Under the pieces are notes generated by a model that was not told the DNA's origin, searched no databases, and was given only the letters and a program-made list of their open reading frames with translations. This document shows positions 1-64,000 of a stretch of DNA of 64,000 bases, piece after piece. Every line of letters begins with the position of its first letter. Within the stretch, counting starts at the first letter, position 1. The translations under genes were made by a program, and so were the position numbers. The stretch is from the NCBI GenBank assembly GCA_019058295.1, contig JAHPZI010000021.1, forward strand, positions 96,001 through 160,000. The letters are read 5' to 3'. The DNA comes from Promethearchaeota archaeon (GTDB taxonomy: Archaea > Asgardarchaeota > Lokiarchaeia > Sigyniarchaeales > SOKP01).

Positions 1-1
1 T

Positions 2-106
2 CCAACTATTGTTGATTGTTCTAAAGCTAAGAAAGAACTAGGATGGACCCCTCAATTTGACACGCTTGGATCAATAAAAAAAAATTTAGAAGTACATTAC
101 GGATAA
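2..106 (+). CDS. 3' end of NAD-dependent epimerase/dehydratase (partial, cut by window edge)
   Basis: Manual translation PTIVDCSKAKKELGWTPQFDTLGSIKKNLEVHYG*; D-x-SKAKKELGW-x-P is the typical extended-SDR C-terminus. Confidence 0.7.
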   Translation, partial: PTIVDCSKAKKELGWTPQFDTLGSIKKNLEVHYG

Positions 107-112
107 GTTGTA

Positions 113-832
113 TTGTTAAAAATGAAGGATAAGAAACCTAAGAAGATTTACAACAAACAATTAGTTGGTGTAGGTGTTAAAAAATCTCGTGGTATTCACA
201 CCATTTTCGAAATTGGTAATAACCAACATGAATTATATCGGAATCTTTTATTAGATTCTTTAGAAATGCCCTTAAATCCGAGGGTAAAATTTTATATTTT
301 CCATTTCCTTAAGATTTTTCCCTGGCCTCTAAGAGGTTATCTTGAGGCTTCAGTTTGCCTTTTAGGAAAACATTCAAGTGGTATTGAGGGCTGGTATCCA
401 ATAACCATGCCAGTAACTGGAACTTTAGCATTATGGACCGGTCTTAAAGTAGGATATCCTAAGTACAAACCACAATCATTAACTTTAAAGTCTCAAAATG
501 GAAATTGGATCGGAAAAGTTTTACATGATGATAGGGCTCACTTCACGTTAGAATTCTCACCAGAGGATGTGGACATTCCTTGGAGAGGGATTTTAACCAC
601 TGATACACCTTTTTTATTAAACTCGAAATTATCAGGAAAAATAAACCTTATGAAGCCATCCGTACATAAAGAAAAGCTCTATAAGGAAGAAACTGGAATG
701 GTCTCCGTTACAATTGATTCTGACGAGCCATGGACTAACTTATTCAATACTAATGAACTAAAAGCTCCCGGCATTTTCTTTCAATGGGAAGGGAAAAAAT
801 ATTTAACACGTGATCAAAAAAAACCTATATAA
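113..832 (+). CDS. Acetoacetate decarboxylase-like (ADC fold) protein
   Basis: YLEASV, EGWY..TMPV and G...GYPKY motifs resemble the ADC family. Confidence 0.55.
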   Translation: MLKMKDKKPKKIYNKQLVGVGVKKSRGIHTIFEIGNNQHELYRNLLLDSLEMPLNPRVKFYIFHFLKIFPWPLRGYLEASVCLLGKHSSGIEGWYPITMPVTGTLALWTGLKVGYPKYKPQSLTLKSQNGNWIGKVLHDDRAHFTLEFSPEDVDIPWRGILTTDTPFLLNSKLSGKINLMKPSVHKEKLYKEETGMVSVTIDSDEPWTNLFNTNELKAPGIFFQWEGKKYLTRDQKKPI

Positions 833-1024
833 TCCGATATTTTACCCCAAGACCTTAAAATCAGTGCGACTGCGGATGATGGCACAATCATGGGGGTTAG
901 GCATAAACAATATCCTATAGAAGGGGTCCAATTCCATCCCGAGTCGATAAAAATGAAACCCCATAGAATACAAATCCTGAAAAATTTTTTACACTTAAAA
1001 TTTAAGGAAGATAAGAAATTATAA
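833..1024 (+). pseudogene. 3' fragment of TrpG/PabA-type class I glutamine amidotransferase (copy 1)
   Basis: Translates [53 protein letters not shown]; GVQFHPES is the catalytic His-Glu motif; N-terminal two thirds absent. Confidence 0.9.
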
Positions 1025-1057
1025 AAATTAGTATGATTATTTAGATAATGAGAAAAT

Positions 1058-1258
1058 ATGACTTCAAACCTTAAGGAAGAGATTATAGACCTCATAAGAA
1101 AATTACCAGAAGATGCCACTATTGATGATATTATGTATCATCTTTATGTTAAAAAAAAGATATTAGCAGGTCTTAAAGATATTGATCAAGGGAAAATCGT
1201 TCCTCATGAAAAAGTCATGGAGAATGCCAAAGCGAGATTGGAACGATGGTTGAAATAG
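1058..1258 (+). CDS. Putative type II antitoxin
   Basis: 66 aa, LPED.T.DDIMY.LYV..KI..GL.DI..G pattern; overlaps downstream RelE/ParE toxin. Confidence 0.8.
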   Translation: MTSNLKEEIIDLIRKLPEDATIDDIMYHLYVKKKILAGLKDIDQGKIVPHEKVMENAKARLERWLK

Positions 1259-1530
1259 AATGGTCAACTACAGCTCAGATTGATCTGAATGATATTATAG
1301 ATTATATTGCACAAGATTCGCTTGAATTTGCTCTTTCGTTTTATGATCAAGTAAAAGAGAAACTTGAAAATCTAACTGAATTTCCAAATATGGGAAGGAA
1401 AGTCCCAGAGCTCGATGATCCTAATATTCGAGAACTGATTTTTAGAAATTATCGTCTTATTTATCGTATCATGGGAGATAAGATTCAGATCGTTAGAGTT
1501 TTCCATGGTTCAAGAATTTTAGAATTTTAA
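1246..1530 (+). CDS. RelE/ParE family toxin
   Basis: WS..A..DL..I.DYIAQDS, FPNMGRKVPE, RELI..NYRLIY, IVRVFHGSR. Confidence 0.9.
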   Translation: MVEIEWSTTAQIDLNDIIDYIAQDSLEFALSFYDQVKEKLENLTEFPNMGRKVPELDDPNIRELIFRNYRLIYRIMGDKIQIVRVFHGSRILEF

Positions 1531-1549
1531 ACTAAATATAATCAAGATT

Positions 1550-1610
1550 AATTCCATCCGGAATCCCTTAAAATGAAGCCCTATGGATTGCAAATCTTGA
1601 AAAAATTTTC
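1550..1610 (+). repeat. trpG/pabA 3'-end relic (copy 2)
   Basis: aattccatccggaatcccttaaaatgaagccctatggattgcaaatcttgaaaaaattttc = FHPESLKMKPYGLQILKKF, homologous to copy 1. Confidence 0.9.
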
Positions 1611-1629
1611 AAAATCTATAAAATACTTT

Positions 1630-2277
1630 TTATCTATTCTTATCAAATAAATAGAAGCATACAAGGATTATCCAGGCATATATAGAGAATAAATACACCC
1701 ATTCATAAAAAACATAAGAAGGAAACCCAATCACCAACAATATAATAATTATAGGCATAACTAAAATCATATAGACTCCGATACTATGAGGTATATTGGT
1801 CCGATATATGATAATAACTAAACCATAAGAAATCGTGGAGATGATACCTCCAATGATGGCAAAGGTAGCAAATAAAACATGTATTTCTCGGTTGACATCT
1901 AATGTAATAATACCTGTTACTATCATATTGAGAAAAATCATGAGCATGCCAAAGAATGCCAAATTGATTATTTGAGGTTTATTTTCTTGGTTTTCTTGAA
2001 TCTGGGACATTAATTGTTTCCTTATGAAAAAGGTAAGGGGTATAAAAAAGGGTCCCGAAATAACATTACCAATAGTTCTCATATAAGGAAAGGGGGTATA
2101 TTCACTATTTCCCATATCGCTAATATAATTATCTATCATATTATAGCCTTTAGTTCCAAAAACCGCCGCAATTATGTAGCCTATAATTAGAGCTAATGAT
2201 ACAACGGTAAATGCGATAATCGTCGATATTTTAACAATTTTTGGTTTAGTTAAATAATCATATACTTTATTTTTCAT
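1630..2277 (-). CDS. DUF998-like multi-pass membrane protein
   Basis: GYN..DNYISDMG motif, several TM segments, conserved His and EW. Confidence 0.7.
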   Translation of the reverse strand: MKNKVYDYLTKPKIVKISTIIAFTVVSLALIIGYIIAAVFGTKGYNMIDNYISDMGNSEYTPFPYMRTIGNVISGPFFIPLTFFIRKQLMSQIQENQENKPQIINLAFFGMLMIFLNMIVTGIITLDVNREIHVLFATFAIIGGIISTISYGLVIIIYRTNIPHSIGVYMILVMPIIIILLVIGFPSYVFYEWVYLFSIYAWIILVCFYLFDKNR

Positions 2278-2289
2278 CGTTTATTCCCA

Positions 2290-3837
2290 TTATTTTTTTT
2301 TATTCTTCTCTTCTTCACGAAGTATGTTTTTCATTATTTTTCCGGTTGGATTTTTAGGTAGATCGCTTCTAAATTCAAAATATTGTGGAACTTTAAAATC
2401 AGCCAGATTCTTTTTACAGAATGCTTTTATTTCTTCTTCATTTAAAATGGTATTTTCCTTTAAAACAATGAATGCTTTTGGAAGTTCACCATAGATTTCA
2501 TCATCAACACCAATAACAGTGGCTAAAGAAACTGAAGGATGTGAGTATAATACTTCTTCTATTTCACGGGGATAGATATTTTCTCCACCCCGAATAATCA
2601 TATCCTTTTTTCTATCTGAAATAAAAAAAATACCATCTTCATCTTGGTGACCAATATCACCTGTATATAACCACCCGTCTTTTAGTGTTTCCTGATTTGC
2701 TTCTGGATTCTTAAAATATCCTTTCATCACGTGATCACCTTTGCATAGGATCTCTCCTTTAGTATTAGGAGGTAATTCATTACCATTATTATCCACTATC
2801 TTCATTTCAGTTCCAGGTAAAGGTAATCCAATGCTTCCAATCTTTCTTTTATCCTCTGTTAATGTTGGCATTGGATTAACTGAAGCAGCACATGTCGATT
2901 CTGTAAGTCCGTATCCCTCCACTACTTTACATTTGAATTTCTCTTCAAAAGCCTTCATAACCTCAATTGGTAAAGGAGCCGCACCACAAATCACAAACTT
3001 TAATGAGGAAAGATCTAAATGTTCATGCGGGATTTTTAATAGAATTGAAAGTATTGTCGGGACCGCGCTGAATGTAGACGCTTTATATTTTGCAACTGTA
3101 TCCCAATGCTTTTTCGCAGAAAATCCAGGAGTTAATATGCAGCTCGCTCCGCAATATAGGGGAGTCATAACTGTAACAATTTGTGCATTAACATGAAATA
3201 GTGGCAATATTAGCATAAATCTATAATCTTCTTCTGATTTAGTATGTTCCACAATCATTTCACTATTTCTAATAATGTTGAAATGAGTTTGTAATACCCC
3301 TTTTGGAAAACCAGTAGTACCAGAAGTATATAATATTGCTGCGGGATCTAGTTTTTCATCAATTTCAACCTGTGGAGGTTTTATTGAAGATGCATTTTCC
3401 ATTAATTCAGAATAACTTAATGTATTATTTTGTTGCTCTCCAATTAAAATTATATGTTCTAAACATGGTAAATCTTCTCTAATTTCATTTACATTTTCCA
3501 ATAAAGCTGGAACTGTAACTATAATTTTTGCCTCAGAATGATTCACTACATATTGTATTTCACGTGGTTTAAATAATGCATTCACTGGACCTACTATTGC
3601 TCCAATTTTTGGAATACCTAGATAAAAGAATACATACTCCAACATGTTTGGAAGATAGATACTAACAATATCACCTTTTCGAATTCCTAAATTGAAAAGC
3701 ATATTAGCTACTTTATTTGTTAACTTATTTAATTGAGAAAAGGAAACTTCTTCATCTTTCCAAAATAGGAATGTTTTCCCTTTATATTTCTCAGCTTGTC
3801 GTTCGACTAATTCACAAATATTCATTTTTTTAACCAC
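2290..3837 (-). CDS. Long-chain fatty acid-CoA ligase (AMP-binding)
   Basis: YTSGTTGFPKG, EGYGLTE, GWLYTGD, PKNPTGKI. Confidence 0.93.
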   Translation of the reverse strand: MVKKMNICELVERQAEKYKGKTFLFWKDEEVSFSQLNKLTNKVANMLFNLGIRKGDIVSIYLPNMLEYVFFYLGIPKIGAIVGPVNALFKPREIQYVVNHSEAKIIVTVPALLENVNEIREDLPCLEHIILIGEQQNNTLSYSELMENASSIKPPQVEIDEKLDPAAILYTSGTTGFPKGVLQTHFNIIRNSEMIVEHTKSEEDYRFMLILPLFHVNAQIVTVMTPLYCGASCILTPGFSAKKHWDTVAKYKASTFSAVPTILSILLKIPHEHLDLSSLKFVICGAAPLPIEVMKAFEEKFKCKVVEGYGLTESTCAASVNPMPTLTEDKRKIGSIGLPLPGTEMKIVDNNGNELPPNTKGEILCKGDHVMKGYFKNPEANQETLKDGWLYTGDIGHQDEDGIFFISDRKKDMIIRGGENIYPREIEEVLYSHPSVSLATVIGVDDEIYGELPKAFIVLKENTILNEEEIKAFCKKNLADFKVPQYFEFRSDLPKNPTGKIMKNILREEEKNKKK

Positions 3838-4028
3838 TTTTTAAATTATGTTTGTGTTTTTATTACAATTTAAATTTCTCATTATTAATTCAATCTTTTC
3901 AATTCGTTTTTAATATTTTGCACTTTCGATGGTTTTAGGTCATAAATCTTCCACATACAGATAAATGCAATTAGATAAAATTGTTTAATATATTTATATT
4001 ATAAATAATAATTGATTGACATAAAATA

Positions 4029-4070
4029 AGTTTAAAATGAGTTTAAAATGAGTTTAAAATGAGTTTAAAA
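4029..4070 (+). repeat. 11-bp tandem repeat (AGTTTAAAATG, 3 full copies plus 9 bp) spanning a start codon
   Basis: Units at 4029, 4040, 4051 and 4062 (partial). Confidence 0.95.
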
Positions 4071-4826
4071 GATAAGCCTTTAGAGAAGAAGAAACTTTTA
4101 TACAATTACTTAATTGATCCAAAAGTGACAAGACGTAATATACTATTTGTAGCAATATTCTTACCAACAATGCTCATAATTGGGGTGCTTGTTGCAGTGT
4201 TTTTGGGACCTGGTAACTTTAATATAATAGATAATTATATAAGCGACATGGGTTCTCATCGATATACACCGATTCCCAAATTCCTTGATGATGGTGTCAT
4301 GATAACAGCTGTTTTGTTAGTTCCACCATGTTTTTACATTAAGCATGTATTCGATTCAAAATCAAAACAATTAGAATCTTTAAACGTGCCAAAAGGTTAT
4401 TCAACCATTGTATTAATAATGATGCTTATTGGACTGTTCGGTATTTTTAGTTCAGGTTTTATATCCGAAGATGTGGCAATTAGCTTATATCCAGTAACTT
4501 CAAGTGCATATGATTTACATGATATCCTTTCCACTGTCCAGTTTGTTGGGCTTGCTAGTGCTGGATTTCTTATTGGAATTATTCTAGTGCGTTATCCTTC
4601 AGGAATTCTTGAATTAGGTGCTTACGAAAATAAGTCAAAGATATATCCGATTTTATTGGGATTAGTAATGATTTTTCTCACACCAATATTAACTACCTTA
4701 TACTTGTTAGAATTCCCGCCATCAGCACCGTTTTGGGAATGGATGTTGTTTTTCTCCCTTTTTGGATGGATTTTAGCCATAGGAATAGTAATTTTACACC
4801 AGATTAAGACAGAAGAGCTGAAGTAA
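4059..4826 (+). CDS. DUF998-like multi-pass membrane protein
   Basis: FNIIDNYISDMG motif, TM segments; paralogue of 1630-2277 and 48143-48916. Confidence 0.7.
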   Translation: MSLKDKPLEKKKLLYNYLIDPKVTRRNILFVAIFLPTMLIIGVLVAVFLGPGNFNIIDNYISDMGSHRYTPIPKFLDDGVMITAVLLVPPCFYIKHVFDSKSKQLESLNVPKGYSTIVLIMMLIGLFGIFSSGFISEDVAISLYPVTSSAYDLHDILSTVQFVGLASAGFLIGIILVRYPSGILELGAYENKSKIYPILLGLVMIFLTPILTTLYLLEFPPSAPFWEWMLFFSLFGWILAIGIVILHQIKTEELK

Positions 4827-4844
4827 TATTTATTTTTTTAAAAT

Positions 4845-5474
4845 TCATCTTAGAAATTTTAAGATATTATTAACTGAAGTTCCTTGTTGATTAAGCTTAC
4901 CACTAAAATGATGAATAGTGCTATTAACACATCCTTTAATTGTATTACATTCAGAAGTAATACATGCGATTTCTAACTCAGGTCCGGTTATGAAATCAAT
5001 TGCGGCTTTAAAGAATGCATATTTAATGAGGATTATCGCAATTTGTTTTTCTTTTGGAACTAATCCCCTATATAGGGCTTCCTTGTACTCTGAATCAAAT
5101 TGCTCTTTAGCTAAATAAATTACATTGATGACACAATCTGTGCTTTTAAAGGATAGTTGGACACCAATATTGAGTTTTTTTATCTGAGCTTCTTTTTTAT
5201 AATTTTTTTTTATAAGCTTCCTCATTGCGGCTAATAGTTCATCTTGATTTTGATCCCGTGCTGTATAAAAGATGATATCTAAATCACTATCTCGTCTACC
5301 TTCTACATTTGCTTTTGAAGCAATTTTTGCGACTTTTGCGATTTTGTAACCCAGATTTTTATGTAAAAAAGCTACAATACTATGCCATTTTGATTCAAAT
5401 TTTAGTTTTTGCTTTTGATCTTTATTCATATGTAGAAATCGTTGCTTTAATCTCTTTTCATCTAAAGTGACCAT
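4845..5474 (-). CDS. Pol-beta superfamily nucleotidyltransferase, OAS/CD-NTase-like, divergent
   Basis: IAS-x9-SDLDII resembles hG[GS]..DhD; IILIKYAF and GPELEI resemble OAS/SMODS C-lobe helices. Confidence 0.5.
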   Translation of the reverse strand: MVTLDEKRLKQRFLHMNKDQKQKLKFESKWHSIVAFLHKNLGYKIAKVAKIASKANVEGRRDSDLDIIFYTARDQNQDELLAAMRKLIKKNYKKEAQIKKLNIGVQLSFKSTDCVINVIYLAKEQFDSEYKEALYRGLVPKEKQIAIILIKYAFFKAAIDFITGPELEIACITSECNTIKGCVNSTIHHFSGKLNQQGTSVNNILKFLR

Positions 5475-5566
5475 ATTTAAAGTCCTCGGACAAGTTTTAA
5501 TTCAAACCTTAATAATTAAGCTCTTTCATTGTTTGTGTTAAGGATCTTAAGAATATATCTACATTT

Positions 5567-7096
5567 TCAAATATTTAACTCATCGGTAAGAACAATTTCT
5601 GCTGCCAAGCTACCCGTATACATAGAAACTGGAAATCCCCCTAAAAAAGGTTCAAGTACTGAATAGATCCCCACCATTAATAAGTGATCAATCGGAGTTG
5701 TTATTAATAATTTATTATTTAATCTAACTTTAGTTAGGTCCCGCCCCCATCCCGCTATGGATCCTTTAGTTCGCTGACCCCAGTCTCTATAGGTTAGAGG
5801 GGTTGCGATCTCCATAACCTCAATTGCTTCTGATAACCCTGGCAAAATTTTTTCAACGGTCTTTATTAATTTTTCAGCTAGATCCCGCTTATATTCTTTA
5901 TATCCTTGTTTTCTCTTTTTTTCTCCTGTACGCCAAGGATCCCAATGGGAATAAGGCATGTTAACTCTCAATACTAAACTTTTTTTACCTGGTGGGACAA
6001 AATTTAGGGAGTTATTAGACCATAGACATATTTCAATTTCCTTATTTGCAAAATCAATAAAATCGTTGGCAGATTCTTCGTTTAATACACTGCGGTAGAA
6101 AAGATGATTTGTTCGAATTTTTTTTAGATCAACCTTTTCAGGTGCGATACCGAGATACACGCAGAGTTCAGAACCAGTGTAAGGTGTTTTTTGGACAGAT
6201 TTTATAAAATTCTTCTCTAACTCCTTAGGATCGATCATTTCTAAAATCACTTTTTTATAATCTGCATTAGCGATAATCCACTCAGCATTAAAATTCTTCC
6301 CATCAATAGTTTCCACGCCGGTAGCTTGATTATTGTTAATTAAAATTTTTCTCACTGGCGTTCTTAGCATAGTCACTCCTCCATGCTTTTCAAATATTCC
6401 ATGCAATATCTCATTAATTTCTGAAATGCCTTTCGAAGGAAACCATATTCCCTTAATAGACATTACATTCCACATAAATGCCAAATGCACGACTGACATT
6501 ACCGGTGAGTAAGTTCCTTGGGATCCAATCAATCTTTTCAAACTTTCATTTGACAAATAGCGATCTAAAAACTCTCGGGAACTTAAATGATCGTATTTCT
6601 CAATTATTTCAAGCTGCTCTTGATAGCTATTAATCTGTTCTTCTGCTCTCTGCTTATTTTTTCCAAGTAAATAATCGGGATGCCGCTCCTGGACTTTTGA
6701 AATGGAATCGATCACAATAGACAACTCGTTGAATACCATTTCAATTCCATCTTTCTCTTCTTTAAATAGACCTTGAAGAGTTTCTTTAAATTTTTCCCAT
6801 TCTTTTGAATAAATTACATCTATTTCGGGAGAGAGAAGCTGAAAATGGTTTCTCTGAAATTTTAACTCTCCTTCAAATCCTATTTCCTCCAAAATCTGCT
6901 TTACAACATCAGGGAAACTGAAGGATAATGGTCCCATTGGAAAAGTATATCCTTTTCTTTTAAATGTGTGGCTGGTGCCTCCGATATGATGGATTTTCTC
7001 TAATAATAATACCTCCTTTCCTCTATTAGCGAGTTTCGCAGCACAAGTCAACCCACCTATTCCCGCTCCAATTATTATCGCATCGTACAAATTCAA
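5567..7096 (-). CDS. Phytoene desaturase-like FAD-dependent oxidoreductase
   Basis: IIIGAGIGGL..A..LA..G..V..LEK FAD motif, ATPLTY, C-terminal GG.P...G..AA. Confidence 0.85.
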   Translation of the reverse strand: MNLYDAIIIGAGIGGLTCAAKLANRGKEVLLLEKIHHIGGTSHTFKRKGYTFPMGPLSFSFPDVVKQILEEIGFEGELKFQRNHFQLLSPEIDVIYSKEWEKFKETLQGLFKEEKDGIEMVFNELSIVIDSISKVQERHPDYLLGKNKQRAEEQINSYQEQLEIIEKYDHLSSREFLDRYLSNESLKRLIGSQGTYSPVMSVVHLAFMWNVMSIKGIWFPSKGISEINEILHGIFEKHGGVTMLRTPVRKILINNNQATGVETIDGKNFNAEWIIANADYKKVILEMIDPKELEKNFIKSVQKTPYTGSELCVYLGIAPEKVDLKKIRTNHLFYRSVLNEESANDFIDFANKEIEICLWSNNSLNFVPPGKKSLVLRVNMPYSHWDPWRTGEKKRKQGYKEYKRDLAEKLIKTVEKILPGLSEAIEVMEIATPLTYRDWGQRTKGSIAGWGRDLTKVRLNNKLLITTPIDHLLMVGIYSVLEPFLGGFPVSMYTGSLAAEIVLTDELNI

Positions 7097-7217
7097 TCTC
7101 TCTTTGCATTTTTTATATAATACTTTTGGGATGGGTTATTAATGAACTTATCATTAATCCCAATATACAAATATGAATTTAAACGTGGAAATAGCTAAAA
7201 GAAATTACAGACGCTCA

Positions 7218-9002
7218 TTAAATAGGTTTTCCCTCATTATCCCATCCACGGAGCTCATAATAATCTTTAAGCAAATCTTGTAGCGGTGGAACATTCTTCC
7301 TAGTGCCTCCTTTATCTAGTGGAGTTGAAAAACGAGTTCCATAGGTGTCGTCGTCTTTAGTTGTTCCACATTTGAGGTTGTAACTTCTCTTCATATTGAA
7401 TATTCTTTCTCCTGCTTCAATCCACGATTCAATTGAATAAGACCTTCCTGTTATAGCATTTAGAGCATTAACCCAGGGTGTAAGTTTATTTGTAAACCAA
7501 TATCCAAAAATACATCCCCCACACGCTGAATATGCTTCGCTACCATTTTGAACTTTAATTAAAATTTCTGCTACATCCTTATCGCTACTAAAACGATTAA
7601 TACCTCCGGTTAAATTGATTTCTTCCTTAAGATTCATATAAGATGATACATGCATCGGCTCATAACAATGATAAGCACCTCTTGGAGTCGTTGCGTAATC
7701 TAAAGCGGTTAAATTATTTGCTCGAGGTTCATGAGCAGGGATTTCAAGACCTTTACCATGCATTGAGAGTTCCTCGGGTAAACCCTTTTTTTCGCAGAAA
7801 GCTCGAACACCTTGTGAAAGTTCATCTCCAATTCCTTCGCGATTAGCAATCATATTGATTAATTTTTCAATTGGTTCAATAGCCCCCCAAATTTGATCTT
7901 CAGAAAATCCTAACTGCTGAAGATCGTATTTAATTAATTTTCGATCAATTGATTCAAGAAAACATGCTATAACTGCCCCTAAAGAAATAGAATCTAATCC
8001 TAAGTCATTTATTATCAAATTCCATTTTATAACTGTTTCTAAATCATCAACGAGGAGATTAGATCCTATCATTCCAAGTGTTTCATATTCTGGTCGAGAA
8101 ACCCATTCACCATTATATTCAATAAATCCTCTACAAGCTGTTGGACAATTAAAGCACCCGTGTTTTTTAACTTCCCCACGAGCATTAATCGCTTTCGCTC
8201 CAAGATTTTTTATTCCAATCCATCGGCCCGTTGAATAATTCTTAATTATTACATCTCCAACGCTATACATGGAGTCAATATGTACTGGAGTTCCAGAATC
8301 CGCCATCACCATGGCTAAAGCGTCGTTTTTTATAAGTTCTCTTATGTCTTTTGCAGCTTCATTTAATTTTTCTTTATTATTAACTTGGACTTTTCCGGTA
8401 CCTTTAACAACAATAGCTTTTAACTTTTTGCTTCCCATGATAGCACCTAATCCACATCGTCCAGCAGCATGATGGTTGTCGTTAATAATACAAGCGATAT
8501 TCACAAGATTTTCCCCCGCAATCCCTATAGTGGCAACCTTAATTTTATCATCTCCCTGAAGCTCCTTTAATTTTTCTGTAGTTTCTTGAGTTCCACATCC
8601 CCATAAATCTTTTGCACTTAAAATCTCAGCTTCTCCATCTTTAATGCATAAATAAACGGGATTCTCGCTTTTACCTTTAATTATAACTAAATCAAATCCC
8701 GCACATTTTAATTCTTTTCCAAAAAAACCTCCTGAGGAAGCTTCCCCTATTATTTTTGTGAGAGGGGATTTGGCCATTACAAAATGTCTTCCGCAAAATG
8801 GCACAGCGGTTCCGCAATAAGGACCAACAGAAAAAATAAGAAGGTTTTCTCCGTCAAAAGGATTTATATTTGGATCTAATTCTCGCGTAACTATAGAGGT
8901 TGCAACTCCCATACCACCCAAAAATTTTTCTTCATCCTCAGCTTGGATTTCTTCAAAAGAAATATCTTTATTATCTAAATTTATTCTAAGAATTTTTCCC
9001 AT
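7218..9002 (-). CDS. aor: Aldehyde:ferredoxin oxidoreductase family (tungsten-pterin)
   Basis: KSPLT, AGRCGLGAIMGSKKLKAI, CFNCPTAC, PEYET, LGLDSIS, YYELRGWD. Confidence 0.93.
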   Translation of the reverse strand: MGKILRINLDNKDISFEEIQAEDEEKFLGGMGVATSIVTRELDPNINPFDGENLLIFSVGPYCGTAVPFCGRHFVMAKSPLTKIIGEASSGGFFGKELKCAGFDLVIIKGKSENPVYLCIKDGEAEILSAKDLWGCGTQETTEKLKELQGDDKIKVATIGIAGENLVNIACIINDNHHAAGRCGLGAIMGSKKLKAIVVKGTGKVQVNNKEKLNEAAKDIRELIKNDALAMVMADSGTPVHIDSMYSVGDVIIKNYSTGRWIGIKNLGAKAINARGEVKKHGCFNCPTACRGFIEYNGEWVSRPEYETLGMIGSNLLVDDLETVIKWNLIINDLGLDSISLGAVIACFLESIDRKLIKYDLQQLGFSEDQIWGAIEPIEKLINMIANREGIGDELSQGVRAFCEKKGLPEELSMHGKGLEIPAHEPRANNLTALDYATTPRGAYHCYEPMHVSSYMNLKEEINLTGGINRFSSDKDVAEILIKVQNGSEAYSACGGCIFGYWFTNKLTPWVNALNAITGRSYSIESWIEAGERIFNMKRSYNLKCGTTKDDDTYGTRFSTPLDKGGTRKNVPPLQDLLKDYYELRGWDNEGKPI

Positions 9003-9141
9003 TATTCATCCCTAATATTTATTAGTATAAAACCAATTCTCACTGTTTTTAATATTAATTTTTAAATTCATTACATAGAATATTTTTTTTGATTTAAATT
9101 TTAATTCCATTCCAAATTCATCAAAATACTAAGTATTTCAG

Positions 9142-10809
9142 CTATTCAGCTTTTGGAATAGAATGTCTCAGCACCTTGCCATTTAAAGCTCCCGTGTGCT
9201 TGCCGTGATCGCATGTGATTTCCCCATTAACAATCACATACTCAATTCCTTCGGGAAATTGATTTCCATTTTCAATTGTACCCATTTCTTTAATGAGTTT
9301 ATAGTTAAATATGACAAGATCTGCTTTATATCCTTCCTTAATTACGCCTCTATCTTTGATTTGGAGAATCGACGCTGGGAGAGAAGTCATCTTTCTTATG
9401 GCTTCTTCCAATGATATAATTTTCATTTCTCGCACCCATCTCGAAATAACTCTGGGAAAGGCACCATAAGCACGAGGATGACTATTTCCACCTATATTTA
9501 GATTAGCATCTGAGCTCGCGCAAGAAAATGGTTGTTTATAAAAAGGAATTACGCTCTTTTCCTCGTCTTTCATCATATGGATTATTAATACTCCTCCTTC
9601 TTCGTCTCGCATAAAATCCAACATAGAATCTTCCAATTTTTTCCCAGGGTAAAGTTTTGTGAGCGTTTCATGCATGGTTTTTCCGAGAAACTGGCGATTA
9701 TTATTAACGTGAAGAAGTTTTACGCTTTTTGCGATTTTAGGATAGGCGAGTCGTTTCAACAAAAATTTAGGGATTAATCGGACAATAAAAGGGGCATCAG
9801 CTAAAAAGGCAGACGATAATCTCTCCCATACTTCCTTTTTAATTTGGTTTCTGGTTTTGGGATTGGACAAATTTTCTATGAAGTTTTCGAATACCCATGT
9901 ATTTAATAATACAAACGGAAGACTGGTAACGCCATCATCATAGGGTACTACATCAGCAGTAATCTCTATTCCTCCGTCTCGTGTATCTTCTAATAATTGA
10001 ATGGCTTCTTTAACTAATTCTTCGGTATTATATTGGCTTAAAGTCATCCAATGTGAAATATGAGCCCTAACATTAGCTTCTTGGGCTATACGAATGATTT
10101 CCTTCATTCCAATTTCAATGAACTTCGCACCATTATTTCTCAAATGAGAATTATAAATTCCATCATATTTACTTACTACCTTGGAAAGTTCGATAAATTC
10201 TTCAGTATCTGTAGTGGATCCTGGGGGATAATCTAAGCCAGTAGACAATCCAAATGCCCCAAATTCCATCCCTTCTCTGACTATCTGCTTCATTTGTGAC
10301 AGTTCTTCTTGGGTTGCTTGGCGCATGTCTGCTCCCATTACGCAAGTTCTTATATTTATATGGGGGACCATAAAGGCCAAATTGAGAGAAACCCCCATCT
10401 CCTCTAAAGCTCTCCTCATTTCCTGAAAGTCCCTGTAGATCGTAGGAGACACTCCCATTGCTATCGAAATAAACTCTTTATAAAATTTAATGAGGAAATC
10501 ATTGGCAGGGGCAATTCCTAGACCACACACGCTAACTAATAAAGTTGTCATTCCTTGCATAACAAAAGATTCTGCTTTGTTCGCATCGACAATATTTAAA
10601 TCAGCGTGGTTATGGATGTCTATAAATCCCGGGGACACAATTGTATTCGAGGCATCAATAAGTTTCGCGTTATCTGCAGTGAGATCAGAGCCAATTTTAA
10701 CGATTTTATCCCCTTTAACAAGAACATCTGCTTTATATTTTGGTGTTCCTGTTCCATCAACTATAAGTCCATTTTTTATTAGAATATTCATTTTCAAACA
10801 AAATAACAT
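9142..10809 (-). CDS. N-acyl-D-amino acid deacylase (D-aminoacylase family amidohydrolase)
   Basis: PGFIDIHNHAD, GLSTGLDYPPG, SHLR, HPRAYGAFPR; start probably the second Met (MNILIKNG). Confidence 0.9.
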   Translation of the reverse strand: MLFCLKMNILIKNGLIVDGTGTPKYKADVLVKGDKIVKIGSDLTADNAKLIDASNTIVSPGFIDIHNHADLNIVDANKAESFVMQGMTTLLVSVCGLGIAPANDFLIKFYKEFISIAMGVSPTIYRDFQEMRRALEEMGVSLNLAFMVPHINIRTCVMGADMRQATQEELSQMKQIVREGMEFGAFGLSTGLDYPPGSTTDTEEFIELSKVVSKYDGIYNSHLRNNGAKFIEIGMKEIIRIAQEANVRAHISHWMTLSQYNTEELVKEAIQLLEDTRDGGIEITADVVPYDDGVTSLPFVLLNTWVFENFIENLSNPKTRNQIKKEVWERLSSAFLADAPFIVRLIPKFLLKRLAYPKIAKSVKLLHVNNNRQFLGKTMHETLTKLYPGKKLEDSMLDFMRDEEGGVLIIHMMKDEEKSVIPFYKQPFSCASSDANLNIGGNSHPRAYGAFPRVISRWVREMKIISLEEAIRKMTSLPASILQIKDRGVIKEGYKADLVIFNYKLIKEMGTIENGNQFPEGIEYVIVNGEITCDHGKHTGALNGKVLRHSIPKAE

Positions 10810-10851
10810 TGATTTTATAACATAAAAATCTTTTACCTTTCAGAGATATAA

Positions 10852-10890
10852 ATAAAAATGAATCCCCAAGGAATGTAGATACTAAAGAGT
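10852..10890 (+). repeat. trpG/pabA 3'-end relic (short copy)
   Basis: ataaaaatgaatccccaaggaatgtagatactaaagagt = IKMNPQGM*ILKS versus [13 protein letters not shown] and LKMKPYGLQILKK. Confidence 0.65.
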
Positions 10891-10956
10891 ATAAAAAAAA
10901 TTTGAGTTTATTAACAAAAAATAAAGTTATATAGAGAAGCGTTTTTAAATATAAAT

Positions 10957-12030
10957 ATGCCGGTATTAAATAAACGATTATTAAGACCAGATGTAAAGAA
11001 ACTCCAGCAAAGGAGTCAAAAAATAATAACAAAAGGAGCACTCGAAATAGCGGAAAAGGAAGGGATTGACATTATTAATATGCTCCTTATTATTTCAGAG
11101 GGAAATAAACGATTCTACCAAATACTCGAATCTGGAGAAGGTAAAATAGAAGATCTTTATGATCTTATAAACAGAGACCAAATGAAACAGTTAGCAAAAG
11201 TTTTTCGAGGTGCTATGGAATATAAGGGGAAGATTCTTCAGGAACAGCATCCATTATCTCCAGATGTAAAAATTGAAAGGGTTGATGCTGGGGGAGTACC
11301 CGCAGAATGGGAAATCTCTGAGGGTGTTGATGAGGATAAAGTTCTATTATTTTTCCATGGGGGAGGACATGTACTAGGATCTCCAGCTTCTAGTCGTCCT
11401 TATTCCGTTGAGATTGGAAAAGCTGCAAATATAAAAGTATTAAGTGTGGATTATGCTCTTGCTCCAGAACATCCATTCCCTGAGGGGCCAAATGATTGCT
11501 TAACATCTTATAAATGGCTTCTTTCCCAAGGTTTTAAACCAGAAAATATAATTGTTGGTGGAGCTTCAGCAGGTGGAAATATGACTCTCGTAACACTTCT
11601 TAAAATTAAAGAGGAGGGTATAACAATGCCTAGAGGTGCAATAGTTCTATCTCCTGGTATTGATTATACTACAAACAGTAAAACCATACTAGAGAATGCC
11701 CCTACAGATTGTGTAATGGCAGATGTAGGCGTTTTTTGGTGGATTCCCGCATATCTTGATGGAGCTAATCCTAATGATCCACTTGTATGTCCAATATTTG
11801 CTGATTTTACCGGATTTCCTCCAATTTTAGTACAAGTAAGCACAAGTGAGATGGTTTATGATCATTCAACTAGATTAGTGGAATTCTCTAAAGCAGCAGG
11901 TGTTGATGCCACGTTACAAGAATGGGATGATATGCCTCATGTCTGGCAAAACTATGGTCTTTATGATCTTCCTGAAGCAAAAGAAGCTATAGAGAAAATT
12001 GGGCAATTTGTAAAGGGACTATTTGGTTAA
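10957..12030 (+). CDS. Alpha/beta hydrolase, HSL-family esterase/lipase
   Basis: HGGG oxyanion motif, DYALAPEHPFP, GASAGG nucleophile, MPHVW. Confidence 0.92.
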   Translation: MPVLNKRLLRPDVKKLQQRSQKIITKGALEIAEKEGIDIINMLLIISEGNKRFYQILESGEGKIEDLYDLINRDQMKQLAKVFRGAMEYKGKILQEQHPLSPDVKIERVDAGGVPAEWEISEGVDEDKVLLFFHGGGHVLGSPASSRPYSVEIGKAANIKVLSVDYALAPEHPFPEGPNDCLTSYKWLLSQGFKPENIIVGGASAGGNMTLVTLLKIKEEGITMPRGAIVLSPGIDYTTNSKTILENAPTDCVMADVGVFWWIPAYLDGANPNDPLVCPIFADFTGFPPILVQVSTSEMVYDHSTRLVEFSKAAGVDATLQEWDDMPHVWQNYGLYDLPEAKEAIEKIGQFVKGLFG

Positions 12031-12083
12031 GTATGAAGTATTTAATTCCCTTTATTAGAATGATATGATTTGAGTAAATAAAG

Positions 12084-13325
12084 CTAATTTTTTTCATTAT
12101 ATTCATGAACTGCTTCGAGAGCTGCTACAATATTTTCAGGTGGGACATCTGGTAAAATATTATGAATAGTATTCCATACATAACCTCCTCCAGGAGCAAA
12201 TATCTCAAGTAGATTTGTTACATGTTCTTTAACTTCTGGGGGTGATTTAACATTTAAGACATGACGTGTATCTACTCCGCCTCCCCAGAAAGTAATGTCA
12301 TCCCCAAATTCCTGCTTTAAGAATTTTGGATCCATACCTTTAACGTTTATTTGGACGGGATTTAAAATATCAATCCCAATTTCGATCAAATCAGGAATTA
12401 TTGGAGCAATTGCTCCGCAAGAATGGAAGAATATCTTCCAATTCGAATGTTTTTTTACATAATCGCAAGCAGCTTCAAGCCGAGGTTTAAATAATTTCTT
12501 AAAAATTCTTGGACTAAAAAGAGGCCCATGGTTTTCCCCGTAATCGTCCCCAAACACAATTATATCTACTGTATCTCCAAGATACTTGCAACTCAGAGAG
12601 AGCGAAGCAAGCTGAAATTCCATTAAAATATCTAAAAATTTGTCAACTTTATTGGTATACCTTATTATATCTACTAGAACTTTATCCATCTTCTTTAATA
12701 CCGTCATAAATTGAAAAAAACTTATACCACCATTCAACATTAATGCTCTTTCACTATTATTCTTTAATTCAATAGATCTTCTCTTTAAATTACGCCAGAA
12801 TCCTCTTTCTCCCAAATGGTTGAAGGGTGGAGGGATCATAGATATTGCATTTTTCATTAGAAGGGATAATAATAATTGAGAATTATTAGGATAATCATCT
12901 TCAATTGGATAATAAACTTGGTCAATTACCAACGCAGCTGCTGACATACTTGCTACAACTTTACCATCATGACGACATACATCCACAGACCCATCAGAAT
13001 TAAACCGCGGTTTAAATGTTCTGGGAAACTGCGCTTGAATTCCATTAACTTCTACATCATACCATTCCTCATCCGAATCTGTGAATACCCTTCCGACATC
13101 CAAGCAATCCGCTTTAAAGTAGTCTAACATCTCATCCTCGATTTCTGCAAGCTGTTGACCAACATCATGAATGCGCGTATGACCTCCTTTTATACCTAAA
13201 TGTTCTTTTAGCTTGGTATAGGCAATAGCATGTATGCCTGTCTGCAAAGTAGCTCCAATATCTATAGGGACTCTATCCGGTTCTTTATGGTTAATAGCCG
13301 CAAGAATACGCTCTCTACTATTCAT
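12084..13325 (-). CDS. Uroporphyrinogen decarboxylase / MtaA-CmuA family protein
   Basis: MNSRERILAAINHKEPDRVPID, GDDYG, FFHSCG, LNPVQ, HNILPDVPPENI. Confidence 0.88.
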   Translation of the reverse strand: MNSRERILAAINHKEPDRVPIDIGATLQTGIHAIAYTKLKEHLGIKGGHTRIHDVGQQLAEIEDEMLDYFKADCLDVGRVFTDSDEEWYDVEVNGIQAQFPRTFKPRFNSDGSVDVCRHDGKVVASMSAAALVIDQVYYPIEDDYPNNSQLLLSLLMKNAISMIPPPFNHLGERGFWRNLKRRSIELKNNSERALMLNGGISFFQFMTVLKKMDKVLVDIIRYTNKVDKFLDILMEFQLASLSLSCKYLGDTVDIIVFGDDYGENHGPLFSPRIFKKLFKPRLEAACDYVKKHSNWKIFFHSCGAIAPIIPDLIEIGIDILNPVQINVKGMDPKFLKQEFGDDITFWGGGVDTRHVLNVKSPPEVKEHVTNLLEIFAPGGGYVWNTIHNILPDVPPENIVAALEAVHEYNEKN

Positions 13326-13580
13326 TTTATTTTCATCTCTAATAGATATTTTTATATTTTTATTTTTTCATTAAAAACGCTTGCACACGAGTTTAAAATT
13401 TGAGATTCTTAATATTATTATTGTTTACAATAATCATATTAAAGAAAGAAGGTTATTTAAAATAATATTTGATTGGCATCGTAAAACAACTGCCTAAATT
13501 AATTTTTTATAATACATATCTTTCTAATAGTCATAGATATTGGAAAGATTTTATGTTTTTCAAGATTTATATTATTAACT

Positions 13581-14711
13581 ATGAGTAATTTTTCTGAAAG
13601 GATCCTTCGTACATTTGAACACAAACCCATCGATCGAATTGTATGGCAACCTCGAATAATGTATTGGTATTTTAGTAATCAAGTTCATAGGCTTACACCG
13701 GAAAAATACCAGAGCGTTGAACAATTTGTACCTAAAGAATATATAGGAAAAAGCATTAAGGAAGTATACAAAGATATAAATGCGTCTATTCGATATCCGG
13801 AGGAAACTTTCGGATTTGTAATATTTAACGAGGTTAAGAAAGCTAATCATCAAATCAGAATAAAAAGGATTAGATCAAAAGATAAGAAACATGTTATGAA
13901 AACCATAACACCCGTTGGTGAAGTGAGTCAGATAATTAAAGAAGAGCGGATTCTTGAGTTTCCTGTCAAAAGAATTGAGGATCTTAAAGTTATCAAGTAT
14001 ATAGAGGAACAAACTGATCTTGTGTTCAATGAATTCATGTACGAAAAAGCTAAAAAGGAAATGCAGGATTTTGGTATTCCAACTAGCTATTATTTCCGGT
14101 CCCCGTATATGAAATGCGTTCTTTCGTATTTAGGACTCGAACGAACAATCATTTATTTACGGAGGTACAAGTCAGAAATGGAAGATTTCTTACATTATCT
14201 CGAGGATATTGATCTTGGCAAATATAAGAGAGTCATAACAAAATGTCCCTTAAAGCTATTAAACTTTGGCGAGAATATAGACCACCATCTTTCCTCCCCG
14301 CCATATTTTGAAAAATATCTTTTAGAATATTACGAAACGAGGGTTAAACTGCTCCACAATGTAAATAAATTCGCATTTATTCATATTGATGGGTCTTTTA
14401 AGCATCTTTTACCATACCTTCCTTCAATGTCTTTCGATGGCTACGAGGCACTGACACCACCTCCTCAGGGAGATGTCCCCATAGAATCCATAGCTAAATC
14501 AATAGGAGATTCCGGAAAAATTGTACTTGATGTAATTCCAGCAACGCTTTTCTTGCGAAATTTCAAAGAATTAAAATTAATTGAGAAAACCAAGAAAATT
14601 CTCGAACTTTTCTCGCCCAACTTAATATTAGGAATAAGCGACGAATTATGCCACGGAGATGGGAGAAGATTGAAGACTGTTTCGAGAATTGTTGGTAAGT
14701 TTGAACCCTAA
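13581..14711 (+). CDS. URO-D family (methyltransferase-like) protein
   Basis: DRIVWQPR, NFGENID, IHIDG, EALTPPPQGD, LILGISDE. Confidence 0.75.
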   Translation: MSNFSERILRTFEHKPIDRIVWQPRIMYWYFSNQVHRLTPEKYQSVEQFVPKEYIGKSIKEVYKDINASIRYPEETFGFVIFNEVKKANHQIRIKRIRSKDKKHVMKTITPVGEVSQIIKEERILEFPVKRIEDLKVIKYIEEQTDLVFNEFMYEKAKKEMQDFGIPTSYYFRSPYMKCVLSYLGLERTIIYLRRYKSEMEDFLHYLEDIDLGKYKRVITKCPLKLLNFGENIDHHLSSPPYFEKYLLEYYETRVKLLHNVNKFAFIHIDGSFKHLLPYLPSMSFDGYEALTPPPQGDVPIESIAKSIGDSGKIVLDVIPATLFLRNFKELKLIEKTKKILELFSPNLILGISDELCHGDGRRLKTVSRIVGKFEP

Positions 14712-14764
14712 TAGTAATTATTGCGTTCAATAAGTTTTTTATTATTTAATTTTTTTTCTCAGTC

Positions 14765-15637
14765 ATGAGTGAATTTTTTAATAAATATAAAGGAACGATC
14801 ATAGGAATTGTTTTTATCACTGCGGGGATGCTTTTTTTCCTTATCATAGAAATTTTTCAGATTTGGACTAGACCCCGAAGCGCAGGCCCTACTGGTTTCT
14901 GCGAATATTATGATCCGAATCTGCTAATAGGAGAACCTATGAATGCATGGTCCAACTTTTATTTTATTGGAGCAGGAATGATCATTCTTATTTATTACGA
15001 CCTCCTCCGCATGGAAAAACTAAATAGAAGAGAAGTTTATATACATAGAGATGAAAATATGCATTATATTGTTACTTATGGCTTGTTAACAATATGGGTT
15101 GGAATAGCTAGCTTTTACATGCACGCCAGTTATGCGTGGACTCCATGGTTCTCCGCGGGCTTCTTAGACGTACTTTCCATGAATATGTACATGAGTGGAT
15201 TGTTAATAATGTCCTTGGCGATTCTTTTTGATATCAAAAAACGGAATCTATATATAATACTCCTTATAGATTTTATTTTAGTAGTAATTCTAATGAAAAT
15301 AGGTCTTCCTCTTATTAGTCTGGGAGGAGGAGGATTATTCGAATTGCTTTTAGTAATTGCTTTCATAAACGAGGTCTTGATTGGACTTGGAATATACTCA
15401 AGGGTTTTTAAGTATAAAGGGGCAAGACAAATTAAAAGAAATATTCTCATATTAGCTATCGCGGGAATTACATTCGGTGTATCATATTGGCTCTGGCATT
15501 TTGGTAAAAGAAACGCACCAACATGTGATCCTCACTCTTGGTGGCAGTGGCATGCAGTTTGGCATTTTCTTAATGCATGTGCTATGTTAATGATTGGTTT
15601 ATATATTCAGTCTGAAAGAGAAATAGAAATTAGCTAG
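14765..15637 (+). CDS. CREST-superfamily (alkaline ceramidase-like) 7TM hydrolase
   Basis: FCE, EPMNAWSN, S-x3-H (SFYMH), D, H-x3-H (HAVWH) motifs. Confidence 0.8.
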   Translation: MSEFFNKYKGTIIGIVFITAGMLFFLIIEIFQIWTRPRSAGPTGFCEYYDPNLLIGEPMNAWSNFYFIGAGMIILIYYDLLRMEKLNRREVYIHRDENMHYIVTYGLLTIWVGIASFYMHASYAWTPWFSAGFLDVLSMNMYMSGLLIMSLAILFDIKKRNLYIILLIDFILVVILMKIGLPLISLGGGGLFELLLVIAFINEVLIGLGIYSRVFKYKGARQIKRNILILAIAGITFGVSYWLWHFGKRNAPTCDPHSWWQWHAVWHFLNACAMLMIGLYIQSEREIEIS

Positions 15638-15690
15638 TCTATCTTACTCATCTTATTTATTATTCCAAAAATTTTTTGACTAAGATTAAT

Positions 15691-16734
15691 TCATTTTGTA
15701 ATATCTCTAATGAAGTCAACTTCTTTTTGAATATATGGTGTTCCATCGGGATGAAATATATCATGAAACCATACTTCTGGTTCAGGATCTCCTTCCTTTG
15801 ACAACCATGGATAAATTGTTTGAGTTTTTCCTGCAACAAGCCCCCAATTAATACATCCCACATTTGCCTCTTTAAAAACCGGGAGATGAGTCTCAAAAAG
15901 ACTTGTTGGTCTAGCCATGTATTCAGTGCAAATTATTGGTCGACCGTGTTTTTTCAATTTGGATATTTGCCTTTTCAAGGATCTGAAGTTGGAATAATTA
16001 TGGAATGAAATAAAATCAGAAAGTGTTGACTGAATCCTATTAAACTCCTCAAATATTTTTACAGATACTTTTCTTTGATTCCAGATCCCAACGGTTAAAG
16101 GCTGTGATGGGTTTATTTCACGGGCCCACCGATACGTCTCGATCAATAATGGTAATGATTTTTCAAGCATTCGTTCATTACCTGGTTCATTATAGAGATC
16201 CCATCCTAAAATACGATTATCTTGAGAAAATTCTGTAAGAATTTCTTGCACGTATTGTTTTAACATTGGCCAGACGGATTTATCAACAACTCGCTTATTT
16301 CCAGGACTTGCAGCCCAACCAGAATTATGTATTCCTGGAATTGGTTCTGGTTGTTTACCTATTTTTGGATCTTGTACCCAACAATCATCAAAAAAAACAA
16401 AAAGAACTTTCATTTGATGTTTTTCACATATTTCAAGAAGTTCTTTAATCCGTTTTTTTAATCCTGAGGCATCTTGCTCCCATAATAAGTAATGCAAATA
16501 GATTCTTAATATATTAAAACCAATTGATCGTGCCCAACCAAGCTCTTTATCAATCTGATCACTATCAAAAGTATCGGCTTGAAACATTTCAAGCTGATTG
16601 ATAGCATTACTGGGAATAAAATTACATCCTACAAGCCAAGGGTGTTGCGCATACCATTCATTGGCTTTTTCTTTCGACCATGTTAATTTTTCTAAATCTG
16701 AATTATCAGTGTTCATTTTGCATGCGCCAACCAC
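15691..16734 (-). CDS. Glycoside hydrolase, GH5 / clan GH-A
   Basis: WDLYNEP acid/base, ICTEYMAR nucleophile, SFHNY. Confidence 0.85.
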   Translation of the reverse strand: MVGACKMNTDNSDLEKLTWSKEKANEWYAQHPWLVGCNFIPSNAINQLEMFQADTFDSDQIDKELGWARSIGFNILRIYLHYLLWEQDASGLKKRIKELLEICEKHQMKVLFVFFDDCWVQDPKIGKQPEPIPGIHNSGWAASPGNKRVVDKSVWPMLKQYVQEILTEFSQDNRILGWDLYNEPGNERMLEKSLPLLIETYRWAREINPSQPLTVGIWNQRKVSVKIFEEFNRIQSTLSDFISFHNYSNFRSLKRQISKLKKHGRPIICTEYMARPTSLFETHLPVFKEANVGCINWGLVAGKTQTIYPWLSKEGDPEPEVWFHDIFHPDGTPYIQKEVDFIRDITK

Positions 16735-16739
16735 TAGTA

Positions 16740-18110
16740 TTATTTTTTAGCATCTATTTCTTTCCGTCTAGTTTTCATTAATTCTCTACATTCGATTGCT
16801 TCTTTGGAGTAATTTAAATATGGGATTATCAAAATAAAACTGCTACAAATGTAAATTATTAAAAGTAATATAATCGCCATTGATAAATTTGATAATGAGT
16901 CTTGAAGCATAACAGCCACCATAAGATGTCCTATGATCCCTCCGATATTATTCATTATTAACCCTATTGAATTTATAGTGCTTCTTTCCTCAGGAGTACA
17001 TACTTCAGAGTATATAGCACCGTAATTTCCCACGGCAAACGCCCCAATTAAGTAAGAGAAAAATCCTATAATTAATAGTAAGGTCCAAGATATTATAAAG
17101 AGAATTAAGGTTGATTTATTAAACGGGATCATGTAAAAAATGAATAAGGTAAAAGACCCACCCATAACAGAAATTATCACTAATGCAACTCGTCTTCGGG
17201 GTTTTCCAGATTTATATAATTTATCCCCGATTTTTCCTCCAATTAAATTTCCAAATAAGTTCCCAAACCCAGTTAAGATAATTAATAGCGTAGAATAAAA
17301 CATAGCCACTTCCCTATTACCTCCAAATTTTATAGAAAAATAATATAATGTCCATAATCCAAGGGGAATTATACAAATAGATGAAATTAAACCGAATATT
17401 AAAATACCAGCAACGGTTCGTTTTTTAAATAATCTCTTAAATTTTTCAAATGTTATCTTATAGTCATATTCAATATTGCCCTCAAAATCGTGGAATTCTG
17501 GTTCAACTCGCCCCCTCTCGGGTTCAATTCCGAAATGATAATAATTAATTATATTCAAAAATCCTAAGAAAGCAATCAAAACGTATGTAATTCTCCATCC
17601 AAGAGGTCCTAAAAAAGAGTTGAATATGGCGCCAAAAAGAATTCCCCCTCCAGCTCCGAGAATATTCCAAAAACTCATTACTCCATATTTATTTCCTCTC
17701 TCTTCTGGAGGATATAATTCTGCTACCATTGTAACTGCTAATGGAGTAAATGCTCCTCCAGCAAATGAAGATATAGCTAAGCAAATAGAATAAAAAATAA
17801 AGTGTTGCGCGAAAGCAGCTAATCCGAGAGAGGTAAATAAAATAGCTTCTGAAACAATCAAAACATTTTTCTTAGCATTTTTCTTGGTCAATTTTTCGCT
17901 TAAAAAACCGAAAAAAATTGTGCTAATTAAAAGCATAGCAGTAGTTATCGCTACTAAAATACTTAGCAAAAAAGGTGTGGTTCCTGAAATGTTTTCGATG
18001 ATATAAATGATACTTACTGCAAGGATTGCTCCCCCCCAATAATGTGCTGAAGTAAATTGGCACATAATTAGAAAAGTTCTATCTATTTCTTTCTGTTGGT
18101 GGTCATTCAT
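16740..18110 (-). CDS. MFS transporter
   Basis: About 12 TM segments, ELYPPEERG, GWR motifs. Confidence 0.88.
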   Translation of the reverse strand: MNDHQQKEIDRTFLIMCQFTSAHYWGGAILAVSIIYIIENISGTTPFLLSILVAITTAMLLISTIFFGFLSEKLTKKNAKKNVLIVSEAILFTSLGLAAFAQHFIFYSICLAISSFAGGAFTPLAVTMVAELYPPEERGNKYGVMSFWNILGAGGGILFGAIFNSFLGPLGWRITYVLIAFLGFLNIINYYHFGIEPERGRVEPEFHDFEGNIEYDYKITFEKFKRLFKKRTVAGILIFGLISSICIIPLGLWTLYYFSIKFGGNREVAMFYSTLLIILTGFGNLFGNLIGGKIGDKLYKSGKPRRRVALVIISVMGGSFTLFIFYMIPFNKSTLILFIISWTLLLIIGFFSYLIGAFAVGNYGAIYSEVCTPEERSTINSIGLIMNNIGGIIGHLMVAVMLQDSLSNLSMAIILLLIIYICSSFILIIPYLNYSKEAIECRELMKTRRKEIDAKK

Positions 18111-18214
18111 AATATGAAAAAAACGATAATGATATCAATAATTTATTTTGAATTCTTACTATTGCAAATAGACTTATTAATATAAAATATTTTTTTTATT
18201 AGTAATTTTATAAT

Positions 18215-18264
18215 CAAATCCATCCCGAATCCCTCAAAATGAAGCCCTATGGAATGATAATATT
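18215..18264 (+). repeat. trpG/pabA 3'-end relic
   Basis: caaatccatcccgaatccctcaaaatgaagccctatggaatgataatatt = QIHPESLKMKPYGMII; nearly identical to copy 2. Confidence 0.9.
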
Positions 18265-18365
18265 AATTTCTTATCATCTGTTCAATATTTAAATTTTTAT
18301 CAAAAAACATTAATTTATTACTAATTTACAACAATTATAAGAATATTTTAAAATAAGCAATTACA

Positions 18366-19592
18366 ATGACTGAAAGTTCCGAAATTTCAAAAGAGAAATT
18401 AGATAAACGGATTCTTATAATTTTTTTAATAATTTTTACAGAAGTTTTAGGCTTTAGCATGGTGGCTCCAGTAATCCCATTTTTAGCGTTATCTCTTGGA
18501 TTGAATGTATTGCAGATTGGGTTGATTTTGAGTATTTTTAGTTTATGTCAGTTTTTTGCCAGCCCCGTGACAGGCAAATTAAGCGATCGTTATGGAAGAA
18601 AACCACTTTTAATAATTAGTCAGATTAGCACATTGATTGGTTTTATATTATTAGGTTTAGCAAATAGCGTTTGGATTTTAATTTCGGCTCGTTTGGTTGA
18701 TGGGCTTTTAGGCAGCAATATGACGGTTAGTCAAGCTTATATTAGTGATGTAACTGAGCCAAAAAATAGAACTAAAGTATATGGATATTCCAGTGCTGTT
18801 TTTGGTGCAGGATTAATCTTCGGACCATTAATAGGAGGAATACTTTCAACTATAAGTTATTCTACTCCGATGTTTTTTGCTGCTGTGGTAAGCTTAGTCT
18901 CAATTTTATTAATTGTTATTTTTCTCCCAGAATCTTTAACTGTAAAAGAAGAAAAGGTTAAAATTACATTTAATGATATTTTTCCTATTGATGATGCTAA
19001 AAGGTTTTTTAAAGACTCGAAAATTAGAAAAATACTCATTATTTTCTTTCTCTATAGTTTTGGATTTATGCTCTTTATTTCTACTTATGCTCTCTTCGCT
19101 GAAATGCAAATAAATGTCACGGCTCTTGAAGTGGGATTTTTTATGGCTTGGATCGGAATATTAAGAGTATTCTTTCAAACTGTTTTGATAAGGCCTCTTC
19201 AGAAGACATTTGGTGAGAATAAAATCTTAAAAATTGGAATAATTTCAATGATTACTGCCTTTACTCTTCTTTTTTTTACAACAACCTTTCTTTTTGCTTT
19301 TATACCTTTAGTTTTTATAGCTTTTGGGACTGGAATTTGCCGTCCTGTACTTACAAGCAAATTAGCAAATAGTGTTGAACGAGAAGAGACAGGAAGTCTT
19401 CTTGGTGTGAACAATGCACTTACGAGTATCGCAATGATAATTACACCAATACTAGGTGGAGTAATCTTATATTATTTAAGTTCTCAAACCTTACCCGTTA
19501 TTTCAGCATCATTTTTTGTAATTATATTTATTATATTGTTATTCAGCGTTTCGGAAAAAGATTCACTCCAAGAAGATATAACTGAAAATTAG
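18366..19592 (+). CDS. MFS drug:H+ antiporter (TetA/DHA1-like)
   Basis: GKLSDRYGRKP motif A, QAYISDVT, GLIFGPLIGG motif C. Confidence 0.9.
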   Translation: MTESSEISKEKLDKRILIIFLIIFTEVLGFSMVAPVIPFLALSLGLNVLQIGLILSIFSLCQFFASPVTGKLSDRYGRKPLLIISQISTLIGFILLGLANSVWILISARLVDGLLGSNMTVSQAYISDVTEPKNRTKVYGYSSAVFGAGLIFGPLIGGILSTISYSTPMFFAAVVSLVSILLIVIFLPESLTVKEEKVKITFNDIFPIDDAKRFFKDSKIRKILIIFFLYSFGFMLFISTYALFAEMQINVTALEVGFFMAWIGILRVFFQTVLIRPLQKTFGENKILKIGIISMITAFTLLFFTTTFLFAFIPLVFIAFGTGICRPVLTSKLANSVEREETGSLLGVNNALTSIAMIITPILGGVILYYLSSQTLPVISASFFVIIFIILLFSVSEKDSLQEDITEN

Positions 19593-19596
19593 ATAT

Positions 19597-19683
19597 ACTG
19601 CTGATGATCGAACAATTATGGCTGTTCGGCATAATTAATTCCGAGTAGAAGGACTTCAATTCCACCCCGAATTCATCTTAAAT
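19597..19683 (+). pseudogene. trpG/pabA 3'-end relic with internal stop
   Basis: TADDRTIMAVRHN*FRVEGLQFHPEFILN versus copy 1 [27 protein letters not shown]. Confidence 0.9.
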
Positions 19684-19751
19684 TATTTTTTCATAAACTT
19701 TTTAAAGGAGCAATGCTCCTTTATCCTAATTACTAATATAAAATATTTAAT

Positions 19752-20318
19752 ATGAAAAATATGAATGATTCAAAAATTAAATCAATACTTGAGAAATTAC
19801 CATTTAAAAAAGCAGTTTGGCTTGCACCTATAATTTATTTCTTTCATTTTCTTGAAGAAGCAGTATTCGGTTTTTACACTTTCTTTGGCGGAAATTTTAC
19901 TCTCATACAATTCATAATAGCGAATTCAATCATTATGTCTGTATATCTTATCTTACTTGTCTTATTCACTCTTCGTCCTAATCGTTTAAATGCATTTTTT
20001 GTTTTAACCTTAATCGCAGCAGCACAGTTTTTTAACGCATTTTACCATTTATTGTGGACAATTGTTTTTAGTAAATATTGTCCAGGCGTAGTTACAGGTC
20101 TTTTGATATATGTTCCTTTTTTTGGTCTATTTATGTGGATTGCATATCGAGATGAATATATCACAAAAAGGTCAGCAGTTCTTATTATATTATTAGGAGC
20201 AACACTCATGACTTTATTTGAGATACGAATTTTTCAATTACTAATACTTATTGTCTCAACATCTGTAGTAGTAGTAGCAAACATTATTGATTATTTCAAA
20301 ACTAAAACAAAGAGTTAA
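19752..20318 (+). CDS. HXXEE-domain membrane protein
   Basis: HFLEE, NAFYH and Y.PGVVTG motifs. Confidence 0.8.
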   Translation: MKNMNDSKIKSILEKLPFKKAVWLAPIIYFFHFLEEAVFGFYTFFGGNFTLIQFIIANSIIMSVYLILLVLFTLRPNRLNAFFVLTLIAAAQFFNAFYHLLWTIVFSKYCPGVVTGLLIYVPFFGLFMWIAYRDEYITKRSAVLIILLGATLMTLFEIRIFQLLILIVSTSVVVVANIIDYFKTKTKS

Positions 20319-20385
20319 AACTGTAGATTTAATGGTCATATATGAATTAACATATTAGAAAGTTTAAAATTACAAGCCTAATAAT

Positions 20386-21132
20386 TTATTGGGCATTATT
20401 ATTTTTAATAAAAATATTTTTAATATAATTGGGTAATGTAAAACCAACATAAAACAAAAATGCTGCGGCTAGGATGAATGAAACAATAATAACATCTGTA
20501 ATTTCGTTTGCATAATCTATTGCTACTTCTAAAGTGACACCTATTGTAAAAATAATAAAAGCAAGTAAGAGAATCTTACCTTTTAATTGAATCTCTTTAT
20601 TATTTGACCGAAGACTTGCTCTTACAAATAAGAATCCTGTAATTATAAACATTCCAATCGAGAAAAATAAATAAAGATCTACGAATAATGACCAATTCGA
20701 GGAAAATGCTGATACGCGAATAGCAATTAAGTCAGGATTTTTCATTAATAAAGTAAATAAAATAATTTCATAAATTATCGCTTCGATTGTAAAAAGTGTT
20801 ACTACAATTTTTTTCTTTTTTCTATACAGAAAATTCATAATAGCATACATCCATGTGAAATGAGCTGGGGGAACGAAAACAATCCCCATAGTAATGTACA
20901 ATAAGGGATCTAATTCTTTACCTGTTGTCATAATTAAAATAAAGGTGATCGCATCTGGCCAATAAGGACTGACTAAAAAAATCCACGTTAAACCAACTAG
21001 TATTAATTCAATTTGCTTATATTTAAAATATCTAAGAATAATAATTATTCCTAAAATGAAAGATATAATAACAAATATTAGAGTAAAAGCACCTTGTAAG
21101 GTTTGTAATGGGGAAAGTGTCACTTGCAGCAT
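20386..21132 (-). CDS. Multi-pass (about 7 TM) membrane protein of unknown function
   Basis: Alternating hydrophobic helices; S..S...EIQLKGK motif. Confidence 0.65.
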   Translation of the reverse strand: MLQVTLSPLQTLQGAFTLIFVIISFILGIIIILRYFKYKQIELILVGLTWIFLVSPYWPDAITFILIMTTGKELDPLLYITMGIVFVPPAHFTWMYAIMNFLYRKKKKIVVTLFTIEAIIYEIILFTLLMKNPDLIAIRVSAFSSNWSLFVDLYLFFSIGMFIITGFLFVRASLRSNNKEIQLKGKILLLAFIIFTIGVTLEVAIDYANEITDVIIVSFILAAAFLFYVGFTLPNYIKNIFIKNNNAQ

Positions 21133-21304
21133 TTATATTACTTCCTATATTCTTATACTTTCTTAAATTATTTTCATTATAGAGTTATCTTATTTAAATA
21201 TTTTTTTAAAAAACAAATCAGAATAACGATATTGAAAAATTAAATAAATTTTTATTCAAACATCGATTATTTATAGAATTAAATAAAAATTAGGTGAAAT
21301 TATA

Positions 21305-21802
21305 ATTAAAGTCTTAGTTACTTATTTTTCTCAAACGGGAAATACTAAAAAGATTGCTGAAGCGATATTTGAGGAAATTCAAACAGAAAAAGAAATTAAA
21401 CCGCTTAAGGAAGTCGATGATCTTGAGGGATACGACTTTTCTTTTATTGGATTTCCTATACATTCAGGTGGACCAACCAAAAGGGCAGCAGATTTTATTA
21501 AAAAAAATGCTATCGATAAGAAAATAGCTCTGTTCGTCACCCATGCAATGCCAGCGGATTATGATATGCTTCCGGGTTTATTAAATAGATGCGAAAAATC
21601 TGCAAGAAAAGCAGACCTAAAGGGATTTTTTGACTGTCAAGGGGAGCTCGCTGAAAAAGTAGCTCAAATGTTGTTAAAAAGTGGAAATCCTCAATTGGAA
21701 TTATTTGGGAAAATGCGTGATGTGACTGTTGGTCATCCAAATGCGGATGAAATTGAGAGTGCTCGTAATTTTGCTAAAGAAACAATAGAAAAGTTTAAGT
21801 AA
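21305..21802 (+). CDS. Flavodoxin-like protein; ORF extends 81 codons upstream of the track start and apparently begins at ATT
   Basis: IKVLVTYFSQTGNTKKIAEAI FMN-binding loop is in frame with 21548-21802; AGGTGA at 21292-21297; in-frame stop at 21284. Confidence 0.85.
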   Translation: MKVLVTYFSQTGNTKKIAEAIFEEIQTEKEIKPLKEVDDLEGYDFSFIGFPIHSGGPTKRAADFIKKNAIDKKIALFVTHAMPADYDMLPGLLNRCEKSARKADLKGFFDCQGELAEKVAQMLLKSGNPQLELFGKMRDVTVGHPNADEIESARNFAKETIEKFK

Positions 21803-21822
21803 TTAAAAAAGGAGATTTTTTT

Positions 21823-23289
21823 TTAGTCATTTCTGGTCAATTCTTTAGTTACTGGAGTGCACCCAAGTCGATCTTTAAATTGGCGCATAAAATCCATATC
21901 AATTGGCTCACGAGCATCCTCCCAGCAGAGCTTTAATAGCTCTTTTGCCTTTTCTGGAGCTTCTGAAATGATATTTTTATTCAATTTAGGATCCTTATTT
22001 ACATCAAATAAACTGCCTTCTTCTATATCCCATATATACCCATTATACCAGAAATCATTATTATATACTGCTACGGAGCCTCCCCAAGCTATGGTAACAT
22101 GATCATAGTAACTCACCGTATCATCTTTAACTAAAGACAATAAATCCTTCCCATCCATATTTTTTGAAGGAATTTTACATGCATTACATATTGTTGCTGC
22201 TATATCGAAATGGTAGCAGAATTTATCGCAGGTCTTACCAGCAAATTCACCTCCTGGGAATCGAATCATAGCGACAAGGTCGGCCACTTCTCGCCCTAAA
22301 GGATTAGCGGCTTTTGCAATTAGACCATGCTCTCCTAACATATGGCCATGATCCGAAACCACCACAATGATAGAATTATCCCAAATACCAATTCGCTTAA
22401 TATAGTCAATAAAATATCCAAACCAAGTATCCATAAGCGAAACTTCTGCGGCATAACGCGTTTTTAAGTTTTTGAGCTCTTGTTCGGAGAGAATACTTGC
22501 TGGGCCATATAACGAATGAGTAATTCTTTGACATCCCTTTTCCCAATCTGGATCTTCTTCATACATTCGAATGTAATGAAGAGGAGGATTCCAAGGTTCA
22601 TGTGGATCGAACGATTCCACAGTCATAAATCCTTTACCGTTTATTAGAGCATCATAGTTTATATCTAACCATTCTCCAGCTTTGCGAAATACTTGGGCAG
22701 GAAACGTATCAGTTTCAGAGCGCCACCAGCGCGTATTTTTTAAAAATTGTTCCATCATGAATTTTGCAAAAACGGTTCCTGAGGTAGTTCCTTGCTGTTT
22801 GGAAGTAAGATATTTTTGGAGATCTTCGTTAGAAATTTCTGGACCAGAAAGAAAGGCATCTTCTTCTTGTCCACGGATCCATTCCCATTGAGTAAATCCA
22901 CGTTGAAAATTATATCCAGGTTTAAATTGATGATATACATCAGAAAACAATGCAGAAATATATTTTTTTCGTTGAAACCGTTCTGCCAGAGTATCATACG
23001 ATTCTGAAATGTTGCCCCAACCAGGTGCACCGAGAGCATCACCGATAAAGTCTCCCTTCCCAGATTTAGTCTCTCCTAGCTTATCCTCTGTAAAAGGAAA
23101 GACCCGCTTCCCAGTATAGATGGCTTTTCGCACGGGAAGCGTTGGGAGGGAATCAGGATACATTTTTGTAAATTTCACAGATTCCTGAGCAAAATTATCA
23201 AGATGAGGTGTTTTTATCCAATTATTTCCATAACATCCTAAATGATCTTGTCTCAATGTATCAAGGATAATTAATATTGCATTTACCAT
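21823..23289 (-). CDS. Sulfatase / alkaline phosphatase superfamily hydrolase
   Basis: DTLRQDHLGCYG, TLPVR..IYTG, FDPHEPW, SDHG. Confidence 0.88.
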   Translation of the reverse strand: MVNAILIILDTLRQDHLGCYGNNWIKTPHLDNFAQESVKFTKMYPDSLPTLPVRKAIYTGKRVFPFTEDKLGETKSGKGDFIGDALGAPGWGNISESYDTLAERFQRKKYISALFSDVYHQFKPGYNFQRGFTQWEWIRGQEEDAFLSGPEISNEDLQKYLTSKQQGTTSGTVFAKFMMEQFLKNTRWWRSETDTFPAQVFRKAGEWLDINYDALINGKGFMTVESFDPHEPWNPPLHYIRMYEEDPDWEKGCQRITHSLYGPASILSEQELKNLKTRYAAEVSLMDTWFGYFIDYIKRIGIWDNSIIVVVSDHGHMLGEHGLIAKAANPLGREVADLVAMIRFPGGEFAGKTCDKFCYHFDIAATICNACKIPSKNMDGKDLLSLVKDDTVSYYDHVTIAWGGSVAVYNNDFWYNGYIWDIEEGSLFDVNKDPKLNKNIISEAPEKAKELLKLCWEDAREPIDMDFMRQFKDRLGCTPVTKELTRND

Positions 23290-23431
23290 TAAAATTCATC
23301 AGATTTTTTTAATTGTTATAAAATTATTTACACATCTGTTTAATTAGAAATTTTATTGCTAATATGTGAATATTCCAATGTAGCATCAAAATTAATTATT
23401 TGTATTATAAATTATATCTTTTAAAGACTTA

Positions 23432-24904
23432 GTGATTAATATGGATAAAAAAAAGCTAGAGGAAGAATTAGAAGAGTTCAAGGAAGAGCCCCTTACTCCA
23501 AAAGTAAAGATCATTGCAGGAGGGATGAGTGCTTCAATTCACCTTTTAATGGCCCTCTCTATGACTCCTATAACTTATTATTATAATGTAATACTTGGAT
23601 TAAATTCTGTATTAATAGCCTATGCCTGGTTACTTTTTGCAATTTGGAATGCTCTAAACGATCCACTTTTTGCTATTTTCCAAGAGCGTTATATCTCAAA
23701 GAAATATGGCCGTAGAATTCCTTATTTAAGATTTGGCGCTCCCTTTTTAGGGTTATTTTTTATTCTATTATGGATGCCTTTTTTAATAGTGGATGTAAAT
23801 CAGGAGATGGTTCTCTTCTTGTATTTTCTAATAAACCTTCTTGCTCTCGATACGATGTATACCTTGATATCGGCAGCAAATTTTGCTCTACATTATGAGA
23901 TCACATTTACACAGAAAGAGAGGACTAATCTGGCAATCTATAATAACTTTATTACTGCAATAGCTACTGGAATAATTATAGCTAGTCCATTGATTTTTCT
24001 TTATAATAAAGACGATGGTGTTAATCCCTTACTATATCCTGCATTTAGCTTATTAGGCCTAGTATGTATTTTCCTTATTATCTTAGGGAGCTATACTCTT
24101 AAGGAAAAACCCTATTTAAAATATGAAGTCCCTTTAGGTTTTATTGAAGGCATAAAAACTTGCTTTAAAAATAAACCCTGGTTGATTTCTCAAGGGGTAG
24201 GTTTCTTTGGTGCAATCACTGGCACAATTTTTCTAACAGGAATTCTTTACTATATCTTAATTGTTCTTTCACCCCCATTCTATTTAGTTATAATTTGTTT
24301 AGTTACGGTATTCGTATCATTTATCATATTCGTCATATTTTTAAATAAATTGTTAGATACGTTTGGAATAAAATATGCATATTTGCTATGTGTTGTTATT
24401 GGTACAATAGGTTTTATTTTGCTATTTTTTATTGGATGGAATACATTTCCTGGTTGGAACATTTATTACGCCTTAATACCGCTAATTTGTGTGACTATAG
24501 GATTTGGAACTCTTAGCATTCTAGGTACTACTTTTAACGGTGAAAATATTGATTATGATGAAAAACTGACCGGAAAACGCCGAGAGGTAACTTATGGGGG
24601 TGTAGGGGCTCTTTTTGGTAAGCCAGCCATCTCAATAGCTAATGCGATCTTTCTATTTATTATTTCTTTCTATAATTTTGATCCAGATGCTGGATCTAAT
24701 CAATCCGCTGATGCTATTCTTGGTTTAATGATTGCCTTTGCTTTAATTCCAGGAATTTGTTTAGCAATTTCAGGAATATTTCTGTTATTTTGGCCTCTAC
24801 ATGGTCCAGAATGGGATAAAATAAAAGAAGAATTAAAGGAAATTCACTTAATAAAGGAGATCGAGTTCCTTAAAGGTTTAAGAGAAAAAGGGGTAATTGA
24901 CTAA
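23432..24904 (+). CDS. MFS transporter, glycoside-pentoside-hexuronide (MelB-like)
   Basis: WNALNDP, YGRRIPY, IDYDE..TGKRRE. Confidence 0.88.
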   Translation: MINMDKKKLEEELEEFKEEPLTPKVKIIAGGMSASIHLLMALSMTPITYYYNVILGLNSVLIAYAWLLFAIWNALNDPLFAIFQERYISKKYGRRIPYLRFGAPFLGLFFILLWMPFLIVDVNQEMVLFLYFLINLLALDTMYTLISAANFALHYEITFTQKERTNLAIYNNFITAIATGIIIASPLIFLYNKDDGVNPLLYPAFSLLGLVCIFLIILGSYTLKEKPYLKYEVPLGFIEGIKTCFKNKPWLISQGVGFFGAITGTIFLTGILYYILIVLSPPFYLVIICLVTVFVSFIIFVIFLNKLLDTFGIKYAYLLCVVIGTIGFILLFFIGWNTFPGWNIYYALIPLICVTIGFGTLSILGTTFNGENIDYDEKLTGKRREVTYGGVGALFGKPAISIANAIFLFIISFYNFDPDAGSNQSADAILGLMIAFALIPGICLAISGIFLLFWPLHGPEWDKIKEELKEIHLIKEIEFLKGLREKGVID

Positions 24905-24919
24905 TAAATAGACTTCAAA

Positions 24920-25135
24920 CTACTCTCTCCATTCTTCTTCGTCAAAAACGACGGCTTTAAACTTGATTTTATCGTCAGAGACATCTACAATAGTGAAGGG
25001 AGACCCACAATCCTGACATTCAATAACATCGTCTACTTCTGGATCTTCTATCAGATTTTCAAAGTAGCATTCGGAACATTCCAATTTAAACTTACCACCT
25101 TCTTTTTCTGTAGACTCATAAATTTTTTCAGCCAT
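24920..25135 (-). CDS. lysW: LysW-like amino-group carrier protein
   Basis: CSEC...CQDCG zinc ribbon, acidic, C-terminal EEEWRE (canonical EDWGE); GGTGA RBS before the ATG at 25135. Confidence 0.75.
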   Translation of the reverse strand: MAEKIYESTEKEGGKFKLECSECYFENLIEDPEVDDVIECQDCGSPFTIVDVSDDKIKFKAVVFDEEEWRE

Positions 25136-25511
25136 ATATATCACCGTTATTAATTATAATAATAAGTTAAATTTTAGATACTATTTTTATTTTTTGGCGT
25201 AAATTAAAATTAATCAGTTATAATGGTACAATTCTCATAATTAAGTTCTTATGAAATTGGATTCTTATAGTAAGAATTTATAACTTTGTTTTTAGAAAGA
25301 AAAATCTCATTAATTTTTAATACAAGACAAATTATCCCTTTTTTGAGGAGTTTATTGTAAAATGAGGCTAATTATCTTTCAAAAAACAAAAGATTAAAAA
25401 CTACTTTTTTTATTATTCCTATTGCAAATTCGGATAAATTAGAAAAAAAAAATTTTTTATTTCTTTTATTGTCTAATTTAATGAAAAAAGGGGTAAGTTA
25501 GGGGTATAATT

Positions 25512-28500
25512 ATGATTGATCCTAATAATATTGAAGAACTATTAGAATATTCTGAAGAAAAATATAGAGCTCTTTTCGACAATGCTCCATTTGCCATTGG
25601 AATTGTAGATATGGAGGGAAGAATTGTTGATATCAATTATTACCATGAAAGTAATGGAGGATTTGAAAAGAAAGATTTAATTGGTAAAAAATTCATTGAG
25701 ACTGGAGTAATACCAAAGAATTATGAAAAAGTTTTTATAGATGTTTTTAAAGAATTAGTTAAGGGAAATACTCCAGAACCAAAAGAAGTTCAAATTTATA
25801 ATAAAAAGGGAGATTTAATCTGGGTTAAAATACAATGCTCCTTCATAAAACTAGGAAAAGAAAAATTAATTCAAGTTATAACCCAAGATATTACTGAAAA
25901 AAAAAAAACAGAACAGAAATTAAAAGAATCAAAATTCCGTTATATTAATTTTATAGAAAATTTTCATGGGATTGCGTTTCAAGGATATCAAGACTTTTCA
26001 ATAGGATTTTTTCATGGAGCTATCGAGGAAATAACCGGATATGCTAAAAATGCATTCTTGTTAGGAAAAATTAAATGGGATCAAATTATCCATCCTGATG
26101 ATTTAACACAATACAAAAATAATATAAAACAATTTCATTCATCGTCTAAGACGTCAAATAGTCGAGAATACCGGATTATCCGAAAAAATGGAGATTTACG
26201 ATGGGTAACAGAAACAATTCAAAAATTTTACGATGATAAAACCAATATGGAAGGTGTTCGTGGTACTATTATAGATATTACTGAGAGAATGAACTCAGAA
26301 AAAAAACTCAAAGAATCTGAAGAAAGATATCGATTAATTACAGAAAATATAACTGATATGGTAGCCATTATTACCGGGGATTTCGTAATAGAACATATTA
26401 ACGAATCAATACATAAAAAATATTTAGGTTATTCAAAGGATGATTTATTAGGCAAAAAATCCTTAGATCTAATACATCCAGATGATCTCAAAAATATTTT
26501 GCATTTGTACAAAAAAGAGTTGGAGGTTGGTGAAGGTAGAGCAGAACTTAGATATAAAAAGAAAAATGGGGATTATATATGGCTGGAGATACAAGGAAAG
26601 AAATTTATCGATATTGATGGAAACGAAAAATTCCTTGCAGTTTCAAGAGATATTTCTGAAAAAAAAACAATGGAACAATCTTTAAAAAAATCTCAAGATG
26701 AAAAATTATTTATTTTAAATAATATTCCGGCGCTAATTGCGTTTCAAGATAGAGAACATAATATTTTATATGCAAATAAAGCTGCTGGAGATTCTGTTAA
26801 TAAATCCGCTGAAGAGTTATTAGGGAGAAAATGCTATGAGATTTGGAATATAAGGAGAGAACCATGTGAAAATTGTCCTGTACATGCTACCTTGATATCA
26901 GGGAAGGGTGAGTTAAAAGAAATGACAACACCCGATGGAAGAATATGGCAAATAAGAGGCTTTCCCGTTAAAGATGATAATGAAAATATAATTGGAGCTA
27001 TTGAAGTGACAGCCGAAATTACCAAGCGCAAAAAAGCAGAACAAAGATTAAAAGAATCTGAAATAAAATATAAAAATCTTTTTGACAATTTTCCGATTGG
27101 TATATTCTTATTTGATGACTCTGGAAATTTACTTGAGGGAAATACAAAGGTATATAACTCATTCTCAGGATATCCTCCTGATCAAAGTATTGGAAAGAGT
27201 TTCTTAGAGATAATATCCTTATTTAAGAATTCTGATGAATTATCAAAGATATTTAAGAATAGAGCAATGGAAAGAGCCAATGGAAAGGAACTGAAACCTA
27301 TTGAACTGAAATTAGTAAGACAAGATGGAAAAGAATTATGGATATATTGGCATAGTATAGTTTTAAAACTTAAAAACAAATCTATAATTCAAGCAGTAGT
27401 TCAAGACATCACTGAGCGTAAGAAATTTGATCAAATGTTAAGAGAATCTGAGGAAAAATTTCGGACTTTATATGAAAATATAGCAGGAGGTACGTTAATT
27501 ATTAGTGATGACTATATTATTAGAGATGTGAATGAGAGAACTTGTGAAATTACTGGATATAAAAAGGAAGAGCTAATTGGAAAGCTATGTGATATAGTAT
27601 GTCCGAAAGGTTCAGCGTCCAAATCTTGTCCTATTTGGGAAGGTGAAAAAGAAGGATTTAAAGGTATGGACACAGCAATCAAATGTAAAGATGGAAGAAA
27701 AAATCCAATTTTGAAAAATGCAAAAAGAATTCTATTTGAAGGAAAAATACATATCCTCGAGAATTTTCAAGATATAAGTGAAAGGAAAAATGCAGAAATC
27801 AAATTAAAAGAATCTGAAGAAAAATATAGAAGTTTATATGAAAACTCTATAAATGCGATTATTTTACTTGATTTTAATGGAAAAATTATTGATTGCAATT
27901 CAGCCACTGAGAAAATATGTGGCTATACTAAGGATGATATAATTGGTCAAAACTACTTAAAATTACCGTTTTATCCAAAAAGTATGATTAAAGTGTTAAA
28001 AGAGAGATTTCAAGCAATATCAAAAGAGTTAGATTTAAAATCACAAGAATTACAAATTAAAAGAAAAGATGGGAATTTCGCATGGGTTAAAACTAAGATA
28101 TCTTACATAAAAATAGGAAATCAAAATTATTTACAAGTATTAGTTCAAGATATAACTGAACAGAAAAATGCTGAAGAAAAATTAAGAGAATCTGAAAAAA
28201 AATATCGCAAGATTTTTGAATCTATTCCTGATCTATTCTTTTTAGTCTCAAATGATAGTACAATATTAGATTATAACGCTAGTAGTGAAATTGATTTTTA
28301 TGTACCACCAGAGAAATTTATGAATGTTAAATTGATAGATTTTTTTTCTCAAGAAATTAGAGAAAAAACTCTTGTAAAAATAAATGACGTCCTTGAATTA
28401 AAAAAACCACAAATCTTAGAATATTCCATACCTATTAATGATAAAACACGATTTTTTGAAGCCAGATTTCTATTCTTTTCTAAAAACAAAATCTTAATAT

Positions 28501-30527
28501 TCATTAGAGACATCACAGATAAGAAGGAATCGGAAAAAGGAATATTAGAACATGCCAAAAAATTAGAAATATTAAATCAAATTATAATAGCCGGAAACAA
28601 AACAGAAGATTTAACATCATTATTAGAAGATATTTTAACTCAAACCCTCAAATTATTAAATTTTAGTGGTGGAGGTATATATCTTGTTAATAAAACAAAA
28701 AAAATTGCTGAATTGGTATGCTATAAGAATCTTCCTATAGATTTCATTGAATTTGTAAGATTAAGAAAGATTGATCAAGAACCAAATAAAACTATTTTTA
28801 TTAAAGGTGAACCAATTTTTAGTGAAAATTATCAAATAATTGAACCCTTAATTGTTAAAAAGTGGGGTCTTTTATCTATTGTTAGTATTCCTTTATTTTC
28901 AAAGGATGAAATTATTGGAGCTTTGAATATTGCTTCAAAAACTCGTCATAAATTTACATTTCAAGAAAAAGATATACTTATTTCTATTGGACGAGAAATT
29001 GGAACTGTAATTTCTAAAATTAAAGCTGAAGAGACAATAAAAGAAGGGGAAAAATTTCTTTCAAATATTTTTACTAGTATTCAAGATGGAATGTGCATTT
29101 TAGATAAAGATTATAATATCATTCAGACAAATCCTACAATGGAAAAGTGGTATTCTCATAAAAAACCACTTACCAATTTAAAATGCTATCAATTATTTCA
29201 TGATAAAAATGAACCATGTGAGGATTGTGGTTGTTATCATGTAATTGAAACAGGAGAGTCTTGTATTAAATATATTCCCCGATTAGGACCTAAAGGAAAT
29301 ATTTTGGGGACATTAGAGATCTACACTTTCGCATTCTATAATCAAGAAACGGGTAAAATTTCAGGAATAATTGAATATATTCGTGATATTACAAATCAAT
29401 ATAAAACTGAAGAAAAATTAAAGCAGTCTGAAGAAAAATCTCGAGGAATATTAGAAAACATAAAAGAAGGCTATTTTGAAATTGATTTGCAGGGGAATTT
29501 TACTTTTTATAATGATGCGCTACATCAAATTCTTGGATATTCTGAAAAAGAATTGGGGGGTGTGAATCTAAATAGAATAGTAGATAATCAAACGAATAGA
29601 GAATTAAGACAATTTTTCTATAATATCTTCCAAACAGAAATTCCTCAAACTAGTTTTCAATTTGAAATTAGAAAGGGAATTATGGAAAAAAAAGTCCTAG
29701 AAACTTCCGGTTATCTAAGATATGATACAAATAAAAATAAAATTGGATTTTGTGGATTGGTTCGAGATATTACGGAAGCAAAGAAAGTTGAGTATATGGT
29801 TAAAGAGGAGATCAGAAAACTTAAAGAACTAGATTTATTAAAGGATGAATTTATGTTCAGAGCATCTCATGAATTAAAGACCCCTTTAAATCTTGTATGT
29901 AGTGCTTCATCTCGGCTTTTAGAGTCATATAAAGATAAATTAACTTCAAAAGAAAAGCAATTGGTAGAAGTTATAAATAAAGGGGGTGAGCGATTAGAAA
30001 AATTGATTAAAGCTTTACTAGATTTATCTCAAATTGAAACAGGGAAATTGGAATTGGATAAACATAATGAAAACATTTCAAAAATATTAGAAGGCTGCAT
30101 TAATGATACCTATTATTTAATTATAGAACGTGATTTAAACTTAAAAATGGATATTCAAAAAGAAATTTTTACTAAGGTAGATAAAATTAGATTTGAACAG
30201 GTTATATTTAATTTAATATCAAACGCAATAAAATATACACCTCCAAAAGGAACATTATCAGTAAATTTAAAAATTCAAAACGGATTTATCAAAATTGAGA
30301 TAAAAGATAATGGTGTTGGATTCACTGGTGATGAAATAAAGAAGATTTTTACAAAATTTGGTAAAATTGAAAGATATGGAAAAGGGATGGACATAGATTC
30401 TGAGGGATCTGGACTTGGATTATATCTATCTAAAAAAATTGTTGATGCTCATAATGGTGTGATTTGGGTTGAGTCAGAAGGCAGAAATAGAGGGTCTTCC
30501 TTTATTATCAAATTACCAATTAATTAA
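25512..30527 (+). CDS. Soluble sensor histidine kinase: about 10 PAS + GAF + HisKA + HATPase
   Basis: Repeated DITE..K..E.KLKESE linkers; SHELKTPL; NLISNAIKY, DNGVG, GSGLGL; no TM segment seen. Confidence 0.93.
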   Translation: MIDPNNIEELLEYSEEKYRALFDNAPFAIGIVDMEGRIVDINYYHESNGGFEKKDLIGKKFIETGVIPKNYEKVFIDVFKELVKGNTPEPKEVQIYNKKGDLIWVKIQCSFIKLGKEKLIQVITQDITEKKKTEQKLKESKFRYINFIENFHGIAFQGYQDFSIGFFHGAIEEITGYAKNAFLLGKIKWDQIIHPDDLTQYKNNIKQFHSSSKTSNSREYRIIRKNGDLRWVTETIQKFYDDKTNMEGVRGTIIDITERMNSEKKLKESEERYRLITENITDMVAIITGDFVIEHINESIHKKYLGYSKDDLLGKKSLDLIHPDDLKNILHLYKKELEVGEGRAELRYKKKNGDYIWLEIQGKKFIDIDGNEKFLAVSRDISEKKTMEQSLKKSQDEKLFILNNIPALIAFQDREHNILYANKAAGDSVNKSAEELLGRKCYEIWNIRREPCENCPVHATLISGKGELKEMTTPDGRIWQIRGFPVKDDNENIIGAIEVTAEITKRKKAEQRLKESEIKYKNLFDNFPIGIFLFDDSGNLLEGNTKVYNSFSGYPPDQSIGKSFLEIISLFKNSDELSKIFKNRAMERANGKELKPIELKLVRQDGKELWIYWHSIVLKLKNKSIIQAVVQDITERKKFDQMLRESEEKFRTLYENIAGGTLIISDDYIIRDVNERTCEITGYKKEELIGKLCDIVCPKGSASKSCPIWEGEKEGFKGMDTAIKCKDGRKNPILKNAKRILFEGKIHILENFQDISERKNAEIKLKESEEKYRSLYENSINAIILLDFNGKIIDCNSATEKICGYTKDDIIGQNYLKLPFYPKSMIKVLKERFQAISKELDLKSQELQIKRKDGNFAWVKTKISYIKIGNQNYLQVLVQDITEQKNAEEKLRESEKKYRKIFESIPDLFFLVSNDSTILDYNASSEIDFYVPPEKFMNVKLIDFFSQEIREKTLVKINDVLELKKPQILEYSIPINDKTRFFEARFLFFSKNKILIFIRDITDKKESEKGILEHAKKLEILNQIIIAGNKTEDLTSLLEDILTQTLKLLNFSGGGIYLVNKTKKIAELVCYKNLPIDFIEFVRLRKIDQEPNKTIFIKGEPIFSENYQIIEPLIVKKWGLLSIVSIPLFSKDEIIGALNIASKTRHKFTFQEKDILISIGREIGTVISKIKAEETIKEGEKFLSNIFTSIQDGMCILDKDYNIIQTNPTMEKWYSHKKPLTNLKCYQLFHDKNEPCEDCGCYHVIETGESCIKYIPRLGPKGNILGTLEIYTFAFYNQETGKISGIIEYIRDITNQYKTEEKLKQSEEKSRGILENIKEGYFEIDLQGNFTFYNDALHQILGYSEKELGGVNLNRIVDNQTNRELRQFFYNIFQTEIPQTSFQFEIRKGIMEKKVLETSGYLRYDTNKNKIGFCGLVRDITEAKKVEYMVKEEIRKLKELDLLKDEFMFRASHELKTPLNLVCSASSRLLESYKDKLTSKEKQLVEVINKGGERLEKLIKALLDLSQIETGKLELDKHNENISKILEGCINDTYYLIIERDLNLKMDIQKEIFTKVDKIRFEQVIFNLISNAIKYTPPKGTLSVNLKIQNGFIKIEIKDNGVGFTGDEIKKIFTKFGKIERYGKGMDIDSEGSGLGLYLSKKIVDAHNGVIWVESEGRNRGSSFIIKLPIN

Positions 30528-30557
30528 TTTCAAAGAGCTATTAAAATAAAAATAGGT

Positions 30558-31403
30558 TTATATAAGAGATAGTAAGCTTTCTAATTGATTAAATTTAAAT
30601 GGTTTTAAAAAATAACCATCAGCACCTGTTTCTATTAATTTTTTCTTGACTTCCGATTCTGGAACAGCAGTGACATAAAAAACAGGGATATCTTTAAGAT
30701 CATCATTAAATTTAATTTTTTTACAAATCTCATAACCGCTTATATCTGGTAAAATTATATCTAATAAGATAATCTTTGGTTTATAATTCTTTAACTCATC
30801 TAATCCTTGATTTCCCGTAAGAACTCCTTTGCATGTAAGATTTTTTGACTCAAAAAAATCATCTAGGATTGTTATAGCAGGTGGATTATCTTCAATTATT
30901 AAAATGTCATATTCAAATTTCTCGGGTTCAATCTCGTAGACAAGTTGATTAATTGTATTCTCAAGAAATTTGCTTTGATTGAGAATTTCTTTTATTTTTG
31001 TAAGAATATTTGGATTTAAATTGTTCGATTCATAATCAATAATTAATTGTGAAAAACCTTGTATAGTCGTTAACGGTTCTTTTAAATCATGAGAGATTCT
31101 AGAAATATCCTTTAAAAAATCTGATTTTGGTGAATTTTCAATATAAGAATTTACTGCTTTTCTAATAAATTTCGAAATCGTAGAAAAACTTTTTTCATCT
31201 GCAAAATTCTGCCATTTTTCTTTTGTTTCATCAGAAACTAAGATTCCTATACCCTTTTTATCTATTCCATAAATTTCTTCTCCTCTTTGCCATTTCTTAA
31301 ATCCTTCAGTTATAGCATTTCGCCAAATAGCTTTCTTTCCAGTTTCTGTTTCGTAACGGAGCATCTCTTCAGTTAATTTCTCTTCTTTAGTAATGAATAA
31401 CAC
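30558..31403 (-). CDS. Hybrid regulator: N-terminal motif + ribbon-helix-helix + HisKA + REC
   Basis: ILVSDETKEKW...TISKFIRKAV (RHH-like), SHDLKEPLTTIQGF, IIEDN..LLDIILPD..KPF. Confidence 0.8.
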   Translation of the reverse strand: MLFITKEEKLTEEMLRYETETGKKAIWRNAITEGFKKWQRGEEIYGIDKKGIGILVSDETKEKWQNFADEKSFSTISKFIRKAVNSYIENSPKSDFLKDISRISHDLKEPLTTIQGFSQLIIDYESNNLNPNILTKIKEILNQSKFLENTINQLVYEIEPEKFEYDILIIEDNPPAITILDDFFESKNLTCKGVLTGNQGLDELKNYKPKIILLDIILPDISGYEICKKIKFNDDLKDIPVFYVTAVPESEVKKKLIETGADGYFLKPFKFNQLESLLSLI

Positions 31404-31531
31404 CCATAATCATAAAATCTGATTAATCTATTTAATGAAAATTAATCTTTCTTGTTAAATAATTAATTATCCAATTTAATAAATTTTTATTGAAAAAAAA
31501 TTTTTTTTTTTAAAAAAAAAGTAAGTTTTTT

Positions 31532-32968
31532 TTATGATTCAAATAACTCTTTTATTTTTATTGCTGTTTTATTAAAGAAATTTAATCTTTTAAGTTCGAT
31601 ATCTGTATCAGGTGTGATATATTTTTGTCTTAAGAAATTGATCTTTTCTGTTAAATTATCAAATATCCAAGAAATTCTTTTTCCTTGACCAAATTCGTAA
31701 AAATCTTCTTTTACACTTTTCATAATTTTATTAATCGTCTTTTTATCCATTTTTTGTTTGTCTTTTGGCACAAAAGGCGTTGTTCCATCAAAATAAGTTA
31801 AAAGTATAAAATTTCTTTCATAATTATTTATATTAATATTTTTAACTAAAAATTCACCATTAGCAGAGGTCAATTTAAGGAAGTCTAGTGCTTGTAAGTG
31901 TAAGCTTTCAATGGTTCTTAGCGCAATTGTGCAAATCAGTGAGAACATTGCCCCTATTGCCATGGAATCGAGCTCAATCTCTGTATATTCTGATATCATC
32001 ATCCCTTTATTATCGATTAAAAAACATGAATGAAACGCCCCATTATCAGATAATTCTTGTAAGATTTCCTGAAGAATTCCTGCTTTTCCTTTTTTCTGCT
32101 CCTCTTTTTCTTTAATTTTGTCTTGATCCTCTATTAACTCAGAATAAACGTTTATATTCTTTTGATAGGCAGTTTTTTCTAATTCAGCTTTTCCAATTTC
32201 AAATTCTAACTTTTCCTTATCGAATTCAATTTTATTCTTCTCAAAATCATATTTATTTTTTTCTAACATCAATTGAATTTTTCTAATTTGCTTCTCTCTT
32301 TCTTCGAGATCAATTTTTTTTTGTTCTAATTGCTTATTTATTTCTATAAAATGTTCTCTAGCCTCCTTTATTTTGTCACTTCGGCCTTTAAAATCAATCT
32401 TAACATCTTCTAATTCTTTATTTTTTTGCTCAAATTCTTTTATTGATGTTTCAAATTCAATTCTTTTTTCTATTAATTCTTGGTTTCTATCTTCATATCT
32501 CTGTATTGATTCTTCTAATTTATTATATCTATTATTATAATCGTCGATTTTCTCATTTAATTCTTTTAATTTGTTTTCGTAAAAGGTTTTTAGATTTTCT
32601 TCCTCTTTGGTTAAGCTAATTTCTTTTGTTTCTAATTTTTTTTTATTTGTTTTAGAGTTTTTTGTTTCTAATTTTTTTTTATTTGTTTTAGAGTCTTTTG
32701 TTTCCAATTTTTTTTTATTTGCTTTAGAGTGTTCTGTTTTTACTTTATTAGTTTCTGATGAGATTAGATTACTACTTACTTTTAGGGTTTCATCTTCTAT
32801 ATTTTCCTTTATAATATCTGTATAAACCTCATCAATAACTTTTTTTACATCAGCATTAATATTTTCATCTTTAAGAAATTCTTCTTTTGTTTTAGATATA
32901 TGTGATACATCATCCGTGAGACTTTTCTCATGGGCATTAATTTGTTTTTCATTATCTTTAATTGGCAT
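31532..32968 (-). CDS. Long coiled-coil protein with C-terminal roadblock-like domain
   Basis: E/K-rich heptads; SCFLIDNKGMMIS...AIGAMFS roadblock pattern. Confidence 0.7.
   Translation of the reverse strand: MPIKDNEKQINAHEKSLTDDVSHISKTKEEFLKDENINADVKKVIDEVYTDIIKENIEDETLKVSSNLISSETNKVKTEHSKANKKKLETKDSKTNKKKLETKNSKTNKKKLETKEISLTKEEENLKTFYENKLKELNEKIDDYNNRYNKLEESIQRYEDRNQELIEKRIEFETSIKEFEQKNKELEDVKIDFKGRSDKIKEAREHFIEINKQLEQKKIDLEEREKQIRKIQLMLEKNKYDFEKNKIEFDKEKLEFEIGKAELEKTAYQKNINVYSELIEDQDKIKEKEEQKKGKAGILQEILQELSDNGAFHSCFLIDNKGMMISEYTEIELDSMAIGAMFSLICTIALRTIESLHLQALDFLKLTSANGEFLVKNININNYERNFILLTYFDGTTPFVPKDKQKMDKKTINKIMKSVKEDFYEFGQGKRISWIFDNLTEKINFLRQKYITPDTDIELKRLNFFNKTAIKIKELFES
32623..32729 (-). 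repeat. 36-bp coding tandem repeat (NKKKLETKxSKT, about 3 copies)
   Basis: Visible in both the DNA and the protein. Confidence 0.9.
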
Positions 32969-33020
32969 TTTTAATCAAAAATTTGATATGTTATTAATTA
33001 TCCAGTATATTACTTTGACC

Positions 33021-33473
33021 TCATAATAGTGAGCCTAAACTTTCAAAGAGCTCCTCTTTAGAAGTTTCTTCTTTGAAATAGTTTTTAATCTCATCAATAA
33101 TTTTATTTGTTTCAAATTGAATTAATCCAAAATTAATCTTTTTAGAAAATATTACTTGAATAAGTACGTTTGAAAATACTCTTGTTATTAATATTGAAAA
33201 ATCTGCATCAAGGCTTTTGTCCATACCGGCATCAATCTTTATTTGTTCGAGCATTTTATTTTTATTGATTATTTCTATACCTCTTTCTGCCATTGATAAA
33301 ATACTTGCTGAGATCGCAGCAAAATTAATATTCATTTCCTCATATTGGTCGTTTTGTTCACTATTTGAAGCTATTACTAAACCATCTTCAGTAATTAAAG
33401 TTGAACTTTTAACGCCAGTATTTAAAATAAAATCATCTAAAAGATTTATTAATTTAATTCTAATATCTGACAT
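33021..33473 (-). CDS. Roadblock/LC7 domain protein
   Basis: STLITEDGLVIAS...FAAISASILSMAE; paralogue of 35473-35925. Confidence 0.85.
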   Translation of the reverse strand: MSDIRIKLINLLDDFILNTGVKSSTLITEDGLVIASNSEQNDQYEEMNINFAAISASILSMAERGIEIINKNKMLEQIKIDAGMDKSLDADFSILITRVFSNVLIQVIFSKKINFGLIQFETNKIIDEIKNYFKEETSKEELFESLGSLL

Positions 33474-33556
33474 ATAACATCCTGTTTTTCTTTGTCAATA
33501 TTTTACTTTTTTAGCTTTAATTGTAAATAAAAAAAAAAAAATAATAATTAAATTCT

Positions 33557-33922
33557 TTAACCTAAAACCATTTTGATTTTATCCAGAGCAGCATTTATCT
33601 CGAAATCTATTAGTCCTATTTTGGCATCTGAGGGAGCTAATGCAATTAGAGCTGCTTGCGCTAATTGATGGACAACAATAAGATTATCCTTACCACTAAT
33701 TACATGTGAACTCACTTTACCTGATTTTAAAGTATCCGCAACCCTTGACCCAACTGATGTTAAAGCTGCAGTCATGGCAGCTATTCCACGCTCATCCATA
33801 TCTTTATGTAAAGCGCTTGCCATCATCTGACCTTTCAAAGATATAACTGCACTGTTTGATACTTCGGAATTCTTTTCTAAATCATATAATATGTCTTTAA
33901 TTTTTTCTGATCGAGCACTCAT
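33557..33922 (-). CDS. Roadblock/LC7 (MglB-like) protein
   Basis: SAVISLKGQMMAS...IAAMTAAL...AKIGLI. Confidence 0.9.
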   Translation of the reverse strand: MSARSEKIKDILYDLEKNSEVSNSAVISLKGQMMASALHKDMDERGIAAMTAALTSVGSRVADTLKSGKVSSHVISGKDNLIVVHQLAQAALIALAPSDAKIGLIDFEINAALDKIKMVLG

Positions 33923-33940
33923 TTATATTTACCTCTTTTT

Positions 33941-34066
33941 TTATTTTTTATCATAAAATTCACAAGTGTCCTTTTCCTTCGCTGTAACAAAAATTTTCTT
34001 TTTCTCACACCAGACTAATCCATCGGAATTTTCATCTCCTGCAAATTTACAATCACTTTTTGCCAC
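33941..34066 (-). CDS. Unannotated 41-aa Cys3 microprotein
   Basis: GGGTGA RBS then GTG; MAKSDCKFAGDENSDGLVWCEKKKIFVTAKEKDTCEFYDKK*; homologous to the C-terminus of 36062-37525; fills the operon gap. Confidence 0.85.
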   Translation of the reverse strand: MAKSDCKFAGDENSDGLVWCEKKKIFVTAKEKDTCEFYDKK

Positions 34067-34072
34067 TTTAAC

Positions 34073-34549
34073 TCACCCCTCTAAATTTATCGTGAAAATT
34101 GTTGTATTTTCTTCTGGTTTCCACTCAGCTTTTTCAACTGATCCTGTTTTTCCGGTATTTTTTTCAATAGCACCATATAAAATAGCTACCATTGGACAGG
34201 GAGGAATATAATTGATATCATTGCCTCTAAGAACTTTTGTAATTGGTGCTAAAACACATTCTCCAAGATCAAGAACGACTTTACTATCACTAACCTCAAT
34301 AATGTTTGCTCTTTGACAAAAGCCAACTTCTTTAATCTTTTTAGTAAAATCTTCTGTAATAGATTTAACATCTGATCCTCCGACCTCTAATCCGACATCC
34401 TTCATTAAACCTTTAACACCATCTGAATGAAACATCTCTGCCATTTCATTTTGAATCAGTGGAATATTTAATCCCATTTTTAATAAGGAATTCACTGCTA
34501 CACCAAAACTAATGTTTGTAAATGTCAATAAATCTTTAAATTCTGTCAT
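34073..34549 (-). CDS. V4R-like small-ligand/metal-binding protein
   Basis: Conserved-looking Cys (GFC, GEC, PCP) and an alpha/beta pattern like V4R/MetOD1. Confidence 0.5.
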   Translation of the reverse strand: MTEFKDLLTFTNISFGVAVNSLLKMGLNIPLIQNEMAEMFHSDGVKGLMKDVGLEVGGSDVKSITEDFTKKIKEVGFCQRANIIEVSDSKVVLDLGECVLAPITKVLRGNDINYIPPCPMVAILYGAIEKNTGKTGSVEKAEWKPEENTTIFTINLEG

Positions 34550-34641
34550 ACTTTTTCATCTCTTTTTTTTTTTTATTATTATTTTTTTTAAAGAAAACTA
34601 TTTTTTTAGTAGATTTTTTTATGAAAAGTAAATGTTATAAG

Positions 34642-34712
34642 TTATATTTAAATCTTTTTATAAAGAAAGTTTTTGTCACTTTGTGGTTCCATATAAAAAG
34701 ATTTAAATATAA
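34642..34712. promoter_or_regulatory. Perfect 21-bp inverted repeat forming back-to-back BRE-TATA-like promoters
   Basis: TTATATTTAAATCTTTTTATA (34642-34662), 29-nt spacer, TATAAAAAGATTTAAATATAA (34692-34712), between divergent operons. Confidence 0.8.
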
Positions 34713-34829
34713 GAAGAAAATTATATTTATGTCAGAAAAAATTATATAGAAAATGATATTTTTTTATATTTTATAAAAAGGTATCCATTTTTTAGAAAAT
34801 TATGAAGAAAAAATGAGGAGAGTTTAAAA

Positions 34830-35471
34830 ATTAGTGAAAAAAGTATAAAAATTTTCGTGACTGGATTTTTTAATTCGGGAAAAAGTACTTTAGTACATAC
34901 GATTGACGACAAAGCTATCCATGTAGAAAAGGAATTAAGCAAAACATTTAATGAAGAAAAAACAACAACTACTACTGGTTTTGATTTGGGAAGACTAGTT
35001 TGGGCTCGTCCAAACTTAAATAACGAAACTGAAGGGGTAATTATGAGTAAGACAGAGTATTTAAGAGATAAAGATGAATATTTGGGATGGCATATAAAAT
35101 ATGTCGAGTTAAAAGGCAGTCCTGGCCAAATGCAATTTTCTACTGTCCGTAAAATTCTAGCAAAGGGAAGCGACGGTGTGATCTTTTTAATTGATGGATG
35201 TGATTTAGCGAATATTGGCAATGCGTTAGTCGTTTTGGAAGAAATCAAAGCAGTTCTAGGTTCAAATATACCAATGCGAATAATTGCTAATAAATCTGAT
35301 AGGGATGACTTTCATGGATGTGAGGTTATTACAAGTATGATTGGTGAAACAGTATATGTGGGTTCTGGTAAATATAATGTAGGTATAAAAGATGCAATTA
35401 TTGAAGTACTTAAGACAATTTTATATGGTTTAGACCAAAATAAAATTTCAAAAGAGAGTGTGGTAGCTTAA
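34830..35471 (+). CDS. MglA/CvnD-like small GTPase; probable ATT start
   Basis: G1 GFFNSGKST, G2 TTTGFDLG, G3 GSPGQ, G4 NKSD; strand SIKIFV lies upstream of the track's GTG; GAGGAG at 34815-34820. Confidence 0.88.
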   Translation: MSEKSIKIFVTGFFNSGKSTLVHTIDDKAIHVEKELSKTFNEEKTTTTTGFDLGRLVWARPNLNNETEGVIMSKTEYLRDKDEYLGWHIKYVELKGSPGQMQFSTVRKILAKGSDGVIFLIDGCDLANIGNALVVLEEIKAVLGSNIPMRIIANKSDRDDFHGCEVITSMIGETVYVGSGKYNVGIKDAIIEVLKTILYGLDQNKISKESVVA

Positions 35472-35472
35472 A

Positions 35473-35925
35473 ATGGCTAACTTAAAAGAAAAACAAATTG
35501 TACAGATTCTGAAAGATTTTAGAGGAAGGACAAACATTCTATGTTCTATTTTACTCAATGAAGATGGTTTGATTATTGCATTAGATCAAGCTCAAATGAA
35601 CGAAGATGATGAGTATCATTTATCTTTCAGTGCAATTTGCTCTGGTATTGTTGCATTAGCAGAAAATGGTATTGAAACGATAAAAGAGGAAAATAATGTT
35701 AAAAAAATATCAATTCAAGCGGGAGAACAATTAGATAAGGAGGGATTTACAATTATTCTTCAATCGGTCACAAAAAATATTAAACTATCGATAATGTTTC
35801 CAACGTACTTGAATTTCGGTGTAATTCTTTTTGAATTAAATCAAACAATTCAAAGATTATCGGAGTATTTTTCAATTCCTGAACAAATCAAAAATCTCGA
35901 TGGTGTCAGTACATTAATGCAATAA
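35473..35925 (+). CDS. Roadblock/LC7 domain protein
   Basis: SILLNEDGLIIA...FSAICSGIVALAE. Confidence 0.85.
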   Translation: MANLKEKQIVQILKDFRGRTNILCSILLNEDGLIIALDQAQMNEDDEYHLSFSAICSGIVALAENGIETIKEENNVKKISIQAGEQLDKEGFTIILQSVTKNIKLSIMFPTYLNFGVILFELNQTIQRLSEYFSIPEQIKNLDGVSTLMQ

Positions 35926-36061
35926 ATTAAAAGATTTATCACTTTAAAAAAAAGTTATTTGTAAAATTAAGGATTACAAACCAAAAGCAAATGTCTCAAG
36001 TTCAATTTATAATTGAAAATTATGAAAAAGATTTTATGAAACTCAGTAGAGAGGTTTTCTC

Positions 36062-37525
36062 GTGGTAATACGTCAATGTATCGTTAATAATATTAATGAA
36101 AAGAATATAAATAAATTTCTGATAGAGAGATTAAACCATAATAATCCTTTAGTACGAAGAAATGCTGCCTTAGAAATAGAAAATCAAGGTATCTTAATCG
36201 CAATTACTCCATTATTAAGTACATATTTTCCTGGATCTTCATATATAATTCCTCGTATAATCGGAAAAATAGGGAAGAAAAATATAAAACTCTTACTTAA
36301 AATTGCAATGAATAATTATAATGGAACGAGAATGCGGCAATATGCTATTGAAGGATTAGGAAAAATTGGAGATAAAAAGATACTAAATAATTTATACTTA
36401 CTTTTAAAGAGTGATGATGTTTATATTAGGAAAAGTTGTATATTAGCACTGGGAGACATTAGGGATAAAAATTCTGCTGGAAAGTTATTATATTTATTAG
36501 ATATAGAAGTTGATTGGATTAAACCCTATATTATTTGGTCACTTGGAAAATTAGGTGATTTAAATTGTTTAAATAAACTAATTGAAATGTTATCCATAAA
36601 AAATTTAAATTTCATCACTAAGAAAATAATTATTAAAGCATTAGGATGGATTGGAGATAAAAGAGCGGTAAAAAAGCTCATTGAACTTTTAAATGAAAAA
36701 AATTCAGGTTTAGAGGATTATATTCTATTTGCTTTGGAAAACATAGGTGATACAAAAGTATTACCAATTTTAATAAAAAATTACTTGAAACCTATATGGT
36801 TTTTAAAGGAACACAATAAATGCATAATAAATAAGTTATCTCCTCAATGGAGAAATTTATTAAACAATTATGATTTAAAAATTTACAATAGAGAAGACTT
36901 ACCTCCACATTTTTATACAAACATCAATAATGAGGATGATTGGTTTTATGGTTGTTTAAACAAATCTCATTACATCTTAAATTCTCAGAAAAAAATCATT
37001 GGTTGTTTAAATTTAATTTATTTAATAAATTATGAGAAAGTTATTCTTTTTTATATGGATACAATTGAAATAAAAGAAGAATTTCGCCGTCAAAAGATAG
37101 GAACAGAATTAGTTAATCAAGTCATTAATGAAATTAAAAAGAAATTCGAGAGATTTAATATCTTTTTGTTAGTTGCAAAATGTAAGCAATATAAATTAAA
37201 ATTTTTTAGTACATTAGGATTTATACCTATAAAATTAAGAAAAACAGGGGTAGGTGCACATTGTATCATGAGTTATCCATTTACAGAAGATTCAGAAAGA
37301 AATTGTAAAAGATTGTTTGAATATTTTTGTTGGAGAGAAGAAAAAAAGGAGATTATCTCATCAGATTGTAAATATGCGTATAATCCCAATCCAACTGGTC
37401 TATATTGGTGTAAAAAAAAAATGATTTATGTTACAGGGTTAGAAAAAAAAAAATGTCCATTCTATATTAAAGAAAAGGAAATAATTAGTGAGAAGAAATT
37501 TTTTGATTTAAAAGAGTTTTTCTGA
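36062..37525 (+). CDS. HEAT-repeat + GNAT acetyltransferase + Cys3 domain protein
   Basis: Repeated ALG.IGD..A HEAT units; EFRRQKIGT acetyl-CoA motif A; FF..LGF; C-terminal C-x13-C-x14-C. Confidence 0.8.
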   Translation: MVIRQCIVNNINEKNINKFLIERLNHNNPLVRRNAALEIENQGILIAITPLLSTYFPGSSYIIPRIIGKIGKKNIKLLLKIAMNNYNGTRMRQYAIEGLGKIGDKKILNNLYLLLKSDDVYIRKSCILALGDIRDKNSAGKLLYLLDIEVDWIKPYIIWSLGKLGDLNCLNKLIEMLSIKNLNFITKKIIIKALGWIGDKRAVKKLIELLNEKNSGLEDYILFALENIGDTKVLPILIKNYLKPIWFLKEHNKCIINKLSPQWRNLLNNYDLKIYNREDLPPHFYTNINNEDDWFYGCLNKSHYILNSQKKIIGCLNLIYLINYEKVILFYMDTIEIKEEFRRQKIGTELVNQVINEIKKKFERFNIFLLVAKCKQYKLKFFSTLGFIPIKLRKTGVGAHCIMSYPFTEDSERNCKRLFEYFCWREEKKEIISSDCKYAYNPNPTGLYWCKKKMIYVTGLEKKKCPFYIKEKEIISEKKFFDLKEFF

Positions 37526-37600
37526 TAGATTTAGTTTGAAAAAAAGGGTCACTTTTGGTGGTTTAATATACTGAAGGAAGAAAGGATTAATTTTGAAAAT

Positions 37601-38254
37601 TTGGTAAATAACGTTAACATAGAATGCCCAATATGCAAGACAATGAAAGTGTTAAAAATTCCATTAAAAATTATAAATCAGAGTAAGCAACTTACTACTG
37701 TGTCTGTACCAATAGGATTAGTGTGCAAACATAATTTTCAAGCTTTCATAGATAAAAATTTTAAAGTGAGAGGATATCAAAAAGTTGATTTTCATTTTTC
37801 AAAAATGGAATTTTATGAGGGAGGCATCAACTCTACTATTTCTGACTTAGAAAATGAACAAAAAGTAGAAGAACAATTGATTCAGCTCAGTTCAAAGCCA
37901 ATATTTATTGAAATTTTAAAACTTTTAAGAACTTATGTAGATGATGAGGATATTTTAGGAAGTGCTCTCTTTACATTAGAAGGAAAGGTATTATATTCAT
38001 CCTTACCATTGATGACATTAAATAATATAATTAGAGAATTTGAAATTAGAAATCAGAAGGAATTAATTCAAGTAGAAAAACTTTTTCTGGTTTTAACTAA
38101 TAAACAGAAAATATTCTCGCAATTTCTTGAGATTAGGGGTTATTCTCTTATTATAACTTTAATTTTTTCAAAAAAAATTCAATTAGGTATGGGAGATTTA
38201 CACTTAAGGGAATTAATAAAAAAAATATTAAAAATTAATCCATGTATGAATTAA
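37601..38254 (+). CDS. Zinc-ribbon + roadblock/profilin-like domain protein
   Basis: CPIC...CKH, FIDKNFKVRGYQKVDF; ILGSALFTLEGKVLYSSL. Confidence 0.6.
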   Translation: MVNNVNIECPICKTMKVLKIPLKIINQSKQLTTVSVPIGLVCKHNFQAFIDKNFKVRGYQKVDFHFSKMEFYEGGINSTISDLENEQKVEEQLIQLSSKPIFIEILKLLRTYVDDEDILGSALFTLEGKVLYSSLPLMTLNNIIREFEIRNQKELIQVEKLFLVLTNKQKIFSQFLEIRGYSLIITLIFSKKIQLGMGDLHLRELIKKILKINPCMN

Positions 38255-38324
38255 TAAACGAGGGAAAGAAGATATATTAAATCAAATAGAGCTATTAAAT
38301 GGATAAAAATGAAATGATAATAAA

Positions 38325-40160
38325 ATGGAAAGCAAATTAAATCAAGAAAATCAATATTTAAAATCTATTTTTGACTCAATTTTCGATGAAATAATGATTC
38401 TTGATAGAAACTACCAAATATTAGATGTGAATAAGACATTCTGCGATAAATATAATGTTTCAAAAGAGGATGCTATAGGATCAAAATGTTATAACTTAAC
38501 ACATGGAATTAATATGGTTTGTAAACCACCTGAATGTATCTGCCCTGTAGAAAATGTTTTAAAAACAGGAGAATTCTGTGAATCAATTCATTCCCATCAT
38601 ATAGATGGAGATATAAAATATATAGAACTATTAGCTTTTCCAATTAAGGTTAATGGTGGTTCTATTGAGCAAATTGTAAAAATTGGAAGAGATATTACAG
38701 ATAAGATCAAAGCAAAAAATATATTAAAAGCTTCCGAAGATAAATTTCGAAATTTATTTGAAAAGTTACCTTTTTCAATATTCCTATTAGATTCAAATTA
38801 TAAGATCATTGAATGTAATAGCATATCAGAAATATATATGAATGAATCTAAAAATGAATTAATAGGTATGAATTTCATAAATCTTTTTTCAATCTCGAAA
38901 AAAAAGGTTAAAGAAATCAATGAGATTTTAACAAATGTCATTAAATTTGATTTAAGTGAAATTTTAGAATTGAAATTTATTAATTATAATGGGCAATTAG
39001 CTTGGGCGGAACTTTTCTTTTCATCTGTAATTCTAAGGAATGAAAAATATATCCAAATCATTTTACAAGATATTACTGAAAGAAAATTAATAGAAGATAT
39101 TATAAAGAAAGAGAACCAGAAATTAAGAGAATTAGATCAATTAAAAAAGCAATTAATGGCTCAATTATCAGAAAAATTGAAGTCTCCACTAAATAATATT
39201 TTTGATATTACTGAAATTCTTCTGAATTCCTACAGAGAACAATTGGATGATGAAATTATAGAACTTTTGGATATGATCAAAAAAGGAGGAGAAAGATCAA
39301 TTGATATGGTTGGAAAAATGCTTGAGATCTCAAAAATTGAGGCTGATAAGCTTGAACTTAACTTTCAAACAGAAAATTTATTTGAAATTATTAAGGATTC
39401 AGTGAAAGAAATTAATGATCAAATAAAAAATCAAAATATTATTCTAAATTTAAATCTTACAGAGGATTTGTACTCTGATATCGATAAAATTAGAATTAAA
39501 TATATAATTAAATACTTGTTAACAAGTATCATTAAAGCCAAATCCTTAAAAAAAGAAATAATTGTTTCATTGATTCAAAATAACCATAATGCTGAAATAT
39601 CAACTTCTTTTAGTGGTATTGGTATAAAAAAATTAAAATCTCTTTCTGAGTTGGAATTCTCAAGAGAAATCATTGATCTACATGGAGGCAATTTAATTAT
39701 TAATTCTGAAAGTAAGAAAAAGGAAACCAATATTGTAATAAAATTACCTCTAAAAAATTGGAAGGAATCTTTAATTCATATTTACATTATATATAGGTCT
39801 GGAATCCCACTATTCGATTATTCCTTTATTGAAAAGACTAAAGCTGACAATACTACTCTAATTTCAGGGAGCATTATTGGTATGATGACTCTTTTAAAGG
39901 CAATAATACATGGGAAAAAACAGATCAAAACAATTGATCATGGGGATAGGAAATTAATGTTTGAGATGAATAGCACTAATGATGTGTCTTTTATTCTATT
40001 AGTTAAAGAGGATTTACACATATTGAGAAAAAAATTGAATGATTTAATTGAAGTTTTCGATAAAAAATATAGATATTTAATCAAAAAAATAGATATGACT
40101 CATAGTATTAGTAATTTATGGGAAGAACTCCATGTACTTATTGAAAAATTTTTTGGATAA
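38325..40160 (+). CDS. PAS-PAS-degenerate histidine kinase with C-terminal longin-like domain
   Basis: Two PAS; H-box reads LSEKLKSPL (no His); eroded N/G boxes; HIYIIYRSGIPLF...LISG longin-like tail. Confidence 0.75.
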   Translation: MESKLNQENQYLKSIFDSIFDEIMILDRNYQILDVNKTFCDKYNVSKEDAIGSKCYNLTHGINMVCKPPECICPVENVLKTGEFCESIHSHHIDGDIKYIELLAFPIKVNGGSIEQIVKIGRDITDKIKAKNILKASEDKFRNLFEKLPFSIFLLDSNYKIIECNSISEIYMNESKNELIGMNFINLFSISKKKVKEINEILTNVIKFDLSEILELKFINYNGQLAWAELFFSSVILRNEKYIQIILQDITERKLIEDIIKKENQKLRELDQLKKQLMAQLSEKLKSPLNNIFDITEILLNSYREQLDDEIIELLDMIKKGGERSIDMVGKMLEISKIEADKLELNFQTENLFEIIKDSVKEINDQIKNQNIILNLNLTEDLYSDIDKIRIKYIIKYLLTSIIKAKSLKKEIIVSLIQNNHNAEISTSFSGIGIKKLKSLSELEFSREIIDLHGGNLIINSESKKKETNIVIKLPLKNWKESLIHIYIIYRSGIPLFDYSFIEKTKADNTTLISGSIIGMMTLLKAIIHGKKQIKTIDHGDRKLMFEMNSTNDVSFILLVKEDLHILRKKLNDLIEVFDKKYRYLIKKIDMTHSISNLWEELHVLIEKFFG

Positions 40161-40200
40161 ATTAAAAAAAATATGTGTTATTGAGATTAAGGCAAAATAG

Positions 40201-41100
40201 GTGGTTGAAATTACTACAATAAATGGGAAAGTAAGTCATCATTATATCTGTCCTGAATGTGGTGGTAGTATCATATTAGATCAAGAGAGAGGTGAAACCG
40301 TTTGTAGTCAATGTGGGTTGATAATTAATGATAAGTTTTTTATTACTTCATATTCTGAGAAAAGGGCATTTACTCGAGAAGAAAAATCTAGAAAGTCGAG
40401 GACTGGAATATTAATTTCTCCTTTATTATCAGATTTAGGATTATGCACGTTAATTGATAAAAAGAACATTAATAATCCTGATTTAAAAAGGGCTGTGAAG
40501 AGGGATTCATATTTAACATGGAAAAAAAGGAATTTATTGATTGCATCAATAGAATTAAAAAGGCTTAGTACAAATTTAGGGATTCCTTGCCATGTAATAA
40601 GTGTGGCATTAAGGTTCTATAAAGAAATTTTTAAAAACAATTTGTTAAAAGGTAGAACCATTAAAGGGATGGTTGCTGCGTGTTTATACGCTGCGTGCCG
40701 GAATGAAAATCTACCAAGAACATTTCAAGAGATATTAAATGAATCTCCGATTAGTTGTAAGACAATTAAAAAATGTTTTAAAATAGTACTCAACTACTTC
40801 AATTTAAAATTGCCACAAGCAAACATAATCTCTTTTATTCCTAGATATACTTCGGCACTAGGTCTAAATAATGATGTTGAAAAATTCGTTATAAAAATTT
40901 TACAAAGTTATTTAAGAAAGGTATCTAATAATGGCAAAAATCCAAAAGGACTCTACGCTGGTGCAATTTACCTTGCTTCAAAACTAAAAAATTCTGGGGT
41001 GACGCAAAAGGAAATCTGTGAAGTCGTAGATACGACCGAAGTCACGCTCAGGTCTAGATACAAAGAGATTATTGAGAATATTAATTTCTTGACAATTTAG
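40201..41100 (+). CDS. tfb: Transcription initiation factor IIB (TFB) paralogue
   Basis: CPECG..ERGETVCSQCG ribbon, KGRTI, GKNPKG..AGAIY, TEVTLRSRYKE. Confidence 0.92.
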   Translation: MVEITTINGKVSHHYICPECGGSIILDQERGETVCSQCGLIINDKFFITSYSEKRAFTREEKSRKSRTGILISPLLSDLGLCTLIDKKNINNPDLKRAVKRDSYLTWKKRNLLIASIELKRLSTNLGIPCHVISVALRFYKEIFKNNLLKGRTIKGMVAACLYAACRNENLPRTFQEILNESPISCKTIKKCFKIVLNYFNLKLPQANIISFIPRYTSALGLNNDVEKFVIKILQSYLRKVSNNGKNPKGLYAGAIYLASKLKNSGVTQKEICEVVDTTEVTLRSRYKEIIENINFLTI

Positions 41101-41141
41101 ATATAATGAAATTTTAAATTAAATAAAAACTATTAGTTTAT

Positions 41142-41417
41142 TTATTTCCTTAAAGCTTTTTCATCAATTTTTCCAATCACATTTAAAGGTAAATTATCGG
41201 AAATTTCAATTATTTTAGGTAACTTGTATTTAGCTAAATTGTCTTGAGCGTATTTTAAAATATCTGCTTTTGTCTCTTCATTATTCTCGTATCCTTCTTT
41301 CAAAAGTACATAAAATTTGACAATTTCGGAGCTTGAACGATCTGGATTGGGTAATCCCTCGCATTCACAAAGCTCAATTGGAGGATGTATATTGTATACT
41401 ATTTTTTTAAGTTTCAA
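41142..41417 (-). pseudogene. C-terminal fragment of an acyl-CoA synthetase
   Basis: GLPNPDR.SSEIVK.YV.LK, LAKYKLPK, LPLNVIGKIDEKALR; the large N-terminal domain is missing. Confidence 0.75.
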
Positions 41418-41465
41418 TTTTAATAAAAGATAAGATAATAAATAAATCAGGCTGCCTTAAAAAAA

Positions 41466-41855
41466 CTATTTATTCATAGAAATCTGAGGTTTTTTTATCC
41501 TTAGTGCCTTTTCAATGTTCTCTATTAATTTTTTATTTGAAAAAGGTTTCGTTTTAAAGCACAAAACTCCAATAGAAAGTGCAATTTCCTTAATGGTAGT
41601 ATCGGCACTTGCGAATATTATTTTTGCCTCACTATTGATACTAAGAATCTCTTTTGAGGCTTCAATTCCGCTCTTAATAGGCATTCGATGGTCCATTATG
41701 ATAATATCTGGCTTTATGGGGAAATTTTTATACATTTCTACTGCTTCCTTTCCATTTTTAGCAGTGCCAATAACATCAAAGCCAGAGGCTCTCAGCAATA
41801 TCTCATATAATTGCAGTATTGCTAATTCATCCTCAACAATAAAGATAGATGCTAT
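41466..41855 (-). CDS. Single-domain response regulator (CheY-like REC); probable ATA start
   Basis: IASIFIVEDE acidic pocket is upstream of the track's TTG; IMDHRMP, FASAD, KPF. Confidence 0.88.
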   Translation of the reverse strand: MASIFIVEDELAILQLYEILLRASGFDVIGTAKNGKEAVEMYKNFPIKPDIIIMDHRMPIKSGIEASKEILSINSEAKIIFASADTTIKEIALSIGVLCFKTKPFSNKKLIENIEKALRIKKPQISMNK

Positions 41856-41856
41856 T

Positions 41857-44800
41857 TTATATCAGCTCCGGAATTAATATAATAAAATTGCTTCCTTGTG
41901 AGGGATCTCCTTTAACTTTATCTTCTACCCAAATATCTCCATTGTATTCTGATAAAACTCTTTTTACAAGTAATAATCCCAATCCCATACCATGAGTTTT
42001 TTCCTTTCGATCAGAAATCCCTTTGAAGATATGTTCTTTCATTACATCTGGAACACCAATTCCATTATCGATGAATTCAAATTTTGCATAATTAGTACCA
42101 TTTTTAAACTCTCGAGAGATTTTTACAAAGATTTCAATTCTCTTATTCTCATTATATTTAATACCATTAAAAAGGATATTTTCAAAGACATCTAATAAGA
42201 GTTGGTTTGCGTTGACCTTAACTTCTTTGATCTGGGATTCAATAGCAATATTTATGTCTTTATTGGGGAGGCTTTTGTGAATAAAGCCCTTTGCTTCTTT
42301 TAAGATTTGAATTCCATCAACTTTTTCCAGAGGACTCACTGTTTCTGTAATTTCTGAGAGTTTTCTAATATTTGAAACGAGTTTTGATCCCCTTATTAAT
42401 TGATCATTAATAATTATCATTAATTCGTTGATCTTATTTATTTTCTCAGGTTTATTTTCCCACATTGAAAGGAGCCCTAAAGAGGATTGTATATTTTGAA
42501 GTATATTACTTATATCATGAGCAAATAAATCCTTATAGAATTCCGCTCGCTCATAAGCCTCCCGAAAATCTTCTTCGGATTTTTTTAATTTCTGTTCGGC
42601 CACCACCTCTTCTGTAATATCTCTTGCGATACATAAAATTCCTTCGGTTATTGGATACACACTTACTTCATAGTGTCCTATATGACCATTAGGAAGATTA
42701 AATGAATCCCTCACACGGTTTGGGATTCTTGAATTCATTACATCTTCGTATGTCTTAAAGAAGGGAGTTTGTTCTATACCCGGAAACACGTCAGTTATTT
42801 TATGCCCTAACAAATTATCTCTTGGCATATTAACTAATTTTTCAGCTAATTTATTAACTAAGGTGTATACCCAATCTCGATTTATCGCGTAAACTCCATC
42901 TGTTATAGATTCTAAAAGCATCTCATAGCGTTCTGACATTGTACGGTATTTTTCTTCAGATTCTTTTAAGTTTTCTTCAGCATTTTTCTGCTCAGTTATA
43001 TCTATAAATATTTCTTGAACTGCTGGTTTATTATTAAAAGTAATGAGTGAAGCATATATTTCAACAATTCGAGGAGTACCATCTTTTCGAATAATACGAA
43101 ATTGATAATTTGGTGGAACTGGTTTTCCTTTTAAACGTTCCTTATGGCGATTTAAAACGAATTCTCTATCATCTGGATGTATTAGGCTTATAACTTCTTC
43201 TTTAGACATAGACAGTAAATCATCAACGCTATATCCCAAGATATTCGATAATGCCTTATTTGCGAATATAATTTGAACTTCTTGAAGAATACATATTCCT
43301 TGTAATGATTTTTCTACCAACATTCGATATTTTTCTTCTGATTCTTTTAATTTTTGTTCCGCTTTTTTGCGCTCTGTAATGTCCCTTATAAACATGACAA
43401 CCTTATTTTCAGAAAAATATAGAAAACGACCTTCATAATAATGTATCCCATCTTTCATTTGTAGTTTATATTCAAATATCTGTTGTTCTTTTGAATTAAT
43501 TGCTTTTTTAATATGTTCTGCGCTTACTCTACCCACTTCAGGAGGTAATATTTCTATAGCTTTTTTTCCTAGGAATTCCTCTGGAGGTATGTATAATTCT
43601 TCCATTTTGCCACTATATTCTAAAATGGTGGTATCAGCAGCCACTAAGAAAAATAAATCAGGTAGCGCTTCAAAAATAGCCCTAAATTTCTTTTCAGATT
43701 CTTTTAATTTTTGTTCTGCTTTCTTTCTTTCAGTGATATCTCTCATAATAGATAAATAAGTGTTTTCGTCCTTCTCTCCAATACTATCCATATTCAATAA
43801 TGCCGTAAAAGTGCTATTATCCTTCCGCCTTAATTCAACCTCAAAATCTCGAACAAAACCTTTTTCACTTAATATTTGAAATAATTCAGAACGTTGTTCA
43901 TTAGAAACATATGTATTTTGGATACCAACCATGTTTACCTCTTCCTTGCTATAACCAGTAATCTCTTGGAGAACCGAATTCATTTTTAGTACCTTTCCAG
44001 GAGACACAACTCCAATTCCTATTGGTGATTTTTCAAATAATAACCGATATGATTCTTCTGATTCTTTCAATTTTTGTTCTGTTTTTTTGCGATCGGAAAT
44101 ATCCCTAAGAATGGCTAAATCAGCAGGCTCTCCCTTCCATTCTGTTTTCGCGGCATTTATTTCAACACATACGTTGGGTCCATCCTTTTTAAGTAAAATT
44201 GTTTCATATTTTGCGAGGGTTGGTTTACCATCAATTCTTTTCTTAAATCTTTCCATAACCTTATTAATTTCATCAGGATGCAATAAATTTTTAATATTGA
44301 GTTTGAGCAATTCATCAATACTATAACCTGTTACCTCTGAAGCTCGCTCATTTGCATAAACAATTTTGCCTTCTCCCATTCCAATGAAAATACAGTCATT
44401 AGCATTATTAGCTATATCTCTAAAATTCTTCTCAGATTCTTTTAATTTTTCTTCAGCTTTTTTCTGTTCGGTTATATCCTGGATTATGGCTTGGAAAAAA
44501 TTTTCTCCTCGTATTGTTATATTAGCAATATCAGATTTAATCCTTGCAATTTCTCCATCTTTTCTTTTAACTTCTAATTCCTGTGGTTTTATTCCACCAC
44601 CTTTAGTTATTGCTTGAAATCTTTCTTTTAATACATTGATCATACTTTCCGAATAAAAAGGTAATTGTAAGTAATTTTGACCAATTAGTTCATCTCTTGA
44701 ATAACCAAATATGGTCTCAGTACCTGAATTGCAATCAATAATATTTCCAGTGAAATCAAGCAATGCAATTGCATTTGGCGAATTTTCATATATATTTCGA

Positions 44801-45237
44801 TATTTCTCTTCTGATTCTTTTAATTTTTGTTCTGCTCTCTTGCGTTCTGTAATATTACGCCATATTGCTTGTATATATTTCTTATTGTGTATATTTATTG
44901 CCTTGGCACTTACATAAACATCTATTATTTCACCGCTTTTTGTTATTTGTTTCGTTTCAAAGAGATCAGCTCCTTCTGTTAGAACTTTGAAAAAATGTCC
45001 CTTAACTTCTTCTGGTGTTTCGATAATTTCAAAGGCTGGTATCTTAAGTTTCTTAAATTCATCACGTGTATAGCCTAAGTTTTTATATGTTACATCATTG
45101 AAATCTACTAGTTCTCCTGTCTCTGGATCGATGAGTACAATTGAGTCTGCTGCTTGTTCGAATAAAGCGCGATATTTTATTTCACTATCCCTTAATAACT
45201 CATCATCATCATTTTCTTCATTTTTAGAATCGTTCAA
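41857..45237 (-). CDS. Soluble sensor histidine kinase: about 7 PAS + HisKA + HATPase
   Basis: DITERKKAEQKLKESE linkers; FAHDISNILQ; NILFNGIKY, DNGIG, GMGLGL. Confidence 0.93.
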   Translation of the reverse strand: MNDSKNEENDDDELLRDSEIKYRALFEQAADSIVLIDPETGELVDFNDVTYKNLGYTRDEFKKLKIPAFEIIETPEEVKGHFFKVLTEGADLFETKQITKSGEIIDVYVSAKAINIHNKKYIQAIWRNITERKRAEQKLKESEEKYRNIYENSPNAIALLDFTGNIIDCNSGTETIFGYSRDELIGQNYLQLPFYSESMINVLKERFQAITKGGGIKPQELEVKRKDGEIARIKSDIANITIRGENFFQAIIQDITEQKKAEEKLKESEKNFRDIANNANDCIFIGMGEGKIVYANERASEVTGYSIDELLKLNIKNLLHPDEINKVMERFKKRIDGKPTLAKYETILLKKDGPNVCVEINAAKTEWKGEPADLAILRDISDRKKTEQKLKESEESYRLLFEKSPIGIGVVSPGKVLKMNSVLQEITGYSKEEVNMVGIQNTYVSNEQRSELFQILSEKGFVRDFEVELRRKDNSTFTALLNMDSIGEKDENTYLSIMRDITERKKAEQKLKESEKKFRAIFEALPDLFFLVAADTTILEYSGKMEELYIPPEEFLGKKAIEILPPEVGRVSAEHIKKAINSKEQQIFEYKLQMKDGIHYYEGRFLYFSENKVVMFIRDITERKKAEQKLKESEEKYRMLVEKSLQGICILQEVQIIFANKALSNILGYSVDDLLSMSKEEVISLIHPDDREFVLNRHKERLKGKPVPPNYQFRIIRKDGTPRIVEIYASLITFNNKPAVQEIFIDITEQKNAEENLKESEEKYRTMSERYEMLLESITDGVYAINRDWVYTLVNKLAEKLVNMPRDNLLGHKITDVFPGIEQTPFFKTYEDVMNSRIPNRVRDSFNLPNGHIGHYEVSVYPITEGILCIARDITEEVVAEQKLKKSEEDFREAYERAEFYKDLFAHDISNILQNIQSSLGLLSMWENKPEKINKINELMIIINDQLIRGSKLVSNIRKLSEITETVSPLEKVDGIQILKEAKGFIHKSLPNKDINIAIESQIKEVKVNANQLLLDVFENILFNGIKYNENKRIEIFVKISREFKNGTNYAKFEFIDNGIGVPDVMKEHIFKGISDRKEKTHGMGLGLLLVKRVLSEYNGDIWVEDKVKGDPSQGSNFIILIPELI

Positions 45238-45366
45238 ATTTATTCCCTTTTTTTCATAATTTTATTTTTTTTAATATTATTTATTCTCCTTAAATCTTAT
45301 TTCATCTCGAAAATTTATACTTTTGTTTTAACAAAAATAAGAAACTTAAATAGAGGAGATTTCAAA

Positions 45367-45490
45367 ATGAAAAAAAAAAAGAAAATATACCATCATCACA
45401 GTTATTCTCATTATTTTAATTATCCCAATTCTTATTGGAATATACAAAGAATATCTGTTTGTAAGAGCTTTATTTTTTGGTATAAATTAA
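45367..45490 (+). pseudogene. Small single-TM protein frameshifted in an A11 tract
   Basis: GAGGAG RBS and ATG; removing one A gives MKKKRKYTIITVILIILIIPILIGIYKEYLFVRALFFGIN*, ending at 45490 next to the lysZ stop. Confidence 0.55.
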
Positions 45491-45492
45491 AA

Positions 45493-46302
45493 TTAAACAG
45501 TTATAGTTGTGCAATTATCATTATTAAGAGCTTTGATAATTGGATTCTCTCGTAGACCAGAAGCGATAATTACTTGCTTAATTCCTTCACTGGCAGATTT
45601 TAGGGCGACAACAACCTTGGTTTTCATACCTCCAGTTACATTTTCAAGGATTAATTCAGAGTTTTGCCTATTTATATGATTAATAAGGTTCTTATTTTTA
45701 TCTAATACTCCATCTACATCAGTTAAAAGGATTAGTTTATCTGCTTTAGTCGCTACTGCGATTGCATCAGACATTCTATCACTATCACCACCAACAATCT
45801 CATTATCTTCGCTGATAGCAACAGAAGCTATAACTGGGATATAATTTTTCTCCCAGAGAATTTCGATTAATCTGGTATTCACTTTAGTTGGTTTCCCCGT
45901 GTAATTATCCTTAAGCTTTCTTTTACCATTCAAAATAACCATTGCTTTTTTAAATCTTTCAGCTATTATTAGACCCCCATCTACTCCCGATATACCAACA
46001 GCCGGGAGATCCTTAGCAAGCATTTCTTTTACAAGGCGTTTATTATTTAGGCCCGCAACCACCATAATATAAATATCTCTGGTTTCCTCGTCTACATAAC
46101 GAGCTTTGTAACCTTTCGTAGAGTGAGTAAAAATCTGGGGTTTACCCATCTTTTCAGCCACAGCTGTAATTACATCAGCTCCAGCATGACATAAAATTAA
46201 TTTCTTGTTTTCAGCATGTAGTTTTACTAAATCTGAGATCAGAAAATCTAGGTTTTCCTTTACTAAATCTCCTCCCACTTTAATAACAATCTTTTCTGAC
46301 AT
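45493..46302 (-). CDS. lysZ: [LysW]-aminoadipate/glutamate kinase-like (amino acid kinase family)
   Basis: IVIKVGG, G+SGVDG, DNYTGK, LTDVDGV, GGMKTKV. Confidence 0.8.
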   Translation of the reverse strand: MSEKIVIKVGGDLVKENLDFLISDLVKLHAENKKLILCHAGADVITAVAEKMGKPQIFTHSTKGYKARYVDEETRDIYIMVVAGLNNKRLVKEMLAKDLPAVGISGVDGGLIIAERFKKAMVILNGKRKLKDNYTGKPTKVNTRLIEILWEKNYIPVIASVAISEDNEIVGGDSDRMSDAIAVATKADKLILLTDVDGVLDKNKNLINHINRQNSELILENVTGGMKTKVVVALKSASEGIKQVIIASGLRENPIIKALNNDNCTTITV

Positions 46303-46323
46303 CTTTCTTAACTTCCTTTTCTA

Positions 46324-47520
46324 TTATTCTAAATTGCTAACAGCACATTCCACAATTCCACGAGCTACTTTACCTTCGCTAAATACATGTGTTAGATCCC
46401 CAAAATCAATGGTAGCATTAGCTTCACTCGCAAAAAGATTTGCCTTGCTAGTTCCATCAATAAGCAACTCTTTTATTTCATGATAGATCTCTAATTTCAT
46501 ATACCTATCCATATCTGAATGGAATTTTTTATCTTTGGCTTCAAAATCTACTTTAAATCGTTTTTTCATGTGAGTCAATTTGAATTCTTCCGAACTTTTT
46601 AGTTGGTTTCCAAGATCTCTTATATTATTTCTTAGATCTATATCATCGGAATTAACTAATATATCAATGCCTAAAAGTATGCCCCGATCTTTAACCCCAT
46701 CCAGTTTAGTAGCACCGTCTAACACAGACTGGCACATTTTAAATGAGAAAGTTTTTATTCTATCGGAGATTTCGAATTTAACTGAAGGGTTACCTTGAGA
46801 GGTGTTTGCCACGATACATTCCTTCATTGGTATTCTAAATAATGCGGCAAAGATTTCTAAAGGTGAACCTTTCTTTTTACCAACGACGACTCTAATATCA
46901 GCAATATGAGACTTATATTGTTGAACATATAACCCCCATGGATTTGCAAGGATTCTCTCATCTTTAAATAAATATTCATCTAATTCTTCCCGGTTTTTAA
47001 GAAATGTAACCCTCCAGCCTCGACCCCCCCCAGTTGGTTTAATTACAACGGGATATTCAAACTGGCTTTCAATTGTATCTACAATTGATTTTCTAATCTC
47101 TCTAACTTTCAATCTTGGATGATTTGTGATAGGAATCCAGATTGTTGGTGTTGACTGAATCCCCGCTGCTTCAAAGCATGCAGTAGTCAGTGTCTTATTA
47201 TCGCAAATATTTGTAACGGAGGGATTATTAAATAATTCATACCCATTGAGAGTTAACATTGGCTGAATATAATTAACTTGAGACATTAAGCCTATTCGGT
47301 TAATAATGACTGAGTCTTTTTTATAGCTCTTTATAGGATTCAGCAAAGACCAACCCTTATCTTCCACAGAAAATATTTGATGTGAGTATCCTAAATCCTC
47401 TGAGGCTTGTTGAATTCTTTTAATTTCTAACCAATCGCTTCTATATCCCGATAATATTATTATATCCGGCATTTTAGATGTCTTAATTTTTACTTCAGTT
47501 GTACTTATATAAATTGACAC
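46324..47520 (-). CDS. lysX: RimK/LysX-family ATP-grasp ligase, divergent
   Basis: CDNK..T, YPVVIKPTGGGRG, YVQQY, DIRVVV, ANTSQG, GIDIL, EAN; adjacent to the lysZ-like gene. Confidence 0.7.
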   Translation of the reverse strand: MSIYISTTEVKIKTSKMPDIIILSGYRSDWLEIKRIQQASEDLGYSHQIFSVEDKGWSLLNPIKSYKKDSVIINRIGLMSQVNYIQPMLTLNGYELFNNPSVTNICDNKTLTTACFEAAGIQSTPTIWIPITNHPRLKVREIRKSIVDTIESQFEYPVVIKPTGGGRGWRVTFLKNREELDEYLFKDERILANPWGLYVQQYKSHIADIRVVVGKKKGSPLEIFAALFRIPMKECIVANTSQGNPSVKFEISDRIKTFSFKMCQSVLDGATKLDGVKDRGILLGIDILVNSDDIDLRNNIRDLGNQLKSSEEFKLTHMKKRFKVDFEAKDKKFHSDMDRYMKLEIYHEIKELLIDGTSKANLFASEANATIDFGDLTHVFSEGKVARGIVECAVSNLE

Positions 47521-47546
47521 TTACTAAAGAAATTTATGCAATTAAG

Positions 47547-47596
47547 AAATGAATCCTCATCGAATGTCAAAATTGAAAAATTTCTTAGAATTATAA
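47547..47596 (+). repeat. trpG/pabA extreme 3'-end relic including stop codon
   Basis: aaatgaatcctcatcgaatgtcaaaattgaaaaatttcttagaattataa = MNPHRMSKLKNFLEL* versus [15 protein letters not shown]. Confidence 0.7.
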
Positions 47597-47673
47597 ATAT
47601 TAAAATTTCTAACAACTTTTTTAAAATTCAAGCAATTAAGTAGAGAAAAAAATTATTATGAGGTTTAAATAAT

Positions 47674-47949
47674 ATGGAAGTAATAGAATGGGTGTTTATC
47701 ATCTTATCGTTTATTGCTTTTTATTTTTTCATTGGTAAAAAAGCAAGCAAACCCAGTTTTAGGATAATAGGTTTTATTTTATCAGTCATTATTGCAATTC
47801 TTATCACAATTTTTAGTTTTTCCATTGGAGTTTTGAGCCTTGCTTTTATCAACCTTTGTTATGTATTCTTAAATGGATATGGAATATTTAACTGCTTTAA
47901 AGAAATAAAATCAAATCGCCAAAATTTTGAAAAACAGGAAATCAAATAA
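47674..47949 (+). CDS. Small membrane protein (about 3 TM)
   Basis: GAGG RBS; hydrophobic segments. Confidence 0.6.
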   Translation: MEVIEWVFIILSFIAFYFFIGKKASKPSFRIIGFILSVIIAILITIFSFSIGVLSLAFINLCYVFLNGYGIFNCFKEIKSNRQNFEKQEIK

Positions 47950-48142
47950 GTAAAACGTAATTTATCATTTATCATTAAATAACAACCTTTATTTAATGAA
48001 TAAAGGTATAATCTTTTTTTTAAATCATAATCATCATATTTAAAAATAGAATTTTCTGTATAAAGTTAGAAAATTAATTTTTATAAAAATTAGAAAAAAT
48101 AATTGGATTCCCACTAAGCTAATAAAAAAATTCTCTAAAACT

Positions 48143-48916
48143 ATGTCTATAAAGAATTTGGAACAGATTCTTGAAAATGAATTAAATAAAATATATAAAA
48201 GAATTCTTGCTAAAAAAACCGTTAGGATTTGTATATATACTTTTTTTATTATATTTTACCCGGGAATTGTTTTGGCAATTACAATCGCAGATGTATATGG
48301 TCCAGAAGGATATAATATATTTAATAATTATATTAGTGATCTGGGCTCAATTAGATATACTCCTGCTCCATTTATTTTAGATGTTTTATTAATAAGTACC
48401 TCAATATTATTAATTCCTATTTTTCTTTATTTAGAACAAATTATTGTTTCAGGCCCTAATCTTAGTAAAAGATTTTTGAATACTTCAATTTTTATAAAAA
48501 TTTTAGCTAGAATTGGTAAGATCTCCTTTATATTAGGCTCTATTGGGTTGCTGGGTGCTGGTATTTTTAATGAAGACTTTTCACCATTTAATATACACAT
48601 TATTACAGCAATATTTTTTTTTGGAGGTTATTTTATTGGTGCTTTTTCTACTGGATTAATAATTTTATTAAAAAAAGTAATAATCCCAAAAGCGATAGGT
48701 TATATTATGGTATTTAATTCAAGTGGAATTTTTATTTTATATGCATTTATAAAGGTAACATTTATTACCTATTATTTTATTGAATGGTGTCTATTCTTAA
48801 GCATACTTATATGGTTTGTTCCAATTACAATCATAATATTAAGATATCAAGATAAAAGTATTAAAAAAAATTCATTAACAAATAGGGAAAAGAAAAAAAA
48901 TTTCGAATGCAAATAA
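48143..48916 (+). CDS. DUF998-like membrane protein
   Basis: GYNIFNNYISDLGS.RYTP, GIFNED..H, EW. Confidence 0.72.
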   Translation: MSIKNLEQILENELNKIYKRILAKKTVRICIYTFFIIFYPGIVLAITIADVYGPEGYNIFNNYISDLGSIRYTPAPFILDVLLISTSILLIPIFLYLEQIIVSGPNLSKRFLNTSIFIKILARIGKISFILGSIGLLGAGIFNEDFSPFNIHIITAIFFFGGYFIGAFSTGLIILLKKVIIPKAIGYIMVFNSSGIFILYAFIKVTFITYYFIEWCLFLSILIWFVPITIIILRYQDKSIKKNSLTNREKKKNFECK

Positions 48917-48955
48917 TCTATAAAATAGGAAAATATTACAATTCGATTTCGCAAA

Positions 48956-49960
48956 TTAAGATTTTATGAATGAGTTGATTATCTTACTGTGATTATAACT
49001 ACTTCCTATCTTATTTAATGAGGCTCCATTTAGCTGCTGATAAGTTATATTATTTATTTTCATTAACTCATTAATCCTTTTTCTTAAAGTACCTTCAGTA
49101 ATTAGAGCAGCTTCAGATAAATCTTTTTGCAAACTAGTATCTCCATTTATTTTTGAAGATATATAAAGTGCTGCTGCGGTGAATCCTTTTGGATCCTTTC
49201 CTAAAAGTTTAAATTGGTTTTTTTTACTATTTTTTAATATTTTTAAAGCAACATTTCTAGTTTTCATTGATAAGTTTAGATCCTCTTGAATTCTGTCAAT
49301 ATATAGTTCAGGTTCAATGTGCTTAAGTTTAATATCCAAAATGGGAAAAACATTTATATATATAATTTTAAGACTCCTATAGAGATCTTTCTTTGATAGT
49401 TCTGAATCTTGGATAATTTCTTCCAAAAAGATTGGAAGTTCATACAACCGAATTGCACTATATACTGAAGCAGATAATAAACTTAAGATACTTCTCCCTT
49501 TAGTTAATTTTAATTTTAATGCCTGCAGATATATTTTTAAAGCTTCACTTGAAACAAAGCTAGGAAATTTCAATTGGTTTTGTAAACGGTAGAGTATTGG
49601 TAAAGCAATATTTAGATTTCTTTCATATCCATTAATTAAATCCCTATTAATTTTAGCTAATCTTTCATATTTCAGTTTATTTTTAGGTCTTAAATAATTT
49701 CCTAATGCATCTTTATAAGAGGTTAATAGGGTTCTGGGTCCAATTCGGCTATATACACGTTCATTTATTTGTCGATTTTTTTTTTCTTCTTGAGTATGGG
49801 CTCTTATCCCAGAAAGATCTATTATTCTTGAAAAAGTTGTTCCACAATTTGTGCATGTATAGTATCCTTCAGTACTAATAATATTTGGAGCTTCACAGCA
49901 ATTTTCATTCAATTCATCAGAAAAATCTAAATAATTCAATCTAACAGTATTAACAAGCAT
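48956..49960 (-). CDS. tfb: TFB paralogue (second, divergent)
   Basis: CCE...CTNCG ribbon, KGRSI, GKDPKG..AAALY, TEGTLRKR. Confidence 0.88.
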   Translation of the reverse strand: MLVNTVRLNYLDFSDELNENCCEAPNIISTEGYYTCTNCGTTFSRIIDLSGIRAHTQEEKKNRQINERVYSRIGPRTLLTSYKDALGNYLRPKNKLKYERLAKINRDLINGYERNLNIALPILYRLQNQLKFPSFVSSEALKIYLQALKLKLTKGRSILSLLSASVYSAIRLYELPIFLEEIIQDSELSKKDLYRSLKIIYINVFPILDIKLKHIEPELYIDRIQEDLNLSMKTRNVALKILKNSKKNQFKLLGKDPKGFTAAALYISSKINGDTSLQKDLSEAALITEGTLRKRINELMKINNITYQQLNGASLNKIGSSYNHSKIINSFIKS

Positions 49961-49965
49961 TATTC

Positions 49966-50475
49966 TTAAAAATCACCATAAATTTTTTTAGTATTAGAAG
50001 TGCAGATACACCCTCTAAATTTTAAATCCACCGGAAGTATTAAATCATTCAAGATATCTAAAACTATTTCCATTGATACAAAATGAATTATTGGATTAGT
50101 CCTAAAATGATAATTTACAATCATATCAAGCTCTTGGATTTTAGAACCAGCAATTAATATTTGAAAATTTCTCAATCCACTTAATCTGAAGGCATAGATC
50201 ATATGAGGACATCCTTTAATTATTTCAGTTATTTTGTTTGGATATTTTGTTTGAATATTTACATTTGCGAAATAAATATTTGACTTTTTTAAGTTTAATC
50301 CTGCTTGGTAATCTAATATACCAATATCTACTAATTTTTTGATTCTTATTCCTACAGTAGGTTGACTTCTATGGACTTTTTCTGCAATTTCATTGTGAGT
50401 AATATTTGGATCACTCTGAATAATGGTTACTATCATTTGATCAATATCATCAATTTTCATACTTTTATTTAGCAT
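49966..50475 (-). CDS. Lrp/AsnC family transcriptional regulator
   Basis: IDDID..I...Q.DP..T..EIA..V.RSQPTV..RIKKL HTH. Confidence 0.88.
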   Translation of the reverse strand: MLNKSMKIDDIDQMIVTIIQSDPNITHNEIAEKVHRSQPTVGIRIKKLVDIGILDYQAGLNLKKSNIYFANVNIQTKYPNKITEIIKGCPHMIYAFRLSGLRNFQILIAGSKIQELDMIVNYHFRTNPIIHFVSMEIVLDILNDLILPVDLKFRGCICTSNTKKIYGDF

Positions 50476-50505
50476 TCTTTTCTCCTTATAAATGGTTAAT
50501 AAATT

Positions 50506-50697
50506 CTACTTTTCTGAAAGAGAAGCTATATAAATACTATTTGAGAGCTTAAATCGTTCGATTGCCGTGTCCTTTTCCCTTTTTTTAATATTATCAAGAG
50601 GGGTTTTTATGATAAATTCGATATCTTCTAAATAATAGTCGATAAAGTACCTTTTCTTTGTTTTATCAAATTCAATATAGCTTTTCATTAATTTCAT
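50506..50697 (-). CDS. Hypothetical small protein
   Basis: 63-aa ORF co-oriented directly upstream of the Lrp gene. Confidence 0.45.
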   Translation of the reverse strand: MKLMKSYIEFDKTKKRYFIDYYLEDIEFIIKTPLDNIKKREKDTAIERFKLSNSIYIASLSEK

Positions 50698-50737
50698 ATT
50701 TGTTTAAAATTTTTTTTGAGTGTTATTAATAAATTAT

Positions 50738-50783
50738 AATATTACAATATTTAAATATTGCGATTATAAAATATTACAATATT
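50738..50783. promoter_or_regulatory. Duplicated near-palindromic 14-mer AATATTACAATATT, candidate operator
   Basis: Copies at 50738-50751 and 50770-50783 between divergent Lrp/TFB and ArsR/GTPase operons. Confidence 0.4.
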
Positions 50784-50908
50784 GAAAAATTATAAATATT
50801 CAAATTTATATTTAAATAATAGATATTCTGATTATTCATTAAGGAAGAAACTATTATCGTGTTAATTGATCTAATTTAATTATATAAACATACTATAAGT
50901 CTTTAAGA

Positions 50909-51244
50909 ATGAATGAATTAACTAAAGCTACATCAGAGTTTTTAAAAGCATTAAGTGATCCAATTAAATTAGAAATTATTAAATATTTAAAAAATGGTGA
51001 AAAATCAGCTAAAGACATTGAAAATATACTAAAGATTAGTCAATCATATACATCTCAACAATTAAAACAATTAGAGAGAGCAGAGATAATTTTACATAAA
51101 AGAGAAGATGGTATAAAAATGTATTTCATTAAAAACACCAATATTTATCGTGTTATCTCAACAATTAATTCATATATAATTGAACAACATAAAAAGAAAT
51201 TTCAAAAGTTAATAGATTCTGATAATATTGAGAAATTAAAATAA
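50909..51244 (+). CDS. ArsR/SmtB family regulator
   Basis: FLKALSDP.KLEII..L..GE, SQSYTSQQLK.L. Confidence 0.9.
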   Translation: MNELTKATSEFLKALSDPIKLEIIKYLKNGEKSAKDIENILKISQSYTSQQLKQLERAEIILHKREDGIKMYFIKNTNIYRVISTINSYIIEQHKKKFQKLIDSDNIEKLK

Positions 51245-51281
51245 TAAAAAAACCTTAAATCCCCTATTTTTCATATCAATT

Positions 51282-51824
51282 ATGTCGAAAAACATTAGAC
51301 GCCCCTTTAGAAAAATTTTAGTGTTAGGTCTTGACAATAGTGGTAAAACATCAGTAGTGCTTAATTTTATTGGGAAAATTAATTTAACTAATTTTATCAC
51401 TCCAAAAGCAACGGAAAAAGTGAATATTGTTAACTTTGAAAAGGATAATTTTAAATTTGAAATATTGGATTTTGGAGGAAAAGAAGTTTATAGAAATGAA
51501 TTTCTAAAAAAATTTAATGAATATATTACAGATACAAAAGAAATTTTTTATGTAATTGATATTCAGGATTATGAAAGGTATGATCTCGCATTGAATTTTT
51601 TAAAAGAAATAATAAAAAGGTTAAACTCAATTAATTATGAGATAGAATTTACGTTTTTTCTTCATAAATTCGATAATGATATATTTAACCTCACCCCCAA
51701 TATAAATGATGAGCTAATTGATGACTTAGTAGAGAAAATAAAAAATATCGTACCTTCTGACGAATTTAATGAAATTTATAAAAGTACAATATATACTGTT
51801 TTAGATAAAATTCATGTATATTAA
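51282..51824 (+). CDS. Small GTPase, Arf/Rag-like
   Basis: GLDNSGKT, DFGG, YVID, HKFD. Confidence 0.88.
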   Translation: MSKNIRRPFRKILVLGLDNSGKTSVVLNFIGKINLTNFITPKATEKVNIVNFEKDNFKFEILDFGGKEVYRNEFLKKFNEYITDTKEIFYVIDIQDYERYDLALNFLKEIIKRLNSINYEIEFTFFLHKFDNDIFNLTPNINDELIDDLVEKIKNIVPSDEFNEIYKSTIYTVLDKIHVY

Positions 51825-51944
51825 TTTATTTGCTTTATTTTTTTTAATTTTTCTATATTTTTTAACCAATATCTTTAAAAACAATTACTTTTAGTTTAAT
51901 AATGTTAATCAGCGTAATCAAATAATAAAAAAAGATCATATAAG

Positions 51945-53222
51945 ATGTCCCAAAGCCAATCAAACCGTAGAGAAATTAAATTTTTTGATCAAAACAGATT
52001 ATTTAATCATATAAAAAGATTTAGTTTTCCTCGATTAGCAGGAACTAATGGAGAACAAAAAGCTGTTAATCTAACTATTCAGTCCTTTAAAGAGCTGGGA
52101 TTTAAAGAAAATCAAATTATAGAAGAAAATTTTAGATTTTCTACTTTTTATTCTGTCATTCTTATTAAGATAATTATAGTAATGAATATAATTATGATTT
52201 CGCTTTTATTCCTAATAAAATATATTTATCCTTTTCTTATTTTTATAACATCAATATTATTGCTTATTATTTTTTTTTCAGTAATAAAAGTCTTTAAACA
52301 TCCTGAATTAAGGGGTTTCTGGGAAAGGCATTTTGGAAAAATAATTTCTGCCACTAATGTGTATACAAAAGTTCCTGCTATTAATTCATTTAAAGTAGAT
52401 CCTGGTGATATTATCATTTCAGCACATTTAGACTCTAAATCTCAATCATTCAAAACTATTTGGAGAGTAATTTTATTTAGGACGTGGTTATTTAGTGAGA
52501 TTTTACTAATTTTATCTTATATAGCTCTAATAATTGATTTACATAGTGATTTTGAATCATTTATTATAGGAATTCTTACATTTGAAGTAGTGATAGTGGT
52601 TTCAACAGCTTTAGTGATCTCTTCAAATTTTATTTTGTTATTTCTGAATTTAACAAATAAATCATCTGGGGCTTTAGATAATGCTAGTGGAATGGCGATT
52701 GTCTTTGAATTGAGCCGGTACTTTATTGAGAATCCTCTGAATAACTTTACTTTATGGTTCTGTCAATTTTCTGCAGAAGAAATAGGGACGATGGGATCAA
52801 GGAATTTTGTTGATACACATGAATCATATTTTAAAAAGGGTCAAACCTTTCAAATTAATTTTGATATGGTCTCGGCTTCAGATAACAAACGAAATATATT
52901 AGAATTCATCAAATCATATGGTATTTTTCCTCGTAAAAAGATTTCACCTATTCTCCATAAATATATTCAAGAGTCTTCAGAATTGGAAAATATTAATGTT
53001 GATAAGTTTCATGTTTCGGTTGGAGCCCATACTGATTCGATTCCATTTCATCTGAGAAAATTTGACTCGGTTGATTTTACAACCCGAGCTGCAGCAAAAT
53101 ATACTCATAGCACAGAGGATACCCCTGATAAAGTAGATCCTTTAATATTATCTCAGGCAACTAGAATTGCCCGAAGAGTGATATTACTACTTGATAATGA
53201 ATTTAATTTTCAAAAGATTTAA
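51945..53222 (+). CDS. Membrane-bound M28 family peptidase
   Basis: SAHLDS, GALDNASG, AEEIG..GS, NFDMV, HSTED. Confidence 0.88.
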   Translation: MSQSQSNRREIKFFDQNRLFNHIKRFSFPRLAGTNGEQKAVNLTIQSFKELGFKENQIIEENFRFSTFYSVILIKIIIVMNIIMISLLFLIKYIYPFLIFITSILLLIIFFSVIKVFKHPELRGFWERHFGKIISATNVYTKVPAINSFKVDPGDIIISAHLDSKSQSFKTIWRVILFRTWLFSEILLILSYIALIIDLHSDFESFIIGILTFEVVIVVSTALVISSNFILLFLNLTNKSSGALDNASGMAIVFELSRYFIENPLNNFTLWFCQFSAEEIGTMGSRNFVDTHESYFKKGQTFQINFDMVSASDNKRNILEFIKSYGIFPRKKISPILHKYIQESSELENINVDKFHVSVGAHTDSIPFHLRKFDSVDFTTRAAAKYTHSTEDTPDKVDPLILSQATRIARRVILLLDNEFNFQKI

Positions 53223-53269
53223 TCTTTTTTATCAAAACATATATTTTAAATAATTAATAATTTTGCGAG

Positions 53270-53584
53270 ATGGAAAATAATAAAATGAAGAAAGATATTG
53301 AAAATTTGGTTTTAAATTGGTGTGAGAATGATTTATCAGATAGAATTAATAAAGAAATTAAAAAAGGATTTACTGTTTTAGATGCTATTGATAAAGCTTT
53401 CGAAGAATATAACCTTGAAGACGAAATTATATTAAAATATGAACTTGCTGTTGAAAAGAAAAATAATAATAATTCTAAAAATTTAGATTTGACATATAAT
53501 CAAATTAAGAATTTTAAAGAAAAAATAAAAAAAAGAATTTATAATAAATATATAAATCAAATAGATAAAAATTCGAAAAAATAA
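53270..53584 (+). CDS. Hypothetical protein
   Basis: 104-aa ORF with no recognised motif. Confidence 0.5.
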   Translation: MENNKMKKDIENLVLNWCENDLSDRINKEIKKGFTVLDAIDKAFEEYNLEDEIILKYELAVEKKNNNNSKNLDLTYNQIKNFKEKIKKRIYNKYINQIDKNSKK

Positions 53585-53601
53585 TTCTCAAAAACCATAT
53601 T

Positions 53602-56052
53602 TTATATTTTACTTCTTTTATCCAAAATTTTATTGACAAAGACTTTAATGAAATCTGTAATCAAAAAAGCAATAATAGCGTAAATCCAAACAAACAATGC
53701 TAACATCCAACCCATTGCGGGAAGTAAAATTCCATATACAGTGATCAATGTAGCAATAATTTGGGTAGCAACCACTGCTATAAACAAAATTTTTGCTGGT
53801 CTTTTAGTCCAAAAATGCCCTTTTGTTCTTACAACAAAAACAGTTAAATGCCCTGCTACGGATAATTTAAGATATATGAGGGATTGAATAGTTATTTGAT
53901 CTACATGAAAAACCTGTAATCCGATATATAATACGCCAAATGATGAAAATACTCCTATTATCCCCAAAATAGATGCCATAGTTAATACTCTCCTCATATC
54001 CCAAGCTTCAGGACTTTTATTATACTCTACATTGTCATATGCTATAGTCATAATTGCCGCATCATTTAAAATTGCTAATAATACTATCATTAACGCAGTT
54101 ATGGGATAAAATTGAAAAATGATAATAGCTAAAGTTATAAAGATTAAAATTCGTATTGTTTCAGCAATTCGATATGTTGAATAATTTAGCATACGTTGAA
54201 AGATTTTGCGACTTTCTATTGTAGCATCAATTATAACCGAAAGACCAGGTTTTGTAAGAGTAATGTCTGCCGCAGATTTAGCTGCATCAGTAGCATTAGA
54301 TACAGCTATACCTACATCTGCCTTTTTCAGGGCTGGAGCATCATTAACACCATCTCCTGTCATCCCTACTATATGTCCTCTATCTTGAAGTAGTTCTACT
54401 ATATGATATTTGTGTTCTGGAAAAACTTCAGCAAAACCATCAGCGTTTTCAACAAGTTCTATTGTATCTTCATCAGATTTATCCATAATGGACGAAGAGG
54501 GTACTATATTCGTACCTAAATTTACTGTTTTTGCTATTTCTTTAGCAATAGAACTATGATCACCTGTTAACATTTTAACATTTAATCCCATTGCCATAGC
54601 AGTTTTTATTGTTTCTGCTGAATCATCTCGAGGAGGATCATAAAGTGCGATCAGACCAATAAATATCCATGAATCTTCATTATTTTTTGTTTTAGCTACT
54701 CCAAGAGCTCTGTAACCCTTTTCTGCAAATTCATCAACATACTCATTTACTTTATTACTTAAATCTTGTTTATTTGAGGATAATGATAATATTATCTGAG
54801 GGGCTCCTTTAGCAACTTTAAATTTTTTACCATCTTTATCTTTTACTTCGGCCTCTGTACGTTTAATAACTGGGTCAAATGGAGTAAAATTTGCTATAGT
54901 ATACCCATTAATTATTTTTTCAAATCCTTCAATCATTTTTGCTTTATCAATTATCGTATTATCAATTGCATCTTCGTCTTCTTCTCTTGAGGCAAGTGTT
55001 CCATATATTAAGATATCATTACTACTAAAATCATTAAATGAAATCACATTTCCAACTGATAAATCATTTTTAGTTATAGTACCAGTCTTATCAGAACATA
55101 ATATATCAACTCCTGCAAGTTCTTCAATAGCAACTAATTTACTAACAATAGCTTCTTTTTTTGTTAAAGCTACTGCTCCAATTGCCATCGTGACGGATAA
55201 AACAGCAGGTAATGCCACCGGTATTGATGCAACTGTCAGAACTAAAGCAAATTCAAATGTACTGAGAAGATCTGTATTTCGTAAAATTGACACGAGAAAG
55301 ATTATACCTACAAGAATAGCAGCAAAAACCATTAAAAAATTTCCAATTTTCATAACAGCTTTTTGAAAATGAGATCGATTTTTAGCTTCTTCTACAAGTT
55401 TAGTTGTTTTACCGAAATATGTATTCATTCCTGTTGTAACAACTAACCCATCCATTTCACCTTGTTTAACTATGGCTCCAGAATAGCCAATATCAGAAAC
55501 CTTTTTTTCAACAGGTAATGATTCTCCTGTTAATGCAGATTGATCTACTAACAAATAATCTCCTTTAGTTAATTTAACATCAGCAGGAATTATATCTCCT
55601 AATCTAACTCGTATTATATCTCCAGGTACTAAGTCTCTTGCCTCTAATGTTTTCCATTTACCATCACGTTTTACTTTAGCTTTTAAGGCTAAATTTTGTT
55701 TTAAAAGCTCAATTGCATTATCTGCTTTATGTTCTTCCCAAAATCTGACAATTGCGTTTAAGAGTAATAGTGCTAAAATAATCCAAAAATCTGCCCAATG
55801 AGCAATTACTGCTGAAAGGATTACTGCAATTTCAATCATCCATGGAATTGGTCCCCAAAAATTACTTAGAAATTTTATTATTGGGCTAACTTTTTTTTCA
55901 GTTATTTCATTATATCCATATTTCTCATATCTTTTTTCTACTTCAGAATTAGAGAGTCCGCTATCGTTTGATGATAGAATTTTGTATAACTCGTCAATAT
56001 TTGTGTTTTCTAATTCTTCACTTGTAATTGATTCTTGATTCATAAAATCCAC
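53602..56052 (-). CDS. P-type (P3A) H+-exporting ATPase
   Basis: TGESLPV, IPVALP, CSDKTGT, KGAP, TGDGVNDAPAL, ILND...IAYD. Confidence 0.93.
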   Translation of the reverse strand: MDFMNQESITSEELENTNIDELYKILSSNDSGLSNSEVEKRYEKYGYNEITEKKVSPIIKFLSNFWGPIPWMIEIAVILSAVIAHWADFWIILALLLLNAIVRFWEEHKADNAIELLKQNLALKAKVKRDGKWKTLEARDLVPGDIIRVRLGDIIPADVKLTKGDYLLVDQSALTGESLPVEKKVSDIGYSGAIVKQGEMDGLVVTTGMNTYFGKTTKLVEEAKNRSHFQKAVMKIGNFLMVFAAILVGIIFLVSILRNTDLLSTFEFALVLTVASIPVALPAVLSVTMAIGAVALTKKEAIVSKLVAIEELAGVDILCSDKTGTITKNDLSVGNVISFNDFSSNDILIYGTLASREEDEDAIDNTIIDKAKMIEGFEKIINGYTIANFTPFDPVIKRTEAEVKDKDGKKFKVAKGAPQIILSLSSNKQDLSNKVNEYVDEFAEKGYRALGVAKTKNNEDSWIFIGLIALYDPPRDDSAETIKTAMAMGLNVKMLTGDHSSIAKEIAKTVNLGTNIVPSSSIMDKSDEDTIELVENADGFAEVFPEHKYHIVELLQDRGHIVGMTGDGVNDAPALKKADVGIAVSNATDAAKSAADITLTKPGLSVIIDATIESRKIFQRMLNYSTYRIAETIRILIFITLAIIIFQFYPITALMIVLLAILNDAAIMTIAYDNVEYNKSPEAWDMRRVLTMASILGIIGVFSSFGVLYIGLQVFHVDQITIQSLIYLKLSVAGHLTVFVVRTKGHFWTKRPAKILFIAVVATQIIATLITVYGILLPAMGWMLALFVWIYAIIAFLITDFIKVFVNKILDKRSKI

Positions 56053-56413
56053 TTTTTCTTTTATTTAAAGAAATTCAAATTTATAGTAAATTTCTCATGC
56101 ATCTTTGTTTTCAGATTAATTTAAACAAATGGTTTAAATTTTATAAAAAAAAATACAGTTTTACATGTCGAAATTATAAATTTTTATCTATCTCATTTGA
56201 TTTCTAAGCTTTCATTATAATGTCATAATAATAGAACTATATTTACCATATAAAACGATTTAACAAATTTCTCTTAATTATCATATATTAAGTAGAAATC
56301 TAGATTTTATTAACCTTAATTTTAAATATAAAACAAGGTGATTTATTGTAAAAATAATTAAATCAGAAATATTGTTCAAAATAATCTTTATTATAATATA
56401 AATAGGTGCTATA

Positions 56414-58510
56414 ATGAATCAAACAATAAATTTAAGCGTGATAGCTATTAATCCTCAAAATTTATTTTGGTTTTTCCTTGTAATCACTATAATTCTCTCT
56501 ATTTTTGGTATTGGCTACATTTTTTGGATTATTCATAAACTGAAGCAATTAGATAATGGAACAGAAGAAATGATAAAGATTCACAATTTAATTAAATTGG
56601 GATCAAATGCTTATTTAAAGAGACAATTTAAAACGATAAGTATCGTTTTAAGTATTTTAACTATCATCCTTTTTTTTATAAGTCTTCCATTAGCAATTTC
56701 CTTTATGATTGGTGCCATAACATCGCTAATTGCTAGCTATATTAGTATGATCGCATCAACAATGTCAAATGTAAAGGTCACTCAAGCATGTAAAACCGAT
56801 ATTAAACAAGCTCTAAAAATTGGTTTTAATGCCGGAATGATCATAGGAGTTTCTGTAATTTCAATATCATTATTAGGGATCTCGATATTATATATTATAT
56901 TTAACTACTCCGTTGAGAATATATTAGGATTTGCCTTCGGGGCTTCTTTTTCTGCATTATTTGCTCAATTAGGTGGAGGAATCTTTACTAAAGGTGCAGA
57001 TATTGGGGCAGATTTAGTTGGAAAATTAGAGCATGGATTAGCTGAAGATGATATTAGAAATCCAGCTGCCATCGCTGATAATGTTGGAGATAATGTAGGG
57101 GATTGTGCTGGAAGAGGGGCAGATCTTTATGAATCCTCTTCAGCAAACAATATTGGAGCGATGATAATTGGTGTTACTCTGACTTTAATTACTAATAATC
57201 CATTATTTATTATTTTCTCTTTAATCACAAGAGCATTAGGAAATATTGCTAGTATAATTGGAGGTCATTTTGCCAAAATGAAAAATACAGATAAAAGTCC
57301 AATTAAAGCTTTTGCCAGAGGATTATCCATTACTGCATTGATGAGTATATTATTCTTTTTTATTTTAACATGGGTCAGTTTTGGAACTGGATGGTGGCTT
57401 TTATTTTTATGTGGAATTTTAGGGATACTCTTAGGGATTTCAACCTATTTCCTTGTTGATTATTATACCTCCTCAAGATATGGACCAGTAAAAAACGTTA
57501 TAAAAAATTCAGAAACTGGAGCTGCGACAAACGTCATTAGTGGGTTTTCTTTAGGTCTTGAATCTCCTGCTATTCCAGTTTTTTCATTTATTTTAGGTAT
57601 ATTAATTAGTTTCTCTTTAGGCAAAATATATGGAATTATCCATCATATAGATCCATTTTTAGGCGGAGTTTTTGGAATAACAATTGCAACTTTGGGATTA
57701 TTATCTATTACAACAATTATTCTCGCTTTTGATGGATTTGGCCCTGTATCCGATAATGCTGCAGGGATCGCTGAAATGGCACATCTCGGAGAGGATGTTA
57801 GATTTAATTTAGATCGTTTAGATGCTGTTGGAAATACTACAAAAGCACTTGCAAAGGGATTTGGGATAACATGTGCGGCGTTATCTGCCATAATATTATT
57901 TGAGGCATATTTAGAGGAAATTAGAGCTACTGATGTAAATATATATCATCCGATTATTATGTGTTCTTTATTGCTAGGAGCCGTTATTCCATTTCTATTT
58001 TCTTCCTTAGCAATTCGAGCAACAGGAAAAGCGGCATATGGAATGATAAAAGAGATCCAAAGACAATTTAAAGAAAATCCAGGAATCTTAGAAGGTAATT
58101 CACTTCCAGATTATGAGAATTGTATTGATATAGGAACTAAAGTTGCTTTAAAACAGATGATCTTTCCAGCACTACTTCCCACCCTAACACCAATCTTCTT
58201 AGGTTTTTTATTCGGTCCAATTGCAGTTGCTGCTTTTTTGATATCTGGTACAATCTCAGGAATCATATTAGGATTTGTCTTGAATACAGGAGGGGGGGCA
58301 TTGGATAATGCCAAAAAAGCTATAGAAAGTGGTTTATTAGGTGGAAAAGGTTCTGAGGCCCATTCTGCATCGGTAGTAGGAGATACGTTTGGTGACCCCT
58401 TGAAAGATACAGCTGGCCCCTCACTTCATATTTTAGTTAAAGTCTTAAATACTGTTTCAATCGCTTTTGCTCCGATTTTTATTGCTTTCGGAGCACTTAT
58501 AATTTTATAA
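56414..58510 (+). CDS. hppA: Membrane-integral ion-pumping pyrophosphatase, K+-independent type
   Basis: GGIFTKGADIGADLVGKLE, DNVGDNVGD, GNTTKA (Lys variant), GDTFGDPLKDTAGP. Confidence 0.95.
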   Translation: MNQTINLSVIAINPQNLFWFFLVITIILSIFGIGYIFWIIHKLKQLDNGTEEMIKIHNLIKLGSNAYLKRQFKTISIVLSILTIILFFISLPLAISFMIGAITSLIASYISMIASTMSNVKVTQACKTDIKQALKIGFNAGMIIGVSVISISLLGISILYIIFNYSVENILGFAFGASFSALFAQLGGGIFTKGADIGADLVGKLEHGLAEDDIRNPAAIADNVGDNVGDCAGRGADLYESSSANNIGAMIIGVTLTLITNNPLFIIFSLITRALGNIASIIGGHFAKMKNTDKSPIKAFARGLSITALMSILFFFILTWVSFGTGWWLLFLCGILGILLGISTYFLVDYYTSSRYGPVKNVIKNSETGAATNVISGFSLGLESPAIPVFSFILGILISFSLGKIYGIIHHIDPFLGGVFGITIATLGLLSITTIILAFDGFGPVSDNAAGIAEMAHLGEDVRFNLDRLDAVGNTTKALAKGFGITCAALSAIILFEAYLEEIRATDVNIYHPIIMCSLLLGAVIPFLFSSLAIRATGKAAYGMIKEIQRQFKENPGILEGNSLPDYENCIDIGTKVALKQMIFPALLPTLTPIFLGFLFGPIAVAAFLISGTISGIILGFVLNTGGGALDNAKKAIESGLLGGKGSEAHSASVVGDTFGDPLKDTAGPSLHILVKVLNTVSIAFAPIFIAFGALIIL

Positions 58511-58631
58511 ATCTCTTTTTTATTATTTTTATTTAACTATTCTAATAGATTAAGATTTAAAACCTTAATAGAGTATCAAAATTAGTTTTATATGTGAGTT
58601 TAGCTAAAATAAAATAAAATAAAAAAACCCA

Positions 58632-59096
58632 TTAACGAACAATTAAAACATCACATGATGCGTGTTCTAATGCTTTCTCAGCAACTGATCCCATAAGAAA
58701 CTCTTTTAATTTTGAATGTTCACCTTTATATCCTAATACAACAAGGTCAAATCCTTCTTCCTCTACAACTTTTTTAAGATATTCTGCAGGGTTTTCATCT
58801 TTTATTAATCTAGTTTCTACTTTAGCCATAGAAGAGCCAAAAATTTCTCGAGCATTATTTAATATAGTTTTTCCTTCTTCAATTTTTGTTCTTTCAATAT
58901 CTGAAGAACTCATTGCTGGGTAATGACTTGCTGTTGGCATTATGGAGAGTACTGGTACATTCTCAAAAAACTTATGCTTAATTGCATGGAAAATGACGAC
59001 CTTTCTTGGCCATTTTTCTTCAATTTCTCTAATTTTTATAACTGCTCGCATAGAATCTTCAGATCCATCAACACCAATCAAAATTTTCTTATAAAT
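58632..59096 (-). CDS. Universal stress protein; probable ATT start
   Basis: (I)YKKILIGVDGS N-terminus, DLVVLG..G, MGSVAEK...A.CDVLIVR; AGGTGA 6 nt upstream. Confidence 0.9.
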   Translation of the reverse strand: MYKKILIGVDGSEDSMRAVIKIREIEEKWPRKVVIFHAIKHKFFENVPVLSIMPTASHYPAMSSSDIERTKIEEGKTILNNAREIFGSSMAKVETRLIKDENPAEYLKKVVEEEGFDLVVLGYKGEHSKLKEFLMGSVAEKALEHASCDVLIVR

Positions 59097-59326
59097 TATA
59101 TATCACCTTATAAATTTTTAATTATTATCAATCCAAACTACTATCAAATAAGTAGACTTAAAAAGGTAATATTAAAGTTTTATAAATTATTTAGAAGAAC
59201 CTCTTTCTAAGATTAATCAGTATAGTAGCTTAACTTTAACATTCTTAACCCGTATTCTTAATAAGTTAAAACTACAATGAAGATTGACTATAGGATTATA
59301 ATCAAAATCCTCATGGAGGTTGATAT

Positions 59327-59503
59327 ATGTCAAAAGAAAAAAAGCTTATCTTTTGTTATTATTGTGGGAATCTAATAAAAGAATATGATGATGAAAAAAC
59401 TAAAATATGTCCATATTGCGGAATAGAATTACATTATACTGATAAAAAAATTAAGAGAAATAAAGCACATAAAACCCTCAATTCAGAAGTATTGGATTTT
59501 TAG
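59327..59503 (+). CDS. Unannotated 58-aa zinc-ribbon protein
   Basis: GGAGG RBS; MSKEKKLIFCYYCG...ICPYCGIEL...DF*. Confidence 0.8.
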   Translation: MSKEKKLIFCYYCGNLIKEYDDEKTKICPYCGIELHYTDKKIKRNKAHKTLNSEVLDF

Positions 59504-59528
59504 TCCTATTCTAATAACGCATAGAAGG

Positions 59529-60464
59529 TTAATCAAAAGGAATGAATTTATTCATTTCTTCAATGAATTTATTCATATCTTCAGCCCTTCTTAAAATTTC
59601 AATAAAAATTCTTTTTAACATAATGTAAGTATCGGACAAAAAACGAACAAATGATTTATTGGATGATTGAAATCCGGAAACATCAGTTAAGCCAATTCTA
59701 TTATCTTTTTTATCATCAGTTTTTAAAGCCATTAGGACTTCCGAGTCATCAATTATCGAATACCTTAGAGGTGCATTTACTATCGCCCCATCAATAAAAC
59801 AATTTTCAACAAATTTATCTAAAATCTGTTTATTCGGATCTATCACATTTTTTTTGAAAAAAGATCGAAATCTATTATTTTCTTTCTTTTGAATATCATA
59901 AAATGAACCTCCATATAATATTCGTATTTCTAATGAGGGTTTTTTAGTAAAAATCTTATTTAAATAGTCTTTTAAAATAATCTCCTCATTTTTAATTAAA
60001 AATCCACAGATTATTATTACTTTTTTCTCAGCATGTTCAAGTAAATATTCTAAACGCGAAAAATAAACATCTATTCTATTGAAAAAGCTAAATGGAATTG
60101 TATCGCGCAATGGATATTTTGGTTCAATATGAGGTAAAGAGTATAAATCATCTATCATTTTTTCTCCTGCTTTTTCTAAAATCATCGTTTTATCAGAAAT
60201 CATTTTTTCAATGGCGTATTTCGGATCATATACTTCAATGACCATAGGTCGATATCCAATTATATGTATCAATTTATATTCTTCTAATTTTTTAATAGCC
60301 TCATAAACTTTAGGTTTTGAATATTTTGACATCTGAACTAAATCAGATACATTAATTTTATTATATTTTTGAGGGGAAACTTTTGTTAATTGAATTAACT
60401 GCTTATAAATATTTTTTTCAGTATCTTTAAATTTAAAAACTTCAAAAGGATCAATTTCTATCAT
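59529..60464 (-). CDS. TrmB-like transcriptional regulator
   Basis: V.DL...S..SKPKVYEAIKKL wHTH, RP....DP; PLD-like C-terminus (IIDDSEVL). Confidence 0.7.
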   Translation of the reverse strand: MIEIDPFEVFKFKDTEKNIYKQLIQLTKVSPQKYNKINVSDLVQMSKYSKPKVYEAIKKLEEYKLIHIIGYRPMVIEVYDPKYAIEKMISDKTMILEKAGEKMIDDLYSLPHIEPKYPLRDTIPFSFFNRIDVYFSRLEYLLEHAEKKVIIICGFLIKNEEIILKDYLNKIFTKKPSLEIRILYGGSFYDIQKKENNRFRSFFKKNVIDPNKQILDKFVENCFIDGAIVNAPLRYSIIDDSEVLMALKTDDKKDNRIGLTDVSGFQSSNKSFVRFLSDTYIMLKRIFIEILRRAEDMNKFIEEMNKFIPFD

Positions 60465-60825
60465 TTTCTAGTTTGAAAAAATTTGTAGTTAATATTATTA
60501 ATTTCAAATTTGTTGTTAATAAATTTAATTATAATTTCTATTTATTTAATTTGGGCATTTTTAAATAATTTCAAAAAATAAATATTTCAATATTTTTTAG
60601 ATTTTTTTTTGTAAAATATTCAAGAATTTTACCCAAACTTCCCTATCATAAAATTCTGAAATATATATAAAAAGATTTATCCCTTAAATAGACAAAAACT
60701 TTAAAAACTCAGTTAAGGATTATATTATTAAGTGAAAAATTTCAATTTTTCATATAAAAATTATAAATAATTATAGTTTTTTAATTCAAGGTTATAAGAA
60801 AATAAAATATGTAATTAGGTGAAAT

Positions 60826-62088
60826 ATGAAATATCTTGAAAAATTATTAAAAGATTTTCAAAATATACCTCAAAACATCATTCTCCACGCCGATATCCTA
60901 AGAAGGGGTATTAAACTGAACGATGATTTGAAAAGAGCGGGTAAAGAATCGTGTCAAACAGGAATCGCTACAAAACTTCAATATCATATCCTGAACCAAA
61001 AAGATTTGCCACCCAGCCAGTTCCATTTCACGTCAGATGAGACAACAGTGGATATAAAAATAGATAAAAACAGCCCCTATGAGATAAAAGAGCTTAGTAG
61101 TAAAGAATACCATCTTTGCGCCGGGGACAGGGATTTCGGCAGGGTTAGATTTACAAAGCGTCCTAAATACGCAGATAAAAACACATCGGATGGACAGGAA
61201 TGCCAGTTTCTCTTAATGCAGAGAGGTTCATTCTGCCTTCTTGTGAGCCCTCTTGACTTTTGCGCATATCTTAAAAAAGGTGATGCATGTCAATATTGTA
61301 TCCTATCCCCAGCAATGGATATTGCAATACAGCGAGAAATAATGAAACCGATACCTGATCATAAGATCATTGCTGAAGCTGTTGAGATTGCTTGTAAAGA
61401 GGATGTTAAGCTCAGGGACTTGAAACTCTCCGGCGGAGCACTTTATAACACCAAAAAGGAGGCAGAATACTATAAAAGTTGCCTTTCGGCGATTCTTGAG
61501 CGTATTGATCCACCTGAGGAGATTACAATCTTCTCACAGGCATTTGATAAGGAAGATCAGATGGATTTAAAAGAGATGGGGGCAACGAATGTAATCTTTA
61601 ATTTGGAGGTCTGGGATGAACAACTCTGGCCTAAGCTTCTTCCAGGTAAGGCAAAAGCAATTGGGCGTGAAGAATGGATTAACCGACTTAAAGATGCGGT
61701 GGAGATCTTCGGAAGGGGGCATGTAAGTTGTAGCTTTGTAGCGGGATTTGAGTGCGCTCCTAAGCAAGGTTTCTTAACACAAGAAGATTCATTTAATGCA
61801 TATTTAACTGCATTTGAATTTCTTCTTAAGAGGGATATAGTGCCATCGTTTACCATTTGGACGCCTTACCCTTTAGTTGGTGGATTTAAAGAAAAGGATC
61901 CCCCCGACACTGAATGGTATCTCCGGTTAGGAGTAAAACACCATGAAATGTTGGAAAAGTATGATATGTACAAATCTTTGGGATTCCCTCATTATGGAGT
62001 AGATCCCCCAACACTTGGTCTATACTGTTATTATTGCTTTAGTATGCAGTTTCTACGTGATTTTCCAAGGTTAATTGATCGTGATTAA
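60826..62088 (+). CDS. Radical SAM superfamily protein (C-x8-C-x2-C)
   Basis: CAYLKKGDACQYC, LSGG, FNLEVWD, PGK, FVAG.E. Confidence 0.8.
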   Translation: MKYLEKLLKDFQNIPQNIILHADILRRGIKLNDDLKRAGKESCQTGIATKLQYHILNQKDLPPSQFHFTSDETTVDIKIDKNSPYEIKELSSKEYHLCAGDRDFGRVRFTKRPKYADKNTSDGQECQFLLMQRGSFCLLVSPLDFCAYLKKGDACQYCILSPAMDIAIQREIMKPIPDHKIIAEAVEIACKEDVKLRDLKLSGGALYNTKKEAEYYKSCLSAILERIDPPEEITIFSQAFDKEDQMDLKEMGATNVIFNLEVWDEQLWPKLLPGKAKAIGREEWINRLKDAVEIFGRGHVSCSFVAGFECAPKQGFLTQEDSFNAYLTAFEFLLKRDIVPSFTIWTPYPLVGGFKEKDPPDTEWYLRLGVKHHEMLEKYDMYKSLGFPHYGVDPPTLGLYCYYCFSMQFLRDFPRLIDRD

Positions 62089-62203
62089 AAATGATTTTTG
62101 AAAAAAGAAGGTAAATTAAAATTTACCATCTAAAACTATATCTAAAGTTATAAATTATCATAAATTTATAGAGAAAATATTAAATCTTAAAAAGTAATAT
62201 ATA

Positions 62204-62662
62204 ATGTCTTCGAAAAATGAGAAAGCACTACAATTAAGAAATGAGACCATAGCCGCAAATGTGGGTAGATTGTTTCAAATGTTAGTTGATATATATGGTG
62301 TATCAGAGCTTCATAATTTAGAAAAGATTGTTAAAAAGCGAGAAGGACAAGTAGTAAATCTTGATTTTAAACCATTAAATACCACTGTTTCCTTTGTCTT
62401 ATCTAAATCTCGCCTTTCTCCACATTTAGGAAAATCTGATAAAGCCGCTGCGACTGTGATTTTAAATATGAAAAAAGAAGACTTAATCCCTTCATTTATA
62501 GATTTTATCAAAACCAAGGATAATTTTTTCGGTTTTCTAAAAAATATTTTTAAATATTATATTCCAGGAAAAATTAAAGTAAAAGGTTCCTTAGGTGCTG
62601 GAATTACTTTATGGAAATTACTTTTCATCGGAAAGCATTCAATGTATAAGAAAAAAACGTAG
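62204..62662 (+). CDS. SCP2 lipid-binding-like protein
   Basis: GKIKVKGS motif near the C-terminus; A.AT+.L. Confidence 0.5.
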   Translation: MSSKNEKALQLRNETIAANVGRLFQMLVDIYGVSELHNLEKIVKKREGQVVNLDFKPLNTTVSFVLSKSRLSPHLGKSDKAAATVILNMKKEDLIPSFIDFIKTKDNFFGFLKNIFKYYIPGKIKVKGSLGAGITLWKLLFIGKHSMYKKKT

Positions 62663-62670
62663 CAAACGAG

Positions 62671-63819
62671 ATGGTATTAATGAGTTTTGAAAGTTTCATA
62701 AAAGTAAATAAAACTATTTCTAATTCTTATGTAGAGGAATGGAAAAAGCAAGGAAAAAAAATTGTAGGATATTACTGTTCTTATATTCCAGAGGAGATTT
62801 TAGTTTCAGGAGGAATTTTACCATTTAGAATGAGATCGGTCGAAGCGGAAGGAACTTCTCGAGCAGATACTATTTTAAGTCGTTTTAATTGCTCGTTTGT
62901 TCGAGCATCCCTAGATTTAGCGATGCAAGGTAAATATAACTTTCTTGATGGATTAGTGGTTATGAATTCTTGCGACCACGCTCGAAGGATGTATGATATT
63001 TGGAAATATAAAATAATTGGAAAGTTGGAGGGAATTGAGGAGAATTTTGGATTATTTTTTATTTCTTTACCACATATTATTACAGAAAGAGGATATAATT
63101 GGTTATTAGAGGAATTCACATTTTTTAAAGAAAATTTAGAAAAAACCTATAATATAACGATTTCCGAAGAAAATCTAAAAACTGCAATTAAAACTTTGAA
63201 TGAAAACAGAAAACTTCTAAAGGAAATTCATAAATTTCGAATTCTAGATAAACCAAAACTTAATGGAGTTGAAGCTCTTAAATTAAATATCGCAACTACC
63301 GCTACTCCAAAAGAAATTTCAAACCAAGTATTAAGTTCTTATTTGCAGTCTCTAAAGGATCGAGAAGGCATATCAGATTATAGAGCAAGATTATTGATTA
63401 CAGGAAGTCTAATTGATGATCCTACTTTTTTAAAAATTATTGAAGATGTTGGCGGTCTTGTGGTCTCAGATTTATTATGCTTTGGTGTTAGAAATTTTTG
63501 GGACTTAACTCCTGAAACAGGAGATCCTTTAGAATCAATTACCAAACGTTATTATGAGAAAATCTCTTGTCCAAGAATGATGGATGATCATGACAGGCGA
63601 TTTAAATTCCTACAAGAGTTAATAAAAGAAGCGAAAGTAGATGGAGTAATCGGAACAAGAATCGAGTTTTGCGATTTAAATGGATGTGAATGCATGCTAT
63701 ATGAACATGAATTGGAAGATTTAAACATTCCCATGTTAAGTTTAGATAGAGATTATTTTGTTGGTGATAAAGGAAGATTTAAAACTCGATTCGAAGCTTT
63801 TATCGAACAAATTGAATAA
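62671..63819 (+). CDS. 2-hydroxyacyl-CoA dehydratase subunit (HgdB/FldBC family)
   Basis: GYYCSYIPEEI, NSCD..RR, SCPRM, FCD, TRFEAFIE. Confidence 0.9.
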   Translation: MVLMSFESFIKVNKTISNSYVEEWKKQGKKIVGYYCSYIPEEILVSGGILPFRMRSVEAEGTSRADTILSRFNCSFVRASLDLAMQGKYNFLDGLVVMNSCDHARRMYDIWKYKIIGKLEGIEENFGLFFISLPHIITERGYNWLLEEFTFFKENLEKTYNITISEENLKTAIKTLNENRKLLKEIHKFRILDKPKLNGVEALKLNIATTATPKEISNQVLSSYLQSLKDREGISDYRARLLITGSLIDDPTFLKIIEDVGGLVVSDLLCFGVRNFWDLTPETGDPLESITKRYYEKISCPRMMDDHDRRFKFLQELIKEAKVDGVIGTRIEFCDLNGCECMLYEHELEDLNIPMLSLDRDYFVGDKGRFKTRFEAFIEQIE

Positions 63820-63836
63820 AAAAAAAGGTTAATTAT

Positions 63837-64000
63837 ATGAGTAGCCATAAAATTATTCCGTATGAAATATTATATGAAGCAATATGTACCACAAAGGACC
63901 TTGTTGAAGGTGGCCCCGCTAAAGATGAACTTTTAGTGTTAAAATCATTTTTGAAACACATGAAAACCGTTATTAAAAGATATCTAGATAATGCAGATTC
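63837..64000 (+). CDS. 5' part of the next operon gene (partial), possibly the partner dehydratase subunit
   Basis: ATG at 63837, open to the window end; product guessed from context only. Confidence 0.5.
   Translation, partial: MSSHKIIPYEILYEAICTTKDLVEGGPAKDELLVLKSFLKHMKTVIKRYLDNAD

Follow-up and report, generated by a model that had tools for sequence, protein, structure and literature searches.

Downstream of an intact trpG gene, the genome of a Promethearchaeota archaeon carries eight displaced copies of that gene's 3' end (relics), spread across 51 kb and separated by unrelated genes. We give about an even chance to the reading that this tract is an array accreted through successive tail swaps, in which integrase-less modules inserted at the trpG 3' end with a recombinase acting in trans. 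A sequence-only reading of the same DNA had proposed that incoming DNA repeatedly carried its own trpG end plus cargo and pushed the old end downstream, and this interpretation is supported in every prediction that could be tested.

Relics of trpG are confined to one co-oriented tract

The window analysed here comprises 64,000 nt and starts at position 96,001 of contig C21 in the assembly designated G000. An intact trpG or pabA had been predicted on the + strand to the left of position 1, and the gene is present there, 3.1 kb left of the window (C21:92304-92903, or window -3696 to -3097). Its 199-aa product matches Pfam GATase (E 1e-53) and TIGR00566 trpG_papA (179 bits), and trpE overlaps it, the two forming an intact trpE-trpG pair on the + strand.

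When the whole G000 assembly was searched by tblastn and nhmmer with the intact trpG, every significant copy fell on C21, + strand. A relic profile built from relatives' sequences alone, with G000 excluded, gave seven matches at E<0.01 in the 3.2-Mb assembly, all on C21, + strand, from 92816 to 143598: the intact tail and window positions -921, 919, 1546, 10852 (E 0.008), 18214 and 47547. The best match after these was a paralogous GATase (E 0.17), and no trpG relics were found elsewhere in the assembly. The six main sites of the sequence-only reading are real, their translations being TrpG C-terminal peptides. The weak copy at 9103 also holds up; it agrees with the core consensus at 22 of 31 positions, a score attained at just 3 of 6.4 million positions, two of the three inside the array. 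As had been claimed, all relics lie on the + strand and all are intergenic, the sole overlap being with a spurious antisense ORF at 829-1024. The toxin-antitoxin (TA) pair between the first two copies and the single MFS gene between 18264 and 19597 were likewise confirmed (Table 1).

In a genome of 31% G+C whose weakest copies are short, one might suspect a generic repeat scattered through the genome, or similarity that arose by chance in AT-rich sequence. However, all seven matches sit in one 51-kb tract, on one strand, unlike MITEs; no orientation conflict occurs among 80 copies from this genome and its relatives; and the copies translate to the TrpG C-terminus. The single tract and strand and the lack of conflicts refute this explanation, to which we assign a negligible probability. 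Spread across the genome in both orientations had been named as evidence against the array, and what we find is relics in one co-oriented tract downstream of trpG.

Table 1. Features of the trpG-tail array (window coordinates unless a contig is given; nt numbers refer to trpG)
Feature	Position	Strand	Description
Relic left of window	C21:95065-95162	+	Profile match at window -921
Relic R2, long form	829..1024	+	nt ~420-602 plus variant extended tail; left 130 nt 100% identical to resident trpG, right part of the tail type travelling with the ParDE module
ParD-like antitoxin (66 aa) and ParE toxin (94 aa)	1058..1530	+	ParE_toxin E 4e-23
Relic R3, short form	1546..1615	+	nt 522-589; starts 20 nt past the ParE stop codon
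Large multi-gene block	1630..18110		Synteny with G007:C138, 91-97% identity; two DUF998, AMP-ligase, amine oxidase, AOR, amidohydrolase, esterase, URO-D-like, GH5-like and MFS genes; encloses two old relics
Old truncated relic (weak copy)	9103..9133	+	nt ~522-552
Old relic	10852..10890	+	About nt 541-577, profile E 0.008
Relic R5, short form	18214..18272	+	Cut at about nt 563
MFS transporter module of one gene, flanked by R5 and R6	18366..19592	+	MFS_1 E 6e-67
Relic R6	19593..19683	+	nt ~445-540, right end lost; begins immediately past the MFS stop codon; detected with whole-gene query, E 1e-7
Left copy of 80-nt direct repeat	25186..25265		Displaced amino-acid-kinase gene tail, resident to foreign
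20.2-kb insert, G000 only	25266..45468		Missing from G007, G001 and G006
Right copy of 80-nt repeat	45469..45548		Foreign to resident
AA-kinase gene	45493-46302	-	Final 18 codons plus 24 nt form the right repeat copy
Relic R7, distal, oldest	47546..47611	+	nt ~544-609; takes in part of the sequence ancestrally downstream of trpG

Codon-periodic diversity marks the relics as displaced alleles

By codon position, diversity is 0.19/0.09/0.41 among relics versus 0.18/0.06/0.40 among intact genes. This codon periodicity agrees with the earlier remark that many differences are synonymous and, because intact genes show the same pattern, identifies the relics as functional alleles that were displaced. 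Relic R1 shares 92% identity with the functional trpG tail of a congener (G007:C80) and 76% with the resident tail, as expected had incoming DNA brought allelic trpG ends.

Local duplication followed by decay would instead make the relics trpG/pabA paralogues or tandem duplicates eroded from their 5' ends. G007:C80 does carry a full-length trpG pseudogene (nt 4-603), and the long forms come in many lengths. Yet the synonymous-biased diversity matches functional alleles of other lineages rather than neutral local decay, unrelated cargo separates the copies, the short forms have one common edge, and the copies are strictly co-oriented, always downstream of the live gene. We regard this origin as very improbable. 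A reading of relic order as a simple age series was also dropped, as identity to the resident tail, from which the tails differ by up to 25%, shows no steady fall with distance.

Modules move between arrays

The same architecture was seen on 24 contigs from four genera, which together bear the 80 copies, and in many relatives trpG has no relic within 10 kb. Modules comprise one to more than ten genes, on both strands; they are often TA pairs, and many measure only 0.5-0.9 kb. They are mobile: ParDE, F15/16 and DUF433-PIN modules recur in differing relic contexts, and a 95% identical copy of the minimal ParD/ParE module lies between two relics in G007:C167. The sequence-only reading had called the array integron-like but free of attC hairpins. 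The hairpins are indeed absent (see below); the likeness to integrons is only loose, because a module may consist of one gene or of many, in either orientation.

Gene content between relics, a comparison that had been proposed, differs among related genomes. Breaks in synteny between G000 and G007 often coincide with relics, and some indels occur where there is no relic. Synteny terminates exactly at R6; at R5, G007 has 3.1 kb, including a relic of its own, versus 98 nt in G000; and the relic at 9103 lies where synteny is interrupted for 91 nt. By eye, the G007:C138 sequence at this junction looks like a relic's right half; nhmmer makes no call there at E<0.01. The relic at 10852 has a positional counterpart in G007:C138 (57326-57359), and a relic adjoining the same ATP-grasp gene as R7 is also kept in G001, G006 and G007. 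The distal two thirds of the array are shared with the congener and were therefore inherited or co-acquired, not recently built.

A 20-kb insertion at the tail of a second gene

Some 20 kb of the array span derives from an insertion at the tail of another gene, which encodes an AA-kinase. The insert holds PAS kinases, Roadblock/GTPase genes, TFIIB and a GNAT-HEAT gene; no integrase was found in it, and its borders carry no trpG relics. The left repeat (attL) reads resident then foreign and the right (attR) foreign then resident, a clean single-crossover mosaic, with the empty site available in G007. The foreign segment, 80 nt long, is sharply delimited and shares ~80% identity with the resident site; uninterrupted matches between the two do not exceed ~12 nt. 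An all-against-all comparison revealed no protein family common to this insert and the inserts at displaced tails of other genes. Across G000, 13 genes have a free 3'-end relic downstream, and three a 5'-end relic upstream.

Recombinases, hairpins and episomes

Recombinase families were searched in G000 and four congeners, and PF00589 additionally in five genomes of other genera. G000 has one PF00589 gene, on contig C28, an equivalog of XerA (NF040815 recomb_XerA_Arch, 237 bits, cut-off 220). Across the searched genomes, PF00589 matches were XerA orthologues and a few genes on unrelated contigs; none fell on a relic-bearing contig in the 10 genomes, which represent three genera. Searches for resolvase, the serine recombinase family, and for SSV-type Phage_integr_3 gave no match in G000 or the four congeners, Cas1 (PF01867) had no match in five genomes of the genus, and IS110 and TnpB were absent or sub-threshold in G000. 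Pfam scans of every ORF between kb 1 and kb 50 of the window, together with modules of relatives, yielded no integrase, which bears out the earlier statement that the window has none. One caveat here is that the G000 assembly is 79% complete, so a recombinase gene may have been missed.

Four relics folded as DNA, on both strands, gave no attC-like hairpin (z -1.6 to +1.2 versus shuffles). The normal substrate of XerA is an 11-6-11 dif site, with arms of 11 bp around a 6-bp spacer. No dif-like 11-6-11 repeat rises above background in the relic core, the best mean being 7/11 arm positions and shuffled maxima 7-9. A degenerate relic-core pattern scanned on viral contigs gave no match to a circular or episomal copy of the site. 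As precedent, archaeal XerA is capable of integration in vitro, and any two 104-bp segments can be recombined by IntpTN3 if they are identical (PMC8371274).

These results bear on whether the relics are att sites of ordinary integrase-carrying elements, tycheposon- or prophage-like, that were stacked and lost their integrase and replication genes by decay. Tandem accretion with partial target copies is known at tRNA genes (bioRxiv 10.1101/2020.12.28.424599), the target here is regenerated, the repeats are direct and imperfect, and mobile DNA can be lost in binning of metagenome-assembled genomes (MAGs). Against this, PF00589 is absent from about 70 relic-bounded intervals on 24 contigs (10 genomes, three genera), Pfam scans of the cargo revealed no integrase fragments, and TA modules of 0.5-0.9 kb are too small for an integrase. 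Moreover, the 130 identical nucleotides of R2 indicate recent recombination or conversion, while the sole tyrosine recombinase is XerA. Decayed elements thus seem an improbable source.

Relic edges point to a defined site

Relic left edges have a hot spot, where the short relics begin: 29 edges lie within trpG nt 513-528, preceded by no fewer than 17 distinct upstream contexts, against just 26 edges scattered over nt 193-509. Since exchange between existing repeats cannot make new combinations of cargo and edge, this pattern points to a defined site. Edges also erode, as the relic downstream of the same F15/16 module begins at nt 505, 522 or 533. Long-form relics, with their scattered left edges, need a separate origin.

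Inside relics, comparison of relic halves between pairs with just one flank in common places similarity switch points variously, at about nt 530, 556 and 598. No single crossover can be placed, because these points differ and the long forms look converted, and one fixed crossover point was dropped as a model. So was a crossover at nt 556, which merely marks the onset of difference between two alleles. Such variation in the switch points is more in keeping with homologous exchange, or with conversion at a later time, than with a crossover at one fixed place.

The same architecture and history could, conceivably, have arisen by general homologous recombination (RadA) alone, a possibility that we take seriously but think unlikely. 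Tail-flanked modules would enter through crossovers within the ~80-600 nt of homologous sequence, and rare illegitimate joins would produce new junctions. With every relic serving as a further target, positive feedback would turn trpG into a hot spot. The scatter of switch points and of long-form left edges is consistent with this, as are the homogenised look of long relics such as R2, the absence of integrase, resolvase, Cas1 and SSV-type integrase in or near any array, and the excess of 3'-end over 5'-end relics, which suggests a general process filtered by selection. However, repeat exchange leaves an edge tied to its upstream cargo, and at least 17 cargo ends within the same 12-16 nt are unaccounted for. 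The 80-nt AA-kinase segment, only ~80% identical and with short perfect runs, is a poor substrate by the standards of homologous recombination in other systems, and the divergence of the tails from the resident one also speaks against RadA doing everything.

Proposed mechanism

In the tail-swap reading, incoming DNA, most simply a circle, would bring cargo together with an allelic trpG tail of its own (a minimum of the final ~80 nt, running from where QFHPE is encoded through to the stop). One reciprocal crossover with the resident gene would regenerate trpG carrying the incoming tail, and the displaced old tail would persist behind the cargo as a relic. Subsequent recombination among repeats could then shuffle, convert and delete modules. 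Modules lack a recombinase of their own, and catalysis would be provided in trans by a site-specific or low-specificity enzyme acting on a site of ~80 bp with its outer edge at nt 513-528; candidates are the host's XerA and an integrase encoded by a plasmid or virus that escaped binning. The layout of the array, the origin of relics as alleles, the movement of modules, the clustering of edges and the AA-kinase mosaic are observed; we infer the circular intermediates and the enzyme.

Comparison with known systems

In tycheposon islands of Prochlorococcus, repeated integration regenerates the target and newcomers push older DNA outward (bioRxiv 10.1101/2020.12.28.424599). As in those tRNA islands, partial target copies are scattered here through a flexible island with niche genes. 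Unlike them, the target is the 3' end of a protein-coding sequence, catalytic His and Glu included, many modules are single TA pairs, and no module examined contains a tyrosine recombinase, replication module or integrase fragment. Genomic islands at gene 3' ends likewise show direct repeats of a regenerated target's end, although such integrative elements encode their own integrase, which the modules here do not. SCC elements at rlmH (orfX) in staphylococci also insert at the 3' end of a housekeeping protein gene, leave it intact and are bordered by direct site repeats when stacked, and some elements of SCC composite islands have no recombinase genes. SCC repeats are, however, ~15-18 bp and the reaction is carried out by Ccr serine recombinases, whereas the repeats here are 75-600 nt and the array has no serine recombinase.

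IMEX and pdif modules are integrase-less, are mobilised by host Xer recombinases and form arrays at one site. The modules here are integrase-less too, and host XerA is present as the only tyrosine recombinase in G000, but no dif-like 11-6-11 inverted repeat is prominent in the relic core, and insertion takes place at the end of a gene, not at the dif of the terminus. Casposons differ in using a Cas1-family integrase, a family with no match in five genomes of the genus. Like integrons, the array has co-oriented repeats of ~60-100 nt separating small modules beside a fixed platform, common TA cassettes, modules recurring across arrays, and arrays without a nearby integrase. Unlike integrons, it has neither IntI nor attC-type hairpins, its repeat is a displaced gene end with coding-type diversity, and its cargo lies in both orientations and is often multi-gene, not mostly single promoterless ORFs. 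Archaeal integrons and CALINs have been reported in Asgard MAGs (PMC9668308), and the papers surveyed on Asgard mobile elements and archaeal integrons make no mention of trpG-tail arrays (PMC8813620, PMC11529989, PMC9668308). Because no integrase is present, the array seems to represent an undescribed route by which these archaea collect genes.

Significance

Asgard archaea are the closest prokaryotic relatives of eukaryotes, and little is known of how they take up genes. Here, a 50-kb flexible island has been built stepwise at a housekeeping gene, with cargo of metabolic enzymes, transporters, TA pairs, signalling proteins and eukaryote-like Roadblock/GTPase genes. It shows no recognisable machinery of mobile elements, and arrays of this design occur in four genera. 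More tentatively, Promethearchaeota may possess a general route of gene gain that does without an integrase encoded by the incoming element, in which circles bearing an ~80-nt mimic of a gene's coding tail are inserted by a host enzyme (XerA or another), guided by homology at low specificity, with trpG as the main, integron-like platform in several genera. The 80-bp site lends itself to direct assay with purified XerA, and if a host enzyme drives the array, it would be a new gene-capture platform. Its relics are dated scars that order insertions, and in metagenomes the arrays could serve to follow the movement of genes among Asgard populations.

A live trpG gene and its displaced 3' ends

Promethearchaeota is the Asgard group containing the Lokiarchaeia, and the Promethearchaeota assembly analyzed here comprises 3.2 Mb in 30 contigs (31% G+C). 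The window corresponds to C21:96001-160000. An intact + strand trpG had been predicted to the left of position 1 by the sequence-only reading, and a gene of this kind is indeed present 3.1 kb left of the window, overlapping trpE (table). Downstream of it, over a span of 51 kb, are eight relics, i.e. displaced copies of the trpG 3' end. Translation of the sites listed in the sequence-only reading yields pieces of the TrpG C-terminus.

Searches of the genome with tblastn (longest relic as query) and nhmmer (the trpG gene) placed all significant copies on contig C21, + strand. We also built a profile from relatives only, covering the final ∼95 nt of trpG. At a cut-off of E<0.01, seven matches were obtained in the whole assembly, all on the + strand of C21:92816-143598; the next-best match was a paralogous amidotransferase (E 0.17). 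For the weak copy at 9103, the core matches at 22/31 positions. This score is reached by only three 31-mers among 6.4 million positions, and two of the three fall inside the array. This copy lies in a 91-nt synteny gap relative to contig C138 of the congener AMARA_1S (G007), where the matching junction resembles, by eye, the right half of a relic, with no call by nhmmer. The main copies noticed from sequence alone are confirmed, and the weak one holds up in the core scoring.

In relatives (loci L056 and L066), trpE directly follows trpA. In the source genome (L001, C21:76001-96000), ∼6 kb lies between them, encoding an oxidoreductase, a radical-SAM activase and a PFL-like glycyl radical enzyme. 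Because the neighbors of the trp operon in those relatives are on contig C2 here, the operon appears to occupy a different genomic place in the window's genus.

Features of the trpG array, the kinase-site insert and other displaced gene ends
Feature	Position	Strand	Remarks
Intact trpG	C21:92304-92903	+	Pfam GATase E 1e-53; passes TIGR00566 trpG_papA
Relic just left of window (R1)	C21:95065-95162	+	counted among the eight
Relic	window 19593-19683	+	nt 445-540 of trpG; whole-gene search, E 1e-7
AMP-binding ligase gene	window 2298-3893		between two DUF998 paralogues
Kinase-site insert	window 25266-45468		25186-45548 with flanking repeats
PAS-repeat sensor kinases	window 25512-30527, 41857-45237		at insert ends, facing each other
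Lysine-rich ORF	window 31532-32968	-	478 aa
Four tandem 36-nt units	window 32606-32754		within the lysine-rich ORF
Further displaced 3' ends	C19:22401-24999, C23:40151-42867, C3:41042-45970, C9:16596-19046, C28:163778-166119, others

Relics are displaced, once functional alleles

Nucleotide diversity among the relics (n = 26) is 0.19, 0.09 and 0.41 at first, second and third codon positions, compared to 0.18, 0.06 and 0.40 for 10 intact trpG genes. This shared codon periodicity shows that the differences among relics accrued while the sequences were still constrained as protein-coding, before displacement. R1 shares 92% identity with the functional tail on AMARA_1S contig C80, versus 76% with the resident tail of the live gene. 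The relics are thus displaced working alleles. The swapped segment begins just ahead of the FHPE motif, and hence the catalytic His and Glu are replaced in each event.

Right edges of the relics fall at the stop codon or slightly beyond. Left edges form two classes (trpG numbering): 26 are scattered across nt 193-509, in addition to one full-length pseudogene, and 29 lie within nt 513-528, the TTCAATTCCATCC block, where at least 17 distinct upstream contexts are seen in four genera. The relics fold no better than shuffled sequence, and they contain no dif-like 11-6-11 repeat.

On AMARA_1S contig C80, a broken full-length trpG (L014 7111-7709; 86-89% identical over nt 4-603) is found 6 kb downstream of the intact gene, the most extreme case of a long-form relic.

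A second gene-tail insertion site

A 20.2-kb insert found only in the source genome separates a LysW-like gene from an amino-acid-kinase gene; the two are adjacent, forming an empty site, in G007 and two further congeners (G001, G006). An 80-nt direct repeat, corresponding to the last 18 codons of the kinase gene plus 24 nt, borders the insert on both sides. Aligned to the empty site, the left copy begins with 53 nt of resident sequence and continues as foreign sequence, and the right copy begins with ∼50 nt of foreign sequence and continues as resident sequence. This mosaic is what a single reciprocal crossover with a sharply bounded, ∼80% identical allelic tail of 80 nt produces. The kinase gene now has a foreign tail, with its old tail 20 kb downstream, and no integrase is present in the insert. 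The event follows the same logic as those at trpG.

The insert carries PAS kinases, a Roadblock/LC7 and GTPase cluster, TFIIB and a GNAT-HEAT gene. Its two sensor kinases are very long, and their PAS units are the source of most direct-repeat families in the window. The lysine-rich ORF has no family match.

A genome-wide scan revealed a free 3'-end relic downstream in 13 genes, a 3' end upstream in five, a 5' end upstream in three and a 5' end downstream in one; only trpG has more than one relic. Twelve further genes, including those for a sulfatase, an M28 peptidase, a PFL-like enzyme, a MaoC protein and an MBL-fold protein, are each followed, 1-6 kb downstream, by one free copy of their 3' end; the intervening genes are unrelated, and no integrase is present. 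Some of these copies may instead be the remains of paralogues.

Recurrence and turnover in relatives

We surveyed relatives by DNA and profile searches, counting an array where a contig has two or more copies. This gave 24 contigs with 80 copies in four genera of the family, and no orientation conflicts. AMARA_1S carries 14 or more relics, distributed over contigs C167 and C138. The two contigs are probably neighbors, since a single G005 contig matches both the end of the former and the start of the latter. In many other relatives, trpG has no relic within 10 kb, indicating that arrays were gained in particular lineages.

From 1550 onward, the distal array is syntenic with AMARA_1S C138 (90-97% identity), with breaks at relics at 1550, 9032-9123, 18156-18255 and 19592. 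Several segments confined to AMARA_1S bear relics of their own. The proximal modules, i.e. the gene blocks between relics, are completely different in the two genomes. Gene content between relics thus varies, and several breaks fall at relics, in line with the original proposal. Some indels are relic-free; the AMP-ligase gene, for example, is missing from C138, and its junctions carry no relic.

Array contigs of TEKIR_6S (G005:C164) and AMARA_1S (C138), which represent different species, are ∼99-100% identical over several kb. This could reflect very recent exchange, shared populations or overlapping binning of sister samples.

Pfam scans of every ORF between the trp genes and position 50 kb identified no recombinase among the cargo. 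Encoded there are an alpha/beta hydrolase, an epimerase, an ADC-like protein, a ParDE pair, DUF998 membrane proteins, an AMP-ligase, an amine oxidase, an aldehyde:ferredoxin oxidoreductase, amidohydrolases, an esterase, a URO-D-like protein, MFS transporters, a sulfatase, PAS kinases, Roadblock/LC7 proteins with a small GTPase, TFIIB paralogues and a LysW/kinase/ATP-grasp set. Toxin-antitoxin pairs are frequent among the small modules (ParDE several times; DUF433 with a PIN-like protein). A single module can be found in differing relic contexts: the ParDE module of the window is 95% identical to one on AMARA_1S C167, where the neighbors differ.

Possible mechanism of tail exchange

The only tyrosine recombinase of the source genome is a XerA equivalog, encoded on a contig other than C21. 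No resolvase, Cas1 or SSV-type integrase was found in five genomes of the genus, nor any integrase on the relic contigs of ten genomes. Integration by archaeal XerA has been achieved in vitro, and for IntpTN3 any identical 104-bp segments serve as recombination substrates (PMC8371274).

General homologous recombination may be sufficient alone, and it clearly also acts at the array, given that similarity switch points within relics are scattered, long relics look homogenized and relic edges erode. However, many different cargo ends join the relic within the same 12-16 nt. Exchange between existing repeats leaves a relic edge tied to its upstream cargo, and hence cannot explain these shared edges. 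Nor does the poor homology used at the kinase site fit general homologous recombination well. We therefore favor a trans-acting recombinase, either site-specific or of low specificity, which would perform the tail swaps.

Among the closest known systems are tycheposon-type islands at tRNA genes (bioRxiv 10.1101/2020.12.28.424599), integrons, including archaeal ones (PMC9668308), SCC composite islands at rlmH and Xer-exploiting elements. The trpG array lacks, respectively, their integrase, attC hairpin, serine recombinase and dif mimic. No mention of trpG-tail arrays was found in the accessible literature on Asgard mobile elements. Collectively, these data support the initial reading of repeated tail-swap insertions at trpG. 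The array is an accretive island at a gene end, unusual in that it has no integrase and its target is a coding tail.

Follow-up and report, generated by a model that had tools for sequence, protein, structure and literature searches.

Probable near-cognate start codons behind Shine-Dalgarno sequences in a Lokiarchaeia-type Asgard archaeon

Results

The window analysed here is a 64,000-nucleotide stretch of a Promethearchaeota archaeon genome (GCA_019058295.1, contig JAHPZI010000021.1, positions 96,001 to 160,000). According to a sequence-only reading of this DNA, four genes, encoding a flavodoxin, an MglA-like small GTPase, a single-domain response regulator (REC) and a universal stress protein (USP), have no ATG, GTG or TTG ahead of the first conserved strand and carry a ribosome-binding-site-like motif ahead of an Ile codon. 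All four sites read as described. An in-frame stop lies 2-8 codons upstream of each near-cognate codon, and in the stop-to-stop frames the Pfam match sets in between residues 4 and 10, at position 1-2 of the profile. A Shine-Dalgarno (SD) sequence is present in every case at the spacing of ATG-started genes (d = 7-9, counted from the final G of GGTG within the anti-SD complement AGGAGGTGATCC; this is the canonical-start peak of the genome).

The flavodoxin gene occupies 21305-21802 on the forward strand (ATT start, 165 aa plus stop) and was assigned by its Flavodoxin_3 match and by orthologue alignment. Direct reading of the sequence gives the in-frame stop TAA at 21284-21286, the SD AGGTGA at 21292-21297, a 7-nt spacer and ATT at 21305, after which the earliest ATG, GTG or TTG is codon 87 of the open frame. 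The Flavodoxin_3 profile (PF12641, positions 1-159) matches from open-frame residue 10 (3.8e-25; 89 bits against a Pfam cut-off of 27.5). The ATT aligns with the ATG of a 79%-identical orthologue from a congener (G001), in which the same GGTGA lies 6-7 nt ahead of the start. A public gene call at this locus is an 84-aa fragment with no Pfam match, compared with the full length of 165 aa.

The small GTPase gene (34830-35471, forward strand, ATT start, 213 aa plus stop) was recognized from Pfam Arf, GTP_EFTU and Ras matches, the Arf match (PF00025) reaching 6e-07 and 29.5 bits against a cut-off of 22.3. Its 5' order is TGA at 34803-34805, the SD-like GAGGAG at 34815-34820 on the forward strand, also read directly from the sequence, a 9-nt spacer (implied d = 7) and ATT at 34830. 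The earliest canonical codon is a GTG at codon 17, within strand β1 and just ahead of the P-loop GFFNSGKS. In an 80%-identical orthologue (G004) the ATT is retained with AGAGGAG at the same place, and a 73%-identical orthologue (G018) has an ATG one codon upstream of the aligned ATT. A Roadblock/LC7 gene (35467-35925; Robl_LC7, 24.5 bits, cut-off 23) lies 3' of the GTPase gene with overlapping ORFs, as in the pairing of MglA-like GTPases with MglB/Roadblock proteins; the likeness to MglA is judged by this adjacency.

The other two genes are on the minus strand. The REC gene (41466-41855, ATA start; Response_reg match and homologue alignment) has its SD core GGAG at 41869-41866, within the 3' end of the upstream PAS histidine-kinase gene, followed by an in-frame TGA at 41864-41862 and ATA at 41855-41853, which begins 1 nt after the kinase stop TAA (41859-41857). 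Its earliest canonical codon, a TTG at codon 21, comes after the acidic IVEDE strand, and the Response_reg profile (PF00072, positions 1-110) matches from residue 6 (1.2e-19; 70.9 bits against 30.2). The orthologue in G009 reads GGAGGTGA within the same ...attccgga... context, and REC homologues have ATC, ATA, ATT or ATG at the aligned start codon. The USP gene (58632-59096, ATT start, 154 aa plus stop; Usp match and homologue alignment) is preceded by AGGTGA at 59108-59103, the TGA of which is the in-frame stop, and by a 6-nt spacer. Here the earliest canonical codon is a TTG at codon 7, inside KKILIGVDGS, and the Usp profile (PF00582, positions 2-141) matches from residue 4 (6.6e-21; 75.8 bits against 24). 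The aligned start of USP homologues is ATT in G001, G005 and G007, ATG in G004, G009 and G011, TTG in G024 and G025, and CTG in G020; GGTGA plus 6 nt recurs ahead of the ATT, TTG and CTG starts. Across these comparisons the proposed codons coincide exactly with the aligned N-termini of orthologues, and ATG, TTG, GTG, CTG, ATT, ATA or ATC is found there behind a conserved SD.

Translation might instead begin at the first downstream ATG, GTG or TTG, the upstream in-frame part being an untranslated leader and the N-termini shorter than those of homologues. This is what the public gene calls chose, and in three of the four genes the canonical codon is not far away (GTG at codon 17, TTG at codon 21, TTG at codon 7). 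However, strand β1 of each Rossmann-like fold would be lost, and the flavodoxin would be short of 81 residues, among them the FMN loop TYFSQTGNT. Orthologues conserve the upstream stretch at the protein level, and the near-cognate codon is where the Pfam profiles open (position 1-2). An SD precedes the near-cognate codons at exactly the ATG spacing, and none precedes the canonical codons downstream; we consider a downstream start very improbable.

A fifth proposed site, ATT 31394, did not hold up. It lies in a HisKA-REC protein gene on the minus strand (30558-31403; Pfam HisKA and Response_reg), and the GGGTG in front of it contains an in-frame GTG (31403-31401) three codons upstream, so that no non-canonical start is needed and either GTG 31403 or ATT 31394 could be the start. 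Other long start-less frames in the window (37535-38251, 48050-48913 and 13503-14708) gave no informative Pfam match and were left uncounted. An ATA at 37568, behind TGGTGG, is a possible additional near-cognate case.

Genome-wide, a simple 4-mer SD score over all leader codons gave a weak enrichment (ATT 7.9% versus 5.3% overall, the internal coding background being ~8%), and it was replaced by a 5-mer, spacing-anchored test. At strong SDs that have no canonical start nearby, ATT, ATA, ATC, CTG or ACG made up 52.8% of codons at ATG-type spacing in frame, compared with 4.6% out of frame (p = 7e-44). At d = 7-9 of such sites, among in-frame codons, ATT reached 25% (background 6.3%, p = 9e-15) and ATA 17.5% (5.1%, p = 5e-9), while ATC (4.2% versus 1.1%), CTG (2.8% versus 0.1%) and ACG (3.3% versus 0.4%) were also above background; at d = 8, ATT, ATA or ATC accounted for 75% of codons. 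No enrichment at the SD-anchored position was found for AAG (0.9% versus 2.2%) or AGG (0.9% versus 0.6%). Recurrent initiation at ATT and ATA had been proposed from the window, and both codons are indeed enriched, but the set is wider and extends to ATC, CTG and ACG.

The test yielded 108 near-cognate candidate genes, compared with 471 SD-led canonical starts; about 20 of the 108 have a GTG inside the SD, in frame and three codons upstream, and a canonical start is possible for those. Near-cognate starts are estimated at 3-8% of all genes. Among 1,510 ORFs with paralogues, homology extends 10 aa or more ahead of the first canonical codon in 94, of which 45 align to a paralogue N-terminus. An SD of at least 5 nt precedes 36% of the homology-defined near-cognate N-termini and 13% of ATG starts, and this roughly threefold excess of strong SDs suggests that SD strength offsets the weak codon. 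An SD of at least 4 nt is lacking in about half of the near-cognate N-termini that homology supports, and therefore SD positioning is not the whole mechanism or some of these calls are wrong. Since the near-cognate starts lie at the normal SD distance, ordinary gene finders shorten the proteins; the median truncation by calling limited to ATG, GTG and TTG is 15 codons, that of the flavodoxin being 81.

Pfam-checked genes with near-cognate starts include the essential genes for uS12 (ATC), uS10 (ATA), uS3 (ATT), A-ATPase subunit C (ACG) and A-ATPase subunit D (ATA), as well as those for HisA, IscU, TruD, Snf7 and a RagA-like GTPase. In the HisA, IscU, MBL and RagA-like proteins, residue 2 already corresponds to position 1-2 of the Pfam profile. 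The uS10 ATA is retained in seven of eight congeners. The atpC ACG is shared by at least 12 family genomes, at protein identities as low as ~46%, and in the orthologue alignments of both genes the near-cognate codon is residue 1. These alignments show that the position of the predicted near-cognate starts is conserved across species.

The same observations bear on the suspicion that the codons are artefacts, either sequencing or assembly errors at ATG or marks of decaying pseudogenes. That the sequence comes from a 79%-complete metagenome-assembled genome would favour errors. Against this stand more than 100 sites with one frame- and spacing-specific pattern and the recurrence of the same codons in other species, whose genomes were assembled independently (at least 12 for atpC ACG, seven for uS10 ATA, 14 for aIF1 ATT/ATC). 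In addition, the flavodoxin locus including ATT 21305 was recovered in a separately assembled Logan contig (run SRR14802572) that is 100% identical over 4,199 nt. The genes are intact, and the use of near-cognate starts by essential genes, including those of ribosomal proteins and ATP synthase subunits, shows that they are not pseudogenes. An artefact is thus the most remote of the explanations weighed here.

Changes to the mRNA before translation would be a further way around a non-canonical start, whether by editing to AUG or by a BHB mini-intron or frameshift joining an upstream exon with a canonical start. Editing of ACG to AUG, a C-to-U change, is known in plant organelles. However, AUU, AUA and AUC would require U-, A- or C-to-G editing, and we know of no editing system that makes such changes. 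The N-termini align with Met-1 of orthologues, and therefore no upstream exon is missing; the in-frame stop 2-8 codons upstream and the SD at initiation distance point the same way. For the REC gene, the window for a frameshift from the kinase is only ~3 nt, and REC homologues have their own ATG. An altered mRNA is accordingly about as improbable as a downstream start.

In the SD-anchored test of relatives, ATT, ATA and ATC together reached 32% at the peak in G001 and 37% in G026 (both p ~0.01 against background). Two Asgard outgroups with an ATG-started aIF1 gene showed 16% and 20%, which was not significant and lay below the 47% of this genome (p ~0.001). Relatives and outgroups were represented by 400-kb samples, and power was low for this reason. 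The genus and the family share near-cognate usage with at least one further family of the order, and it is weak or absent in the two other sampled Asgard families. Literature searches on Asgard archaea and Lokiarchaeota found no description of it.

Inspection of aIF1 and the initiator tRNA, suggested as a check by the sequence-only reading, was carried out in relatives, as searches of this 79%-complete genome for 16S rRNA, aIF1 and initiator tRNA found none of them. The aIF1 gene starts with ATT or ATC in 14 of 16 genomes of the family, including seven congeners. In other Asgard families the aIF1 start is mostly ATG, three of them having CTG or ATA; a possible link of this codon to genome-wide usage comes from five genomes that are not mutually independent. 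Family aIF1 genes place AUU or AUC behind a conserved AAGGUUGUGA motif. The aIF1 alignment reveals clade-specific substitutions (e.g. ACGGT to ASGGT) with the basic loop kept and RKWG(R/K)xVT conserved, and the anti-SD (CCUCC) was confirmed in relatives. The initiator tRNA of G007 and G026 has a canonical anticodon arm, with a CAU loop and GGG:CCC stem; ARAGORN misses the initiator tRNA of relatives, in which sequence is inserted after the anticodon arm.

Since the initiator tRNA is canonical in relatives, a changed anticodon does not account for the relaxation. A dedicated non-standard initiator-like tRNA or decoding rule, with proteins beginning with Ile, would have a candidate source in an accessory cluster of 27 tRNAs on contig C22. 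This cluster includes a tRNA-Met(CAU) with an A1:U72 end, lacking the three initiator G:C pairs, and a tRNA-Ile(UAU). However, no tRNA combining initiator features with an anticodon for AUU or AUA was seen, and relatives have the canonical initiator anticodon arm. The enriched codons AUU, AUA, AUC, CUG and ACG are all single-mismatch neighbours of AUG, which fits one CAU anticodon better than a set of special tRNAs. We regard such a tRNA as unlikely, if slightly less so than a downstream start or an altered mRNA.

Discussion

The best explanation of these observations, to which we assign a probability of about 85% on the sequence evidence, is that the near-cognate codons are real translation starts in this Lokiarchaeia-type Asgard archaeon. 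The earlier suggestion that start-codon selection is relaxed in this lineage and that gene callers truncate its proteins is supported by the orthologue N-termini, the genome-wide SD enrichment, the essential genes and the 84-aa flavodoxin call.

The starts (AUU, AUA, AUC, CUG and ACG) are placed 6-9 nt behind an SD complementary to the 16S 3' end ...GGAUCACCUCCU. The SD duplex would put the near-cognate codon in the P site of the 30S subunit, where the ordinary initiator Met-tRNA could pair with it through one mismatch; because this tRNA would read the codon, the proteins would begin with Met. The tolerance may be set by aIF1, which in Sulfolobus rejects AUU: aIF1 of S. solfataricus discriminates against AUU in 30S complexes (PMC4705826). 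The AUU/AUC start of aIF1 in relatives could provide negative feedback, with little aIF1 permitting more AUU initiation and hence more aIF1. Such feedback would hold stringency at a permissive set-point, as for bacterial infC (IF3). We tentatively propose, as a possibility that we judge rather less than even, that initiation in Loki-type Asgard archaea is deliberately permissive. One canonical initiator tRNA would then read a eukaryote-like set of CUG, ACG, AUU, AUA and AUC, aIF1 would be under AUU/AUC feedback, and weak starts would be conserved as expression tuning, even in ribosomal protein and ATP synthase genes.

Near-cognate starts are known in bacteria, where they are confined to a handful of genes; E. 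coli pcnB has an AUU start, and NCBI table 11 lists ATT, ATC and ATA as alternative starts. The present starts resemble those of infC and pcnB in having a one-mismatch codon at normal SD spacing. Unlike the bacterial cases, they occupy an estimated few percent of genes, including those of ribosomal proteins and ATP synthase, and also involve ACG and CUG. The AUU start of infC, which encodes IF3, serves autoregulation (PMC4705826). In 14 of 16 family genomes the gene of a fidelity factor, aIF1, likewise starts at a near-cognate codon, AUU or AUC, which suggests the same feedback logic. However, aIF1 is a homologue of eIF1 and unrelated to IF3, and here the feedback is a proposal.

In the published picture, archaeal initiation uses AUG, GUG and UUG only, and SD motifs are rare in Lokiarchaea (PMC4705826; PMC7531240; PMC12993045). 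In contrast, AUU and AUA are frequent here and tied to strong SDs. The anti-SD CCUCC, the aIF1 RKWG(R/K)xVT loop and the initiator tRNA with CAU and GGG:CCC, all from relatives, are those of canonical archaea.

AUN starts in an AT-rich genome recall mitochondria. In mitochondria AUA has been reassigned to Met or the tRNA-Met is modified, and there is no SD; in this genome the standard code fits the Pfam profiles, CUG and ACG are used and SDs are present. In eukaryotes, eIF1 and eIF5 control non-AUG initiation, and eIF1 is autoregulated through a poor start context. The likeness to eukaryotes lies in the use of CUG, ACG, AUU, AUA and AUC but not AAG or AGG, in the central place of a homologous factor (aIF1/eIF1), and in the lineage itself, the closest prokaryotic relative of eukaryotes. 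The differences are that SD pairing and not scanning with a Kozak context picks the start, as at the REC start 1 nt past the upstream stop, that ordinary main ORFs are concerned and not mostly uORFs or N-terminal extensions, and that GUG and UUG are normal starts here.

For annotation, gene finders limited to ATG, GTG and TTG shorten or miss a few percent of Asgard proteins, and inventories of eukaryotic signature proteins are affected (small GTPases, Snf7 and RagA-like proteins). Routine use of AUU, AUA and ACG makes such a lineage a natural system for studying how the stringency of aIF1/eIF1 is set. In evolutionary terms, the codon spectrum and the possible self-control of aIF1 resemble eukaryotic non-AUG initiation and eIF1 autoregulation. 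If the permissive set-point is real, eIF1-centred control of non-AUG initiation would be older than eukaryotes and would have operated first on SD-led mRNAs.

Near-cognate start sites in the window

The sequence-only reading had placed the starts of four window genes at ATT or ATA. The four sites were read directly and each stop-to-stop frame was translated. In the flavodoxin gene (+ strand), a TAA stop (21284-86) is followed by AGGTGA (21292-97) and ATT at 21305, and the earliest canonical codon (ATG, GTG or TTG) is codon 87. The small GTPase gene (+ strand) has a TGA stop (34803-05), GAGGAG (34815-20) and ATT at 34830, with its earliest canonical codon, GTG at codon 17, located within β1 directly before the P-loop. 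On the minus strand, the gene of a single-domain response regulator (REC) has GGAG (41869-66), an in-frame TGA (41864-62) and ATA at 41855, one nucleotide past the TAA that ends the preceding 1,134-aa PAS histidine kinase gene; a canonical codon first appears at codon 21 (TTG). The universal stress protein (USP) gene (− strand) has AGGTGA (59108-03), ATT at 59096 and an earliest canonical TTG at codon 7, within β1. Position 1-2 of the Pfam profile falls at residues 4-10 in all four frames, so a canonical start would delete conserved structure. Frame translation and Pfam boundaries therefore agree that these genes have no canonical start before their conserved N-terminal structure, and translation from downstream canonical starts is contradicted by domain boundaries, conservation and Shine-Dalgarno (SD) placement. 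A fifth proposed site, ATT 31394, was dropped, because an in-frame GTG inside its putative ribosome-binding site makes an unusual start unnecessary.

ATA 37568 is a possible further near-cognate start, located 6 nt past TGGTGG and followed by CTG in a 239-codon frame (37535-38251, + strand) with its earliest canonical codon, TTG, at codon 22; a Pfam scan of this frame gave no match. The sole match of a 104-aa frame immediately 3′ of the REC gene (41145-41456, − strand) is to the AMP-binding enzyme C-terminal domain (PF13193), which suggests a remnant or a split gene. Two multi-PAS sensor histidine kinases of very large size (25497-30527, + strand, 1,676 aa; 41857-45261, − strand, 1,134 aa) flank the region, with as many as nine PAS stretches in addition to GAF, and Roadblock/LC7 genes (33021-33494 and 35467-35925) adjoin the small GTPase gene. 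Roadblock-GTPase pairs, Snf7, RagA-like GTPases and multi-PAS kinases fit a Lokiarchaeia/Promethearchaeia Asgard identity.

Frequency of near-cognate starts in the source genome

The window lies at C21:96001-160000 of the source genome, which is metagenome-assembled (3.2 Mb, 30 contigs, 30.7% GC, 79% completeness). The 16S gene is absent from its assembled contigs, but in relatives the 16S 3′ end is GGATCACCTCCT, which makes the SD part of AGGAGGTGATCC. Probable coding frames were tabulated from stop to stop (n = 2,822). In an SD-independent homology test of the 1,510 frames having a paralogue, 94 (6.2%) showed significant similarity at least 10 residues before the first canonical codon, and 45 of these began in alignment with the paralogue N-terminus. 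Many of the flagged frames carry GGTGA with ATT or ATA 6-7 nt on.

In the SD-anchored test, where d is the distance from the last G of GGTG to the start codon, canonical starts peaked at d = 6-9. Near-cognate codons were tallied in frame at d = 7-9 behind an SD 5-mer with no canonical start within 14 nt. Enrichment over background was found for ATT (25% vs 6.3%, p = 9e-15), ATA (17.5% vs 5.1%, p = 5e-9), ATC (4.2% vs 1.1%, p = 3e-3), CTG (2.8% vs 0.1%, p = 1e-4) and ACG (3.3% vs 0.4%, p = 3e-4), and was absent at these distances for AAG, AGG, AAA, AAT and TTA. At d = 8 alone, ATT, ATA and ATC made up 75% of codons. Near-cognates accounted for 52.8% of in-frame triplets against 4.6% of out-of-frame triplets at the same distances (p = 7e-44).

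SD-led starts comprised 108 near-cognate candidate genes versus 471 canonical ones; about 26 of the 108 are expected by chance, with an SD-based excess of about 80 genes (2.8%). About 20 candidates are ambiguous, having the SD's own GTG in frame. The TFB/TFIIB gene (40201-41097, + strand) belongs to this class: its sole early canonical codon is the GTG within ataGGTGGttgaa, and ATT lies three codons further on, at SD distance. SDs of 5 nt or more precede 36% of homology-defined near-cognate N-termini, compared to 13% of ATG starts and 4% of control codons in the same windows, which fits a strong SD offsetting a weak codon, although half of these N-termini have no clear SD. From the SD excess, the homology figures (3.0-6.2%) and this strong-SD share, we estimate that 3-8% of genes in the source genome have near-cognate starts.

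Affected genes and conservation in relatives

Twenty of the 108 candidates were excised and scanned with Pfam. They include ribosomal proteins uS12 (ATC), uS10 (ATA) and uS3 (ATT), A-type ATPase subunits C (ACG) and D (ATA), HisA, 2-oxoacid:ferredoxin oxidoreductase, CopA, CobO, IscU, an ABC ATPase, TruD, a RagA/Gtr1-like GTPase and Snf7, as well as CTG-start candidates (two metallo-beta-lactamase-fold proteins and a PfkB kinase). In several, the profile begins at residue 2. These genes are not pseudogenes. RNA editing, mini-introns or frameshifting as a source of the missing starts is improbable for AUU/AUA, and the N-terminal residues are complete.

Alignment of orthologue N-termini showed that the start-equivalent codon of the four window genes varies between canonical and near-cognate. 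The flavodoxin of a congener (G001, 79% identical) has ATG behind the same GGTGA. For the GTPase, ATT is kept at 80% identity (G004), whereas a 73% identical homologue (G018) has ATG one codon upstream. REC starts are ATC in G009 (same ...attccggaggtga context) and G003, ATA in G010, ATT in G001 and ATG in three others. The USP start is ATT in three congeners, while three genomes have ATG, two have TTG and one has CTG; these starts mostly follow GGTGA at a 6-nt spacing. ATA of uS10 is shared by 7 of 8 congeners, with ATT, GTG, TTG or ATG elsewhere, and ACG of atpC by at least 12 genomes of the family, to ~46% identity, the sister family having ATG. Such retention indicates that near-cognate starts have been maintained across long divergence and are not transient mutations. 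That the codons recur in different species and that essential genes are among those affected contradicts sequence errors or pseudogenes.

The SD test was repeated on 400-kb samples of other genomes. ATT, ATA and ATC reached 47% at the SD peak in the whole source genome (p = 2e-28 vs background), 32% in congener G001 and 37% in G026 from a different family of the order (p ~ 0.01 each), but a non-significant 16% and 20% in outgroups G055 and G031 (below the source genome, p ~ 0.001 each). Since G055 has 30.8% GC, AT-richness alone is insufficient. With small samples and related genomes, this contrast is suggestive.

Consequences for annotation

Gene callers had been expected to truncate such proteins, and a caller taking the next canonical codon would remove a median of 15 codons from the 108 candidates. 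A public gene call (Logan contig, run SRR14802572) indeed reduces the flavodoxin to the exact 84-aa product from ATG codon 87, which matches no Pfam family; across 4,199 nt that contain ATT 21305, this contig matches the window at every base.

Initiation factor aIF1, initiator tRNA and mechanism

aIF1, the start-codon fidelity factor (eIF1 homologue), is absent from the contigs of the 79% complete source genome. In its family, aIF1 starts with ATT or ATC in 14 of 16 genomes, behind conserved AAGGTTGTGA and with no canonical codon before the N-terminal CxxC zinc knuckle. In sister families the start is TTG, ATA or ATG, and in other Asgard families mostly ATG. CTG in one of the latter (behind GGAAGGTG) and ATA in two (behind AGGAGG) are the apparent starts in G032/G044 (L126/L128), G037 (L117) and G048/G058 (L120/L121); here too, the frame lacks canonical codons ahead of the zinc knuckle. 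Near-cognate aIF1 starts thus extend beyond the Loki-type order. The basic loop RKWG(R/K)xVT is retained in the aligned relatives. On Saccharolobus 30S subunits, aIF1 blocks AUU complexes, and bacterial IF3 is autoregulated via its own AUU start (PMC4705826).

Both G007 and G026 encode an initiator tRNA with a canonical GGGCUCAUAACCC arm. In these genes (L212, G007:C174, ~41544-41556; L211, G026:C1, ~751360), the 5′ part and anticodon arm are canonical, and sequence is inserted after or before them; the non-standard positions explain why ARAGORN misses them, and they are probably intron-containing or split. Scattered tRNA genes of the source genome carry introns, in contrast to a dense two-strand array of 27 intron-less tRNA genes outside the window (C22:30303-33335), which includes tRNA-Ile(UAU) and a tRNA-Met(CAU) with an A1:U72 end and encoded CCA, lacking the three G:C pairs of initiator anticodon stems. 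A special initiator tRNA is very improbable: the enriched set corresponds precisely to codons one mismatch away from AUG, and no matching initiator is found in the accessory cluster.

Relaxed start-codon selection in this lineage, as first proposed, is supported by the frame- and spacing-specific enrichment, codon conservation and essential genes affected. Near-cognate initiation is familiar from bacteria, eukaryotes and organelles. Reviews call lokiarchaeal SD motifs rare and leave non-canonical starts unmentioned (PMC7531240, PMC12993045), and our literature search found no paper describing the trait in Asgard archaea or Lokiarchaeota. No earlier description was found of near-cognate initiation as a frequent, conserved and SD-guided feature of an archaeal lineage. 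Mismatch-tolerant decoding, in which the normal initiator tRNA would read SD-positioned near-cognate codons, is strongly supported, and feedback through aIF1 may stabilise this permissive set-point.

Follow-up and report, generated by a model that had tools for sequence, protein, structure and literature searches.

A divergent Asgard gene cluster that recurs across genomes and combines a small GTPase with several roadblock proteins, two-component proteins and a TFB

The window analyzed here is a 64,000 nt stretch of Promethearchaeota archaeon (GCA_019058295.1, JAHPZI010000021.1:96001-160000), an uncultured Loki-type Asgard archaeon, and the gene cluster occupies positions 25512-45237 (Table 1). 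In the left arm, a rightward histidine kinase gene is followed by leftward genes for an RHH-HisKA-REC protein, a coiled-coil-roadblock protein, two roadblock proteins, a Cys3 microprotein and a V4R-fold protein. The right arm reads rightward in the order GTPase, roadblock, GNAT-Cys3, Zn-ribbon protein, (TFB) and pseudokinase-longin. In all, the locus encodes four or five roadblock proteins. All 14 genes listed in an earlier note on this DNA were confirmed by an ORF check, and nearly all of its domain calls were verified with Pfam, hhalign and predicted folds. The note had also described giant soluble PAS kinases pointing inward from both ends, and this agrees with the Pfam matches and with the absence of transmembrane (TM) segments. 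Such segments are predicted in none of the cluster proteins, so all are predicted to be soluble, which fits a cytosolic role. The V4R-like, Zn-ribbon, Cys3 and coiled-coil proteins gave no matches in Pfam and NCBIfam, and profile searches of solved structures with alignments A2, A3 and A7 returned no significant match; a marginal hit of A2 to 5kh0 (E 0.41) was dismissed.

Table 1. Features of the cluster (positions counted from the first letter of the window).
Feature	Position	Strand	Evidence
HK1, soluble sensor histidine kinase (9 PAS, GAF, HisKA, HATPase)	25512..30527	+	Pfam; no TM
RHH-HisKA-REC protein	30558..31403	-	Pfam HisKA + REC
Lys/Glu-rich coiled-coil protein with C-terminal roadblock domain (residues ~295-478)	31532..32968	-	hhalign
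Roadblock paralog A, 150 aa	33021..33473	-	Robl_LC7 E 1e-4
Roadblock paralog B, 121 aa	33557..33922	-	Robl_LC7 E 1e-9, 38.2 bits (cutoff 23)
Cys3 microprotein, 41 aa	33941..34066	-	Alignment A7; conserved
V4R/Bet3-fold protein, three conserved Cys	34073..34549	-	AF2 pLDDT 92.9; no Pfam
Divergent promoter, perfect 21-nt inverted repeat, 29-nt spacer	34642..34712		Own script
Small Ras-superfamily GTPase without G3 aspartate	34802..35471	+	Motif alignment
Roadblock paralog C, 150 aa	35473..35925	+	Robl_LC7 E 2e-5, 24.5 bits (cutoff 23)
HEAT-repeat GNAT acetyltransferase with C-terminal Cys3 module	36062..37525	+	Pfam HEAT_2, HEAT_PBS, Acetyltransf_1
Zn-ribbon (CPxC...CxH) protein	37601..38254	+	Alignment A3
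PAS-PAS-pseudo-histidine-kinase-longin protein, 611 aa	38325..40160	+	Pfam; longin fold from model
TFB paralog	40201..41100	+	Pfam Zn_Ribbon_TF 5.5e-11, TFIIB x2 2.4e-38
Stand-alone REC domain, downstream of HK2	41466..41798	-	Pfam, translation
HK2, soluble sensor histidine kinase (7 PAS, HATPase)	41857..45237	-	Pfam; no TM

The GTPase has kept G1, G2 (TTTGFD), G3 in the form ELKGxPG[QK], G4 (ANKxD) and G5 (GS[AG]K). An invariant glycine occupies the position of the G3 aspartate in 14 orthologues, and the arginine after TTTGFD is not invariant among orthologues in the alignment. In every orthologue the protein consists of one domain of about 216-221 residues, without the C-terminal roadblock of the Rag type, a terminal cysteine or an amphipathic N-terminus. 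A missing G3 aspartate has been described as unique to MglA-family GTPases (Wuichet and Sogaard-Andersen 2014, PMC4316618). This feature, and the roadblock genes that flank the GTPase gene here as they do in most of the related loci, speak for the label 'MglA-like' used in the earlier note, but profile searches of the PDB do not single out MglA, as Rab21 (6e-13), Asgard Arf (8oun, 6e-11) and MglA (1e-10) tie. None of the NCBIfam MglA models matched, and relatives of the protein are labeled Arf-like or SR-beta-like in their sources. The called ORF, beginning with a GTG at 34857, is too short, since the conserved frame is open from 34806; the sole upstream ATG (34802) is separated from that frame by a one-base shift across an A6 run. 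Because it has no in-frame canonical start, the gene could be a damaged copy in this assembly.

Roadblock C starts one base past the GTPase stop codon, and the order GTPase-roadblock C is found in nearly all loci. Roadblock B is the best-conserved protein of the locus (mean column identity 73%, alignment A4). With 22.4 bits, roadblock A falls just below the Robl_LC7 (PF03259) cutoff of 23, and hhalign relates it to roadblocks B and C with probabilities of 97% and 99.9%. The C-terminal domain of the coiled-coil protein (A6) aligns with roadblock B (A4) at a probability of 93% (hhalign, E 3e-7), and short forms of about 160 aa occur in distant Asgard loci. The Zn-ribbon protein belongs to a Promethearchaeota-only family, and at another site of the same genome its Zn-ribbon domain occurs joined to a Rab/Ras-like GTPase. 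It had been called Zn-ribbon-roadblock-like; the Zn ribbon stands, and its C-terminal domain is probably roadblock-like, judging by weak hhalign matches to the roadblock proteins (E 3e-4 to 1e-3, probability 22-40%, about 100 columns for A and C and 34 columns for B), the best of which is to roadblock A (E 3e-4, probability 40%, 102 columns).

The V4R-like protein has no sequence match to Pfam TRAPP, but structure comparisons of its model return TRAPPC3, MopR, PoxR and H-NOX among the Foldseek and VIA matches. Among solved structures TRAPPC3 is the best (VIA Z 10.9, rmsd 3.5 over 147 residues), and MopR and Thor TRAPPC3 each score Z 9.8. Comparison with the Atlas models gave TM scores of 0.73-0.79 to RdxA_C/V4R-type models; the TM score to Bet3 is about 0.57. 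Directly downstream of the V4R gene there is always the gene for the Cys3 microprotein, which shows the pattern C-x13-C-x14-C with an invariant WC and has no match in Pfam or PDB. The same module forms the tail of the GNAT protein, and alignment A7 combines 12 free-standing copies with five GNAT tails. In the GNAT protein, Acetyltransf_1 scores 31.7 bits (cutoff 20.7) and Acetyltransf_7 28.9 bits (cutoff 27); the GNAT-Cys3 part is kept in 13 loci while the HEAT part is variable. A predicted complex of the V4R protein with the microprotein scored 0.53 (best control 0.00), the three runs sharing at least 92% of contacts with a partner pLDDT of at least 79, and this hints that the two proteins may bind each other. 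In the calibration, 58 of 80 solved complexes passed, as did 2 of 110 mismatched pairs, and passing scores of 0.60 or less were seen for 7 of the 80 solved complexes and for both of the passing mismatched pairs; these counts apply roughly, the V4R-Cys3 complex having been modeled with alignments made for this analysis and two zinc ions.

Several two-component proteins surround this core. HK1 is convergent with the gene for the RHH-HisKA-REC protein, and this pair is found in at least 10 loci. The latter protein has an intact H-box and no ATPase domain, and the profile of its N-terminus matches the RHH proteins 2k9i and 2kel (E 1e-3); the architecture, with an Arc-type RHH, appears for Lokiarchaeum in the accessible part of Galperin et al. 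2018 (PMC5847659). Kinase cores like that of HK2 lie within the right arm in five other loci (L047, L049, L052, L059 and L061). For the stand-alone REC domain, a conserved N-terminal strand can be read upstream in frame, with no ATG, GTG or TTG. The 611 aa protein carries a dead kinase core and, by sequence comparison, is not an active histidine kinase: the phospho-acceptor histidine is replaced in 15 of 15 orthologues (Glu in 13, Lys in 2), the N-box asparagine is missing, and most of the 15 have a deletion of the G1/G2 region. The model of its C-terminal domain has a longin fold with the topology beta-beta-alpha-beta-beta-beta-alpha (VIA Z 14.1 to Fuzzy, 13.5 to Sec22b), and the 50 best VIA matches are longin domains without exception, TRAPPC1/C4 included; it also resembles Mon1/Ccz1 and SRX. 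The assignment is a structural one, because hhalign found no match of this domain to roadblock profiles or to the Zn-ribbon protein. In L036/L066 the longin domain is fused instead to a roadblock-C-like N-terminus. Asgard NPRL2-like longins fused to two-component domains are mentioned in the accessible part of a preprint (Liu et al. 2020, 10.1101/2020.10.19.343400).

The TFB paralog has a Zn ribbon and two cyclin repeats, and scores 244 bits against NCBIfam PRK00423, under the cutoff of 384. At least nine TFB paralogs and many PAS kinases are present in the host genome. In a tree, the cluster-linked TFBs can occupy one side of a branch, with moderate support (75/92). The inverted repeat between the two operons, detected by script, is absent from the find_repeats output. 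Read outward, each of its arms has a purine-rich, BRE-like stretch and then TTTAAATA, and back-to-back TATA elements of a similar kind are present in L049, L052, L058 and L063. An 18-mer from the promoter arm is unique in the genome, and 35 matches with up to two mismatches resemble ordinary BRE/TATA promoters. The arm was rejected as a specific operator or regulon mark, and looks like a generic strong BRE/TATA element.

Synteny was examined using tblastn maps of 16 + 31 related loci and HMM maps of 16 distant loci. A set of genes that does not stay together in other genomes would have spoken against the reading in the earlier note, but the divergent layout is found in about 20 loci of Promethearchaeota (Loki-type) MAGs, complete in L047, L049, L052, L057, L060, L061, L065 and L076 and partial in about 12 more. 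Since the same layout recurs in about 20 loci, the gene set is not a chance neighborhood. The GTPase is genuinely paired with kinases, a longin domain and several paralogous roadblock proteins. In many MAGs the accessory genes come back in unchanged order, their proteins being 40-75% identical. The right arm carries the GNAT-Cys3 gene in 13 of the roughly 19 informative loci; in eight loci including the window it carries a TFB paralog, which lies between genes and not at the edge, and the Zn-ribbon protein gene is found in about seven; V4R-Cys3 is absent from L058, L060, L064 and L065. Several other Asgard families share a smaller core in collinear order (V4R, Cys3, roadblock, GTPase and two roadblocks). 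All 16 distant loci have the roadblock-GTPase-roadblock-roadblock arrangement, with V4R-Cys3 in L096, L097, L102 and L103. The GTPase family is present in 50 of 301 sampled Asgard genomes. Within the genus the cluster is patchy (1 of 9 other genomes), and two genomes of the same order, each a single contig (4.3 and 6.0 Mb), gave no match to this GTPase query at E 1e-5. One GTPase sub-clade (L070-L074) has no roadblock neighbor, the neighbors in L073 being unrelated genes, for DUF998, isochorismatase and Kelch proteins.

From the gene content, folds, loss of the phospho-acceptor histidine and synteny, our preferred reading, which we hold to be somewhat better than an even bet, is that the locus encodes a co-inherited cytosolic G-protein module of the MglA/MglB kind on a multi-roadblock platform, wired here to two-component signaling. 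The binding and phosphotransfer steps, and the direction of signal flow, are what we infer. In the core, three to four paralogous roadblock proteins are encoded with the GTPase. By analogy with MglB and Ragulator, they would probably form dimers to which the GTPase binds and which control its nucleotide state. The V4R/Bet3-fold protein and its 41-residue Cys partner, a frequent add-on, would probably serve as a ligand, metal or redox sensor. The remaining components are additions in this Promethearchaeota family, among them the Zn-ribbon protein with its probable roadblock-like domain and, often, a TFB paralog. Another addition is the soluble multi-PAS kinase with its RHH-HisKA-REC partner; DNA binding, perhaps to the mirrored promoter between the arms, is the probable end point of phosphotransfer. 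The PAS-dead kinase-longin protein would probably couple a sensed signal to the GTPase, and the GNAT acetyltransferase may use the same Cys3 module as a docking tail. Likely outputs would be protein acetylation and altered promoter choice. Synteny is also what suggests a hetero-oligomeric roadblock scaffold with acetylation or the TFB as outputs, as the earlier note had proposed. An extended scheme, which we regard as tentative and unlikely, would have the GTPase on a hetero-oligomeric roadblock-longin platform gate a dedicated TFB paralog and thereby alter promoter choice, with V4R-Cys3 as metal or redox sensor and the acetyltransferase recruited through an identical Cys3 module, providing a G-protein route to basal transcription.

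Other readings of the same genes were weighed. The Bet3-fold protein, longin domain and roadblock dimers could form a forerunner of TRAPP or a platform of the Ragulator type, acting as exchange factor or scaffold for the GTPase on membranes or cytoskeleton as in eukaryotic trafficking, with the kinases and TFB only regulating expression. The TRAPPC3/Bet3 match of the V4R-like model, the resemblance of the longin model to TRAPPC1/C4, Fuzzy, Mon1/Ccz1 and SRX, and roadblock paralogs reminiscent of LAMTOR2-5 all point this way. However, the V4R-like model is nearer to RdxA_C/V4R sensor-type predictions than to Bet3, with which MopR, PoxR and Thor TRAPPC3 tie within 1 Z unit. The locus encodes no membrane anchor or TM segment, the GTPase has neither a terminal Cys nor an amphipathic N-terminus, its G3 motif and architecture are neither Rab- nor Rag-like, and the longin is fused to a two-component sensor, a signaling context known for Asgard NPRL2-like longins at least from the accessible text of the source. 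We consider this reading unlikely. A polarity switch of the MglA/MglB type, placing a motility or cell-surface machine with PAS kinases replacing the chemosensory-like input, is favored by the G3 motif without Asp and the adjoining roadblock genes, which match the MglA family, and Myxococcus MglA is tied to a response-regulator protein, RomR, according to the accessible part of the source. Yet no motility, pilus, archaellum or cytoskeleton genes lie in or next to the cluster in about 47 loci, and the conserved accessory genes encode a transcription factor, an acetyltransferase and proteins of the DNA-binding or sensor kind, leaving this reading highly improbable.

It could also be that the functional unit comprises no more than the GTPase-roadblock core (with V4R-Cys3), and that the kinases, GNAT, Zn-ribbon protein and TFB are unconnected neighbors gathered in a variable genomic island. 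The accessory genes differ among loci and are missing from some, HK2 is on the opposite strand here, and the abundance of TFB paralogs and PAS kinases in the genome makes chance adjacency easier. Against this, the accessory genes keep their order in many MAGs, the GNAT bears the Cys3 module of the left arm, the longin is joined either with the pseudokinase or with a roadblock-C-like protein beside the GTPase, and the TFB gene sits among right-arm genes in eight loci, making coincidence of this kind improbable.

Small GTPases, roadblock proteins and longin domains number in the dozens in Asgard genomes, and their partners and targets are sought; whether operons reveal the targets of Loki GTPases was posed as an open question (Dey et al. 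2016, PMC4917890). In MK-D1, GTPase genes generally do not share operons with genes for roadblock proteins, longins or TRAPPC3 (Tran et al. 2024, PMC10933270). The locus is a clear exception to that pattern, offering about 14 candidate partners for one GTPase family, among them sensors, an enzyme and a transcription factor. At least a part of the eukaryote-like platform folds may act in cytosolic signal transduction; if the G-protein route to transcription were true, folds of eukaryote-type GTPase platforms would serve transcriptional signaling in Asgard archaea, not membrane traffic. No description of the cluster was found in the literature open to search. The accessible text of Liu et al. 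2020 and PMC5847659 lists the architectures as such; a conserved position around an operon of GTPase and roadblock genes, together with V4R-Cys3, GNAT-Cys3 and TFB, is not described there.

Like MglA-MglB of Myxococcus xanthus and Thermus thermophilus (wider family in PMC4316618), the locus has a single-domain GTPase without the G3 aspartate, directly adjoining roadblock genes and a tie to receiver-domain signaling. In contrast to the one MglB of that system, it has three to five different roadblock paralogs; its GTPase carries an insert of about 40 residues after switch I, there is no motility context, and V4R-fold, Cys3, longin, GNAT and TFB partners are added. With the actinobacterial conservon (CvnA-D) it shares a histidine kinase, roadblock protein and small GTPase in one cluster, the GTPase being the likely node of a two-component-like pathway, and 'conservon-like', as the earlier note put it, is apt only as an analogy. 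The locus works like a conservon but does not belong to that family: none of the cluster proteins matches DUF742 (CvnC) in Pfam, the kinases are soluble multi-PAS proteins with no hydrophobic segment and not membrane HAMP kinases with an LPxR tail as in CvnA, and the GTPase has ANKxD and GS[AG]K whereas the conservon GTPase has the group-2 G4 NxFD and G5 DAR (criteria of PMC4316618). Conservons are also without a response regulator, whereas the locus has a protein of that type, RHH-HisKA-REC. Compared with the TRAPP core and Ragulator-Rag, the GTPase is neither Rab- nor Rag-type (Rab, Ras and Arf keep the G3 Asp), the longin is fused to a dead histidine kinase, the locus has no membrane anchor, and V4R/RdxA_C models of the prokaryotic sensor type resemble the V4R-fold protein more closely. 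What the locus has in common with these eukaryotic complexes is the presence of a Bet3/V4R fold, a longin fold, several roadblocks and a small GTPase, here all in one locus.

The window covers G000:C21:96001-160000 of the host assembly, which comprises 3.2 Mb in 30 contigs, with a G+C content of about 29%. Two large PAS kinases, HK1 and HK2, face inward and enclose two divergent arms of genes divided by a 250 nt, A+T-rich spacer. The genes and nearly all of the domains recorded here by the earlier note were borne out, the two kinases by the ORF listing and by Pfam/NCBIfam scans. A hydrophobic stretch of the membrane-helix type is absent from every locus protein, and all are predicted to be soluble. 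The PAS modules and linkers (KLKESEEKYR...) of HK1 and HK2 are highly similar (27800-28100 and 44300-44800), and this likeness suggests a recent module exchange or duplication. No canonical start was found ahead of the conserved N-terminal strand of the stand-alone REC. A 91-aa ORF (41142-41417, minus strand) matches only the AMP-binding_C domain of AMP-forming acyl-CoA synthetases (E 1e-7), carries a PxxxxGK-like motif, has no synteny in the related loci and is probably a gene remnant.

Coordinates of the main features of the locus (positions in the window)
Feature	Position	Strand	Remarks
HK1	25512-30527	+	nine PAS, GAF, HisKA, HATPase (ORF listing, Pfam/NCBIfam)
RHH-HisKA-REC	30558-31403	-	Pfam HisKA and REC
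Roadblock A	33021-33473	-	
Roadblock B	33557-33922	-	
Cys3 microprotein	33941-34066	-	41 aa; spacing C-x13-C-x14-C, invariant Trp-Cys
V4R-fold protein	34073-34549	-	158 aa; fold from predicted structure
Inverted repeat	34642-34662 and 34692-34712	.	perfect, 21 nt, 29 nt between
Roadblock C	35473-35925	+	adjoins GTPase
Stand-alone REC	41466-41798	-	N-terminal conserved strand KIASIFIVEDE in frame upstream of first TTG (region 41466-41850)
HK2	41857-45237	-	seven PAS, HATPase (ORF listing, Pfam/NCBIfam)

Orthologues of the GTPase (E < 1e-50) were detected in 12 of 60 relatives and at 31 loci of public MAGs. In tblastn maps, the same layout is present at eight loci and, in part, at about 12 more, which are truncated at contig ends. 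The shared left arm reads HK> RHH-HisKA-REC< CC-roadblock (coiled-coil roadblock protein)< roadblock A< roadblock B< Cys3< V4R<, and the right arm GTPase> roadblock C> GNAT-Cys3> Zn-ribbon> (TFB>) (HK2-like>) pseudokinase-longin>. Of about 19 right arms that are informative, 15 encode the longin protein and 13 GNAT-Cys3; the Zn-ribbon protein occurs at about seven loci, and the TFB at eight (including the window), each time flanked by other cluster genes. An HK1-type kinase convergent with RHH-HisKA-REC is seen at no fewer than ten loci, and HK2-like kinase cores lie within the right arm at five. Helarchaeota, Ca. Harpocratesius and a Heimdall-labelled MAG carry a smaller, collinear set: V4R, Cys3, roadblock B, GTPase, (roadblock C), roadblock A and a CC-roadblock of short form. 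Sampled across the phylum, the GTPase family was present in 50 of 301 Asgard genomes, which belong to at least 13 families. HMM mapping of 16 such loci gave roadblock-GTPase-roadblock-roadblock throughout, with V4R-Cys3 in four. Since the layout recurs in MAG loci and its core in several other Asgard families, the neighbourhood is more than chance, and the genes very probably form a functional, co-inherited unit. Two GTPase right arms lie 18 kb apart on one contig (L031/L047-L048, JBHLNT010000058.1) and two V4R-Cys3-roadblock B left arms on another (L035/L056); the cluster is readily duplicated and rearranged.

In the left arm, RHH-HisKA-REC keeps the H-box His and has no ATPase domain. A profile of its N-terminal 100 residues, built from ten orthologues, matches the solved structures 2k9i (E 1.1e-3) and 2kel (E 3.6e-3), both of them archaeal ribbon-helix-helix proteins. 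The CC-roadblock is a 478-aa protein, one half of it a Lys/Glu-rich coiled coil, and its C-domain hits the profile of roadblock B (hhalign, probability 93%, E 3e-7). Its N-terminal half holds a tandem peptide, K.NKKKLETK, in three copies (32600-32750, minus strand) and is missing from the 160-aa forms of other Asgard families. Both left-arm roadblock genes match Robl_LC7 (E 1e-4 for A, 1e-9 for B), and their products are homologs of one another and of roadblock C in the right arm (hhalign, probability 95–99.9%). Four Arc-type RHH-HisKA-REC proteins were already listed in Lokiarchaeum by Galperin et al. (2018, PMC5847659).

The Cys3 ORF is genuine and conserved. It has no relative by sequence in Pfam or the PDB and gives an ungapped alignment with the GNAT protein's C-terminal tail, the module occurring in two forms, free beside V4R and fused to GNAT. 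Its neighbour, the V4R-fold protein, has no Pfam match. The model (pLDDT 92.9) consists of four helices and a four-stranded sheet and resembles solved TRAPPC3/Bet3 (Foldseek E 1.9e-5; VIA Z 10.9, rmsd 3.5, 147 residues), with the phenol sensors MopR/PoxR (Z 9.3–9.8) and Thor TRAPPC3 (Z 9.8) tied within one Z unit. The nearest predicted structures are RdxA_C-type and V4R-bearing proteins (TM 0.64–0.79), with which a language-model look-up agrees. On the strength of these matches among solved and predicted structures, the modelled protein is assigned to the V4R/Bet3 superfold, closer to the prokaryotic sensor-type members. The names given to the RdxA_C relatives describe them as C-terminal domains of rubredoxin-like proteins, a lead that a cysteine module and the V4R/RdxA_C fold may also occur fused. 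Complex prediction for V4R and Cys3 gave a score of 0.53 (best of three controls, 0.00), at least 92% contact agreement over three runs and a partner pLDDT of at least 79. Of 80 solved complexes 58 attained the pass mark, and of 110 mismatched pairs two; only seven of the 80 attained it with a score of 0.60 or less, and so did both mismatched pairs that passed. These counts apply only roughly to the V4R-Cys3 run, which used custom alignments and two zinc ions. The prediction lends weak support to a V4R-Cys3 complex.

The GTPase carries a P-loop, switch-I TTTGFD and NKxD, has ELKGxPGQ where DxxGQ is expected, and contains an insert of about 40 residues following switch I. The called ORF begins at a GTG within the first strand, and all orthologues start 5–15 residues further upstream. 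The conserved frame is open from 34806 but lacks a canonical start codon (ATG, GTG or TTG) before the first strand; the ATG at 34802 is shifted by one base relative to this frame, with an A6 run (34808-34813) in between. Three explanations fit: the assembly is wrong here, translation begins at a non-canonical codon, or the gene is frameshifted. AAA ATT is found near the starts of both the GTPase and the stand-alone REC, making ATT starts a possibility.

Roadblock C starts one base past the GTPase stop. Further along the right arm, a 487-aa protein combines HEAT repeats, an above-threshold GNAT domain and the Cys3 tail. A 217-aa protein has a zinc ribbon (CPxC...CxH) and a C-domain that weakly matches roadblocks A and C (about 100 columns) and B (34 columns; E 3e-4 to 1e-3, probability 22–40%), and which we call roadblock-like with reserve. 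The N-terminal Zn-ribbon module is present in nine copies in the host genome, its paralogs having no Pfam family match; one copy is fused to a Rab/Ras-like GTPase (G000 C2:41023-41790, in the host assembly), two to roadblock-like domains and the rest to unknown C-domains. A 611-aa protein pairs two PAS domains with a degenerate kinase core, in which the phospho-acceptor His is replaced in 15 of 15 orthologues (Glu in 13, Lys in two), the N-box Asn is gone and the G1/G2 region is deleted in most of them. Its final 134 residues are predicted to fold as beta-beta-alpha-beta-beta-beta-alpha-alpha (pLDDT 77.8), and the best 50 VIA matches of this model are all longin domains, including Fuzzy (Z 14.1) and Sec22b (Z 13.5), with further longin matches to AP sigma, TRAPPC1/C4, SRX and Mon1/Ccz1. 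At the related loci L036/L066, a longin domain is fused to a roadblock-C-like N-terminus directly after the GTPase gene. Cysteine-rich PAS inserts (C..H...C..C.C type) are seen in the pseudokinase (38325-38700) and in HK1 (residues ~440–470 and 1240–1270); added to V4R, Cys3 and the Zn ribbon, they make the locus unusually rich in candidate metal/redox sites.

The last right-arm gene codes for a TFB, of which the host genome has at least nine paralogs. The tree groups the cluster-linked TFBs with two further host paralogs in a well-supported clade (100/99), and a moderately supported branch (75/92) can have the cluster-linked TFBs all on one side. The closest paralog of the cluster TFB lies at G000 C19:84594. 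The TFB-like genes of the host genome fall in two deep clades, and a second, divergent paralog lies 8 kb off the cluster (49040-49897, minus strand). At the divergent promoter, each arm of the inverted repeat runs outward as a purine-rich stretch, then TTTAAATA, and comparable back-to-back elements occur at four related loci (L049, L052, L058 and L063). An 18-mer of the promoter arm occurs once in the genome, and its two-mismatch relatives resemble ordinary promoters. We read the repeat as a pair of strong, matched promoters rather than a proven operator.

Gene content, folds, motifs, loss of the phospho-acceptor His, predicted solubility of all proteins, conserved co-location and natural fusions belong to the locus as found; a signalling reading that takes in every step of the following mechanism has slightly better than even chances. 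The GTPase would cycle on dimers of roadblock paralogs in the manner of MglA on MglB, and the V4R-fold protein with Cys3 may feed in a signal from a ligand, a metal or the redox state. Both RHH-HisKA-REC and the stand-alone REC would be phosphorylated by HK1 and HK2, and the RHH domain would bind DNA, with the divergent promoter as one possible site. The PAS-pseudokinase may present its longin domain to the GTPase, the Cys3 tail could recruit the GNAT, and the TFB paralog would redirect transcription.

No published description of this GTPase-roadblock-kinase cluster was found in the literature searched. Liu et al. (2020, 10.1101/2020.10.19.343400) place most Asgard ESP genes outside conserved neighbourhoods and describe Asgard NPRL2-like longins fused to two-component domains. 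The MK-D1 GTPase genes are generally not operonic with roadblock, longin or TRAPPC3 genes (Tran et al. 2024, PMC10933270). The folds of both TRAPP and Ragulator are present in the locus, but membership of either is disfavoured by the kind of GTPase, the context of the fusion and the lack of a membrane anchor. Conservons likewise join kinase, roadblock and GTPase and may work alike; the earlier note had proposed an expanded conservon-like switch, a reading that is partly supported. Its gene set is indeed conserved together at about 20 loci. Conservon membership does not hold: of three defining features, CvnC was not detected, and a CvnA-type kinase and group-2 GTPase motifs are absent here. Relatives of the GTPase are labelled Arf-like or SR-beta in databases, and a profile search ties MglA with Rab21 and Asgard Arf. 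With MglA/MglB, the locus has in common adjoining roadblock genes and the missing G3 Asp, a loss treated as unique to the MglA family (PMC4316618).
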